A stretch of 64,000 nucleotides of DNA from Geosiphon pyriformis uo1 (lineage: Eukaryota; Fungi; Glomeromycota), in contig JAAOMT010000577.1 in NCBI GenBank assembly GCA_016748015.1, forward strand, positions 62,001-126,000. Reading direction: 5' to 3'. The notes beneath the pieces are model-generated. The model was not told the DNA's origin. It worked only from the letters and a program-made list of their open reading frames with translations, and made no database searches. The first letter of the stretch is position 1, and each line of letters opens with the position of its first letter. The position numbers and the translations under genes were made by a program. Below are positions 1-64,000 of this stretch, piece after piece.

Positions 1-483
1 TTTTTGCTTGAGTGAATTTTACATACACAACAAGACAAGTTTGTCTTTTTAATATATTATAAATGGTGTTTTTTTGTACTAAAAATTAAACGAATGTTGA
101 AGGACAACACACACATGATAAAACAAAAAAATTCTTTCAGATGAAATTCCCCGAAATTATTAATTGGCCGTAGATTTCTGACAACCTCAAACAAACTTAT
201 AAAGGCTGCTGAATCACGTTTTTCGTATTTTAGATTTATCGATTGGCTTGAAATTATATATATAAAGTTTAAAGTCGTACATGTACAATGGAATTCGAGA
301 TTTAGATTTTTATCGAGGTGTGCTTCTTGAACTCCAAAATTACAACTGTAAAGTTGTCTAAAATAAAATATATATTTTCGCATTCAAGATTTCTAATTTC
401 AAGAAAAGTTTACTTGCAATATATATTCTATAACCACGAACTTCAAATCTCTTAATATTACAGAATAAATCAAAAATTTTATA

Positions 484-2497
484 TCAAGAAATCATCATTT
501 CATTGAATTTCTGAATCATATCAACATTTTCATTTCCTTTGGCTTTCAAACAAGTTAACAAAGCTTTATGCTTATCTTTAAGGGTACCGATTCCTATATC
601 GTGGCAATCAGTCAAATAGATCTTGGCATGTTTGAATGATTCTTTATCACACCGTTCAAACCAAAGATATGCCTTTCTGGGATTTCTCTCAGTACCAATA
701 CCAAGCATAAAACAGTATCCCACCCAAAACTGACCATTGAGATAACCAGTGTCTGCGATTTCTTGATAAAGTTGAAAAGCTCTCTCTGAATCCTGTTCTC
801 CTATACGAAGAGTATGAGCTAAATTACTTTTACCTTGGGGATGACCCATATCTGCCGATTTTTGGTAGTATGAGTTTCCTACATGACGGTTAAAGCCAAA
901 TTCGGCCCCAAGGCTGTAGCAGTATCCAAGTTGGTTTAGAGCAAAAGGATCGTCTCCATCACCTGCCACTCTGTACCAAGGAATTGCTTTCTCAATATTG
1001 AGCCCAATCTTGTCACTATAACAAAATCCAAGTAAACAAGCACACTCAGGTAAAAATCGGAACTTTAATAGAATGTTAATAAGTACATCTTCTGATTGCT
1101 TTTCGATATCCCAATATTTTTTTAGGTGGCTAAAAACCAGCTGGTCATCTCCATCGAGTCTCGTATATTTGTCAAGAAGGGTGAGTGTATTTTCCAAAAG
1201 ACTAATTTCCTCTGGTGAGATCTCAAGACTGTAAAGCCGACGCTTGAGAGCGAAAAGAGTTGAGGCTAGTGGTGTATCAGGTATTGTAGTGTTATCTGAT
1301 TGTTGATCGGTTAATTCAGCCGTGTCAATTTTCTTAACATTCTCTGATTGTTCTTCACATGGATATGTTGAATATGAATCTGATGTCCAAGAAATTTGTT
1401 CTAAACTTTTCTCCACTTCTTTAAGATTAGGACGCTTTTTAGGATCTTGGGCACAACAACTCTTAGCTAATTGGATGAAATCTGCTGGAGCCCTAGCATT
1501 GGACCAATCACGCCTTCCTTCGTAGATATCCAGAATGAATTTTTCTTTATTTGTGAAATCGTACAGAGAAGCACCGGCTAGCTCGGCAAAAATGACACCC
1601 AACGCAAATATCACTGAATTTTCATCACGAGAGGCTTTTGGGTTCTTGACATATTGTGGGTCTGTGTATTTTAATAGATAGTACGTATTAACCGTATGGA
1701 TGTAATGATCTAATGAACGTTGAATAAACTTTAAATAGGCGATTTTAGCCCTTCCATTATGAATCCATATGTTCATCGGATTCTAAAAAAGAGTTATTTG
1801 TATGTGTGACATATTTTTTAATAAATACACTGCAGAAACTAACCATAGCTTCGATCAGCGATACCCTCTTTTCTTTAAGATATATGGTCCCAGCTACAAT
1901 ATCCTTTGCTATCTGAAGTTTTTGGGAATTTTCCAGCTGTTTTAGATCGTTTTCAAACCATTTAGAAAGTAATTCTCCATCACAATACTCCGTAACAAGA
2001 GACGAAAAACCAGTATTTTCTGGCCCTTGAAGTTAAAATAAATTCTTTTTACCCAGAAATTTTTTTAATTTTTCAAGCTAAAATATGGTGATGTTTTTAA
2101 TGGTTACCAAGGAATATGCCAAGGAATTTTAAAACGTTGGGGTGACTCAACTCCGCTTTTATTCGAAGCTGAGAAAAAAGTTGATAATTAAAATTCAGAT
2201 TCAGTCTCGAAAACTCAAAAAAGTCTTAAAAAAACATTTTACGTTTACCTCTTCGTCCAAAAAATCGAATTTTTTCTCCCCTAGATTTTCAAATTCCATT
2301 AAGTTATGAAGAATTACTTTACAGGAATCAGTTTTGGCATCAGCAGTCAGTAAAGAACCAAATGCACCGTCTCCGATACAATCTAAATCGACAAGTTCTT
2401 CAACTTTATAAACTTTGACTACCCCAGCTTCCTTGAGATGGGCGAAGAAATCCCATTCATTAATTATTGGGTCTGGATCCGGGAATTGGTTGGCCAT
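484..2497 (-). CDS. Tyrosine-kinase-like pseudokinase fused to C-terminal Sel1-like repeats (4 exons: ~2497-2249, ~2169-2109, ~2026-1844, ~1782-484)
   Basis: Exons joined at GT-AG sites read MANQFPDP...CIGDGAFGSL (Gly loop)...ELSHPNVLKFLGI...LVTEYCDG...LQIAKDIVAGTIYL...NPMNIWIHNGRAKIA...IFALGVIFAEL...CCAQDPKKRP, then SLR units (ALNQLGYCYSLG, GQFWVGYCFMLGIGT). Confidence 0.85.
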
Positions 2498-2603
2498 GGG
2501 AAAAAAGTATTCTCGATTACGGTGAAATAGTTTCTTAAAATTGGTTTTATAAAGAAACAATAGACACATGTAATGCAATAAGTTACTCAAAAATGGCAAT
2601 AAT

Positions 2604-3014
2604 TTAAAGCTTTTGTTTCACAACGACTTGTGTTACCTGAAATCCTTTTATAATTAAATGGTGATTGGGGAATGAAAGAAACTCTATATTGATATTATTT
2701 ATATTAGTATCGCATCTCGTTTCTCGTAAATTGTTTGTAATAGAACCAAAAAGGACAATGAACGCTCTAAAATCTCTCATTTTATTTGCAACATCTATCA
2801 GGCACTTGTCATTTGTTAAAGTTGAGTATGATTCAAAATTGAATTTTTTATATTCCAAACCTGGCGTCTCTACACATATAAAACCTGAGGATGATACTTC
2901 CAACTTGTGAGTGTATCGAATATCAAGGTTTTGAATTGAAAACTCAGGGTGATATAGGGATCTTGACTTGAGATAATTTCGGGTTGGATGTAAAAATAAG
3001 TCTTTTATCGGCAA
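2604..3014 (-). CDS. Possible exon of an uncharacterised gene
   Basis: 136-codon open frame with a GTAAG donor-like site just upstream (~3021-3025); no recognisable motif. Confidence 0.25.
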   Translation of the reverse strand: MPIKDLFLHPTRNYLKSRSLYHPEFSIQNLDIRYTHKLEVSSSGFICVETPGLEYKKFNFESYSTLTNDKCLIDVANKMRDFRAFIVLFGSITNNLRETRCDTNINNINIEFLSFPNHHLIIKGFQVTQVVVKQKL

Positions 3015-3363
3015 AAAAACCTTACCTTATTTCCTTTTAAAAGGCCGAAGAGTAAATTAGGCTTTGCGATACCTCTGGAAAATCCTCTCCCCATTTAAGT
3101 CACAAAAGGCATGCATCCAAGGATAGCCTGATATAACTATTGCAATGATTCAAAATTTTTTTCAAAGGATCTAATTAAATAAGCAGGAGAAATTTAACTT
3201 GATAATGATTAACGATGCATATTAATCAGATGGAATATCTACAAAGCATATGATTATTCAAATTAAGGGAATCAAATATTTGAACTTGAAATATTTATGG
3301 GTAAAAAATATTTTTTGTAAAATCGAAGCGCTGAACTAAACATTGCTTAAAATTATTCTTAGA

Positions 3364-4717
3364 ATGAATATTAAATCAATATCAAAGTTCTATTTCTTTG
3401 TGTTTTTTATTCACATTATATTTTTTATTTCACTCTTTTTAAATTTCTTCCATCATTGTTTACTAATTAGAAACCACTTAGGAAATAATGCTCAAAAAAG
3501 TTCTCAATTTTTAAGAAATCCGATAAATTCTAACCTTTCAAAATTAATCACACGCAAAATGTTTGAAGAAAAAATTTCATCAAATAATGGGAATGAACGA
3601 AGAAGTAATTCGCTACCATCGCCGCCAAAGGGTTTAGTCACAGATTTAAATACATTAGATATATTATATCGAATGGCAAGACACGCTAATAGGGCATACT
3701 GTCTTTCAGAAAACATAATTGGAATGGATATACCAGGAGTCATTGGTATGTAAAAATAAATAAGGAATCGAGCTTCATTTTTGATTAAACAAGTTCAAAC
3801 AAAAATTTAAGTATTTGAAATTTTTTTAAGCTCATTTTCACGAATCTAAAAGATTAAAAGAATTTGTTGCATATTTTGGACAGAAAAGGCAAATGACAAT
3901 GGCCAACTGGAGCAAAAGAAAACCTTCTTTGATACCTTACAATTCTGTTGAGGGTGCTTTTGTTGATAAGAAATGGCTTGACACTTCAACTAAATTAGCA
4001 AGTAAACTTCAGTTGGCAGTGATTCGATTTTTCGTGGATATGCCTGGAGACAAATTAAAGATTTATTTTGTCGGACATGGAATTGGTGGTGGTAGGTAGA
4101 AAATCCATTCCATTTGCAAATTATCAAAAACTTTGAAAGTGTACATAGGATATTGGAGTTATTCATATGATTCGACTCTATTACTTTACCAAAGCATATG
4201 CTATCCTAACAGGCCTATTAGTTTCAAAATCCTTTGAGTATTATTATGGATACCAAGATGAAAAGCCAAATATAAAATGGATTGCTGTAACATTTGGCCA
4301 ACCGCGTATCGGAAACAGTCAATTTGCGCAACACGTTAATAAAGTTCTTGAAACTTATCGTGTCACACATAAAAATGACCATGTTCCACACCAACCCAAG
4401 TTTAATCCTACCTCTCATACGCTGATGCATCATGAATTGGAATTTTGGATTGAAAGTTGTGATTGCCAGGTTTATGCGTGTCCTGGGTTTTGGAATGATG
4501 ATGTTTTCAAAGCTGGAGAAAGCAAGGTAATCCTGAAGGAATTTATTTTTAGTCGTTAGTTTTTTAAGTCTTTATGATTATATTTTCATATTTTTTATTT
4601 TTTTTCCTACAGGTATGTAATGGCGTGACAGATGGCGAAGGTGAAACAGCCCATATGGGACCATATTTGGAAACTACCTTCAGAGATTGCACTCAATTTT
4701 CAACATCTTTAAATTAG
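3364..4717 (+). CDS. Class 3 lipase-like (alpha/beta hydrolase) protein with N-terminal hydrophobic anchor; nucleophile Ser replaced by Gly (4 exons: ~3364-3746, 3831-4093, 4194-4526, 4613-4717)
   Basis: MARHANRAYC, IYFVGHGIGG, AVTFGQPRIGNSQFA, YRVTHKNDHVP, HHELEFWI, C-terminal AHMGPYL; GT-AG introns restore the frame; stop TAG at 4715-4717. Confidence 0.88.
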
Positions 4718-6059
4718 TCAATTCTCAAAACTAATTTAAACTAATTTTTCTGCTCACAGTTCCGAGAAATAAAATTTTAAATGATAAAGATATAAATTAA
4801 TATGAAAAAGACAGTAAATACCTTAAAAATTTATAAAGACACATTCAAATTTTCAATTATTTGAATTGAAACGCTTGACCTTAAGGATTTAAAATATTGC
4901 AACTATTATAGCCTACTATTTGAATGAACCTGATTAACAATACAGGTTACAGAAATTTGACCCAATTAAATCACTAGAAATCTTAAGTCGTACCGGACAC
5001 TTGAATTTTAGAGAATCCCTTCCGAGACCTTGGATTTGTTCAATTCTGACAAACTTCTAGTTTAAAGAGAGCGGCACTTAAGATTAATAAAATATTCTTG
5101 TAATTAAAGACGTTGCGAAGATAATTCTCTATGTAAACAAGTTTAATACAGTGGTCGGTTAATTCTGTTAATTATAGCCTCCATCAATCAAAGCCTGGAG
5201 AAAATTCCATGATCACACTTTGATAACTAAAGACCTTTTTTCCTTCCAACTTTTTTATGGATGTATCTCTTAAACAAAAGATGCTTTCTTCCCAAACTTC
5301 TGATTTGATCATCTGAATCTTCCATACTTTTCTGCTGTTAATATTTTTGCTAATAAAGTTATTAAGATCTGGAAAAGCCATAAAATAAAAGTAAAGAGCA
5401 CCTTGGCATTTTTCTTAACAAAAGATAATTGTTGGCTAAACTCTTTGTCCGTGAAAAGAGAAAAAAGTTTTTCATAGAAACTTATATTCTGTTGTTAATA
5501 TTTTCACATTGTGAAAATAATAAAAACATTTCTTAATAACATATATCTTACAATCATTTTGTAAATAGACCTGTAAATATGAATTAATGTTTTTCAGGAA
5601 ATTGACCAGCTAAAATTTGATTATTTTAATAAAAAAATGAAAACCCGAAAAAAAAATGGAAATGATAAACAAAATATGTAAACTGGCAAATAAAAAAAAG
5701 AACCAAGTAAGTAAATGGGACCTTGATATTTTTCTTGTGGTCATACAATACAATTGAATTTCGCATGCTTAATAACATGAAATCTCAAATAGGCCGTGTA
5801 GAGTATATTCCAAGGCTCAAAAAATCTACTATTATCTTTTTTATTCAAAAGATTTGAATTAGCTGAAGAAAGTGTCAGAGCTTTATATATAGAGTAAAGA
5901 TTTAACAAGATATCAAAAGCTGAGTCAGATAAATTAAAGTGATGATATGAATAAATTTTTAACTAGTTGTAAATTAAATGACATTCTCAAGTTGATTAAT
6001 ATTAAGATATCCAAATATAACTAGATTTATTCTTTTTTTATTTTCTTTCTCCTGTTCAA

Positions 6060-6855
6060 ATGTTCAAGGGAAAGACGATAAATGGTAGAAATGTTCCTCA
6101 AAATTTTAATGCTTTTGATCAACGAGGAAATATTACCTTTAATAACTTTGAGCCAGAAAAAAGATTAAACAAGGAATCTGAAGCAGATGTGAGCGAACTA
6201 AGCGGGATTTATTTTAGGTAAGGTCTTATAAGAAAGACATATATTTTTAAATGACTTGAAAAATAAATTCATAATTAGTTTCTCTTTTATGAAATTAATA
6301 TGGAAATTCAAGTAATAGTTTTGAAATGGCACCGGTAAAAAGCGAGCGACCAACTTCATCTGAGATCTCGCAGAGTTGGGATACTCAGTTGTCTGAGCAA
6401 TTCATGGAGGGATACGATCTGGAATTATTTTCACTTATGCAAAATATCCCAACAGCGCCGGAACTTGAGCTCTTTGACCCGACCCAGAATATATCATTAG
6501 AGACTTTTGATTTTCAACAGGGGGACAGATATTTCGAAGGTGAAAACGGTTCTTCGACAGAAGAGGAAGAAGACATTGTGCTCGACACAAGCACCGACGC
6601 TCTAAAGCGCTTTCAGAAGACTACAGATAATTCTATGCAGGAGCAGGAAATCCCCCTTGGTGCCAGTACACAAAGTCTTGTAAGCAAGTGGGTCGGGCCT
6701 CATTTGGTAAACAGGTAGGAGAGATAAAAAATCTTCTGATTATGGGCATTACTCTACAAATATATTATCAGATTACCGCAAATAAGGCACAAGTACAAAC
6801 CGTCCATTTTATCGGATCTGAGCCAGTCTAAAAATCAAACATATACGTGCCAGTG
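6060..6855 (+). CDS. Hypothetical acidic low-complexity protein (probably 3 exons)
   Basis: ATG at 6060, donor GTAAGG ~6218, open exon ~6313-6714 with donor GTAGG, short last exon from ~6771; no domain recognised. Confidence 0.45.
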
Positions 6856-7569
6856 AATATTTGGATTAGAGGGTAATTTTTATAAGGAAATATCATCTTT
6901 TATCAGTATTTCAGTAAATTTACTTATAGGTAAACTGCGATTACAGACAAGTGTTTTTTGGGTTATATATGCACTCCGCTTTGGTCAAAAAACGCTGCAA
7001 ACTATCCTTCCCAATTTTCATTTTCATTTCTAAGCAATTTATTTACGTCTGATGAAAGAATGATTAAATCACAATTTTTTACAAATATATTAGTTTTTTT
7101 GAATTCTCCCGCAGTTAAGTTGTAGCGTTTGATCAGTTTTATAAAATAAATCTTCTACAAAAGGAATGGTTCAGAATGTGATAATTTAGAAGATTTTTCC
7201 TGCCTGCGCTATAAATTGAATTTGAGTTACTCATTTGCTTCGGTTCACCTAATTACACAACATATATTACATTCATAAATCTTTCAACCTTTTCGCTCCG
7301 CATAGGAGATGGAATCGAAGAAAGCCAAAATTTAAAAGCTACGGCAAATAAATTCACAATTTTTGGTGTGAATGCAACTTTGCATATTATTTAAATTCAA
7401 TTTAGGCAGATCCTTTAGAATATATACAAAAGTTATTTCGAAGCTCTCCTATCAGGTATTTATTCCCTTTGTGTATAAATAACGATAAAACTTTTCTAGG
7501 CCTTCGTAAGACCTGTCGGCGAATTTTATTTGGTTAGCCATTTAAAAAGCCAAAGGAATTGGAATCGAC

Positions 7570-8361
7570 CATATATAGCCTTATTAAAATTATTTGCTAA
7601 ATATTTCCTTAAGAACCTTAAGGTTTCATGTTTATCAAGATTCACTCCATAAGCTCTAGCAAAATAGCGGGTCAGATGCTATTGACCCATCCCATGTCTA
7701 TTGTTAGCAGCAAGTCGATACCAATGAACTGCTTTTATTTGATCGACTTTAGTTCCTTTGCCATGACGATAACAAAAACCAACGCTGTATTGAGCCATTA
7801 AATGGATATGTATCGCTTTTTTGAACCATTCAGAGGCTTTCTCCAAGTTTTTTTCAGTACTAATTCCATGTAAATAGCAGAATCCAAGGTTATATTGGCC
7901 AAGCGCAAAATTTAGAGCTGCTGACTCTTTGGCCCAGTGAAATTTTTTCTCTGTGTCAATTTTAGTGCCGATGCAATATCGATAGCATTTGGCAAGAAAA
8001 TTTAGAGCATGTGTGTCCCCAATATCAAGAGCTTGATGGTCCCGATTCCAAATTCTTGAAAAAAGCCAAACAAACAGAGACTATTTGGATTTCTTAAATC
8101 ATTGCTGAGTGAATTGAATAAATCAATTGCTAATTTTTGAATTAAATTTAATCGTTCTGTAATTATATTTGGAAGTAATTTGAAATAAACCTCACAATTA
8201 AGAGCCGTGAAAAATATTTTAGAGATGCCATCAAGTAATTGCTGATCAATATTTTTTCCAATATTGTCACCTATGCTCTTAACTTCTTTCAAAGGATTAA
8301 AAGTATAATTCTGTGATGACATTTTTGAACATAATTTATCCAGTTCACCGTTTTTAGACAA
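7570..8361 (-). pseudogene. Sel1-like repeat pseudogene
   Basis: Frame with YFKLLP...CLFGFFQEFGIGT shifts near 8030 into GDTHALNFLAKCYRYCIGT...GQYNLGFCYLHGIST...AQYSVGFCYRHGKGT, with an in-frame stop near 7680. Resembles the 42422 gene. Confidence 0.8.
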
Positions 8362-11006
8362 TCTAATTTAACGTTGTGGTTTGCAGTTCGATGGTTCCAA
8401 AAATTTCCACGGCGAGAAATAATGATCAAGTGGGAAAGAATTAGTGAAAAGCTGTGAAATGTTGTACGTGAAATGAAAATTGTTTAATTAGCTTTTTATA
8501 ATGAATTTAGCTGTGCTGCTGTGATATTTCCATTTTAACCATCGGATTCCTACAAACCAATAATATTACTACTTATTTGAGATACAAGTTGAAAAAATTT
8601 ACAATTCAAAAGCTGCAAATTTGAGTCATTTTTATTCCCATATTAAAGGAAGTGGATAATTTAGCAAATTTAATTAATAAACACCTATTTCAAAGCCTCC
8701 CTTTCTCTTGCAAGAATAACTGAATTTTATCATGGCTAAAGGCATTTTTCATATTTTTGATTGCAAATTATGGATCTGTTATTCAATATATTACTAAAAA
8801 AAAAATAATAAACTTCTAATGCCTATAAATAACCGTAATTTCATCATAATTTTCGTTACGCTATCAAACCATATTTTGGCATAAATTACCAATTCAACTA
8901 AACATCTTTCATGAACAAATCTGGTTTTTCCCCATTGAAAATATTTAAATGCAAAAAATGGGTTTAATCTTATAGCTTAAACAGACAAAAAAATTTTGAC
9001 ACTTATCAAATCATTTATCATAAAATAAGCATACAGAAAAATTCTAAATTTACAATATATTTTCCAGCTTGTTATTAAATTGGTTTATATTTGTTTTGAT
9101 GTCTGAATATGGTTAAATAGAATTTTTTTTTGTATATTTTGTTTAATATTGGGTATCTAATTTTTTTAAAATAATTTATTGATTTAGGTGATTATTTATT
9201 TAAATGTATATTGTTTTGAAGTTTGAAATATATATCTTTAAGGTTTTTGAAAATTTGTAATATAAATTCATAACAAATATAATTAATAATTAAAATTTCT
9301 CCAATTACTGTATTTTTTTGATAATTAATATAATGTTTAATTTTTTTTTAAATAAAACATTAAAAATAACTTGGAAACAAAGCAAAATTTATTTCTATAA
9401 ACTTATAATAAAATATGATATTGAGCTAATTAATAAACTAATCTAAATATTTTAAGATTCATGTGGTTTTTAAAAAATAAAGCTTTAAATAATAACAAAA
9501 TTAATAATACAATAGGTAATGTTTAAAAGAATTAATATAATTTTCATTTTTTCCCCTCACGAATTTGAGAATACTTTTTTTGAATATTAAATTATTGTAA
9601 ACAGAACAGTTTTTTTTAAAAAAAAAAGTGGTATCTTAATGAATCGTCTCAGACATTAATTTTCAAAACACAAATTTAGCCCACTATGATAGGAAAAACA
9701 AAGGTTTCAAATTAATTTTTTGAATTTTCTTTTAAAAAAAAATACACCCAAATTGATTGATATGTTTAATTATTGAAACATGACAGATCTAAGTTTTTAA
9801 CAGCATTATAAAATTCTAATAATTATTTTCTTAATAAGTAGAATGAGAACATTTAAAATGCTCACATTTAGTTAGAGCACTATTTGAATTTAAGACCTTC
9901 AAAATTAAAATCCCTTCATATTTCTTATAATTTCGGCTCCAATGCTTTAAAATGGTTCTTCTACACTTGAATGTTCTTAAATATAATTCAGAAATATAAT
10001 TCTTTTGGAATAATATATGAAAGCTTTAGCCCCATTATTTTCAAATCTCATCAACCATAAACCCAAATAATTTTTTTCTGGAAGCTGTAAAAAGTATTTT
10101 ATTTAACCTAGATTGATATTAGTAAGATCATTTAATAACTCCCTAAATCATCAATTCTTTTGTAAGATCAGGCCAACACATAGCCCATGACATTGAAAAA
10201 TCATTTCATGTTTAAAAAATAATTCTCTTTAAGAAATTAAGAATCTTGAGTTTCTTGTTGAAAAGTTCGAAAGTCGTCTTTCTAAATAATCCAATAAGTG
10301 GTGCAGAACTTGGATCTAATCATTAGAAAATGAGTCATACTCTTCAATGCTCACGCTACCATTGTCAAGCTTGCTAGATGGTTGCTGCAGGATACTACTA
10401 CATGTATTTGAATAGATGGCATTAAAATTTTAAAATCGATAAATACCACGTAGGCATAGAAATTAGACAAATTTTGATGACTTTGATACCAAAAAACATG
10501 GCATTAAGATGTAAGGGCAAACGCGTATGATCCAGAAATTTCTATTAAGAATCTAACATTTTTAATTTGAGAAGATTAGAACAAGGCATATGTTCCACTA
10601 CTCTGGAGCCATAATCTGGGAACTCTTCAAACTTTCTAACCAGCTTTCAAAAGTTTTTGGTCTTAAGTGATCTTATTATTATCTCGAAGCTTTAGAATTC
10701 GTTCATCATAAAATCAAAATAAAAATCCCATGGGAAACCTTAAAGTCAAGAATTATGTAAATACGGGGTATTTTCGAAATGTACAAATAGTATGATTCGT
10801 TTTTTGAAAAAAAGTAAGTTAGTGTTTCTGTTTTTTTTTAAAAAAAAAACAGTTTAAAATCAATAAAACTACAGAGGGGTTAAAAAAATGTGTTTTTTGA
10901 CATATTATCACGTTCATTTTTAAGTCTAAAATTTTCCCTCAAATCTGTTTTTTTCAAACTTTCAAGTCTCCCTTTTCCACAAATTATATCTCAATTTTTT
11001 TCAAAG

Positions 11007-12023
11007 ATGTCTGAGACACAAATCAAAGTTGCTTTGTTCGAAAAAAAATTCAGCACTGACAACGTAACTCCACCAAACTCAACCTACGGCACAATTGCTC
11101 GTGATAAAAGACCCATTAAATCTCTTACTGGACCACAATTCTGGCCGAACTCTCATCCTGCATCACCAAATTCCTCTGAAGAAAGTCAAGAATCTTTTTT
11201 GTTAAAGTCAAATGGATTCCACTCGTCAAAAAAACCTTTACGAAAGTTCCTTCAAAAGATTTGGACCAAAGTAAAACCGAATGATTCATTACGAGGGAAA
11301 ATTCGGGGTTCATCGGCTGATAGTCAAAGTCAACATTACAGCTCAGATGACGAAGCTCAATTCTCCAGTGATGATGCTCAAAAAGAACATTCGAAGCCAG
11401 TTCAGGTAAAATCAAAAGGTCAAAGCTCAAGCAATCATATGCGTGAGAAAAAAAAAAGAACATTGAAGATTCTTTGTTGCCCGAACAATATCATTGCTGT
11501 TCAAAAATCCTTAGTTCTTTCAATGGACGATGCTTTTGGAGTGGTATTTCCAAGTGGTAATCCAAGAAATAATATTGCGATTTCAAGATCACACACAATT
11601 AGCTATCCCCCGCGTAACAACATCAATCCTCTATGGACTCCAGATGAAAGAATTTCTCGACCTGTAAAAACTGTCCATTTTATTGTTCATATATATTGGA
11701 ACTGGCCAAAGCAAATCAGCATTTCTATCCCAAGAGACACTCCTTTCTCTAGCTTTAAAATGAGAATAGCTGGGGAATTGAATCAACAAATCCCACGTGA
11801 TTTTAAAGTATTATATCATACCAAACGATATAATGATGATGATGTAATGAAAGCTGGCGATGAACGTGATGAAGTTTTTTTAAAATATTTGGTACGGCGT
11901 CAAAAAATTCGTGTCATTGATCATGATGCGCTATGGAGTATTGGAATGTTGATGTGGCGCGAAAATGTTGAGGTTACCCTTTTTTCTGAATTATTGCTAC
12001 ATAAAAATTCATTTCAATTGTAG
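11007..12023 (+). CDS. Hypothetical protein: Ser-rich disordered N-terminus, possible PB1/ubiquitin-like C-terminal domain
   Basis: Single long ORF, ATG at 11007; C-terminal VHFIVHIY...ISISIPRDTPFSSFKMRIAGEL...FKVLY...VIDHDALW pattern resembles a beta-grasp fold (inference). Confidence 0.7.
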   Translation: MSETQIKVALFEKKFSTDNVTPPNSTYGTIARDKRPIKSLTGPQFWPNSHPASPNSSEESQESFLLKSNGFHSSKKPLRKFLQKIWTKVKPNDSLRGKIRGSSADSQSQHYSSDDEAQFSSDDAQKEHSKPVQVKSKGQSSSNHMREKKKRTLKILCCPNNIIAVQKSLVLSMDDAFGVVFPSGNPRNNIAISRSHTISYPPRNNINPLWTPDERISRPVKTVHFIVHIYWNWPKQISISIPRDTPFSSFKMRIAGELNQQIPRDFKVLYHTKRYNDDDVMKAGDERDEVFLKYLVRRQKIRVIDHDALWSIGMLMWRENVEVTLFSELLLHKNSFQL

Positions 12024-12872
12024 GATTGAAAAAATATCAAATCGTTTTTAATTATATATTTTATGTTATTAAAACATGTAAAATTGAAAATGGTTTAGAA
12101 AATATAAATGATCAAATTATATAATGTAGAAGGTTAAATAATAGGTCTAAATTTTTAGGATTGGCTTCCAAAGAGACATCTTTTTGTATATGCACACAAA
12201 ATTAGTAAAATAGAGGTAAAAACCTTGGCCTTTCCTTATATGTATTTACACTTTTTAGAAATGGTGCATAATCAAGAAAAAAAAAGAGTCTATGGTTATT
12301 TTATATATATTTTTATTTTTCGACAAAATATAATACAAATTTTTACATGGTTTTCCCGTTTTTAGATTTAAAGCTCTATTACATATATGACTCATAATTG
12401 TATGATTTTTTTCATGAGCAAAATTCTTTTAATTACTAATAAGAAAGCTTTATAAATCTTGTCAAAAAAAATTTGGAGTATTAAAGATTGTTTCAATAAT
12501 CAATAATTCAGAAATTTCGACATGCTTATTGTTTTTCTGATTAATAATTTTTATCAATCAAGCTATCATTTTTCTTAAAATCCGTCTCAGTTACACAATT
12601 TGAAAACCCTTTATTTGGGTGCAATCGCCGTCTTTCTGGATTGATTATAGCTGTAAAGTGTAACATACTCCTATGCTTTACAAAGTTCGCCAGCATTATT
12701 ATTTGACAAATAAATTAGGTAGTATGAAATAAATTGACCAATGAATGAAAACCAATTTTTGCCCTACCTGTCACTACTCTTTCTTTTTCCAACTCCCAAA
12801 TAAATAATAGAAAGGCTCAAATATATTATAGATCCTCTTTGTTGTTTTCTTCAATAATAAATCTAATTTATT

Positions 12873-13505
12873 ATGTCATTTCTTCGAAGCTTATACATCG
12901 ATTTCAATTCTATACTGGATCCTGGTGGTGAGGATGAAAATCTAATTGAATGTATCTCAACATGGTGTTATGACAACAAGTATAAACACGACCAGCTTTT
13001 TAAAGAACTCTATGAAACCACCCGAAAAAAATTGGAATTTTCTTGCATGCTCGCATTCTGTTATCATCATGGTATTGGGACAGCGCAAGATCAGCAAGCT
13101 GCTTTTAAATGGTATTCGAAAGCAGCTGAAATTGGGGATTCATTTGGTCAAAATCAATTGGGTTGGTGCTTTCATACCCCGTTGGGTACTCAAATAGATT
13201 GCAATAAGGCATTTTATTGGTACGAGAAAGCTGCAGAGTCAGGAAATCCTAGTGGTCAGGCGAATCTAGGGTTTTGTTATCGAAATGCTGTTGGGACAAA
13301 AGTCGACTTGAAAAAGGCTTTTTATTGGTATAGCATGTCGGCCAAGGCTGGAGATTGTTTGGGACAATGTAATTTTGCCCGTTGCTACTTATCAGGCTGG
13401 GGGACAGAATCAGATATACATTTAGCAATAAATTGGTACAAAAAGGCTCAAAAAAACCGATCCGAATTCGCACCTTTAACTCTTAAGTGGTTGTTTCGAA
13501 TATAA
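12873..13505 (+). CDS. Sel1-like repeat protein (210 aa, ~4 repeats)
   Basis: LAFCYHHGIGT, GQNQLGWCF, GQANLGFCYRNAVGT, GQCNFARCYLSGWGT, WYxKAA spacing of ~36 aa. Confidence 0.93.
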   Translation: MSFLRSLYIDFNSILDPGGEDENLIECISTWCYDNKYKHDQLFKELYETTRKKLEFSCMLAFCYHHGIGTAQDQQAAFKWYSKAAEIGDSFGQNQLGWCFHTPLGTQIDCNKAFYWYEKAAESGNPSGQANLGFCYRNAVGTKVDLKKAFYWYSMSAKAGDCLGQCNFARCYLSGWGTESDIHLAINWYKKAQKNRSEFAPLTLKWLFRI

Positions 13506-13529
13506 AACATGTCTTTATTGATTGGAGTC

Positions 13530-14220
13530 AATCGATTAATTTGGAATTCCACTTTCAGCTTATTTTTATCAGGGCATTTTAATTCCTTGATTTCCGCGAA
13601 GATTTGGACTCTGGACACCGAATACTATTTGCTTGACAAACTTTATGTTAATGATGAAATCCTTGAATTATGCCCTATGATCTTCAAACGTATTCAATTG
13701 AATCCTTGAGCCCTCATGTCAACTTCAGATTTTTTACTTTGAACTGGATTTCCAAACAAGAATATTCAAACCATATAACACATTAAAACTAAGGATAAAC
13801 TCCAAGGTTTTTCTCAAATGAAATTAATTTTATAATGACACCTTTCGATTAAGGAGTTAATTTAACTGACCATTAATATTTCCAAGTCTTTTGTTCAGAT
13901 CTCAAGGTTGCCTCATTGAAAATTTATAATCAAATCTTGAACTTTCGGAAATTGGTCTCTCACAAGCTGGTTCTGTTTTGATTAATATTAAACAACTTAT
14001 TTGTTTATAATCAAATGAATTGTAAGATCAAATATGTATCTTGGTCTCCTTAGGTGATCAAACTTTATAAGCACTTAATCAAAATTTGTTTTTGAGTGAA
14101 TTTCACAAGTTTTGTTCAGAATTCGCCTTGAAATATTTTTTTAGGGTCTCATCAAGATTATTGTTCATTATTTGCAAATTATCCTTTGACTTTTAAATAT
14201 TGATCTCAAATATTCGAAAA
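13530..14220 (-). pseudogene. Possible decayed leucine-rich-repeat gene
   Basis: Scattered minus-strand fragments (LFNINQNR, FPKVQDLIINF, LFGNPVQ) in different frames; no continuous ORF. Confidence 0.25.
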
Positions 14221-16984
14221 AGTTGCATACCTGTATTTATTTTATGTGAAATTAACAAAAAAAAACTAAAATATTCAAATCAAAATCTTTGCTTCCAAGA
14301 AAAAATTTCAGTAATTTTACCCAAATAATAAAATATTTTTGATTTGAAGCTTCCCAATCGGATCTCTCAAAATAGTTAATAAAAGTCGAAAAAGTGAAGA
14401 TGAAACAATATCTATTTTATTTTAATTATTCCCCCAACCCTTTATCAAAATAATTGATGAACTTTCCACATAAAACCCTTATGAAGTTTTAAAGGGTAAT
14501 AAGTGAATTATTCTACAGGAGTAATTTTCTAATATTAAATTTGTTTCACATTTTAGTTCTAGTCAAGTATGGAAATATATTTCTTTAGCTCCTTAAATTT
14601 TTAAAGTAAAATTCATTGTTATAAATTGAAGTAACAAGCTAGTGAATGAGCATAAGAAAAAGAAAATAAAGAATCTCAAAGAAGTTCAAAATAAAATATA
14701 GTATGTAAATATTTTATATAAAAATCATTAAACAAATTTATGTTTAATTGAGTTTAATTTTATATAAGAAAAAGAATTTGAGATGCATTCCTTGTATAGC
14801 TAAAAAATGTTATCAATAATTTAGTGAATAATCAGGTCTAAATAAGATTAATAAATATGATAACAAATACAAAAATTAATTGCAACAATATTATTAAATT
14901 TTTTTATAGATTGCTTACATTTTCCTTTCCTTCCACACAAAATATAGTAAAATCCCACTGAAAGCGATATTCAGAATTCGAAGATTTTTATTTTTTTATT
15001 TTTTTATTTCTTGAAAGTTTTGTTTCAATAAGATATAAAATTAATTACTTTTATTGCTTTCGATGTTATAGGCTTTTAGCAGTCTTCAGAAAATATAAGC
15101 TATAAAGTGAAAAATTTTTGCATTTCAATTGAGTTACTCATAGTTGATATCATAATATTAGAACAGTTCCGTTCTAGCATCGAACAGGTTTGAAAAAAGC
15201 GAAGGAGCTAATGTCATCCATGAAACAAAAAATTCATATATCCTTTGCTTTCAAAATCGAATTTTACTAGAAGATGAAAATTTATAATTTCATGTATCCT
15301 AGAGTTTCCGTAACCTGAAAACATTCTCGTATTCATGAGTGGGGTTATTTAATTCTCAAAGTTCAGATTAGATAATTTCTAATCCATTCAGAGTTCGAAT
15401 TTTCTATTCGTAAAGCTACTCCAATTAAATTTTTGCTTCAGATTAAATTCTCTCATGATTTATGAGAATATATTTGCGTGTAATCTGACTAGGAAAAAGT
15501 ATTCAAGTCAATCTTTAGTTTTGAAATAAATTTTACTTTGGATTTTAAACATTTGTAATTGGTGTACCTGAATTAAATTTTGATTTTAAGTTATGATTTT
15601 CATACTCACTTGTGAAACCTAATTTCAAAAAATTCCAAATCACTTCTTTCTACATTAAAGAAACAAAAAAACCATCAATTTTCTTTAAATGCTAATAAAT
15701 TAGTTTTTAGGTCAAAATAATTGTTTAGAAAGAATCAAAAGCAATTAGAATTCCTTTTAGTAAAAATTAATGAGTCACATTAAAAATTTTTTAATAAATT
15801 AAGATTTAATTGAAAATAGTAGTATTTATTCAATATTTTTCGCAACCTATTTTAAAGTATTAACTGATTTAATATTAAGGTTTTATGTACCATGATTTCT
15901 TGTATTCCGAAATTAAAAATCAAATCAAAAATATTTTTTATACTTAAAATAAAAATTGATTTTAAATTTTTCAATTATTAAACTTAGAAAACCAAAATTT
16001 TCATTTATTATTAATAATAAAAGTTTTTTCTGTTTTATATAAGCTCATTAATTGGTTAACAAACTTTATTTTTACCAAAAAAATGAATTTTTTCAAAAAT
16101 AACAAAATATAAAATTATTATTTAACAAAACTAATAACAAATAATATTTAATAGTATTACATTAATTAATAATATTGTAATAGTAGAAAATTTTATATAT
16201 TAACTATAGTAATTATTTTTATTTATATCAATCGTGTATTAACCACTCTATTTTTATAATTAATTATTTGCTTGATTATTGACCTAATCAATGACTTGAT
16301 TTTTGGCTTAATTTAATAATTTCTTTTTAATTGAAGCGATAAATTTTGAATATTTTTTTAGAATGCCAAATAACGTTTAAAATCATAATGGCGTGGCTAG
16401 TTGCATGTAGAAAACGCGTGATTCACATATACTTTGAGCTTATACATGTTCTTTTCATACATGTTTCATCTTGGTAAATTGTGATTGAACTACACTCTTA
16501 AGCATAAAAAATAATGATGATAAATCATAACAGCCATGTCATCTTTTATTGACAATTTCTTTATCTTCAGATTTGATCATTGAGATATTCAATTTGCTTC
16601 TTTTTAAAAAAAATTTGATTAGTTTTATATTGTTTTCAGTTACTTTCCTTTCATTCTGTTAGCATGTTATTCCTACCTGTGACAACATTGGTTTTTTGTT
16701 AAGAATAAAATAATGTATATACACATTTATTCCCTTCCAATAGCCTAATTATTTGGCTTTTTTATCTTTAACCCAATTTTAGAGATTTTATTAAAACATT
16801 TTAAGTTCGCAAAAACTTCAAGTTCTTGGCTCCCTAAAAATTAGTTGAGCAAAATAAGCCTCATTAGTATTCTGTGCTTTAATTCTTTATTTTTATTCAG
16901 GGCACAATATTTTCATAAGATTTAGCATTAAAAGAAGCTGATTTTGGTTATAAATGAAAAGTTTCAGAGGAAGATTGAAAGTGA

Positions 16985-18576
16985 TCAAAGTTTTCCAAAA
17001 CGGAGTCCTCCATCAATTCTTACGATTTCACCATTCATATAAGTATTCTCGATCAAATGAATTACGAGTTTGGCAAATTCTATTTATATATAGCAAAAGA
17101 AAAAAGCTTAAACATGAAAAGAAATCAGAATGCTGAAGAGTTTAGCAGGTTAATAATTACCTGATGGTTTTCCAAACCTCTGGGGAAATTCTGCCATATT
17201 CTCGAGTTTGACCCGTGCTTCATCCGGAAGTATTTTGATTAAAGGTGTATCTGAATTAAGAGGAAAAGATTTTTTGAACCCGAATTGGTGAAAATATAAA
17301 TAAAGCTGTGAATTTTAACCCGCATAAAAACTTACCGAAGCCTCCTGGTGCGATAGCGAGAACCCTAATTCCATATCCAGAAAGGTCACGTGCCATTGGG
17401 ACTTCAGGGAATAAAATTATTTAAATATCAAATTCTTTAAAGTGTTTATTATTTCAATTTTAAGAATCAAACGGAAGGTCCAATGCTCACGCGTAATCCC
17501 AGCAATGCCACCCTTTGATGCACAGTATGCAACTTGACTAGAATCACCTTCAATATATGTGACTGAGGAAACGTTAATGATAGCACCACGTTCACCTTTG
17601 CGAGAGGAGAATATATTTAAATAAGGTTTCAGATAAACCAGAATTTAGCAAGTGAGGTTAAAAATATTTTAAAACCTACCATCTTCTTCAGGCTCTTGTT
17701 TACTTAGGAGTGCTGCTACTTGACTTGCAACATTAATTGTCCCAATCTAAGGAAATAAAATTTTCTTTGTATTCAGTTAAAAAACGCTTGATAATTAAAC
17801 TAACGGGTGATACTTACCAAATTCACATTGACTACTTTTTTGACCTGCTGTAAATCTATTGCTGTTCCATCATCCACGGTCTATTTCATAACAAAATCAA
17901 TATAGGTGAGAAATAGAGGAAGCTTATTACTTCATTAGTTAATGCAAAGAAGGATACAAACTTTCCCTGGAATAAATATCCCAGCGCAGTTGATCACTCC
18001 GCCAAATGTTAAGCCAAACTTTGCGACCCCTTCTTCAATTGCTTTTTGGACTTCTTCCTATTATTAAGATCGATTCTTTAGATACAAATTTAGAAGGAAA
18101 GCATTTTTTATATAAAGATAAAGAATGCTTATTTCTTCTCAAGTTACCGTAGAAGTAACATCAGCCTTTACATATAAGCTCTGTGATTGTTTTTCAGCAA
18201 AATCCTTAGAAATTTTCGGAGGTTGTGTATCGATTATCTGATTTGAAGATTTAGTATGAAGTTAGTATCTTGCCAAAAAAAATAAATTATAACCACTCTG
18301 AGCTTGGAATATTATTTTTCAGAATCTGACCACCACGTTTGCCTCAAGTTCCAAAAGCATAATCACAGTGGCTTCGCCTAAACCACTTGATCTGCATAGA
18401 TAGCGATGTAAAAGATTAGAATATATGTGGGAAAAACACCACTCTCAGTTGCAAAATGTCGAATCTGTCAAATGCGCCTAAAAAGGGAAATAAACGAGAC
18501 TTTGGATGGATAGAAAAATCGAAATTTAAATTTCTTACCCTCCCGTAATGAAAAAGGACTTTCCTTTAATTTTCAT
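16985..18576 (-). CDS. Short-chain dehydrogenase/reductase, 3-hydroxyacyl-CoA dehydrogenase type-2 (HSD17B10-like); about 10 short exons
   Basis: Spliced translation: MKIKGKSFFITGG/SSGLGEAT (TGxxxGxG), KADVTST, VINCAGI, VNVNL/IGTINV, GERGAIINVSS, AYCASKGGI (YxxxK), LPMARDLSGYGIRVLAIAPG, FPQRFGKPSEFA, YMNGEIVRIDGGLRFGKL*. Confidence 0.92.
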
Positions 18577-18989
18577 TTTAAAAAAATTTATTTTGAGAAA
18601 TCAAAATTTGTAAGGTAAGTTTGTTTAAGAAGTAATGGTGAGAAGAAGTTGACCACTGACGCCAAAAAAAAGCTCTTTATAATTTTAGGAAACGCCAATT
18701 GTTAACTGTTTTAATAGATGCATAGTTTGTTATCTCGTATTAAATTAATAAAGATCTCTAGAATATATCTTTAGATGACTAAGGTTAGTATATCAAAAAT
18801 CTTAAGATAGCACACTATCTTAGAATGAAAATTTCACTTCAAAAGTTTTGTTTTATTTTAAATAATGTTAGATCTATTACTTGCATTTTTATGAAAATTC
18901 TAAAATTTGAAGTTCTCAACACATGCTCCCGCACTCTCAGTAAAATATCTTCCAAGATTTTATCTTTTAGCGAGCTTCGAATATATTTG

Positions 18990-19306
18990 TTTACTCAATA
19001 TAAATTTTGTGGGAGACAAACATGGCTGATTTTCAGAATACGTGCCAGTTTCAAATCTTTGTTTAGTACTAATGCCAGTCGTATGGAAGAATCTAAAGCA
19101 ATGGCCCCAAATTGATGGGCTCCTTTAGTTGCCCTTTTATACCACATAATTGTTTTATACAAATTTTCACCCACCCAAATCTCACATGATAAAAAGAGAT
19201 AAGATATACTCGTGTACATGCAGATATCTCAAACACCTGATAGCAGAAATTTTGTCCTGTCAATGTCTTCCTCCCATCGAGTAATAAATCCAAGATAACT
19301 TAAAGC
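18990..19306 (-). pseudogene. Sel1-like repeat remnant abutting the 3' end of IS607/Fanzor copy 1
   Basis: Fragments ALSYLGF, LYKTIMWYKRATKG, GHC..GISTKQ..KSA in shifting frames. Confidence 0.6.
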
Positions 19307-20810
19307 CCGACTATCACCAATGTTAGCAGATGGATTGTAATATATCAATAGACAATGCGTTATTACTAGTTCCTGCATGGTCACTATAGGACATACCTTT
19401 ATCAAACAATTTCCGGAGGAAGATCCTCGAGCGCCATTTTCATCTCTGCTTATCACAATCCCGATTCTGGATGTTGCCACATTGACAAGTCTTGGATGTG
19501 TAAAGTTCGCTCTGGATAACAACGTGGATCCCTAATTCCTCGGCCTTGGTTATCACACGTTGTCGAAAGTGATAATGCGCCTAACAAAGCATCTTTCTTG
19601 TATTCCGATTCATAATATCCGTTAACTCAGAGTAATGAAAATAGTATCAAGTTCGTGAGTGAAAAATGCGACAAAATTTCTGTCTGCAAGTGTAAGATCT
19701 ATTTATGCATCCACCAGTCCCCTTTTCTAATCTTCCGGCTTTTGTTTTGAGGTAATCAAGTTATTTTTCTTTGAGCAAAGGCCATCCATAAATTTGCAGA
19801 GGCGAACAATACGATTAGTGTCAAGAGCGCCTATTTTGCCTACATCTTTTGCTGGGTAAATGGAGTGCAAATGCCAGGATCTATGGAGACTGCATGAACA
19901 GACCCATTCGCTTGGGTTTCGTGGAACTGTTTTTGCGTCTCGTATACTCAAGCAAACTTTCGCTCATTAGTTTTGCGATAGTAAGTGAGCTTGCCATCAC
20001 TGTAATCTTGTATGGATTGAGCCAATTGTTATTTTTACGATTTTTCTCGAAGTAGAAAGGCCATAGTACACGTTTAATCTTAAAAATAAAGAATAAAAAA
20101 TTGACATGAATAATTAAAAAAAACCAAAAACGTAAAAAATATATTTTCTTTACCTTGTGTCGATGTGCATGTGCATATATTGCTGGAATGTGAGTGTAAG
20201 ATACATAGAAGCGATTCTAGGTTAACTCCTCAAAATTCTGAGCACGAATTGTTATGGTGTAACGCAGTTCCTTATGAGATTGAAAAGAAAGATGATGTGT
20301 TGAAGCACCTTGTTGTCGCCATGCATTACGTTTAAAAACTTTCTTTCGCTTGATCAACCACTTCGTCTGTAATGTTGGCAGGAGCTGAGCTTAAACGAAC
20401 TCTTAAGAGCATGCCAAGACGGATGATGGTTCTGCGAGATTTTCTTTCACCCCAGATACCGAAAAAGATGAAAGTCATAGGTTTTAACCATCCTTTTCCC
20501 ATGATACCATCTTATTTCATAATAATGCGACCCTTTTTGCTTCATCTCATCACAGTATTAAAGGCAAATCTCACCAAGCCATCCATCGCTTCAATAGCTG
20601 CTTCTGAGGGTGGTTGGGGTACCTCTTGACTAGTAACATCGGACTAAAAGTTGTTTTTATCGTTCAAAATCCTCTTTTTGCTTTGCACTAAAGACATGGG
20701 CGTAGAGGTAACCTTTCTTGGTAGCGAAGGTGGTGATATTAGCATTTTGAAAAGTTAGCTCAGGTAAGAGGAAAAAGGTGGGCATTTATTTTCGCGATTT
20801 TGAACTTGAT
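19307..20810 (-). mobile_element. IS607-like element, copy 1: degenerate serine recombinase (TnpA) plus Fanzor2/TnpB pseudogene
   Basis: 20730-20645: KKGYLYAHVFSAKQKEDFER*KQLL (decayed YARVSSxKQxxDLERQ). Then LVKRYPNHPQKQLLKRWM/GLVRFAFN (TnpB N-terminal motif), AVSIDPGICTPFT (RuvC-I, ~19865-19895), MLC*AHYHFRQRVITKAEELGIHVVIQSELYTSKTCQCGNIQ, GIVISRDENGARG (RuvC-III). Multiple stops and deletions. Confidence 0.9.
20079..20153 (-). other. Probable spliceosomal intron inside the Fanzor2 ORF of copy 1 (75 nt)
   Basis: GTAAAG...T-rich...TTTTTAAG between codons ...HAHRHK and IKRVLWPFYFEKK; homologous segment at 45539-45599 in copy 3. Confidence 0.7.
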
Positions 20811-21456
20811 AAGCATCATTTGCACATTATAACTTACAAATGAAACAAACTATAAAATTGTTCAGGATGATCGTACGTTTCAAATTGTCCTAATACAATG
20901 AATTTTTTCTTTAGTTATATATAGATCTTAAATAAATATATTCCCTAAAAAAAATTATCATGAAAAGTTTCTCGTGAAGGTGTTAGCACGATCTGCATTA
21001 AAATGAACTGGTATTTTTCAGATAGACACAGATCTGGACGCCAGAGTGAAAAAGGGCTAGATCCCCTGTGCTTAGAAAATTCTTTTAAATGAACGAGATC
21101 AATCACCAAAACTATATCGCCATTGTTATATTATTAAAAACTTATTCTGTGCACATCAAAGGGGAATCAATGTATAATTTAACTCAATAATCAACGCAAT
21201 TCACTTGTTACTTAATAGCGCTACTTTCTTTTTTCAAACCTTCGCTGGTCAGCTGTACATTTTCGACGAGTGACAAGGGATGCATGCATAGTTACATTGT
21301 GTTTCAGCGGCATGATTCATTAGCTTCATTTAAAGGATAAAATCTCGGAGAATAGATCGCTTCTTTGTTTAATAGCCGTGGTATCACTTCCCTCATGCAC
21401 AATAATATTATACAGCAGTCAATCAAAGAATACTAAATTTAAGAAGATACATTGAA

Positions 21457-22947
21457 ATGTCTTCATCAACATATGAGACTCAAGCGAACGCTGACATTTT
21501 GAGTGAAGAAATGTTGAATAGTTTATTTGCTGAAAGGCTTTGTATTGACGGTTTAACTTCTATGCGCAACTTACAACCAAGTGATGAAATACTTTTAATT
21601 GAAGAGAGTAATACGGGACATATTTCAAATTGTCAAACTCTTTCTAATAAGCTTGAGAAAAACGAATCAGAAAATTGCGATGAAGATTCTGAGCTGAGTC
21701 TTCTAAAACCCTTTTCAATAAAAGAATTAGTCGAGTCCCCGAGACTTGAAATAAAACGGATCGAGTTGAAGTCTCAAGTCATTCGGATAATCCCGCAACC
21801 CTTGCCGCAAAGTGAACCTGAATCAATGGTCGACAAATCGATCAAATTATTTTCGGAATATCTTGCAAAGGCAATCTACTTGGACGCCATGAAACGTGAA
21901 ATCAATAATTTTCTTGTCAACAACAATCAAAATCCGCAGGAATTTGTACAATTACTTTGTAGAGATTTTCGATCGAAATCCTTATGTTTACGTGGTTTTT
22001 GTCTTGAATATGGAATTGGTGGGTACGCTGATCTAATAGGAGCATTCGATACATACAAAAAATCAGCAGAGCTAGGGGACACTTACGGCCAAAACTTTTT
22101 GGGACGTTGTTATAGAGATGGAATCGGGACACGTAAGAATCAAGAAACTTCTTTTTACTGGTATCAAAAATCAGCTGAAGGCAATAATTCAACTGGTGCT
22201 TACAACTTTGCCGATTGCTTCAAGTATGCTCGAGGAACCGTCAGAGATGATAAAAAAGCATTTGAATGGTATAAAAAATCAGCAGAGGCTGGAAATGCAA
22301 CTGGACAATATGATTATGGACATTGTTTCGAGAATGGAAAAGGGACCCCGAAAGATGACTGCAAAGCATTACAATGGTATGAGAAAAGCGCTGAAGGCGG
22401 AAATACATCAGCACAATGTGCGCTTGGACACTATTTGAGAAAGGGGATTGGAACTGTAGCAAATCCCGAAAAGGCTTTTTATTGGTTTAAAAAATCTGCT
22501 TTTGCTGGTTATGCCAGAGCACAAAGTAACCTTGGTAGGTTGTAGAATGAGTTTGATTACTTTTTTTGAATTTTTAAATTGATCTTTTCAATGTTTTAAG
22601 GATATTGCTATGAAAATGGGATTGGCACAAAACCAGATATCGAAAAGGCATTTTCTTGGTATCAAAAATCAGCCAAAAGCAATGATATTCAGGGATCATG
22701 TTACCTCGGTTACTGTTATCATAGCGCCATCGGCACAAAAAAAGACAGGCAAAAAACATTTTATTGGTATAGTCGGGCAGCTGTAAATTGTGATTCGTTT
22801 GCTCAATGCAAACTCGGTGGTTGTTATCATGAAGGACATGGTACTTTACCGGATATTCACGAAGCTATCAAATGGTATCGTAAAGCTCGTGATCATAATT
22901 ACAGTAGTGCTGCAGGAAGGCTCCTTTCATTATTCTTGAAGGAGTAA
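21457..22947 (+). CDS. Sel1-like repeat protein (2 exons, intron ~22535-22600; ~8 repeats)
   Basis: ORF continues across GTAGGT...TTTAAG into GYCYENGIGTKPDIEKAFSWYQKSA...DIHEAIKWYRKA...LFLKE* (TAA 22945-22947). Confidence 0.93.
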
Positions 22948-23469
22948 AAGTAACGTGGTTGAGAAAAAATTTTGGCATTATGAAATATTTTTTGCAAAAG
23001 GGACTATTAACCGCTTTCATCATACATTTTGAGCTTTAAAAATAGCTTCCCAAAACAGTTTTATTGTACATTTTAAAAGGGCATAGCATGCTGAATTTTA
23101 ATAGAGTTTCGATTAATTTAAAATTCATGCTTAAGAATCTTCTCATCAATAAACATTATGAGTAGAGGGGAATTTATTATATTTCGAGTTGCTGGTGCTT
23201 TTAACGACAGGAAGATTTGTTTTAAAGAACTCTAGTCTAGCCTGAATATTTAATGTTCTTGTATATCATCCTATGGGAAAAGGCACACACATCAATTCCC
23301 ATACGTTGGTTTCAAAATGACTACAGTTTACATGAATTTTTGATAGTTGGGAAAATCTTTGGTGTAAATCTATCATGTAGAAAGTGAATCAACACTCGGC
23401 TTTCTCTAAAATTTTCGAGAAATTTTCTTGTATGCGACTCTGATAGAATATTGTACGGTCAACTTCTTA

Positions 23470-23640
23470 AATGAACACAGTAGCTTTCGGTCCATTTTGT
23501 ATACACCCACCCGAGGTTTATATTTTCACATATGACCATTTTTAGCTGCTTCCTCAAGCCAAAAAACAATCATAGCAAAACCTGTAACATCTCGAAAGAA
23601 TCGTCCCAAGCCTATTTTTCACTAGTTCTTGGGTCGCAGG
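23470..23640 (-). pseudogene. Short Sel1-like remnant
   Basis: Minus strand gives LGRFFRDVTG, FWLEEAAKNGH, NLGGCIQNG across frameshifts. Confidence 0.4.
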
Positions 23641-24380
23641 AATTAAAGATTTTAGGCTCACTTGAACTTAATTGATATTCGCTAATGAATACAGTAATTA
23701 GAATATGAAGAGGTTTTTTATTTTCCCTCAAGATCCAGATCTAACAAATTTTTGATAAAAGTAAGGCCTATTTGTGAATACATGTGATGAACAACTAGAA
23801 TTTTTTTGTTTACCAGTTAATAACTTGTATTTTCTAATTATTCGTTCTAATTAGTGTTTATCAATGAACATAAGCATTTGGGACAAACAAATATACTTTT
23901 GTTTATTTTCCATCGTCCGCATCTTTTGAACCTATTTTCGCCATTTTTACCTTAAAGAATAATAATTTTCTATAGTCCGTGAGAATTTATTTTATTTTTA
24001 GGCAAAAAAGCTTCATACACTTATAAAGGATATATTTCTGGGCATTTTGCACTTATCTTAAAAATAGGTATCCTTTAAAGAATATGAAAATTTGGTTTCA
24101 CAAACAAAATGTTTGTGAGCTGTTTCGGTTTTATTATTTAAACGGAGTTAATTCTAGTGTGAGAATGATTAAAATGAAATTAAAATATCGTCATTATTAT
24201 TATAATATGAGTGACTTACGTATTAAATGCCAGCAGTGAAGTTTCCTGAACTTTTTTCTCGCTTGTTTGAATCTCTTTTTCGAATAATAAGAAAATTCGT
24301 GGTTTAACTTTTAAATATTCCTAAAAAAAGGACGTGAGAATTTCTTATAATATATATTCAAAAAAAAGAAAGTCGCCTCA

Positions 24381-24965
24381 ATGGACCCAACGCCAAATAC
24401 TGAAACCCTTGAAGGAAAATCAAATAGTGCAGAAGTTAGAAAAGCTTCCAACAGCGATTTCATAATAATAACAATCTTGTCAAGCTTTTTAGGTCTTGCG
24501 TCCTTGTTAGCGATTATAATAATACTTGTGGGTCCAAAATGGAAGCGAACTCATGCAATGATGAGAAAGCGTAAGAGACTATCGGATCCAAAATTAAAAC
24601 CCCTCACAATCCTTGGCGAAACAAAAAGTGATTTTACATCGGAATACGTTTCTCAGACCTCTAAAGTGACCACAATTCTTAATATTCCGCAGGTATTACG
24701 CAAACCTCTGGTTAGAAACGGTAATAGAAGTTATTCTGATTTGAATGTGAAATCACGTAATAGTTTCGGTTATAATTTACCGATTTGTAACACTTCAGAA
24801 GAACAAGTGATGGATGGGCTCTTGCAGGAGGATAAAGTCGAAGAAAAAATCGAGGACTTGCCAGAAGCAGCTGCGGAAACTATAATCTTTGTGAAAAGTC
24901 CGGTAGAGATTCCGAAATCTGCTAAGAAAAACACTTTTTGGAAATCAGCTGATTATCATGTTTGA
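24381..24965 (+). CDS. Hypothetical single-pass membrane protein (194 aa)
   Basis: Hydrophobic stretch FIIITILSSFLGLASLLAIIIILV followed by a basic cluster (KWKR...RKRKR). Confidence 0.75.
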   Translation: MDPTPNTETLEGKSNSAEVRKASNSDFIIITILSSFLGLASLLAIIIILVGPKWKRTHAMMRKRKRLSDPKLKPLTILGETKSDFTSEYVSQTSKVTTILNIPQVLRKPLVRNGNRSYSDLNVKSRNSFGYNLPICNTSEEQVMDGLLQEDKVEEKIEDLPEAAAETIIFVKSPVEIPKSAKKNTFWKSADYHV

Positions 24966-27900
24966 CAACATGCCTTTACTCAAGGATAACATTTCTTTTT
25001 CAATCATCGAAAGACTTTTTGTTCCGGTTCTTGTCTTTGAATCATTTAATATTTCTTGTTTTCACATTTTTGAAATTAATAAATTTGTAAAATCTTCTTT
25101 GAGTGTTAGTAAATCATTTTGATCACCATTTCTATTATATTAATATTATCAGCCAAAAATCTCGATCTCAAAAAAGAATCCTTGGCAAAACTGCTTTAGT
25201 GGTACTAGTTTGAATTAGAGGATTAAATATTGTCTGATATGTACATAGGCTCGTTAGACAGAATAATATTAGTGATTGAAACATACTCATTCAAATCTAT
25301 TTTTATCACGTTCCTTTTTAGTTAAACAGATTTTACCATTAGAATTTTTGATGAACTAATAAGATATTCCGTACCTCTCAATCGTTGAAAAACTGCCCCT
25401 TTTAAAAAAAAGAATTTGATGAACAATAATTTTTTCCACCTTCTAACCAATTGACGTCACCCACGAATCGGGTCTTATTAAATGGAAAGGATCGGAAATC
25501 GCCCAGATTTCGTGAAGGTCATATTTCAAAGGGAAAGAGATATAAATAAAACTCTCATTTATGCACCCAGATTGGGTGAAATTAACTATATTCAACGTAG
25601 AGAAATTCTAGATTCAAAAAATCCATCATGAAAGCACTAACAAAGAAGTCTTTCGTGATTTCTTTGTCTACTATAAATCATTTTAAACAGCTTTCAGCAA
25701 GCCAACTTTTCGCTGTCTTAAAATATCTTCAATTGAAATCAATAGGGGGCAATAAACAGAATCTATGAAATTGGGCTAAACTATGCAAAGACAATAAGTT
25801 TACCTGAATGACACACTTTTTGTGGTAAAAGTAATTTTCTTTCATACCATACAATCATTGCAATATAAGGAAATAAAAAATAAGCACATAGATTTTTAGT
25901 TTTAGATCCTTATCTATTTACAATACTAGCCTGATATTTCATCAACCATAATTGAAATCTGCAGACCCAAATATACATCCATTGGGAATTATACGATTCA
26001 TTATTAAATTTTTAGTCCAGCGAGACTTAAAATTTTTAACATGGTCTAGTTAATATCATTCCGATTAAATTCATTAAATGTGAAATCAAAACTAAATAAT
26101 AGAAAAAAAAAGCCAGACACGAACAATGCTGAAATTTTTTAATTCCACATAAATTGTAATATTTCTCAAAAGTATTACCATTAATTCTGCATTTATATTG
26201 ATATTTTTACACAATTCCCATATTTTTTAATATTAAAAATTGAACCCAATCACTTTTTTTATAGACTTAGAAATACTAAAAGCTTCTTGCAAACTTGTAT
26301 ATTATTGTTTTAAAAAAAGTAAAAAGTTAAAAACTTTTCACAAAATAAAACATGATATTGTTTTTTAAACGAATGCTTATTTTTATTTATTTTTTGAAAA
26401 ATCATTTCTATATCAGAAATGAAATGCTAAAAACCGATAATCCGAATATTTTTTACAAACAATAAATTTCTTATTAAAATGGTATGAATGTGAATCAAAA
26501 AATCAAATAATCAATCGACCGTTTTACATGTATTCAAATTCATAAAACGGGAAAATGTAAATGTTTTTAGTTAAATTGAGTTTATACCCCGCCAGAAAAA
26601 TCTAAATTCAATGAATCAAAAAAAGACATAAAATAAAGCCTTGCTCATTTAGATTTTATTCAAAAATATTAGTTAATCAACCAGAATTCCGCAGGCCATT
26701 ATATTGTTCCAGGAATAAGTGACACCAATCTGCAACAGAAGATGATGCGTGAAAACTGAGGGACGGTTGAATCTTTTAGTTTTTAGTTTATTTGATCTAA
26801 ATCAGGATTTCATGTTTCATCGCATTCATTGTTAAAGCCGCAATTGTAGGAGTTGAGATGGAATATAGAAAATTATGGTAATAATTTTAAACAAAAAGAT
26901 TTTGTTTTTTGTTGATATTTCGTAAACGAAAGGGTTTGGTGATTTTTTGGAAAAAAGATAGCATGATTAAAAAGTTTTTTCACGTTCGCAATCATTATTT
27001 TATGAAAATAAATGCTTTGATTTTTCAAGAAAAATAAAAATAAAAACTTAAAAAACCAGCAGGCAAAACAGTTTCCTTTACGTAACTTATTTCTTAGTTT
27101 CGCAAATAAAATGATCATCAAGAGAAATTTTATTAAATATATAAAAAAGATAAAAAAATAAATTTATAGTATTTAATAATATAGTTATTATTTAAAATGC
27201 ATTTTTAAAATGTGTTGGTTCTTAAAGATTAAATAAAAATTTTACAATAAAAAAAATCTCGATAATGTCGAACAAGAACAACAAGAAAATAAGTTAAACT
27301 GAGAGCAAAAAGTAGATGACCGAAAAAAATATATTTTAGAATCGAGCAATTACAATTAGCCAGAAAGGATTTAGAAGAGCAAGAAAATTTTAAGGAGTTT
27401 AAACCATTAAAAATGAAAAACTATCTTTTAGAGACAAAAAGGTTTCAAAATTTTTGGTACCCATAATTCACTTTGCCAATAAAAAAAATTCTTCTCTACT
27501 CAAGGTCATCGTATATGTCAAGAATTGTTAACACAGTGTAAAGCTTACATATTTGGTTTCATATACACCATTGAAAGTTCATTAGCGATTCTATGTCAGA
27601 AAAACCAATCAGATATTGTACGAATTTCTATGTTTCTCAGTAAAGACCTGGCGAATATTGTCCTTGGCTAGCGCAATAAAAAAAACATTAAATTCATTTA
27701 GAACATTCACCCAAATGAGATTCATTCAAAACTCCTAAGGCGTGATTAAGGTGTTCGCTATTTTAATAAGATGTTCTCATCTTAATTAGTGTATCAATTG
27801 ACTTCGAATTGGGAACAAGGACTATTCATAGCCCCAAGCTTTTGAAAAATAATATGCATTAAATAATGATTTCTTACATAATAGAGGAGGTTGTTTCCAT

Positions 27901-28407
27901 CAAAATACATTTAGATGGTTAATGTTTTCAATTTCTCCAATATCACAGCGCAAAAATTGTTAAACTTTTAGTTTCTCTCGCTTCATGTGCAAAAAACCCT
28001 AAAAATCCAAGATTATAAAAAGTTCTGGTTTGATAATGAGAGATGCTTTCTCCTCTTCTGCAACAAGTTGTATCCTTGGGCTCTTCGTCGACTTTTATTG
28101 TTATAAAGACCAGGGAATTTTTGGGAAATCTTGTTACAAAAGAATGTGATGATCCTATGATACCTAAATTAGGAAGACAGCCTCACTTTTCCTTGAATTC
28201 TGGGAACATAAGCCACAACTCATGAGCACTATCAAATTGGTGAAACATCAAAACCCAATTTTTAGACAACGTGGTTGTGCACTGTAAAACGTCACGAAGT
28301 TATTACTTTCTGCTCTTTTTTGAGAATCAAATCCCCGATTTTGAAAATCTCCAACCCTTTACAACAAATCTGAAATCTGCAGCCATATTGCATACCAGAA
28401 ATTCAAA

Positions 28408-29082
28408 ATGAACTTGCTAGAATTAGCCGAAGCTTTCTATTCTGAAGAACAGCCCGGCAAATCAGACCAAAATCTTATCGAAACATGTAACCGTTGGGTA
28501 GTTAAGAATAGGATTCCTTATGAACAAGTATTCTCAGAGCTCCTAGCCGCGGTTTTGAAATACGCGGAATATAGTTGTCTGGTTGGTTTTTTTTACCATC
28601 GTGGTCTTGGCACTCAAAAAGATCTACCAGCCGCGTTCAGTTGGTACAAGAAAGCAGCAGAAGCCGGTGACGAATTTGCACAGTATCAACTTGCTTATTG
28701 TTATCGAAAAGCACGAGGAACCCCGCGTGATTACAATTTGAGTTTATATTGGCTGAAAAAATCGGCTGAATCTGGATATGTCAATTCTCAAAGTTTACTT
28801 GGTAATGTATATTTACGAGGAGCATGGGGTATTCGAAGGGATAAGCGAAAATCATTTCTTTGGAATAAATTGGCTGCTGCTGCTGGGAATCAAGAGGCGA
28901 GAGATATGTTGGGACATTTTTACTTGGATGGACAAGGAACAGATATGGATCTTCATCAGGCATTAAGGTGGTATTCAAAAATGAATTCACCGCTGATTAT
29001 TCAGAGTGATTTTACGTTCACTTCGAATTCTCGATTGCAAAGTTTGTATTTAACAGGGCTTATCCGTTTTTACCGATCTTGA
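28408..29082 (+). CDS. Sel1-like repeat protein (224 aa)
   Basis: VGFFYHRGLGT, AQYQLAYCY, SQSLLGNVYLRG, LGHFYLDGQGTDMDLHQALRWY. Confidence 0.93.
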   Translation: MNLLELAEAFYSEEQPGKSDQNLIETCNRWVVKNRIPYEQVFSELLAAVLKYAEYSCLVGFFYHRGLGTQKDLPAAFSWYKKAAEAGDEFAQYQLAYCYRKARGTPRDYNLSLYWLKKSAESGYVNSQSLLGNVYLRGAWGIRRDKRKSFLWNKLAAAAGNQEARDMLGHFYLDGQGTDMDLHQALRWYSKMNSPLIIQSDFTFTSNSRLQSLYLTGLIRFYRS

Positions 29083-29612
29083 GAATTGTTAATTAAAAGT
29101 AGAGAGCAGTTTGAATTTTTTATCTGGGATGAATCAAAAATTTCTGCGCTTCGCATTTCATTTGCTGCAAAATTTCAATTGAAATATTTCTTATTATAAT
29201 TGGAAAAAAAATTATCCCATTATGCAAAACCTGATTTATGCACCTGCCACAAAAAGCGTTAAAAAGTTTAGCCTGCAAACGATTTTCCTTGAAAAATGGC
29301 CTTGATATCTTGATATAGATATTTTAATCTTTTAGTAGCAATTCAATATCAACCAATAACTTTAAATTGGTAGCATAATGAAAGCTACACATTTGTTTTC
29401 GATTTAAAAACTAATCAAGTTGATATCATCCTATAAATTCTGATTTTAAGCCATTGACTTGGCAATTTTTTAGCTGGGCATTTGAATGGCATTTAATTTG
29501 ATAGAAGAAATTAATCTTTTCATTAATACTGAATCAGAGTTTATGAAAAACCATCCAAGTTCCAAAAATTGAATTTAGATCTAATATTAATCCCTTTCAA
29601 GTTCTGCAAAGT

Positions 29613-29643
29613 TTATTGCCAGCGCGAATCATTATCACTGCCG

Positions 29644-29678
<35 letters not shown>

Positions 29679-31288
29679 CCCATCACGCTTCTTATGTTTT
29701 TCTTTCTTCTGTTTTCCGGGTTTGTGTTTTTCAGTTTTATGTTTATTCTTTTGGTGGTGTCCTTCGTAAAGTTTTCCGCCAACAAATCCTAAAGCTGCAG
29801 CTCCTGCCGCAATACCAGCTGTCGCCTATAATAATATTTTTTATAGATTAGAAAAGTTTGGTGAAAAAATGAAGGACTCGAGAAAATCTGGGAATTAATA
29901 GATTACCGCCCAGCCAGGACCATCGCTGTGTGGTTTTTCTGGCTTTTCAGATTTACCACCTTGCTGGGGAGGAGCTCCAGAATATTGAGCAGCTTGTGGA
30001 GATGGGGCACCATATTGACTTGAAAATCCACTTCCAAATTGTTGATTTGGTTGGGGGCCACCATAAGGAGAACCTCCACTTCCAAATTGTTGATGTGGTT
30101 GAGGACCATAAGGAGAACCACGAGATGGCTCTACAAAACCTACAGCGGTATTTCCGCCATAAGCTCCAGCTTCTGGGAAACCAATAGCTCCTGCTGGTGG
30201 ATAGCCTGCAGGAGCAACTCCAAAAGGCGGTGAGACAACAGGAGGTGTGCCCACGCCATAAGATGTTGAAAAAGAACCACCTTGAGGTCCTAAACTTGAT
30301 GCATTAAATGCACCTGGCGATTGTTGATAAGAATGCTGTGGTGCAACAAATGAGCCAGATCCTTGCTGGAAGCCTGGATTATAATTACCACCATGTGGAC
30401 CTGCTACGGGTCCCTAGCAATTATTTTCAGAAATTCATTGAATTCGATACGCTATCATTGACCTGTAAGTAAATTAAAACCTTTGGTCATAAAATTAACT
30501 CACCTGATTTTGAAAAGCTAAAATCAAACGAATCTCGCCAGCATGCTTACCATTTGGCCTTCTAATTCCAACCACTTGATCAACGTGGCCAGATGCGAAG
30601 ACTGGCCTCAAGTCAACAACAGCCCCGCCTATCAAAATTTAATGTAAAAAGCTTATTTCAAATTAGGCAGATAACTGACAAAAAAGCTTCAACCATTGAT
30701 TCTTACCTATTATGTCATCGGTCCCAATGTCTTCATCAAACACCTCGATGTAAAGCTCGTTATTCCCCTCGATGATATTGCTATAATAAAGCGGAGGCAA
30801 ATTCATCAATTGAACTTATAACTCAATGGACGGTTCCTAGCATGAACCTCATAGGAGGTTGAAATTTTACAAATTTTTTTGGTAACTTTAGACTGGAAGA
30901 TGAAGGATAAAAAAGATAATCCAAACAATCGTCATCATCACTTACAATTTAAATGTTTCATTCCACGTCGCATTGCGGCCAGCGTCATTTTTGGTTTTGG
31001 TTTTTTGCTTATTATGCTTATCAACAGTTAAAGTCACATAAGGATCAGCTTTATCTGAAAAATTATCAGAACAATATCATTAAAATGATAATTTTAAAAT
31101 AAAAAGGCCTCTGTATAGTATTTTACACTCACCGAAAAAGTCGGTTTCCTTGAGATTTTTTGCCTCGACTTTTTGAAGAAATAACAAGTTTGAATAATTC
31201 CCATGGGTTTTTAAGTGAAAATTTTACATTCTCTTTCATTTTGATTCAAAAACTCACCCACAGTTACAGTAAGTTGACCGTAGGGCAT
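29613..31288 (-). CDS. C2-domain protein with Pro/Gly/Gln-rich tail (multi-exon)
   Basis: MPYGQLTVTV/VEAKNLKETDFF/DKADPYVTLTVDKHNKQKTKTKNDAGRNATWNETFKF/...LYIEVFDEDIGTDDIIG/...ASGHVDQVVGIRRPNGKHAGEIRLILAF, then PYG/PQ-rich repeats and a KHK/poly-Ser end; stop at 29613-29615. Confidence 0.88.
29644..29678. repeat. (CTA)n(CTG)n trinucleotide run encoding poly-Ser in the C2 gene
   Basis: ctactactactgctgctgctgctgctgctgctgct seen directly. Confidence 0.9.
30028..30120 (-). repeat. Two-copy coding tandem repeat (~45 nt), GSPYG(G)PQP(H/N)QQFGSG
   Basis: ccacttccaaattgttgat and ccataaggagaacc each occur twice. Confidence 0.85.
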
Positions 31289-31514
31289 TCTTATATTTGG
31301 CTTTAGGGCAAAAATTTCAAAAATCTACCTAGGTGAAAGTGAAGTAGGTGATAATTTATGAAGATTGGGGATGGTTCATGTATTATGCACATCTTTTGAG
31401 ATACCATAAAAATTAGTTTGATTTCAAAGCAATAATTAAAGTTCCATTTTTGCACAATTCAAACATAAATGCTATCTCCAAAAGTCTGACCAATCAAGTT
31501 AATCTATTCAATAT

Positions 31515-32131
31515 CTAGCATGATCGTTTTGCCCAACGCAAACTTTCATGACAATCCATTAGGGTGCCCATTCCAGATAAGTAACATTCACCAACAATGA
31601 TAATTTCCGTTTAACGCAGATTTCTTATACCAAAGGAATGCTTTATGACAATCCTTTTTACAACCAATGCCCTCTTCATAATGATAGGCAAGGGTTTTTT
31701 GCGCAGAATTTTGTCCTGCCTCAGCAGCTTTTTTAAACCATCGAAAAGATTCTTCAAAATTTTTTTCCGTTCCAATTCCTTCATGATAGCAGGCGGCAAG
31801 TTGGTTCTGCCCAAAAATTTCCCCATTTTCTGCTGAAATTTTGTACCACTGAAATGTAGCCTTGAAATGCAATTCCATAATGATAAAATAAACCTATTAT
31901 AAGAGCAAATTCGGTTTTCGAAATTGCTTTCAATTGAAGAAGATGAAAAATATCTTTTGGATCGAGTGATTTATCTTGACAGAATTTTTTAAGGCATTCT
32001 TGAAGGTATTCATCATATGCACCAGGATCAGGAACCAAGTTAAACGCATGCAAGAGTTCTTCAAGTATTAGCATCTCATCCTCGTGGGGGATTACAATGG
32101 TAATTTTTTCGGTATTTCCTGGTTCGACCAT
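31515..32131 (-). pseudogene. Sel1-like repeat pseudogene (two frameshifting deletions), head-to-head with IS607/Fanzor copy 2
   Basis: FNLVPDPGAYDEYL...IGLFYHYGI shifts (~31870) to ATFQWYKISAENG...GQNQLAACYHEGIGT, and shifts again (~31595) to VGECYLSGMGTLMDCHESLRW. Confidence 0.82.
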
Positions 32132-32234
32132 CCTTATTTTCAAGTTAGTAGAAAATATAGACTATTTAAGCCCAAGCAACTAGAATTGTTTTATCAATTA
32201 TCAAACTTGTGAAATTAGTAAGCCGATAACATAA

Positions 32235-33820
32235 GATAATGATATCCTGGCATGATTTTACAAAATTGCAACAATCTGCGCAATGGTCTCAAAAATTGTG
32301 GTCACCCAACGCGATAGGCTTTTGCCAATTTGCCTTCGACCTCTTCTGATATATCCTTTTTCTCCATTCTGTAAAACTCGTGGTTCTCTTCGACGATGCG
32401 ACCTCTGACAAGCATGAGCTCTCACAAGACATTTTTACCATGAACACGACGAGATTTGCTTATAATACTGTCAACTGGAGTCGACATCACCGCTTTTATA
32501 CTAAAAATCTACCTATCAGTCTATCATAACAGGCTTGGATAAGCCTCAATCCATCAAGGATAAACTTGAGCTTTAAGCGCATGTTCGGGTAGATAAAGAT
32601 GCTAATAAGCACGAAGACGAGAAACTCTGAAAAGCTGCAGTATGAGGCGAGTGCAAGTTCATGTGAATTGTTTTGTCTCTCGGAATGTTGCTTCGGGTAT
32701 GCACAGCAAAGCACCCACGAATATAATCGATGAAGCCTTTACTGTTAGGGAAGAAATGATTAAGTATAATGCAAGATCTATTAGCTCACTCTATCGTTTT
32801 GATCTTGAAAAAGATTTGTGTCAAACGATGATAACTCGTTCACAGAATTTTTCGAAAACCACATGGAGCCCTTTCTATGTCACTTATCTCCATAATCCGT
32901 TTATTCTTATTAAACGTCTTTATAAGCCTACCACCACTTTGGATAATGACAAGCGTGTTTTAGGGCCTCTTCATTTCGAAAAAAAGGCATAATAATAGGT
33001 GGCTCGTTCCTTCTAAGATAATGTTGGATGATAAGCTCACTTACTATTGCTAAATAAACGAATGGAAGTTTGTCTGGGTATACGAGATGCAAAACAGCTC
33101 CGCGAAACCAAGAGGATGGCTCTGTCCATGCAGTCTCTATTGATCCTGGACTCCATGCACCTTTTACATCGTACTCTCACACAAAAGGCATAGCAAGATT
33201 GGCGAAGAAGTTATTGGATGTATATTTCGCATTTGCAAAGTATTTGGATGATCAGCAAAAAGAATAAGTTATTAGAATCCTCAATAAAATGGCCCGGCCC
33301 CTCGATAGACGATTTTTCGGATGCGGCGAAAAGTTTACGTCTACCAGGTGAAATTCACTAGAAATCAGTTAGATTCTTTACCCGTGAGCTCGATACCACT
33401 GTCATTCCTCCTTCTGAAGTGTCGGACATGGTGAGTCGCAAGACAAGAAAGATTACACGAAAAACTTTCTGATAAATACTTTGTTATGCGCATTATTGCT
33501 TTCGAAAACGCCTGATCAGCAAGGCCGAGGAATTAGAGGTCCATGTTACTACCCAGAACGAATCTTAAATCCAAGACTTTAGTCTATGTGGCAAACATCC
33601 AAAGAATCAGAAGGTCTAAAGTGCGCAACTGCCGGGATTGTGATAGATAGAGATGAAAATGGCGCTTGGGGGACCTTCCTCCAGGGATTGCTTGATGGAG
33701 CCTTGGTCTACAGTGACCATGCAAGAAACAATATGTTTCGCGTAGTAATGTTTAATATTGCCTATTATTAATGTGTTACAATCCATCCGGTTAATCTTTA
33801 CTAAATTCTTTGTGATCTGA
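32235..33820 (+). mobile_element. IS607-like element, copy 2: degenerate TnpA serine recombinase plus Fanzor2/TnpB pseudogene
   Basis: 32283-32435: MVSKIVVTQRDRL/CQFAFDLF*YILFLHSVKLVVLFDDATSDKHELSQDIF (DRLxRF recombinase signature). Then RFAYNTV, AVSIDPGLHAPFTSYS (RuvC-I ~33130-33175), FFTRELDTTVIPPSEVSDMVSRKTRKITRKT, CYAHYCFRKRLISKAEEL...QNES, GIVIDRDENGAWGTFLQGLLDG (RuvC-III ~33635-33700). Confidence 0.92.
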
Positions 33821-33896
33821 TTATTAGAAATCAAGAAAACCGCTGGCTGGCTAATTTTTCTCCAAGAGGCCTTTTATATTTAACATATATTAAAAT

Positions 33897-34100
33897 TACA
33901 GTTTATCAATTCTCGTCCCATAAATTGCAAACCTAAGCTTTTTTTTTGCAAAATCAAAAATTCTGGTTCCAATAAAGAAAATCAATGACAAGCTTTATTC
34001 CATTTATGGAATTATATGAGCTGATAAATATACCTCTTTCAACAGTTTATGATAATATCAAAAAGCTCAAGAAAAATGGGAATATTGCAAAAAAATGATT
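33897..34100 (+). mobile_element. Tc1/mariner 5' relic (transposase HTH fragment)
   Basis: TA-CAGT at 33897 (Tc1-like terminus) followed by QALFHLWN and INIPLSTVYDNIKKLKKNGNI; no partner inverted repeat found. Confidence 0.5.
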
Positions 34101-37100
34101 AAAAGAATCATTGCAAGATATTTGATTTATATATAAGTTGAAAGATAATTATAAGTATTTTAAGATAACATCAATTTTTGTATACAATGTTATCAGTTAA
34201 AATTTGAACTAAAAGTTAGCATAAATTACTTTTAATTATTTATTTATTAGACCAAAAATAAAATAATAAAAAGATTGCTAAAATAAGTATAGTTTGAACA
34301 AAATTTGAAGAGTTTAACATGTTGAATGATTACTAAAATTCATATTTATCTTAAAAACATTTGCTGAAATCTTTGTAAAAATAATAGTGTTAAACTTAAA
34401 ATAATACAACTTAAAAATGTATTAAATCTATTTTATTACTAACTATTAACTTTGCATCAAATTTAGTTTTAATATCCATTTTTTATTATTTTATAAAATA
34501 CTTTTTATATTATTTAAAATTTGAATATAGTATTATTGTAATTACAATGATAAACAAAAGCATAAATCAATTAATTTAAAAATAATTTAATATTGAACTT
34601 CTACACAAATTGAGATTTTTTAAATTTGAAATCTTAGACTCATTACAATCCTCTAAAAAATTGATTTTTAGATTTAAAACACAATGTCTTTGCTTTAAAA
34701 AAAATGATAAATATTTAATAAATATTTAAAAAAAATTAAGTAATAAACTAAGTGGTAAATACTTTTGACTTGAATATTATTAAAAATTGATAAAACATAA
34801 TTAAAAACAATATAGAAAAACAAATCTTGAAAATTTGATTAAATTAAAAAATAGAAATATTGACTTGTTTTTTTAATATACATATATTATTATTGAATTC
34901 AGAAATTAAGTCGAATTATCAAAATATTTAACATGTAAAAGCTATATAAATATTATAAAACAATAAAATATTTTTTGTAAGATTTATTAATAAATTTTTA
35001 TTTTTATTTTTACCTTTTTTAACAAATAATTTTTTTTAAAACAACCTATTTATTTCTACTTTGCAATTAAATAAAAATAACTCAAATTACTATCAAAGAA
35101 TCTATATAGATTTTTAAAACATAATATGTTAATTCTTAATTTAAAGGATATTAATTTTTATTTTATATTAAATTTTGTAAAACAAAATTCGCGTATGAAA
35201 TAGGATGCGTAAAATAATTACATTTTTCTACTTGAATAAATGGTATTTTTTTACTCTTTCATTATAACTCATCACAAGTTATTAATTCCACCACAATACC
35301 TCTATTTTCCAAAATACTTTTTTTTTGCTTAATTGTTATAATTAAAAAATTAATGCCAAAATAATTCATAATTTAAAAAAAGTTAAACGAGTTTTCTTAT
35401 TAAAAATATCTTAAAAAAATAAAAATAAATTTTAAGCATTTATTTTTATAATAATTTTAAAAAACTCAAAGTATGTTTATACTAAATATTTAAATTTTAA
35501 CTGATTGTTAACAAAAACAAATTGTAAAAATTTTTAAGTAAGTTATATATTTTATTAATAAATTTTATATAGTGTATTGAATTATAAACAAAGTTATTAA
35601 AATAAAAGATCAAAGTTAAGATTACTCATTTTATTTTCTTCATTATTTTTATATTTAAATTATTGTAATATAAAGTTTTTTGTTATTAACTTTAATTATT
35701 CATATTATAAAGATTCAAATATGATTATAAACTCAAGATTAATATAGAAAAAAATTAAATTAACAAATATTTATATGAATATATAAATCTTGATTTTGAC
35801 ATTTACACTTTTTTCCTGGTATTTATTCACAATTAATCATGACAAGATTAACACAATTTATAATTTGCTTAGATTTTGCTTTTTATTTTTTTATTTTATA
35901 TATTATTAACCTATTTGCAAAAAATATAAGTGATAAAATAAGTTCAAGTTTGTTTGAAAAGATACATTTGATGAAATACCAAAAAAAATTGATATTATGT
36001 TTTCCTAATTTTAATAGCAAATAAATGTTAGAAAAAGACTAAGAAATAAAAAAGTGTGTAAAATGTTACCTAAAAAACATGCCAAATTTACTGAGAATTT
36101 CAATTCAAAAGACCATAACAAATTGTGATAGCATTTATATCTAAAACATACACTAATCAAATTTGCAATAAGAGCGTCTAAATGCAATAGAGGGGAGTTC
36201 CCATTAATCAAGTTTTAATTATAACTGATCGATTTGATTTATCTGTTCCCTTATAAGTTATCAAGATTAGTTTTTATATTAAACATTTAATGAAATATTT
36301 TGATTTAACAATTGATGTTTGTGTTACTTTTTACCTTATTTCAAGATTCTACAATCATTCATAAAATCAAAAGACCCAAACCAGATATCTTTTTAGTGTA
36401 TAAAAATAGCAAAGATAATATTGCATAGTTATCTGATCTTTTTTTTTGAATAACCCAAGCAAAAAATGATTGAAATCGAACATTTATAATTAATCTGACA
36501 CCAAAAGTCATTATATCTACTTATTTTTAAAACAATTCCAGCAAATAATCCAAATAAAATTAGTTGAATTAATATTCATTTCAAAAATTTATTCAAAAAA
36601 GTTCAAGGTCTTTTTAGAACATTACACAATTTTGAAAAATATAAGTTATGGAAATATTTGATGTTTGAATGTTTACAAAAACTGGATCTTCTATGGACAA
36701 GAAACATTTAAAAAGAGCTATTTTCAAAATATAAATTTCTGATATTAATAGCAAAATATTTGATTCAATATGAAACCAAATATTGTTTATTTACTTAAAG
36801 TCTTTTCCAATACATATAAAAAACGCTTTAAAGCCTTTCACTTAAAATAGTGCTTCTCTTTGTTTAAATAAATTTTCCAGTAAACCTAATTAAAAGAAGA
36901 GTAAAAATTTCCACAACTTTAAAATGTTGATGGAAATTACTTCTAAGACATGAAAGAAATCAAAATAAAGTTTTAATAATTGTCCATGAGTTTACTTTTG
37001 TTCTAAAGCCAATATTTGGACAATTAAAATTTTTTTCTGTCACTCGAAAAATTGGAGCATACAAAAAATTTTGAAAAAACGTTTGCACAGTTAATATTTT

Positions 37101-39300
37101 TGCATTGTATAAATTCCACAATAAAATGGAACAAAATTTCTCTTCATCTATCTTAAAAGGATTATGCGGCCTTGTCAAAACATTTATTGCTGCTCAAAAA
37201 AGACCAAAATTTTATTTGTAACATAATAACTTACTTTATTATTAATTATTAAACCACTTAAATTAGTACATTATTTTTAAATAAAGCCCCTTTCGCTCAT
37301 TTAATTAAAAACCCAAGGTCGATTTATATGATCATTTTATCATCCTGAAATAAGCAAGCAATGATTTCCAAAATATCACTATCTTATTTGGGATTTGATT
37401 AGAAAGCACCTGTTCAGGAAACAACTTCAAAAGACAATGTAAATTTTCAAATTCAAGGTTAAAACTTATTCTTTTGTACATTAAAATTTTCTGTTTGAGG
37501 TTTAAAATTCAGAAAGTAGCAACCATTTTTTGAGATTTATAAGTTGAGAAAAATCTGTAAAATTTTTATATGAAAACAGATAAGTTGACTTTTTTGAAGA
37601 ATAATTCGCCTCATTTTTTTGTTCATGGGAATTTCAAATGTTGTTTTTTCTTTAATGTATATATATTAAGCTAAATTCTTTTAAAGAAATTTTGATATGC
37701 AATTTTATAATTTTGGTAGTATTATTTTAAAGATCTTTTTTGAGTAATCTTTATTGTAAAACTTTTCTAATTCACAAGCAATTGAATAAAAGATTACAAT
37801 TTTATTTTGCTATATAAGATTTATTTAATAATAGAAAACATAGTGTCTTACATTCCATTTATAAAAGTTTAAAATTATTATTAGGTTTTTATTGTTATAT
37901 GTAATACCAAACAATTTAAGCATAATAATAAAACTTAAACTGCAAAACTTATTTTAAAAAAATTACTTGGTATATTATCTAATTATAAAGTACTATTTTA
38001 ATTAAAGCGTATTTAACAACAAATCTTTTTTTATTTACATTCCAAGTTTTTAATAATTTAGTTTGCCAATTGACAGAATAAATAATTTTATTATGTTGGA
38101 AAAAATTGAAATAAAGTAAATTCCAATATTTATAATCCAATTATAATTTTTTTTTCAAAATATTTGGCATAGTTTACACCACCACATATAAAGTATCTTA
38201 CAAACAAATAAACATATAATATACTAGTAATTCGGTTATTATAACAAAAAAAGAATGTTTAAATAAATCTTATTCTTTTTTTTTCCACAAAATATTTTCT
38301 TATTTTAATAATATTATATTTATATAAAAATAACTTATTTTCAAATTCTATTGTAATTATTGTGTTAAATTGAATAAACAAATTTTTATTCCAGTATATT
38401 TTTATTTAACTATAAAAAAAGAATACTTTAAATTGATTTTTATAAAGAATATTTATATTTTGGATATTTTAAATACAAATCTTAATTTAATAATAGCTAC
38501 AAACTAAAAACAATACAAAAAAGTAATTGTAAAATTTTGAAAAGAACTATATATATAAAAAACAGAACAAAACAGTAATAACTTTTAAAAACCAGATATG
38601 TATGTAAGCATATGAATTTTTACTAATTTGTACAGTTATATTATATAGAGACAAATAATATTTTGTAATTCTTGGAATAAGTAATGCTTTTCATGTATTG
38701 TAAAAAGTGTTTGTATTGGAAACTTTTATGTTACATAAAAACAAAGAATGTTTTATAACTTTTAAAGTCAATAATGCTATACAAAATACTTTTATAAACT
38801 TTTATATTACATAAAAGCACATAATATTCTATAAATTTTAAAATAAATAAGACTTTTAGTATATTTTATATTTGTAAACTACAGAAAAACAAATAATATT
38901 TTGTGATCTTTAGAATAAATAGTGTCTTTGGTTACAACATGTAGCAAGCTTTGAATGGTTATTATTTTTTAGAAATTAGTTATAACCTTTTTTTGTCTAT
39001 TTCTTAAAAGCACAAAACCGAGTTAACAAGTTCTGAGAGTTTTTAAGAAGAAAAAAACCTTAAGAAAATAGTAGATATATAATATGTTTTAATTATAAAT
39101 ATTTTTATGACTTTTCTATAACTGCCACAGTTTGATAGAAGTTTTAATCTACAGATTAGTACATCAAAAATAATGAATACTTTTGCTACTTATTAAAAAA
39201 AGTAAAGTAATTAGGCATATAAAAGCTTGGAGCACTGATAATGACAAAAGCAACAGATTTAATGACAAGATAAGCTCATTATGCATATGATTAATATATT
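34100..39300. other. Very AT-rich, gene-free tract, probably decayed repeats
   Basis: Long A/T runs, very few CG dinucleotides, only short compositionally biased ORFs. Confidence 0.7.
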
Positions 39301-40544
39301 TTATTATTAAAATAGAAACTAAAGATGAAAAAAATCTTGAGATGATAAGTATACAATGAAGTATTACCTTGTTTTTTTATTCTAAATGTTTTAGAGTAAT
39401 GAAAATGAAAAGGAAAATCGAAGCTTGGTGGAGTATTGGGAAGAATATGAATAAAAGTAAGAACAAAAGAAAGCATGAAGACGATAAGGTACATGTTAAC
39501 TGAAAACCACTGTGTTTCCTTGATTACTTCAATTATAGGCATTGGGCTAATTCATAATCTCTGTATTTATAGAATAATAATGGGCAAAGTTTTGTTAAAA
39601 AACTTCTCAATGAATCACAACAATGCTCCATTGGTACTTCAAAGATTAATTCTTTATATATTTTGGGCATTAACCTTATTTATTCCAGAACTTTCTAATT
39701 TGAGTCTACATCGATTCAAAAAAACAATTATACAAATTTTAAATTTGACTTTTTATCCAAGAATATCATATTTCTCAAAGTTTGAAATAATCGTTTTAAG
39801 AGATCAAGTTTTTTATCGAAAATTCTTTTTATCTTTTGGAAAATTAATATACTAGAAAACCACCAGATAATGAATGGAAATTACAAATAAACAAGAAGCT
39901 TGATTATGATTTTATCGCCTCTAATCTTCTTAATATTTAAAATTCCAATTTGCCTTACTACTAGACCCTGAAGATTGTGTTAACTTTGAAACAATAATAT
40001 GCATGTCACATCGATGGGGTAATCAAATTTGACGATCGGCAAAGAATAAATATGGTTGTGAAAATCGCTCAAATCCTAGAAATTTGGAAAAAAGCTAACA
40101 TGAAATTCAGGAATTTAGATTCCCTACGACGATATTTATTCTCACATCTAAATTTTATATCCCTTAATTTTATGAAGATAATTTCTGGTATTTCACGAAA
40201 AGTCAGTCGAATCTTTTAACAAAATCGTTTCAACTTAATACTTTTGAATAATGCAATGAAATTATTTTATCTGAAAACATATTACATGTATTATGCGATC
40301 AAATAGAATAAAGAATTTCGGACTATTAAACGATTTGCTGTTGATCTTGAAAAAAATGTACACAATCTCTACCTTTAGGTTTATCAGTATCCCGATAGGA
40401 ATAAACAGTTTAGAAACATGAAAGGGGAAAAAAAGGAGAAACTCACCAAGATATTTTAATACAGAACTTAGAAAATTATAAAAAATAGAGATATCTTGCA
40501 GCAGAAATGAAATATTTTATTCAAACGTGAGGTCGAAATTTTTA

Positions 40545-42039
40545 ATGCACCATATATTTTCCTGCCAAGGCTGTCTCTCAAATCTTGAAATTTTCAAGAA
40601 AGATAAAAGAATAAAATGGAAAATTTTAAAACTAGCAGTTTTGTCCTTGCCTTGCATTTTCTTTGTTATTTGCGCAATAATTATGTCGAACCCAAATATT
40701 AACGTTAGCTTTAAGAGACAACCTAGCAAGACTCTTTGGACAAAAACTCAAAATAACGTTCTAAACATTATAGATTTCCCTTCAAAAGTGCCACAAAGGA
40801 ATAGAAATTTAAACCTATATAGTGACTTCAAAAAGAAAAAGAGAAATTCATATATTGAAAAAGAAGGCAAAAAAGGAGATAGTCTGGCAATAAATTTACC
40901 TATCAAGGAACATTCTAAAGTTTCCCCAAAAATTCTTGTCCCTCTTTACGGTGACACTTGGCAACTTCTAGCTAGAATGGTAAGATTTGCAAACCTTCCA
41001 CATTGCCGGTCAGACAACAATGTCGGAAAATCAGTCCCGGGAATTATAGGTTGTTGATCAATGAAATATTCCTTTAAAAAATACAGAAGTAAATACCTGA
41101 CCTCCTTTTATTTTTTTATAGCAAATGTTTTTCTGGACATTAGAACAAAAGATATTATAGGTTATTTTAGAGGCCCAGGATTACGGATAAAAGAATTTGA
41201 AAATGAAAGGGTTGAACTTGCCATAGCTGCATATACATTTCCCCCTCCAATTGGAACAGTAAGGACGATGGTTCATCAACTTTGGTCTTCGCAAGTACAA
41301 AAATTTCTCCCAGATTTGTACCGTAAAATTCAACATTTCATAGACGTTTCAACTCCCAGGACGAATTTAAAAATATATTTTAGTGGACATGGAATTGGTG
41401 GAGGTGAAAATTTATCATAATTTAGGCGAAAAGAGTCGTCACGTATTTCACTAATCGTTGAAAAATTTTCACAACTCAGCATATGCATTGCTAGCTGCGA
41501 TGTCACTTCAAGAACAAATTTTAAAGGTACCGAATAAGTGGGATTTCGCAATTCTCAAAGTAATAACATTCGGTCAACCACGTGTTGGAATCGAATCTTT
41601 TGCAAATTTAGCAAATCGAGTGTTGCAAGTTTTTCGGGTCACCCATTCAAATGACCGCATTCCTCAATATCCACCTAGAGTCAAAAGATTCTTACACGTA
41701 GAACGAGAATTTTGGGTTCAATCCGATGATGATTGTAATTGTCAGGCTCAGTTTTCATTATTTCCAGGTTCAAATGTATTGGAATGCCCGGGAATCGATA
41801 AAATGGGGAACGGGATAGTTAAACCTGGTGAAAATCCGGTAAAAAAGCTTATTTCTTCTAAGCAATACCTAATTTCAGTTCTCTTCATATCTAATTTTTA
41901 AAGAATGCTCTTTTAGGAATGCAATGCGAGACAAGGTGGCTCTAAAATTAGTAGTTTAGCAGCACATCTGGGGCCATATTTTGGTGAAACAATTGGAAGC
42001 TGTAGCGTATTATTAGAAGATGGCTTTCGTGAAGATTGA
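40545..42039 (+). CDS. Class 3 lipase-like protein, paralogue of the 3364 gene; nucleophile Ser replaced by Gly (4 exons: ~40545-41050, 41122-41403, 41481-41838, 41917-42039)
   Basis: LARMVRFANLPHC, IYFSGHGIGG, ITFGQPRVGIESFA, FRVTHSNDRIP, HVEREFWV, AHLGPYFG; same three intron positions as the first lipase; stop TGA 42037-42039. Confidence 0.88.
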
Positions 42040-42421
42040 ATTAAAAAAGGGCCAATTTCAAGGAGCAATCAAAATGGATTTCATGAAAACTTCTCTATAA
42101 AATTGGGAAATTTTCCAAAAACTTTAGAAAGCAAAATTTTAAAAAGCTATATGCTCTGTATCTAGAAAAACATACAATTCAAGTATTTTAAATGCCTCAT
42201 TACCAAAAATAACAAAGCAGAAAACCTATAAATTAAAAGACTCTAGTCACTAAGTTTTTGCGGGACCCAAGAGCTTTTTGCATCATTAACGCAGTCTGCA
42301 GGATAGTCATAATTTGCCTTGAATTTCATCTTTGTCTGTGAATTAACTCAATGAAAAGATACATAAGTGAGAATAAGCAATTTTCCAAAATATTTGTTAT
42401 TATAAAAATTGTTCAGTAATT

Positions 42422-43705
42422 TTACCTATAGCTAAAGAGCCCGAACAATACGTGTATATTTTTCTCCTGTCCACCCTTGATACTTCTTCTGCAATATTTT
42501 ATGGCTTGATGTGAATCTTTGGGGACACCATTGCCCCGCAAGTAATGCATAGCCAATTCACTTTGTCCAATGTAGTGTTCTCCATCAGCACTTTTTTGAT
42601 ACCAGTAGACCGCTTTTTTATAGTCAATCTTGGTTCCGATCCCTATCAAAATATAAATCGATTCTCTCGAAATATTTATCATTATTGTTCTTTCAATCTG
42701 AGGATTTAACAAGAGCTTACCTCGAAAATAGCAAGAGGCAAGAACACATTGACCATGGGGATCTCCGGAATTCGCAGCTTTGAGATGCCAACCAAATCCT
42801 ATTTTACTATCCTCCTGAACTCCAAGACCATTTCGATAACAAAAACCAACCCGATTTTGAGCTGGCTCATACCCATTTTCTGCTGACTTTATATACCAAT
42901 TGAAAGCTTCCGCTTTATCCTCAGCTACTCCACAACCGTGATTATAGCAGAATCCGATTGCAAACTGTGCCATTGCATTCTCTGCTGTCATTGCAGATTT
43001 CATATACCATTGGTAAACCAAATCAGGCCTCCGCAATGTTCCAATGGCATTCTCATAACAATAGGCCAAGTTATATTGGCCAATTGTAAATCCATTCATT
43101 GCTGATTTTTCAGCCCAATAAAATGCTTTTATATCATCATTTTTCGTCCCTGTTGCATCACGATAACAGCGACATAAGAAATTCTGCGCATATTTGTCAT
43201 CACATTCGGCTGATTGGTGATAAATTTCAACTGCTTTTGATTGATTAATTGTTGTCCCAATTCCAAATTCATGACAAAATCCTAGCAATGGCAAATGTCG
43301 GGTACCAGTTTTTGCGCGAAGAGCATTAAACAGTTCTACAGCTTCAATATCCTTCTTGCATATATTTTTGTAAATATATCTTGGTAATTTTTTGAAATAC
43401 ATTCCATTTTCCAATGCATCAATAAAGATTTCATTGGCAATTGCTACGATACGATCTGACCTTGACATTTCGCCATCATCGTTTGAAGGGATCGAAATTG
43501 TGGGTGAAGTTTCATTTTGCGAGCGTGAACATGGATCTACCTTTGGGCTTTTCGACAGGAGAGTGATATCCTTTACAGATTCAGGCAGAGGAGATTTACG
43601 GGATTCATCTATGGTTATTGAATTTAAAAAATTCAATAATTCTTCCTGATCGTTTGAAATTCTTAAGCTTGGGTGTGGATTAAATTTGGCATCAGAGAGC
43701 TCCAT
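42422..43705 (-). CDS. Sel1-like repeat protein (~7 repeats), with a probable 78-nt in-frame intron at 42643-42720
   Basis: LGFCHEFGIGT, GQYNLAYCYENAIGT, AQFAIGFCYNHGCGV, AQNRVGFCYRNGLGV; removing GTAAG...ATAG restores CYFRGIGT. Confidence 0.93.
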   Translation of the reverse strand: MELSDAKFNPHPSLRISNDQEELLNFLNSITIDESRKSPLPESVKDITLLSKSPKVDPCSRSQNETSPTISIPSNDDGEMSRSDRIVAIANEIFIDALENGMYFKKLPRYIYKNICKKDIEAVELFNALRAKTGTRHLPLLGFCHEFGIGTTINQSKAVEIYHQSAECDDKYAQNFLCRCYRDATGTKNDDIKAFYWAEKSAMNGFTIGQYNLAYCYENAIGTLRRPDLVYQWYMKSAMTAENAMAQFAIGFCYNHGCGVAEDKAEAFNWYIKSAENGYEPAQNRVGFCYRNGLGVQEDSKIGFGWHLKAANSGDPHGQCVLASCYFRGKLLLNPQIERTIMINISRESIYILIGIGTKIDYKKAVYWYQKSADGEHYIGQSELAMHYLRGNGVPKDSHQAIKYCRRSIKGGQEKNIHVLFGLFSYR

Positions 43706-44619
43706 GCTTTTCAAAGATTTTCGGTTATCAAAAAATCAAGCAAAAATAGAAAATGCAAATATGTAAAAAGCGCTCAAGCATGATTAAAATGTGATGCTCA
43801 TTGAAAATAATAATTAAAAAGATAGAAGTATGTACAACTCCTAATTTGGTAAGCGTCGCACGTGACCTTACAGTTTAGCGCCAAATCAATATTCATAATT
43901 CATAAACCGAAGTTTCTCATATAACGTTAAAGTTTTTCCCTATCCATTAATCTCGCTGATGTTCCAACTCTCAGGCAACTTTTTGGGAAATTAACATACT
44001 ATTTCGGAAATAAAAGTATAAATATTTTTTAATTTCCACCAAATGGATATTTATGAATTAGAATGTGAACAGCTAAATACAAAAGAGAGCATTATAACAA
44101 TTAAAAAGGAGAATATAAAACTCATCATAATGATGAGATCCAAATAATAATAATTTAATTAAAGTTATTCAAATAATCATAATAAAATAATGTTTAATTG
44201 TTACATTTTGTCTTTAAATTACATAGTTGCAATTTACATATAGTTATTTGAAATAGAGAAAAGTTTTATGAAGTTACTTAAATTTGAATTTTATTAATAG
44301 AATATTATCGTGAATTTTTTTTAATAATTATACATAAATGTTGTGATCTTTACATCTTAAAAAAAAATGAGTGGATTTATTTATCATATTTTCTTATTAG
44401 TCATTAATCTCTATCCATTGCTCTCTGTTAGCTTGGTCCTTTGAACCATAATAACACAAAAACAAGCCTACACCATATATCCTTTATCTGTTATTTCCCT
44501 TTTAAAAGTGTAAGTAAAATAAGCTCTAGTGACATTGAATGAATTTTTTTTATAAATATATAAACGATTTTATTTTAAAAAAGACACTCTTACCATTTCT
44601 ACTTCAAAGCAGTCTCATT

Positions 44620-44795
44620 CATAAAACAAGAAGTTGTGTTCTTCACTCGCGGGTTTGACGCAACTGTCATCCCATTATTTAAGGTGTCAAAAATGATAAC
44701 TTGTAAGGCCAGAAAAATCACGCAAAAGGCACTCCAGAAAATGCTTTACTGTATTATCATTTCCGCTAACATTTGATTTTCAAGGCCGAGGAGTA
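44620..44795 (+). mobile_element. Isolated Fanzor2 RuvC-II-region fragment
   Basis: VVFFTRGFDATVIPLFKVSKMITCKARKITQKALQKML...SKAEE, homologous to 33370-33535 and 46020-46140. Confidence 0.8.
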
Positions 44796-44929
44796 AGAAA
44801 ATTATTTAAAAAGTGCAAACCTGATTAGTACTTATTCTCTTAGAAAATTAATCTCGAAATAAAAAAAATTTGAAAAGCAAATATTTTTGTTTTCTTTAAA
44901 CCGAAAATACGACAATATACTAAAATACC

Positions 44930-46265
44930 TGTCTTCAACCTCCATTTTGCAAAACTCGTGGTTCTCTTCAACGATGCGACTCTGACGAGCTCAAACTCTT
45001 CCTGGATATTTTTGTCAACAAAGTCTTCATCTGCCCCTACTGAGGAGAGCGGAGGAACAAAAAAGCGCAAGAGAAGGGTAACAGCAGCCCGTGGTAAACG
45101 CCAGACATCCTAAACTGCATGTTACTAGTCAAGATGTATCTCAACCACCCTCAGAAGCAGTTATTGAAACGATAGATGGTTTGGTGAGATGGAGCAAAAA
45201 GAGTCGCATTATTATGAAACAAGATGGTATCACGAAAAAAAGGATAGTTAAAACCAATAACGTTTCAACAAAAACGTCATCTTTTCAATAATGTTTCAGG
45301 AATCTGCGGTGAGGAAAAATTTCGCAGAGCTATCTCCATCTTGGCATGCATTAGTTGCGCGAAAGGAAGTTTTTAAACCTAATGCATACGACAACAAGGT
45401 TTTCAACACATCATCTTTCTTTTCAATCTCATAAGGCATTAAACCATAATGATTCGTGCTCGGAGTTAACCTGGAATTGCTTCTATGTATCTTACACTTA
45501 CATTCCCAGCAATATATGCATATGCACATCGACACAAGGTAAAGATGATAAATTTTTTACCTTTTTGGTTTTTTAATTATTCATATCTTTATTTTTATGA
45601 ATAAACATGTAATATGACCTCTCCATTTCGAGAAAAAAAACAATTGGCTCAATCCATACAAAATAAAATGTGATGGCAAGCTCACTTACTATCGCAAAAC
45701 TAATGAATAAAAGTTTGCCTGAGTATAGGAGACGCAAAAACATCTCGGCAAAACCCGCACAGATGGCTCTATTCATAGAGTCTCCATAGATCCTGGCATC
45801 CGCACACCATTACCCAGGAAAAGATGTAGGCAAAATAGGCTCCTGTCGTATCAGTCGTATCGTTCGCCTCTGCAAATTTATGGATGACCTTTGTTCAAAG
45901 AAAGATAAATTAAATACCTCCTCAAAACATAAGAAAGCTAAAACCGGAATATTTGAAAAGGGGATTGGGGGGATGCATCAAAAGATCTTGCACTTGCAGA
46001 CATAAATACACAGAAAGGCCGTCGCATTTTTCACTCACGGGTTTGATGCTATTGTCATTTCTCCCTTTGAGGCATTTGACATGGTGAGTCGCAAGACAAG
46101 AAAGATTACGCGAAAACGTCTGATCACCAAGGCCGAGGAACTAGGGGCTCGTGTTATTATCCAGAACGAAACTTACGCATTCAAAAACTTGTAGTCTATG
46201 TCGTAACATCCAAAGAATCAGAGGGTCCGAAGTGTACAACTGCCGGATTTGTAGAATTGTGAGAT
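44930..46265 (+). mobile_element. IS607-like element, copy 3: TnpA C-terminus plus Fanzor2/TnpB pseudogene, truncated at both ends
   Basis: KLVVLFNDAT / SILQNSWFSSTMR, GTKKRKRR, VKMYLNHPQKQLLKR, RVSIDPGIRTP (RuvC-I ~45775-45810), RIVRLCKFMDDLCSKKD, HRKAVAFFTHGFDAIVISPFEAFDMVSRKTRKITRK, KAEELGARVIIQNETY, VYNCRICRIV; ends before the RDEN motif. Confidence 0.92.
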
Positions 46266-48236
46266 TTTAGCATATCCAAAATCATAAAGCGCAGATGTTT
46301 AAAAAGAATTCATGAGTCATTAGGCCGCACAAAAATATTGGGCTGACTTTGGTGATCAGAAGCTGGCATCCTTTTGGTTGGTTGCTAAAGATTCCCATTT
46401 TTTTAAAGTCAATTTTTAAAGCAATAGCTTTTGATTTTTTTGCAAAATGTTGTTAAAATCAACTAATAAATGTTTTATTTCTTGATAGCAAAAACGCTTC
46501 CTGCCCACGATGTTACCAAGATTCAGTTCAAAAATATCAATTTCAAGTTATATTCTAAATTTATAACAATGTTCCAGATCTGCAAAATTTGTTTGAACCA
46601 ATAGAATTTCACAGCTTTCCTTTGATCATATGTGTAACCCCCTACTCAGGAGAAATCTTTTTTTATTTTACTAGAAATTGCAATACCAATTTTCGATTTT
46701 GAATTAGAGAAAACCTTGGTAGCTTAATAATTTTTAGATCTGCATAACTACTATTTGATGAGTATGATGACTTTGAATCTTTTCAAACGTCACAAAAAGA
46801 TCTGGCCAAAAAGTATTGTTTTACTGGATAAGGTACTTATGGCAAGAAATTCTTTTCCTAAAGTATCATAACTTGGAAATTGAAAACAATAATAAAACTT
46901 TTAATTAAACTTTGTAGTTCTTCAATATTCTTTTTTCGAAAGACGAATTTTATAAACCAAATTCTGTCTGATTCAGCCCAATAACAATGTTTCTAGATCT
47001 CTAATATCTCAATCATAAAGAACTGCATTTAATTTCCCTCTATAAACAGTTTATGACTATTGTCAAATAAATAATTATCAATCACAATAGAAAATTGAAA
47101 GAATTAATTATATATTTTCATTTAATGTGATAAAAATCAAAAATTTGAACCCTTTGTTGATGTAAAGGCTGAGATTTCTGGGAGAATAATTTAATTTTCA
47201 AAACATGTCCAAGTAAACAAGTATTTAAAAATTTTGTTTTTTAATTACTAATTCAAGGTCACCAACAATCCTGCCAATAGAAATCAACCTGGCCGATTTC
47301 TGATATTGAAATCTATAACTTTACCACTTCGATTCATCGAACGTTTTGTGTACATTTTAATACTTGCAGATTAACACCTGAAACAAGAAATAAACATTTT
47401 TAACTTTCGTTAAAAAAAAATACAAAAACCTTTTTTATACGTTTCGATTTTTGACCCCCTGTTGAAAAAACCAATGAAAAACAATCTCCAATGCTTTGTG
47501 ATTTACACAATGGAATGGCGTTAACATGGAATAATTAATAGCGTTTTTTTTTCGCTGATCATTTAATATCAAACATTTCTAACTCCGTTTGTATTTGCAT
47601 GTATATATATATTAAAATAGTTTGTTGATTAATAATGATATATTAACCAATAAACATCAAGCCACTTATACTGTTTATCCTTTAGTTTTAACCGTTTCCT
47701 CCCTTTTTTCTCTCCCTTTCTTAAAACGGTTATCTTGTTATCTTTTTTCTACCCCTTTCATTTTATCGTAATTTGCCAACTATCAAATATTGAATTAACT
47801 AAGAAAAGGTGACAATATGATAAAGGCAATTACAAAGTTATGAGATTTAATGCCCGCAATAAAGCCTGGAAGCGAAAATTAGTTATAAGATAATTGGGTG
47901 TACAACATGGACCACGCTAGATCACACTACTCTGGGAGGTTAATCCAGGATTGGCCTTTAATAATGCAGTGCTACCTTTTCTTTACATCACCTTTTGAGC
48001 AGCAATTTCTGCATTGCCCCAAATAATGGCATACTAAGGGTAGTATTTATTTTTGGGAGTTATTTGGGTTAGGAAAGGATTAAATTGAGACGGCAGGAAC
48101 GTCAATTGAAAAAAAAAATTTTTTGCTTTTTTCTTGAATTAAAACCTCCATTCTTTGGAATAATTTCCTTGATATAATATTATTTATTTTAACATTTTTG
48201 AAACATCTTGAAGAAAACTTTCTAAAACAAACGAAG

Positions 48237-49043
48237 ATGACAACAACATCGTCACCAACCATTGCCAGAACGAAAAAAGTTTCTGAATATGGATATCGAG
48301 AGGTTGAATATAAAGAAATAAGCTTTATCAATCGGATAAAACAATTATTTAAAAAAAATCAAAGTGGAAAAGCAAATATCAATAGCATACAAATAACTCC
48401 GGAATCAACAGCAATAAAGGAACTGTTAAACTCACTATCTAATATTATTGACCCAGGGGCAGAAGACCAACATTTACTAGCAGGCATAGAAACTTGGTTT
48501 TCTTCGCAACCGCAAACACGCAAAAAAATTTTCCAAGAACTAAGAAAAACTGCAAAAATTCACCATGAATACAATTTCCTCTTAGCATTCTTTTACCAAC
48601 AGGGAATCGGTACACGAGTACAAACCAAGAAAACATTCAAATATTATAAGCGGGCTGCTGAAAAAGATGATTATTTCGGCCAAAATCAACTAGGATGGTG
48701 TTTTCAAAACGGTATTGGGACACGATGGGATTATGATAAAGCGTTTCAATGGTACTTGTCTTCAGCGAAAGGAGGGGATTTCTCAGGGATGTGTAACCTG
48801 GCTTATTGTTATACTGATGGGACTGGTACGACAGTAGATGAAAAAGAAGCCTTTTATTGGTTTTTAAAATCGGCTGAGTCTGGCATCGCAGTATCGCAAA
48901 ATGCCGTTGCGGGATGTTTCCAAAATGGAAAAGGAACTACAAAGGACATTCACAAAGCTTTATATTGGTATCGAAGGTCATTAAAGCATGGGTATCATTT
49001 TTGGCATTTAGGCTTAAGGAAATTGATGACTAAAGGTTATTAA
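48237..49043 (+). CDS. Sel1-like repeat protein
   Basis: IIDPGAEDQHL module, LAFFYQQGIGT, GQNQLGWCFQNGIGT, GMCNLAYCY, DIHKALYWY; first ATG at 48237. Confidence 0.93.
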   Translation: MTTTSSPTIARTKKVSEYGYREVEYKEISFINRIKQLFKKNQSGKANINSIQITPESTAIKELLNSLSNIIDPGAEDQHLLAGIETWFSSQPQTRKKIFQELRKTAKIHHEYNFLLAFFYQQGIGTRVQTKKTFKYYKRAAEKDDYFGQNQLGWCFQNGIGTRWDYDKAFQWYLSSAKGGDFSGMCNLAYCYTDGTGTTVDEKEAFYWFLKSAESGIAVSQNAVAGCFQNGKGTTKDIHKALYWYRRSLKHGYHFWHLGLRKLMTKGY

Positions 49044-51545
49044 CATTGAGAAATAGCGGTTGTAGGGAGAATTTGTAAAATAATTATAAAGAGATTTTAG
49101 CGATCGAATACTTTTGTTGTAAAAATAATTGACTAAAACGAAAAATTTTCAATAAATTCAACTTCCAATCCTCGAAAAAACATTATCTGATAATCTAGCC
49201 AAAAAAATGATTGCAAATTTTATTTAGAATTAAATGAATTTTTTTTTAACCAGCGAATCCAGATGTATTTTAATCTTATTTTAAGCGTCATTTTTTTCTA
49301 TGAGCTACAGATGTCTGCGTTATTTTATTGTTTTGAAAGTGTATTAGTATAAGCCTGGGCGATGATTAATGAAAAATCAAAAACTGATGGATTAATTGTT
49401 GAACGAGCTTTGCGATGTTTAAAATAAACGAATGCCAAGCCTATCAAAAATAAATTCATTCAAGGTTTGGCTGATGTTGATTCTCACCATGGAGTTGGAA
49501 ATTTTCTAGATTCAAAAAATGGAGAAGCAGCAAAAATAGTCTAGGTGGTGTTATACAAATAATTGGAACCTCGATTAAAATCTTATTAAAGCTGAATTTC
49601 GAAATTGATCAACTACTCTTATCAGATTTCAAATTTAAAGGCTTTAAATAGCCTTTGTTTTAAGATTTGGCACCCATCGCTGACACCTGAATTCAAAAGA
49701 CACTTTTTAATAGCTTTAAGATTTGATTTTTTGACATTCCACCCTTATATGAAGCAAAGATTTAATTTTTCTGAAATTGATTTGAAGCGATAATTACCTT
49801 CATAAAGAAAGTATCAAAAGATTTGCTATAAATAGGATATATAATTTGATAGTTGGTTTTCCAGAGGCATTTAAATCGCGTATATGGCTCTGGGTTTTTT
49901 ATTTTCTTACTACTTAATAGAAAAATTGAAAACTTTAATAAATACCATATTCATATCCTCATTAGAGAAATATAATATTAATAAGCTTTGATCTCATATT
50001 TGGAATTATTTTCCAATAGTTAGATAAATTAAAAAGTTGCTACTAAATTTATCAATCTGGATTCGAAAAAAAACAAAAGATCATTAGTCAATAATTGAAC
50101 TTGAAATTAAATTGTGTTTTATTTCTTGGTTTTAAATTAAAATAGTTAGTAAATATCTAAATTTGCATACGATATGATTCATTAATTCTCTTACCAGTAA
50201 ACGTTGAACGGCAAAAAGATTTCAACAACACTTTAACGCGATTCCTTATTAGATTAACAAAAGAAAAAAGAAATTAAACATTGATTATTTGGGCATTTGG
50301 TTATTCAAACAAAAATCAAACAGCAGGTTATTCCAATTTTACAATTGTTTTTATATGAGCCCAATAATTACCTCGCATCAGAGTACATAAATTCATAAAA
50401 TAGGGAGGTTGGCGTTTTGATTTTTTAGTTTATTCAAGTATCAGTTTCTAAATTTAACGCTTTGTATATACCTGATGATTAAAATATAAAATTTTTAATA
50501 GATACACCTTATCTTAAAAAGTGTGATACAAGATATTTTAAAAGTTTCAGTATTAAAGAATTTTTAAATAATCTTAAATAATATAGTTTGTTTATTATCT
50601 TTGCCAGAAAATTTTTTTCCTAAATTTGAAGATTATATTTTGGCTGAAATTTTATCTTATTACCCAAAGCTTAAAGTAATTAAATTCCTATGCTGTCTGT
50701 AAAGCCAATTGAAATTTGAATTATAAAATGGATATGACATAACATTTGGCAAGTAAGCATATCATTTAGATTTTTGCTAATTTAAAAAGTCCAAGTAAAA
50801 TGGATCTTTATTGTTTTTTGAGTAATTCAAAATTTCTTTAAATATTCAGAACTTACTTTTTGATAAATTGAATTATAAACATATATCTCATTTTTGGGTA
50901 TTCCCGTTTTCTCAAATCAAATGAAATCTGTCTAGGTATCTAGTTTAGCTCTTCCATCTGGTTAAAGTGGTAATATTTGAAAAAGGAATCACAAATTGAA
51001 AAATTCTCTATCACAATTTAGGATTTGACTTTTTCTTGAAACAGTATTCAAGTCTTAATATTGAAGGTAAAACAAAACAAAGCAATTTGAAATTTTGACA
51101 ATACGAGGATAATATTTTTGCAAGTAAATTATTTTTAACATAAAAACAATACGAGTAAAACATTTATCTGTCAAATTTGTAATATTCTGTTCTAACTCCT
51201 TCACTGAACTAGTGTAATTAAGAGGATATTTTGTTTCATAAAAACCCGCAGGCAATGCATGTAAATTCATTTTTATCGAAAAATCGGCAAAGCAGCTCAT
51301 TTATTCAGGCTTCATTACTTTCCATATACATCCAGAATTGCGGGTGGCGCATGATAACAATTTCCAGTTGAGGAGTATTTTAACTAAAAATCTCAATTAG
51401 CGAAAAGCTGGATTACTAGAAAATTACAAAGTCAAAGACAAAAGTTTTATTCTATTATCTATAAAATTGATGATGATACTAAAGATTGGAATTTAAGAAA
51501 TCTTTTAAATATATAACTCCTTTTTTCCATAGTTGGATCTCAAAA

Positions 51546-52739
51546 ATGACATTCTTCAGACATTGCTTTCACTTTGACTGTTCTGTTTCATTTAAAATTA
51601 GAGTCAAACGTTCTAAAAATACTAAAATTCAAAAAAACAATTTAAAAAAATCTCAAGTAGCACCCAAAATAACACCAAAATTAACGAGAGAAATGCAATT
51701 CAGTGTATATTCTGGTGCCAAAAAAGTATTCCTAAAGATAAAAAATAGGATTGTTCCAGAATTTCATTTGACGATACCCTTGAATCACATATCAGCCCGA
51801 AATACTTGTTTTGCTCCTTACACATCTGCAAATAAAATTCCATTCACTGGTATATCGGAATTACAGAAAAAAATTTTAACGGACCTAATGGTGTACTTCA
51901 CAGACCTCACCTATATTACTGGAGAAGATGAAGACATAGCGAAACAAATAAAAACATGGATAATAAAACAACATGAAACCCACGAGAATATTTTCAATTT
52001 ATTACATTCACAAAGAACAATCGCACCTTGTGCATCCCTACTTGGAATCTTTCATAAATTTGGAATTGGGACTATACCAGATATAAACGCAGCTTTTGAA
52101 GCTTACCAAATTGCAGCAGATGGAGGTAGTTATGCTGGTCAATCACAAGTAGGATATTGTTATTACTATGGCCTTAGTGTTCAACAAAATGACGAGAAAT
52201 GCCATGAATATTTTCAAAAGTCTGCCGCTGGAGGGGATATTCATGGCAAGATCAATTACGCATTTTGCTTTGCCGATGGTGTCGGGCGATCAGTTGATAA
52301 AGAAATGGCATTTAAAATGTATCGAGAGTTGGCTGATATTAATTCACCTCTCGTTTTAAGACCTTTAGCCGATTTTTATCGAAATGGGTGGTGCGTTGGA
52401 ATAGATGAGAACTATGCCTTTGAACTTTACAAAAGATCAGCAGAGGGTGGAAATTGTTCTTCAAAAAATGATCTTGCTTTATCTTATATTGCTGGTAGAG
52501 GATGTGTACCAGATTTTTGCAAGGCTTATTATTGGTTTCGTATGGCAACGGAAAATGGATTTGAATCTGGGACATTTAATCTTGGATATTGCTATGAGAA
52601 AGGGTTTGGAGTGGTAAAAGACTTTCATGAAGCTATTCGAATGTATATCAGCAGTTTCAAAACTGTTCAACAAAGAAAATCGCGTGAAAATTCTTTTACA
52701 GCTTTGAGAACTATATTTCGGATAGAACAGAGAGCATGA
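51546..52739 (+). CDS. Sel1-like repeat protein with basic N-terminal extension
   Basis: LGIFHKFGIGT, GQSQVGYCYYYG, LADFYRNGWCV, FNLGYCYEKGFGV; close paralogue of the 60392 gene. Confidence 0.92.
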   Translation: MTFFRHCFHFDCSVSFKIRVKRSKNTKIQKNNLKKSQVAPKITPKLTREMQFSVYSGAKKVFLKIKNRIVPEFHLTIPLNHISARNTCFAPYTSANKIPFTGISELQKKILTDLMVYFTDLTYITGEDEDIAKQIKTWIIKQHETHENIFNLLHSQRTIAPCASLLGIFHKFGIGTIPDINAAFEAYQIAADGGSYAGQSQVGYCYYYGLSVQQNDEKCHEYFQKSAAGGDIHGKINYAFCFADGVGRSVDKEMAFKMYRELADINSPLVLRPLADFYRNGWCVGIDENYAFELYKRSAEGGNCSSKNDLALSYIAGRGCVPDFCKAYYWFRMATENGFESGTFNLGYCYEKGFGVVKDFHEAIRMYISSFKTVQQRKSRENSFTALRTIFRIEQRA

Positions 52740-53276
52740 AAATTTAGCCCTTTTCTATAAGCTTTGACCCGGAGTATTCTGTATAACCCAATAGCTTAAA
52801 GAGGGTCTGGCGCATTATAAAAATGATTTTAGAACATGGTCTCTCCTATTTTGTGTGTTGGAGTTACGAAAAAAACAATCAGGGGTATCAGAATCCTGAA
52901 TCTACGTTTATTATTCTTTTTAAAACCATCCTCAAAAAGAATTTAGCCTGGCCGAACTTTGAATGCAAACATTTTGGTTGAAATATCAGGTTAAGTATCA
53001 ACATTCTCAAAAATAAGTTAAGTTTCTTTGTGCACTGATTAAATCTGATGAGAACATTAGAGTTCCACAATTTTACGGTTTTAAAAAAGGCTTTCTTTTA
53101 CTTCATCGCAAAAATTCAGTTATTTTCGCTCAGTCTTGTCGTATAAATATGAAATGAATAAAAAAAGTTAAGGAAATTTTGAAAATTTTGATGTCTTATT
53201 TTCAAAATAACTTTTGGAACTCTCACCAAAAGATAGAAAAGGTATCCGTGATAACAGTAACCTTCAAACATCCAAT

Positions 53277-54596
53277 TTAAAATCGTAAAAGATAGTAAGC
53301 ACCATAATATTGAACGCGATAATGCTCACCACCAAAAAAAGCATTCAGGCCATCTAAAGCACTGAGATTTCCTAATTTCTCTGCTTTTCGATACAATTTA
53401 ACGGCCTCGTGCAAATCGGCTTGTGTCCCACATCCATGATGATGACAATAAGCAACATTATACAGACCACTCGAATTTCCTCCATTAGCCGATTTTTTAT
53501 ACCAATAAAATCCCAAAAGAGGATTCCGAGAAATAGCAACCCCGTACTGATAGCAATATCCAACTTCATTTTGTGCATAGTAATTCCCACCATCAGCCGC
53601 TTTCTTATACCAATCAAATGATAACTGAGTATTTATCTTACAACCAATTCCATTTCGAAGGCAAAATCCCAAATTCGATTCACCATCATGATTTCCCTGG
53701 TTGGCTGATATTTCATACCAATAAAAAGCTTTTGCTTCATCTTTCTCAACCCCTTTGCCCGATTGGTAGAGTCTTCCAAGTTGAATTTGTGATTCTGCAT
53801 TTCTCTTCAAGGCGGCCTTATGAAACCATTCAAAGGCTTTTTGATCATCTTTAGGCACACCGATTCCTTTCAGGTAACTATATCCCACGTTAAACATTCC
53901 ATACTCGTTTTCGTGTTCTGCTGATTGCATATACCAATAAAAAGCCTTTACATAATCTTGTTTTATTCCAACTTGATCTCGATAACATGTGCCAAGATTA
54001 CACGCACCTCCACTATCCCCTCCTTCAGCCGATTTCAAATACGATTGAAAAGCTTTTGTTTCGTCTTTTTTTGTTCCTATTCCATTTTCATAGCAATATC
54101 CCAACCACCCTAGACCACCAGCATACCCTGCATCAGCCGATTTCTTGAACCAATAGAATGCCAACTCATAATCTTGTTCAGTGCCCATTGCGTCGTGATA
54201 ACACCATCCAACTTGGTTAGCTGCCAATGAATCTTGCTGCGCATCCGCGGCAATATGATACCAGAAAAACATTTCCCGTTTGTTGATTTCGGTGCCGACT
54301 CCCCAACAGTATAAAAATGCTAGGAATGACGTATAACCAGGTCGAAATCGTTTGCTATATGTTTTTTCAAAAATTTGTTCGGCTTTATAATGCTGTGAAT
54401 TTATACGAGCTTTAATTTCCTTAATTATAGTTTCATCGTCATCATAATGTTTATTTCCTGCGTTAAAGATGTTTAGTAAGTCGTCTACCGCCTCTGTTAC
54501 GATTTGATCTTGCGTCTTGACATCGAGAACATGTTCAAATTCCTCCATCTCAACTTCCTGTATCGTCATTTCTGGGAATTTCTCTTGAGAATTCAT
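53277..54596 (-). CDS. Sel1-like repeat protein (~9 repeats)
   Basis: Regular 36-aa units, e.g. GLGWLGYCYENGIGTKKDETKAFQSYLKSAEGG and SQIQLGRLYQSGKGVEKDEAKAFYWYEISANQG. Confidence 0.95.
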   Translation of the reverse strand: MNSQEKFPEMTIQEVEMEEFEHVLDVKTQDQIVTEAVDDLLNIFNAGNKHYDDDETIIKEIKARINSQHYKAEQIFEKTYSKRFRPGYTSFLAFLYCWGVGTEINKREMFFWYHIAADAQQDSLAANQVGWCYHDAMGTEQDYELAFYWFKKSADAGYAGGLGWLGYCYENGIGTKKDETKAFQSYLKSAEGGDSGGACNLGTCYRDQVGIKQDYVKAFYWYMQSAEHENEYGMFNVGYSYLKGIGVPKDDQKAFEWFHKAALKRNAESQIQLGRLYQSGKGVEKDEAKAFYWYEISANQGNHDGESNLGFCLRNGIGCKINTQLSFDWYKKAADGGNYYAQNEVGYCYQYGVAISRNPLLGFYWYKKSANGGNSSGLYNVAYCHHHGCGTQADLHEAVKLYRKAEKLGNLSALDGLNAFFGGEHYRVQYYGAYYLLRF

Positions 54597-55202
54597 TCTT
54601 AATTTTGAGACCGTTTGCGTCTTCAACTTTACTTCCTCAATTGTTTGTCTTCTGGCTATGAAAATTTAAATTTTGATCAAAAAGAGGCGAAATTAATGAA
54701 AAATAAAAAAATGCAAAAAGTTTTTTGACAAGGATTGAATATTATCAAAGAATACGCCAATTTTGGTTAAGTATAACGCATTAAATTAAAGTGATACATG
54801 AAATTCGAACACAGCTCTACAAATTAACAATCCCTGCGCCTCAATGAAATTGTGTGTCATAATGTTTTGGGTTCACAAATGAGATTTTTATACTTATTGA
54901 TTATAGGATGTAAATGTAAATGTAAACATTGAGGCATAGCAATTCACCCATTGGCTGTAACAAGTTAGCAATTTTTCCATTTGAGGAAATTCTTTTTCCG
55001 AATTGAGTGAAAATCACCATGTATTAACTATTAACAATTACAAAAATTGTATCCCTGATCGAATTTGACTACAGCCAGGAGTTTGAAAATCTGATTCGAA
55101 ATACAAATGATTGAAGGTTTCTAATCTTAAATATTAATTCTATTTTACGCAGAAATTTTCTAAAAAAAGGACCGTATCAGGCTGATGTGAAAATGGAGGC
55201 TA

Positions 55203-56205
55203 TTACTTTTGGGGCTGTTTCATTTCCTACTTGAATTGATTTTCGATACCAGCGAATCGCCTCATGAATATCTTGAACCTTACCCCATCCATACCGGCAG
55301 CAATTTGCATAATTGTATAGACCGGAAATATCTTTTGATTCTGCAGATCTTTGAAACCAATGACGCGCTTTTAAAGGTTCTTTTTTAGTCCCGATTCCTG
55401 AAGAATGAAAGTTTTTAATGAGAGCTCCGAGCTAGCGAAACTTTTTTTCTGGTAAAAAAATTTTTTGCTTAAATTTACCCTCATGATAGCAATAACCGAC
55501 TAAATTTTTCCCCGTAGGATTTCCCCCATTCGCGGCTTGTTGATGCCAATATAAAGCTTTCATGGGATTACGAGTTGTACCAATCTCATCACGATAGCAA
55601 TCACCAAGATATAATTGTGCAAAAACGTCCCCGGCGAGAGCAGATTTTTCATACCAGAAGAAAGCTTTTTTCACATCCTGTTCAGTTCCCAGTCCTAGAT
55701 TCCAAGATTTGGGGTAATTGGAGGTTAGGTTTATACGGGAATATAAAAGAGTGACAATTTAAAACTTGCCTGTTTGATAAAAGTACCCAAGATTGCATTG
55801 TCCTCTGGCACAACCACCTTCCGCTGATTTCTTATACCATTCAAGAGCTTTCATCACGTCTTTCTCGCATCCTAATTGAGCATAATAGCACCAGCCAACT
55901 TGATTCTGAGCAAACGGATCATCTAAATCGACGGCAGCAGATTGATATAAAGTCAACGCGTGTGAATAAGAAATTTTGGTGCCGATTCCGTAAAAGTAGA
56001 AAGAGGCAAGTAGAGATTTATATGCACAGTTATAAGGCTCGTATTCAATCAGCAATTCGAAGGCTTCTTTAGGAGATAGATTATTGCGCTCAAGATATTT
56101 TTTGATCGCTTCTTGTACTTTTTCGTCGTTTTCAGCGTTTATGATGCAGGTATTGAAAATATAAAGAATAGCTGGCAGAGGTTTCATTGATATTGGTGTA
56201 GACAT
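55203..56205 (-). CDS. Sel1-like repeat protein (3 exons; intron 1 at 55695-55769 is GC-AG, intron 2 at 55398-55478 is GT-AG)
   Basis: Splicing gives LGYFYQTG/LGTEQDVKKAFFWY...VGYCYHEG/IGTKKEPLKARHWF...DIHEAIRWYRKS...QK*. Confidence 0.9.
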
Positions 56206-58049
56206 TATGATGAGATTTTGGTTAGTCGAAAAATTATTGGAAACTTTTAATAAATTGAAAAATGACGAAACTTATTGAGGGGAAGGGATATGAGTACTAG
56301 ATTTCTTTCAACTTATAAGCACCTTCGTCTGCACGTGAAAGGCCACGTTGAAAAAAACTCTGATTGATTTTTCTTTGTATTCTGACCCGTATCTCTTAAA
56401 AAATCATATATCTTATGCTTCATCTCGGGGGATTCGATTATTCTGGTAACAACGAAACTCTATTGTCTGTTTGGAAACAAATATAAGACGGTTTTTGAAC
56501 ATTTAGAACAAATTAAATTCCAAGTTTGTTCGTGATCGGCCTGCATCGAGGTCCAAGCAAATTGCTGTGATCTGTGACACAGCGTAAGGAGATCAGGCCA
56601 TCCATTGAAGGTTCGCGATGATTGGAGCATAGATGAGTCGCGAACTGCAAGAAGTTTGCATTATCAGATAAATTGAGAAATGGCTATTCAATTTCGGTTT
56701 GCCAAAGTTGGCAGAATCCGACGTGATGTTCCTGATAACCATATCAAAAAGAAAAAAGTGTGGTTTTTAGATTTGGCTATCGTGAATGGTGAAATTTTCA
56801 GTGAAAGCAAACAATCTCAAGTATGAACAAAAGGTATCTTCAGCTGCCAAGGTATTAGTCCATGTTTGTGATTGTATTATGGGTTAGCAAAAGTGTGAAT
56901 TTCAATTTACAATAAGATCTTTAAATTTCAAAGGACAACTAGAAAATATGGCTGTGTTGCCAGTATTAGAATCTGTCAATTTTTTCGCTAACAATGTGAC
57001 TCCAATAATAAGAATCCCAAAGTCACATTTGCATATAGTTTTCTAGAATTTTTTTTGGATCGGGTTACTAAAAATATCTGATTTCTAAACAGAAAACATT
57101 TGTGGAATCTTTGAAAAATTTAATCATATTTTACAATTAGCAAATAAGTTATTCTTTTTTCAGCCAAACTTTAATTAAATTTAAGTTTCATTGTAAAACC
57201 TTATTTTAAGTCAAGTCATATTATTGGACGTTTATTAAAAATTTTCCTAGAAAAATTACCCCTTATATGCCTTTGGTTAGATACCAAAAAACCATGCAAC
57301 TATTTTAGTTTCTAAAAAAAATTTTTGATGGGGCTTAGATTTTGACGTTAAGTCAATTATTGATAGTGAGTTTTTGCCATGCATTTCGTAAAAAGACAAT
57401 TATTTTAACACAAGAATAATTTTTTAGCTTGGTGGGTTCCCATTTTTCTTTTGATCGAACAATTTGCAATTAAAAGAACGGTTACGTCAGAATAACGCCA
57501 TAATCAAATAACCTTTGTAAATAGAGAATAGTGAGATAATAAAACAAATGAAAGTATTTGAACATATGGAATATTTGTTTTTTTTTGGTAGAAAAAATTA
57601 GAATGATTTCTCTGAAATTTTTCTGAATTTCTCCCAGAGGCTTTTATCTTCGGAACATCAATACACGAAGGACATAAACTGCGTGCAAGAATCATTGAAA
57701 GTAAACATCAGTTTTAAATCGAACGGTTTTTATATAGTGAAATTGAGCCCAAAATATCCAGACCTCAATTTTCTTGAGGATCAGCTTAAATTCTCTAATT
57801 CGGCTGATTGTTACAATATAAGAAAATAGAACGCCTGAGCTGCCTTTGGATTTTGATAAGTTTAAATGACCGTATCAACATTGCAATCTTGAACCATACT
57901 ATTCCTGAGGTATCACTTTTCTATTAGATTCTGCATCCTGGATTTCAAAAGAGGCTCTTGTTTTCAAATCCTATATTCAGCAAATCTTTTAGATAATAAT
58001 TTGTAGTCCACACTAAGCACTAGCTAAGACTACTATTTCCTACATGAGC

Positions 58050-59605
58050 TCAAGTAATGTCCCAAGAGTATCTCCTGAGCGTTATTTTCATCTCTGAGCA
58101 TTATTCTAGCCCATAATTCCGAGTTGTACACTTTAATGCTTTTTGTTATCACACCAGCCACAAGTTTTGGATGTATAAGCCATATTTTGGATGACAACAA
58201 GGGCTCCTAACTCAGGGCGTTGTCTATCAGATGTTGACGGGAAACGGTAATGCGTCCATAACATTTTGCGGAGTCTTTCTTGTCTTATGATTCATTATGT
58301 CTAACATTTCAAATGAAATGAAGAAGATTGTGTCAAACTCACGCGTGAAGAATATGACCACCTTTCTGTGGATTTTACTCTGCAGACGCACAATCCCTCG
58401 TAGTATGTGCGACTGTTTTGTTGAGTCGACAGGAGCTGCTTTGAAGTAGAGAAAGCCAGTCTGAAAGGAGGTTATCCATATATTTTTGTGCAGGCAAACA
58501 ATTCATCCGATGCACTAAAGCCTATCTTATCCACACCTTCAGATAAAAACTCTCAACTGAAACGTGTGCGAAACACCAGAATAGAGACTGGATAGATGGA
58601 GTTTTCCGCCCGGGTTTTGCGGACTTGTTATTGTGTCTCATAGACCAAGGAATGTTGTTTTGTCGAGAATAGGCAAGTTTACCGTCAGATTTAATCTTGC
58701 GCGACCGCCTATTCTTTTTACAAAAAAGGTAATTAAAAATTTAGTCATAGAAATTTTTTTCAAGAAACTAAAATTTTTCCTTGTCTCGACATGCATAAGC
58801 ATGCAACCTCAAGAATATGCCCAGACGGATAACCAAAAAATAATTTAAAAAGAGGACATTTTTGTTGAACTGTTATAGAATTGGCCATTTCTTTGCTATG
58901 ATATCATTTTGCTTCTTTAACAATATAATTCTTTGTGTTCCATCCACTACAGTATTAAAGGCAAATCTTGCGAAGTCCACCCGCCGCCTCAAGAGGTGCT
59001 TCTGGAACACCTTGAGCACCAATGTGTGGCTGAGAGCGTCATCGCTTTTTACATCATGCAATTTTGTTTGTTCTAATTTTCTCTTTTGTAGTTAGCTGCT
59101 TGTCGTCCTTTCATTCTGTAGATGAAGACAGTGTTGATGACAAAATATCTGCTTTCTTCGAGCAAGAGGATGCGACGTTGATACAATCTATTCAAAAAAT
59201 ACACATTACTTCGTGAACCATTAAGACCAGCATATTAATTATACATAAAGTTACATCTATATGCTTAGAAAAAATTCCGTTTTCTTGGCTAGCTTCTTAG
59301 AAAGCTTGTGCTCATCGAAGGTTTTATGGTCGAAGAGAACCACGAGTTTTGCAGAAGAGAGGGAGAAGATGTTGAGCAGTTATAACTTCTAAGATAATCG
59401 CGCGACTTGCTCCTTCCCATAAGGCCTCAAGTCTTGTTGGAAGTTGACACCCCGAGTGGATATTGCTAAGCCGCTTTTGTCACCAGAGATTCTCTTTTTG
59501 CTTGGCCACAGAGTCACAGAAGTAACCTTTCTTAATAGCGGGGGCAGTGATAATGGCTGGATTTGGAAGTTGGAGAAAAAGGTGATATCTATTGTCACGA
59601 TTTAA
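58050..59605 (-). mobile_element. IS607-like element, copy 4 (most diverged): TnpA plus Fanzor2/TnpB pseudogene
   Basis: AIKKGYFCDSVAKQKENL, SNIHSG/VNF, ILEVITAQ, KLVVLFDH, INTVFIYRMKGRQAANYKR (TnpA). Then LVLKVFQKHLLRRRVDFARFAFNTV, HRKVVIFFTREFDTIF, PELGALVVIQNMAYTSKTCGW, LRDENNAQEIL. Confidence 0.88.
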
Positions 59606-60391
59606 GTATAATTATTATTCTGATCCCAGTAAAAATATTTTGACTAACCTATAATAAAATTCAATTATTCTTATCCCAGTTCATTTTGTTGTTGATCCAA
59701 TGTTAAAGTTTAAAAAAAACACTGTAAATAATGAGATTCATAATTTAACAGAATGGAAACACCTCTGGTATATATTTGATATTTAAAATTGTATTTAAAA
59801 CTTTGGATATTAAGGTGGACAATGTATAAATCTTAATTTTAAGTGACCAGTTATTTCTTATCATTGAGATATTTTCGAATCAATGTTTTGATTACAAAAA
59901 TAAAAAAGATAAAGGATTTGAAAGAAAAGGCCTGTTCTTGTTATTGAATTGCTTTTCTTCATCCCAAAAATTGAAAGGTGTTAAGCCAAAGTTTTGATCG
60001 AATATTTATATCAAATACGGGCTTTTTAACTTGTACACTGAATAAATTTTTTTGAAACCAGTACCTTTATTATTATTATAACTATTTATTATTAAATAAA
60101 TAAGAAAAAATTATTAGTTGAAGGAATTGGCATTATATTTCTGTTGGCGAAGGTTTGTTTTGCAGAATTTGCTATTTCTAAAGAAGCTTTAGAATTCGTA
60201 TTGATAATTAAAAATTTCAGCAAATATCAGATGGGAGTTGGAATCAATTTTTTCGGTAATGACCAAGTTTCCCCAAATTTCAAAATCGAACTACTGGAAA
60301 TTGTGTGGGACTCAAATAAAATGAAGATATATCAAAAATTTTTTGATAATTATAGACTTGGAAAGCCATTTCTTTTGTTCTAACATTAAAA

Positions 60392-61537
60392 TCAAGTAGC
60401 TTCTATAGTTTTGAAAAGAATCTTTAATGCTTGATCGCAAGTATAGGGACGATATTTATTGCCCTTGCTATAATACCTAATAGCCTTATGAAGATCCAAA
60501 GGAACTCCGAGACCACCTTGATAACAGCGAGCTGTATTAAATGCTCCACATTTTGATTCATCTAAAGCGGCTTTGCGAAACCAAAAAACTGCCTTTAATA
60601 AATCCTTTCTTGTTCCCAGGTTATTCAGATAACTCCAACCCAGATCATTTTTTGAGGTTGGGTTACCACCCTCCGCTGATTCTTTATACAATTGAAATGC
60701 TCGCGTCTCGTCTAATGGCACACCAAACCCATTTCGGTAACATACAGCAAGGCTTCTTAATGCTCCAGGATATTTTGTCTCTGCTGCCTTTTGATATATC
60801 TGAAATGCCTTATGTTCATCTTTTAGGACACCGTATCCTTTAAAGTAATAATAAGCGAGATTCAATTGTCCATGAATTTCACCATTAACAGCTGATTTTT
60901 GAATATATTCCAGCGATTTTTCCAAATTTGCTTTGATCCCAAGACCTTGGCGATAACAATAACCGGTCTGGGTTTGAGCAAAAACGTTACCCAGATCTGC
61001 TGCAAACCTATAACGCTTAAAAGCCAACTCATAATCTTTATTGGTTCCAATTCCATAGTTTTGAAAAAACCCTGATAGGCAAACACAAGGAGGTATAGAC
61101 GATTGTCCTTCTAACAACTCAAAAATTTCCTCCTCTATCTGGTTTGCTTTTTTAATAAAAGTTTTGAGTCCAGCTGCGATAAATTCATCCTCGCCAGTAA
61201 TAAGTGTAAGTTTAGTGAAAACTCCCAAAAGGTTTGTAATCAAGTTTTTTTCGAATGAATTGAGCCCTATAAACGGTATTTCACTGGCACTTAAATATGG
61301 CGAAAAGCAATTTTCTGGGAAGAGAGCTCTCTCTTTTTGATTTATCGATTTAGATCCAAATTTTGCTGCTATACGCTTATAAATAAACAAGGGTGAGTTT
61401 GATTTGTTACCAAGATTTGCTTTTTTGGAAGATAAATGGCGAGACACTAATCCATTGTGTTCGTTTCCTTTCTTAGCGTCGATAGGATTTGTGAACTTTT
61501 GACGAAAAATTTCAAAACAATTCTCGACAAATGGCAT
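60392..61537 (-). CDS. Sel1-like repeat protein with basic N-terminal extension
   Basis: SGFFQNYGIGT, AQTQTGYCYRQGLG, GQLNLAYYYFKGYGV, SKNDLGWSY; shares CFxPYxSAxxIPFxG and LTxITGEDE with the 51546 gene. Confidence 0.93.
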   Translation of the reverse strand: MPFVENCFEIFRQKFTNPIDAKKGNEHNGLVSRHLSSKKANLGNKSNSPLFIYKRIAAKFGSKSINQKERALFPENCFSPYLSASEIPFIGLNSFEKNLITNLLGVFTKLTLITGEDEFIAAGLKTFIKKANQIEEEIFELLEGQSSIPPCVCLSGFFQNYGIGTNKDYELAFKRYRFAADLGNVFAQTQTGYCYRQGLGIKANLEKSLEYIQKSAVNGEIHGQLNLAYYYFKGYGVLKDEHKAFQIYQKAAETKYPGALRSLAVCYRNGFGVPLDETRAFQLYKESAEGGNPTSKNDLGWSYLNNLGTRKDLLKAVFWFRKAALDESKCGAFNTARCYQGGLGVPLDLHKAIRYYSKGNKYRPYTCDQALKILFKTIEAT

Positions 61538-62129
61538 TGGAAGTAACTAGAAATATATTGTATTTAAAAATTAAAAACTTTTGTAATGGGCCTTATCAAG
61601 ACTTGGAATAAAGTTTATCTATGTGTTTTTATTTTGAGTGTTACTATTAATAAATGAGAGTGGCCCGTTGAATGTTTCTCTGCAGACTCTATGACATTCA
61701 TAACGCATAGACTTAATCTAGAGTGACCAATAGTTTTACCTAAAAATCCCGATGCTCATTTCTACGCTTCATTGCAGGATGAAGTTTTGATATGAAAGAT
61801 TTTATAAAATGAACAATTATATTTATACCCAAAATATTATATTTCCAATGTAATGTTATCAGAAAATTTTACTGTTTTTTTTTCATGTGAAATACTTGTA
61901 TAAACTGTTGTTGTTAAAAGTTAGTTTTTTCTTTAAATGTGTTTTGAATTCTTTGTTAATAACATAAGTTTCTCTTTTTTGAATTTTTAAATGATTTTGC
62001 AATTAATAAATTATATTAAATTTTTTGCTTGAAATATTTGTTTATATAATTATTTTAATATATTTTTCAGCTCAAAGATGATCCAAAAATTATAATAGTT
62101 TCATTTCATACAAGTTGGTAGCTAATTAA

Positions 62130-62575
62130 ATAATATCAAACCTCACCGTGAGGTTCATCAAATGGACATTCATTCGAGCATTGCGATTAGACTACTTTTG
62201 AACGAAGGATAATTGAGGAATAAATTAAATTGCTGTATAGCATATGAAGATTGGTCAGTTCGCAAATGGAAAAACGTTATATGGAAGAATGGATCACATG
62301 GTGATACATTGGATATTTTTCGAAAAGGGTATTCATTTCAAAATGATAACGCCCTGTCCATACTGCAAAACATGTTCAAGATTGGATAAAACAAGAGAAG
62401 ATTCTCAATCTCCAGACCTTTGCTTCTAAGAAATCTTGGCAATTTTGAAAAAGCATTACAAGAAAAATAAAATTTCCAAAGTAATCAAATTGCAATATGT
62501 ATTATATAAAGACAAAATATAAATGGCATGAGGCTCTTGGAAGACATGGATTAAACATCTGTCATTAATCGCAGT
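62130..62575 (+). mobile_element. Tc1/mariner DDE transposase relic
   Basis: YEDWSVRKWKNVIW, YSFQNDNA/VHTAKHVQDWIKQEK and SQSPDL match the Tc1 motifs WxxVxWSDE, FQQDNAPxH and SPDLN; frameshifted and internally deleted. Confidence 0.75.
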
Positions 62576-63258
62576 TATGTGATACTAGTTGTCAATATTG
62601 AATAATAAATGTTTAGCTCTATATCAAAAAGAATATAATTGACAGAATTGAGAAAAATTTTTAAAACTGATAATTATCAAAGATTTGATTAATAATATAT
62701 TGTGAATTCACAAAATTATTATTATTAAAAATGATACATAATTTATTAATTAATATAAGTTCAATTTTAATAATAATGGTTGATAATATATGAATATTTT
62801 TTAATTTATAATATTTTATATTTAACATATTTCAATTATTTTTATTTTCATTATTAAAGATTTGATAATAATATAAAATTTTATCAAATTTCTTTTTCTT
62901 TGATTAATTTTTGAATAATTAAATTAACAACAATTGAATTTTAATTTTATTTATCTTACCTTTTATATTTTGTTATTTTAAGAATTTTGCAATCATTAAA
63001 TACCAAAAAAATAATTTCGAGAATAATATTAAAAGCAGTTATGAAATTATTTCATTTTGGTAATGGTAATTTTATTTATGATTTTAAAGTAATATATTTT
63101 GAAATACAGAAAGTGGTGCAATTGTTCATACTGAAAACTTTTTTTTAAAAAAAACCCCCCTCTCAAAAAAACATTTTTTCGATCTGAAAATACGAGATAG
63201 AATGAATGATTGAGCATAGGATAACATTATACTTTTACGCTATGCTATTTACTACATA

Positions 63259-63999
63259 CTAATTGGATTTTGCTAATACTATGGCCTTACAAATAATTCT
63301 TCGCTTCGTGGGATTATCAAGATAAATACCAATAGCTGGGAACCCGCAGATATCTACTACCCCATTTTCATAATCCCATGATCCTTCCATCAATCCGCTA
63401 TCTAAAGGAGTTCCCGCTCCGAAGAACTTAATTTGGGGAATTTGTTCTTGGGTGTTTATCCGATAGAGAAAAATACAGATGACTTGACGAATCACTTCAG
63501 CTGCTTGACTTGGGAATTCGGCTTTGTATTCTTCTGAAAGTATTTCGCGATAGTTTTCAATTTTCTCGAGTATAATTCTCGTCAACTTTTTAAAAAAGGG
63601 TTGGTTTTGATCTGAAAACGCATGCGATCCTAGTACCGCATACACTTGTTGTCGAACCTTGATGGGAGCCATTTTGGCAAATTCATCGTTAATAATAAGA
63701 GTACTGGAATACTTTTCCATTAGGCCAATTAATGAATCTACTGTTGAAGAAATTGAGACTTCAAGGTTTCCACTGTTGTCAAATGTTGATTGTATGTTTT
63801 GGTTTTGTGCATAGTACTTTTGAATCGCATCTTGAATGGTCATTATAGTAAGTCCTTGTAATGCAAAGCTTACAGCTGTTTTTCCCTTAAAACTTGAAAT
63901 TTGGGCTTCACAATTGAAGGCCTGTAGAAGTTTTTGACAGTTTTTAGAATTTAGCTTAAAATTACTACCTCGAACCTTAGTAAAATCACGAACTAAGTT
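63259..63999 (-). CDS. Hypothetical protein, 5' end beyond the window
   Basis: The frame stays open from the window edge through the 194-aa tracked ORF; C-terminal VDICGFPAIG...RIICKAIV. Confidence 0.75.
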   Translation of the reverse strand, partial: NLVRDFTKVRGSNFKLNSKNCQKLLQAFNCEAQISSFKGKTAVSFALQGLTIMTIQDAIQKYYAQNQNIQSTFDNSGNLEVSISSTVDSLIGLMEKYSSTLIINDEFAKMAPIKVRQQVYAVLGSHAFSDQNQPFFKKLTRIILEKIENYREILSEEYKAEFPSQAAEVIRQVICIFLYRINTQEQIPQIKFFGAGTPLDSGLMEGSWDYENGVVDICGFPAIGIYLDNPTKRRIICKAIVLAKSN

Positions 64000-64000
64000 T

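Follow-up and report, generated by a model that had tools for sequence, protein, structure and literature searches.

Among described systems, those most comparable to the elements reported here are the Fanzor2 nuclease of Naegleria lovaniensis, NlovFz2 (Saito et al. 2023, PMC10432273), whose TAM has been measured to be CCG; the mimivirus element L79 (ApmFz2, structure 9b0l; Jiang et al. 2023, PMC10530073); and the cyanobacterial pro-Fanzor IS607 elements (Yoon et al. 2023, PMC10711439). The last of these studies defined the Fanzor fingerprint, namely a DPG motif and a glutamate, Ealt, six residues ahead of the first CxxC. A literature search found no report of a Fanzor in Glomeromycota. Here, we analyze a 64-kb stretch of DNA from the glomeromycote Geosiphon pyriformis (the window), in which a sequence-only reading had proposed five mutually homologous, frameshifted segments of the IS607/Fanzor2 kind.

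Results

In a BLAST search of the window against itself, these segments were the only repeated DNA. Copies A (19.46–20.64 kb, minus strand) and C (45.12–46.22 kb, plus strand) are 72.4% identical over 1,240 columns, copy B aligns with both in several blocks of 72–81% DNA identity, and copy D yields DNA-level matches of just 57–121 bp. In translation, all five segments align collinearly, with frame switches, to intact external proteins of the IS607 TnpA and Fanzor2 kinds, which bears out the proposed homology; the coordinates proposed for them were correct to within about 100 bp, and the TnpA and nuclease motif strings quoted earlier are found in the window translations. Several frameshifts and stop codons interrupt each of the long copies. 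Judged from sequence, the window thus contains a transposon of bacterial type, encoding a serine recombinase and an RNA-guided Fanzor2 nuclease, in four decayed copies and a scrap.

Copy A (19327–20846, minus strand) has an intact right end at 19327, whereas its left end near 20846 is an estimate. Its Fanzor2 relic (19424–20636) matches residues 196–611 of the intact Fanzor P0017 and contains the DPG motif near 19875 and E-x6-C in the ORF at 19440–19556. An internal deletion has removed most of tnpA, leaving only the catalytic-serine region (20645–20737; TnpA residues 48–89) and an ATG at 20783–20785. Copy B (32270–33789, plus strand) is truncated at the 5' end, and its right end, ..AATCCATCCG, stops at 33789. 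It comprises a relic of the TnpA C-terminus (32283–32448), a relic of the Fanzor N-extension in the +1 frame (32272–32404), and the Fanzor core (32440–33771), with DPG at 33139–33147 and DRDENGA in the ORF at 33586–33771; the matches cover TnpA residues 113–180 and P0017 residues 91–134 and 214–647.

Immediately 5' of copy C lies the isolated Fanzor fragment (44579–44773, plus strand), of which 44,624–44,746 matches the RuvC-II region of P0017 (residues 527–567, E = 4.6e-5). Copy C itself (44914–46262, plus strand) is truncated at both ends. The 3' part of its tnpA (44931–45180; residues 149–244) includes a basic, NLS-like cluster in the ORF at 44874–45110, and its Fanzor relic (45110–46252; P0017 residues 192–611), with DPG near 45800, stops past the second half of the zinc ribbon and lacks both RuvC-III and the right end. 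Copy D (57950–59660, minus strand, both ends estimated) is the most decayed. What remains of it is a KKGY..KQKE motif (59483–59611), TnpA relics (59079–59415; residues 135–196), an N-terminal part of the Fanzor (58900–59118), and a zinc-ribbon/RuvC part (58139–58400), the middle of the nuclease being unrecognizable; P0017 is matched at residues 112–240 and 516–608.

The nuclease part matches the PF07282 TNB domain and the guided_TnpB model. Pfam searches with the individual short ORFs of the window gave no match, the pieces being too short. Copies A to C display the Fanzor fingerprint, with single motifs degraded in individual copies: V-S-I-D-P-G of RuvC-I is legible in A, B, and C and lost in D, Ealt is represented by E-x6-C in copy A and in a sibling copy (L006), and the RuvC-III aspartate by D-R-D-E-N-G-A in copy B. 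In an alignment of relatives the DPG motif is invariant, and of the 78 full-length relatives, 65 conform to the strict pattern of Yoon et al. and 70 to a relaxed form. The best match of solved structure is the mimivirus L79 Fanzor2 (9b0l, E = 3.9e-11), and the best named relative is the Naegleria lovaniensis Fanzor2. Together with the fungal host and the adjacent or overlapping TnpA, these best matches place the nuclease in Fanzor2, an assignment made without a formal phylogeny that includes Fanzor1.

When stops were read through, the TnpA part in sibling copies matched the IS607-specific NCBIfam model NF033518 with 80.9 bits over positions 51–184 of 187; this falls short of the 110-bit cut-off because the genes are broken. 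The TnpA pieces match the model in the expected order, and the nucleophile motif Y-A-R-V-S-S is legible in copies A and D, so that the Geosiphon family meets the criterion of an IS607 serine-recombinase catalytic domain. Genome-wide, NF033518 gave 37 matches and Pfam Resolvase only 3, and at many loci TnpA relics lie 1.1–1.4 kb 5' of TNB matches on the same strand. The earlier assignment to IS607/Fanzor2 is therefore upheld by the matches to NF033518, PF07282, guided_TnpB, 9b0l, and the Naegleria lovaniensis protein, as well as by the DPG and Ealt fingerprint.

The MerR-like helix–turn–helix (HTH) domain, corresponding to NF033518 positions 1–50, is absent from all Geosiphon copies examined, in which only about 24 codons separate a conserved ATG site from the catalytic motif; the TnpA of all intact relatives and of Cetraspora includes it. 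Two loci outside this check (C667:97862–98338 and C658:236342–236665) give hits reaching model positions 3 and 14 and may carry the domain. Without it, the copies were probably not autonomous, and they were probably mobilized in trans. Neither this lack of a DNA-binding domain nor the readability of the 'TnpA' stretch in two frames had been remarked upon in the sequence-only reading.

Comparison of insertions gives a full element of about 2 kb with sharp boundaries at both ends, beginning with ATGAAAAG and finishing at ..AATCCATC, directly followed by CG. The dinucleotide CG, often decayed to TG, is found at both junctions; with tnpA 5' of the nuclease on the same strand, the IS607 layout is met. 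No terminal inverted repeat is visible on inspection of the aligned ends, an inverted-repeat search not being part of this. Allowing up to three mismatches, we found the 24-base right-end motif at two places in the window, against zero occurrences expected by chance. Position −3 is a C in 7 of 8 left junctions, and the resulting C-CG matches the TAM of NlovFz2; by analogy, it is the probable Geosiphon TAM, RNA-guided cleavage being likewise inferred. Near the right end, a closing helix of the putative omegaRNA (GAUGGA/UCCAUC) with an inner hairpin is predicted, the pairs of which form in 85.6% of cells as compared to 23–56% with the partner slid. Three of these pairs show compensatory changes, and the fold is conserved between Geosiphon and the relative L032. 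RNAalifold found no consensus structure for 15 right ends, the alignment of decayed copies being gap-rich, and an Rfam search gave no match with E up to 1.

At least 135 nuclease relics and at least 37 TnpA relics, spread across more than 60 contigs, were counted in the Geosiphon pyriformis genome, in keeping with the earlier proposal of a once highly active family. These are lower bounds, scoring having covered 68–150 of 240–447 candidates. The earlier reading named an intact copy, were there one, as a candidate programmable nuclease; none exists among the copies examined, and one elsewhere in the genome cannot be excluded. About 50 loci contained no Fanzor ORF reaching 280 aa, every ORF of that length or more being a flanking host gene. 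One subfamily has a star-like tree with pairwise identities in a narrow range of 75–85%, which points to a single old burst, and its divergence from the founder is about 0.11 substitutions per site. Copy B belongs to a subfamily different from that of A and C. At least two subfamilies spread in an old burst, followed by neutral decay of all copies examined.

The double-frame imprint of the Geosiphon copies led us to the arrangement of the two genes in intact relatives. All ten intact long relatives have a complete tnpA that lies, in the −1 frame, within the first 200–260 codons of the Fanzor ORF. Over this stretch, the Fanzor frame (+1 relative to tnpA) is free of stops in each of these diverse loci (GC 25–50%), where codon shuffles predict 5.5–11 (P ≤ 0.002 each; the permutation form of the test gives weaker support, P ranging from 0 to 0.07), and the other alternative frame contains 5–39 stops. 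TnpAs of the same family outside the clade have 8–42 stops in their +1 frame. Avoidance of stops over tnpA is non-random. The same frame relation is found in cyanobacterial pro-Fanzor loci, and in L084, L073, and Naegleria, whose tnpA is broken or lost, the long Fanzor frame is kept. The N-terminus of Fanzor2, disordered and bearing an NLS, hence looks like an overprint of tnpA, and we lean towards the view that tnpA is nested inside an extended TnpB/Fanzor ORF, with Fanzor in +1 relative to it, throughout the pro-Fanzor/Fanzor2 IS607 clade. No description of this arrangement was found in a literature search.

The frame over tnpA might instead be untranslated, with Fanzor or TnpB starting at its core methionine and the 'N-extension' a mere by-product of tnpA conservation or some other constraint. 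The conserved motifs of the extension are indeed exact +1 readings of conserved TnpA blocks, the NCBI annotation of Nostoc PCC 7120 shows a 392-aa TnpB only, and there is no protein-level evidence for the extension. The frame is also open in bacteria, which need no NLS; we therefore rejected the overlap as a eukaryotic invention or adaptation, and in bacteria it might be untranslated. Against such a by-product stand the absence of stops in all ten loci as opposed to the other alternative frame and to TnpAs outside the clade, a long frame that outlives tnpA, and the published description and expression of NlovFz2 with 96 disordered N-terminal residues (PMC10432273). We regard an untranslated frame as unlikely, without dismissing it, and continue to favor the nested, translated arrangement.

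Discussion

We consider it very likely that the window segments represent fossils of a eukaryotic DNA transposon of the IS607 type ('IS607EU') in Geosiphon pyriformis, a judgement that applies to our best explanation as a whole and is made in the absence of activity, RNA, or protein data. The other genes in the window are Sel1/kinase paralogs, of a kind expanded in Glomeromycota. The window being an array of Sel1-repeat paralogs, its cluster of copies could conceivably stem from segmental or tandem duplication of one insertion along with these neighboring genes, and contig C771 contains seven nuclease relics within about 102 kb at a spacing of about 12–17 kb, three of them outside the comparisons made here. 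The flanks, however, cannot be aligned, the relics alone being repeated, and A and C are no closer to each other than A is to copies on other contigs (73–77%), on which grounds segmental duplication was rejected. The copies moreover differ in orientation, and B in subfamily. A link of the elements to Sel1 genes was also rejected, such a gene adjoining only 1 of about 50 loci elsewhere. We therefore give duplication very little credence.

Even less credible is that the segments remain from an integrated giant virus carrying IS607/Fanzor2, as opposed to a transposon family that proliferated in the fungus. Giant viruses do show an enrichment of Fanzor2/IS607 elements (PMC10530073), and L068 and L232, the contigs with the nearest intact relatives, are densely packed and virus-like, but the dispersed relics have individual sharp ends and unrelated flanks, and the window's other genes are not viral hallmark genes; an endogenous giant-virus element (GEVE) was rejected for the window on account of the latter. 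That a virus brought in the founder element remains possible. Of the 'native fungal IS607/Fanzor2 family' proposed earlier, the family stands on its sequence matches, whereas 'native fungal' is uncertain, the nearest intact relatives being in giant-virus-like and metagenome contigs.

For the IS607EU element, the following mechanism can be envisaged by inference from the biology of IS607, TnpB, and Fanzor2. The short tnpA of the Geosiphon element would encode the serine-recombinase catalytic domain alone, and the N-terminal extension of Fanzor2 would be read in the +1 frame across it. Recombination by TnpA would have inserted the element at CG dinucleotides, leaving no target-site duplication. 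The final ~120–150 nt would form the omegaRNA scaffold, with the transcript continuing into the right flank, for which there are no RNA data, no RNA sequencing run being listed. Fanzor2 with this omegaRNA would then cut the emptied or unoccupied site beside the C-CG TAM, favoring restoration of the element through repair. In living relatives, both proteins may be made from one transcript, a plausible route being leaky scanning past a weak tnpA AUG; tnpA AUGs have a T at position −3.

By themselves, the window copies are unremarkable: dead transposons of a kind already known. Their value lies in the dozens of independent insertions, which directly reveal the ends, the core dinucleotide, and the probable TAM, and in the intact natural relatives P0166, P0188, and P0017, which have the same right end and are nuclease candidates that require no sequence reconstruction. 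If true, the nested arrangement would explain the origin of the N-terminal nuclear-targeting tail of Fanzor2, the expression of a two-gene bacterial element in eukaryotes, and why this IS607 lineage alone crossed domains; a two-proteins-one-message layout in cyanobacteria may have pre-adapted it for eukaryotes and giant viruses via leaky scanning. The Fanzor2 N-terminus, including that of NlovFz2, would then have arisen by overprinting of tnpA and persist as a fossil once tnpA dies. On the same premise, the TnpA of many 'TnpA-less' Fanzor2 loci would be hidden by gene callers, and surveys of called genes would under-count TnpA partners.

Comparison with known systems

The nearest relatives of the window family, a relic in the glomeromycote Cetraspora pellucida, P0166 (L032), and P0188 (L232), have the same architecture, and the right-end terminus, ..AATCCATCCG in L233 and L032 and ..ATTCATCCG in L232, is the same as or nearly the same as in Geosiphon; the left ends of relatives are inferred. 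They differ from the Geosiphon copies in the HTH of their TnpA and in DNA sequence, which is only 65–72% identical, and L032 and L232 are intact, L032 having a second copy at 90% identity. L232 resembles giant-virus DNA.

NlovFz2, the closest named relative, is 48% identical over RuvC-II, the zinc ribbon, and RuvC-III. It has both DPG and Ealt, and its disordered N-terminus can be aligned collinearly with the clade's N-extension; its TAM equals the C plus CG at Geosiphon left junctions. The right-end sequences are not common to both, and Naegleria copies are intact and active with a fully dead tnpA frame, whereas those of Geosiphon are all broken with both frames still visible. Mimivirus L79 likewise has a TnpA serine recombinase followed by Fanzor2 with a disordered N-terminal NLS, in an element that, unlike the Geosiphon copies, is viral and intact. 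The cyanobacterial pro-Fanzor elements, finally, have the same gene order, with TnpB in +1 relative to tnpA and its frame open for 93–260 codons over tnpA with the same imprint motifs, and they also have DPG and Ealt and insert at a dinucleotide core; in contrast to the Geosiphon elements, they are prokaryotic, their TnpA has the HTH, and their nuclease is annotated as the ~390-aa core only.

Decayed IS607/Fanzor2 copies in the window

The window is AT-rich (GC 16–41%), and on self-comparison the segments described in the sequence-only reading are its sole repeated DNA. Copy A (19327–20846, minus strand) and copy C (44914–46262, plus strand) share 72.4% identity over 1,240 alignment columns; copy B (32270–33789, plus strand) aligns to both in blocks of 72–81% identity, and copy D (57950–59660, minus strand) gives only short matches at the DNA level. 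That reading had proposed five homologous, frameshifted segments, which a failure of collinear alignment would have refuted. The proposal is borne out: each segment, including an isolated Fanzor scrap directly upstream of copy C (match at 44,624–44,746, plus strand), aligns collinearly with intact external TnpA or Fanzor proteins, shifting between reading frames along the way. These protein-level alignments show that copy A has lost most of tnpA to an internal deletion, that copy B lacks its 5′ third, that copy C lacks both ends and abuts the scrap, an unrelated piece of another copy, and that the central part of the nuclease is gone from copy D. The motif strings quoted earlier do occur in all-frame translations, where they are broken by stops and spread over several frames.

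The long ORFs of the window encode Sel1-repeat and kinase paralogs. The Sel1-repeat paralogs form an array on both strands (484–1776, 12873–13505, 21457–22545, 28408–29082, 42422–43714, 48198–49043, 51486–52739, 53277–54626, and 60392–61537), one with a kinase domain, and show no mutual alignment at the DNA level. The genome contains about 2,362 candidate Sel1 repeats, and elsewhere in it copies of the element do not, as a rule, have a Sel1 gene next to them. Blocks of very low GC (16–25%) lie between gene-bearing stretches at 9001–10000, 14001–17000, and 34001–39000.

Family assignment

The assignment to IS607-type recombinases and Fanzor2 nucleases also held. Sibling copies match NF033518, the IS607-specific TnpA model, over positions 51–184 of 187. 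The nuclease part matches the PF07282 and guided_TnpB profiles; its best relative of solved structure is the mimivirus TnpB-like protein L79, a Fanzor2 (9b0l, E 3.9e-11), and its best named relative is a Naegleria lovaniensis protein. A DPG motif together with a glutamate six residues ahead of the first CxxC constitutes the Fanzor fingerprint (Yoon et al., PMC10711439), which is present in 65–70 of 78 full-length relatives. The DPG motif is retained in copies A, B, and C, and the glutamate in copy A and a sibling Geosiphon copy, L006. The association of Fanzor2 with IS607 TnpA was already known (PMC3627910, PMC10530073, PMC10711439, PMC13565253); in the open-access literature, we found no paper linking Fanzor to Glomeromycota, although a prior description is possible.

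The same genome holds a second, more divergent Fanzor-like family, also broken, at loci L001 (G000:C701:385596–386183) and L003 (C404:445313–446116). These are the top genome matches to residues 393–643 of the external Fanzor2 P0017, and have a P-P-F-N-A-S-Q motif instead of P-P-F-E-V-S.

Geosiphon TnpA starts about 24 codons ahead of the catalytic serine, and the MerR-type HTH domain is absent from the copies examined; the TnpA of all intact relatives has this domain. A relic in another glomeromycotan, Cetraspora pellucida (one frameshift, three stops), shares the right end of the Geosiphon copies, but its TnpA includes the HTH domain. We infer from the missing domain that the amplified Geosiphon elements were not autonomous. 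The Cetraspora relic is annotated as a 398-aa 'gene' (CAJVPW010007404.1, L233 3501–5117), a spliced model over the frameshifted Fanzor2 whose 'introns' bridge lesions; a 147-aa Geosiphon gene model, KAG9307454.1, is identical to a sibling copy of the element.

Genomic census and age

The G. pyriformis assembly (128.3 Mb, 792 contigs) contains at least 135 nuclease and at least 37 TnpA relics on many contigs, counts that are lower bounds. Nearly all contain stops, and no Fanzor ORF of at least 280 aa was found in roughly 50 loci examined. The nearest copies to B are only 76–83% identical to it. The star-like tree of the B subfamily, its pairwise identities of 75–85%, its K2P distance of 0.227, and its mildly elevated CpG decay indicate a single old burst, after which the copies decayed neutrally.

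Contig C771 carries seven nuclease relics within about 102 kb at 44–146 kb (the window and its flanks), compared with about 0.1–0.2 expected, and a similar pile-up of at least six occurs at 2.08–2.25 Mb of C718. The copies in these clusters are drawn from different subfamilies, and copies A and C, members of a second subfamily, resemble copies on other contigs at least as closely as they resemble one another. We therefore reject duplication and ascribe the C771 cluster to independent insertions or preferential retention, the cause being unknown.

A tnpA gene nested within the Fanzor ORF

The best intact reference, P0017, is extended at its N-terminus by 190 aa, and this extension matches the Geosiphon 'TnpA' region read in the other frame. 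On the contigs of P0017, P0166, P0175, P0012, P0016, P0111 (two copies), P0122, P0143, and P0188, the first 200–260 Fanzor codons enclose an entire IS607 TnpA (206–264 aa, HTH domain included), always in the −1 frame; gene callers gave the longer ORF only. Conserved motifs of the extension are +1 readings of conserved TnpA blocks, and copies B and D of the window show this relation too, their extension matches lying in the next frame after that of their TnpA matches.

With the TnpA protein held fixed and synonymous codons drawn from the Fanzor core, 5.5–11 stops are predicted in the Fanzor frame over tnpA; none is observed (five loci, each with P ≤ 0.002). Stricter within-gene codon permutation gave P between 0 and 0.07. 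The third frame always contains 5–39 stops, and same-family TnpAs outside the clade have 8–42 in the +1 frame. T occupies position −3 at each of the three tnpA AUGs located, and A at most Fanzor AUGs. Such contexts are compatible with leaky scanning without demonstrating it. Disordered N-terminal regions with an NLS have been described before and ascribed to gain after eukaryotic capture (PMC10530073, PMC10432273). We found no description of overlapping, nested, or overprinted frames with Fanzor in the open-access literature, where one may nevertheless exist.

In cyanobacterial, poribacterial, and other bacterial loci, and in loci from IMG/VR, TnpB is read at +1 relative to tnpA in every case that has a TnpA, and in most of these loci the TnpB frame is open for 93–260 codons upstream of the core. 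In Oscillatoria PCC 10802 and MAG115, tnpA contains stops, and the long frame is nonetheless open. For Nostoc PCC 7120, NCBI annotates the 392-aa core only; same-frame homology extends 121 codons further upstream. In Naegleria, tnpA has vanished, yet the N-terminus aligns with the extension. Judged from these sequences, the frame overlap predates eukaryotes. Two unrelated bacterial loci, L084 (about 2170–2180) and L073 (about 2040–2060), have in-frame tnpA stops in almost identical positions, just past the Y-P motif downstream of the catalytic serine, with the overlapping TnpB frame open; this could be coincidence or recoding.

P0188 is 82% identical to P0017. The P0188 and P0111 contigs, L232 (26 kb, one nested tnpA/Fanzor2 element) and L068 (37 kb, two such elements), have dense small ORFs, many of them unknown, and almost no intron-type gaps. 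They encode a TFIIS zinc ribbon, OTU, ERCC4, and RNA ligase; on sequence alone, both contigs look like giant-virus DNA. Delivery of the element from virus to fungus is plausible but untested. On L032, the metagenome contig encoding P0166, an intact element and a second copy's right end (4105–4270 and 6664–6829, tail to tail) flank a 562-aa gene without Pfam match; their 90% identity on one contig implies recent activity of that family.

Element ends and predicted guide RNA

In an alignment of about 20 copies, conservation breaks off sharply after ..AATCCATC plus CG, placing the right end at 19327 in copy A and 33789 in copy B. The left end begins ATGAAAAG.., immediately preceded by CG or TG, with a C ahead of this dinucleotide in 7 of 8 junctions. 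The dinucleotides at both junctions agree with the match predicted by IS607 recombination (PMC10711439).

The last 120 nt are predicted to form a closing helix (GAUGGA with terminal UCCAUC) and an inner hairpin, both also kept in the intact relative on L032 with three compensatory pairs. This pairing, only a prediction, is consistent with the long-range pairing of TnpB/Fanzor2 guide RNAs. A putative guide-RNA scaffold would span ~120–150 nt and terminate ..UCCAUCCG, with CCG as the presumptive TAM, although no RNA or activity data are available. The C and CG at the Geosiphon left junction equal the CCG TAM measured for NlovFz2 (PMC10432273).
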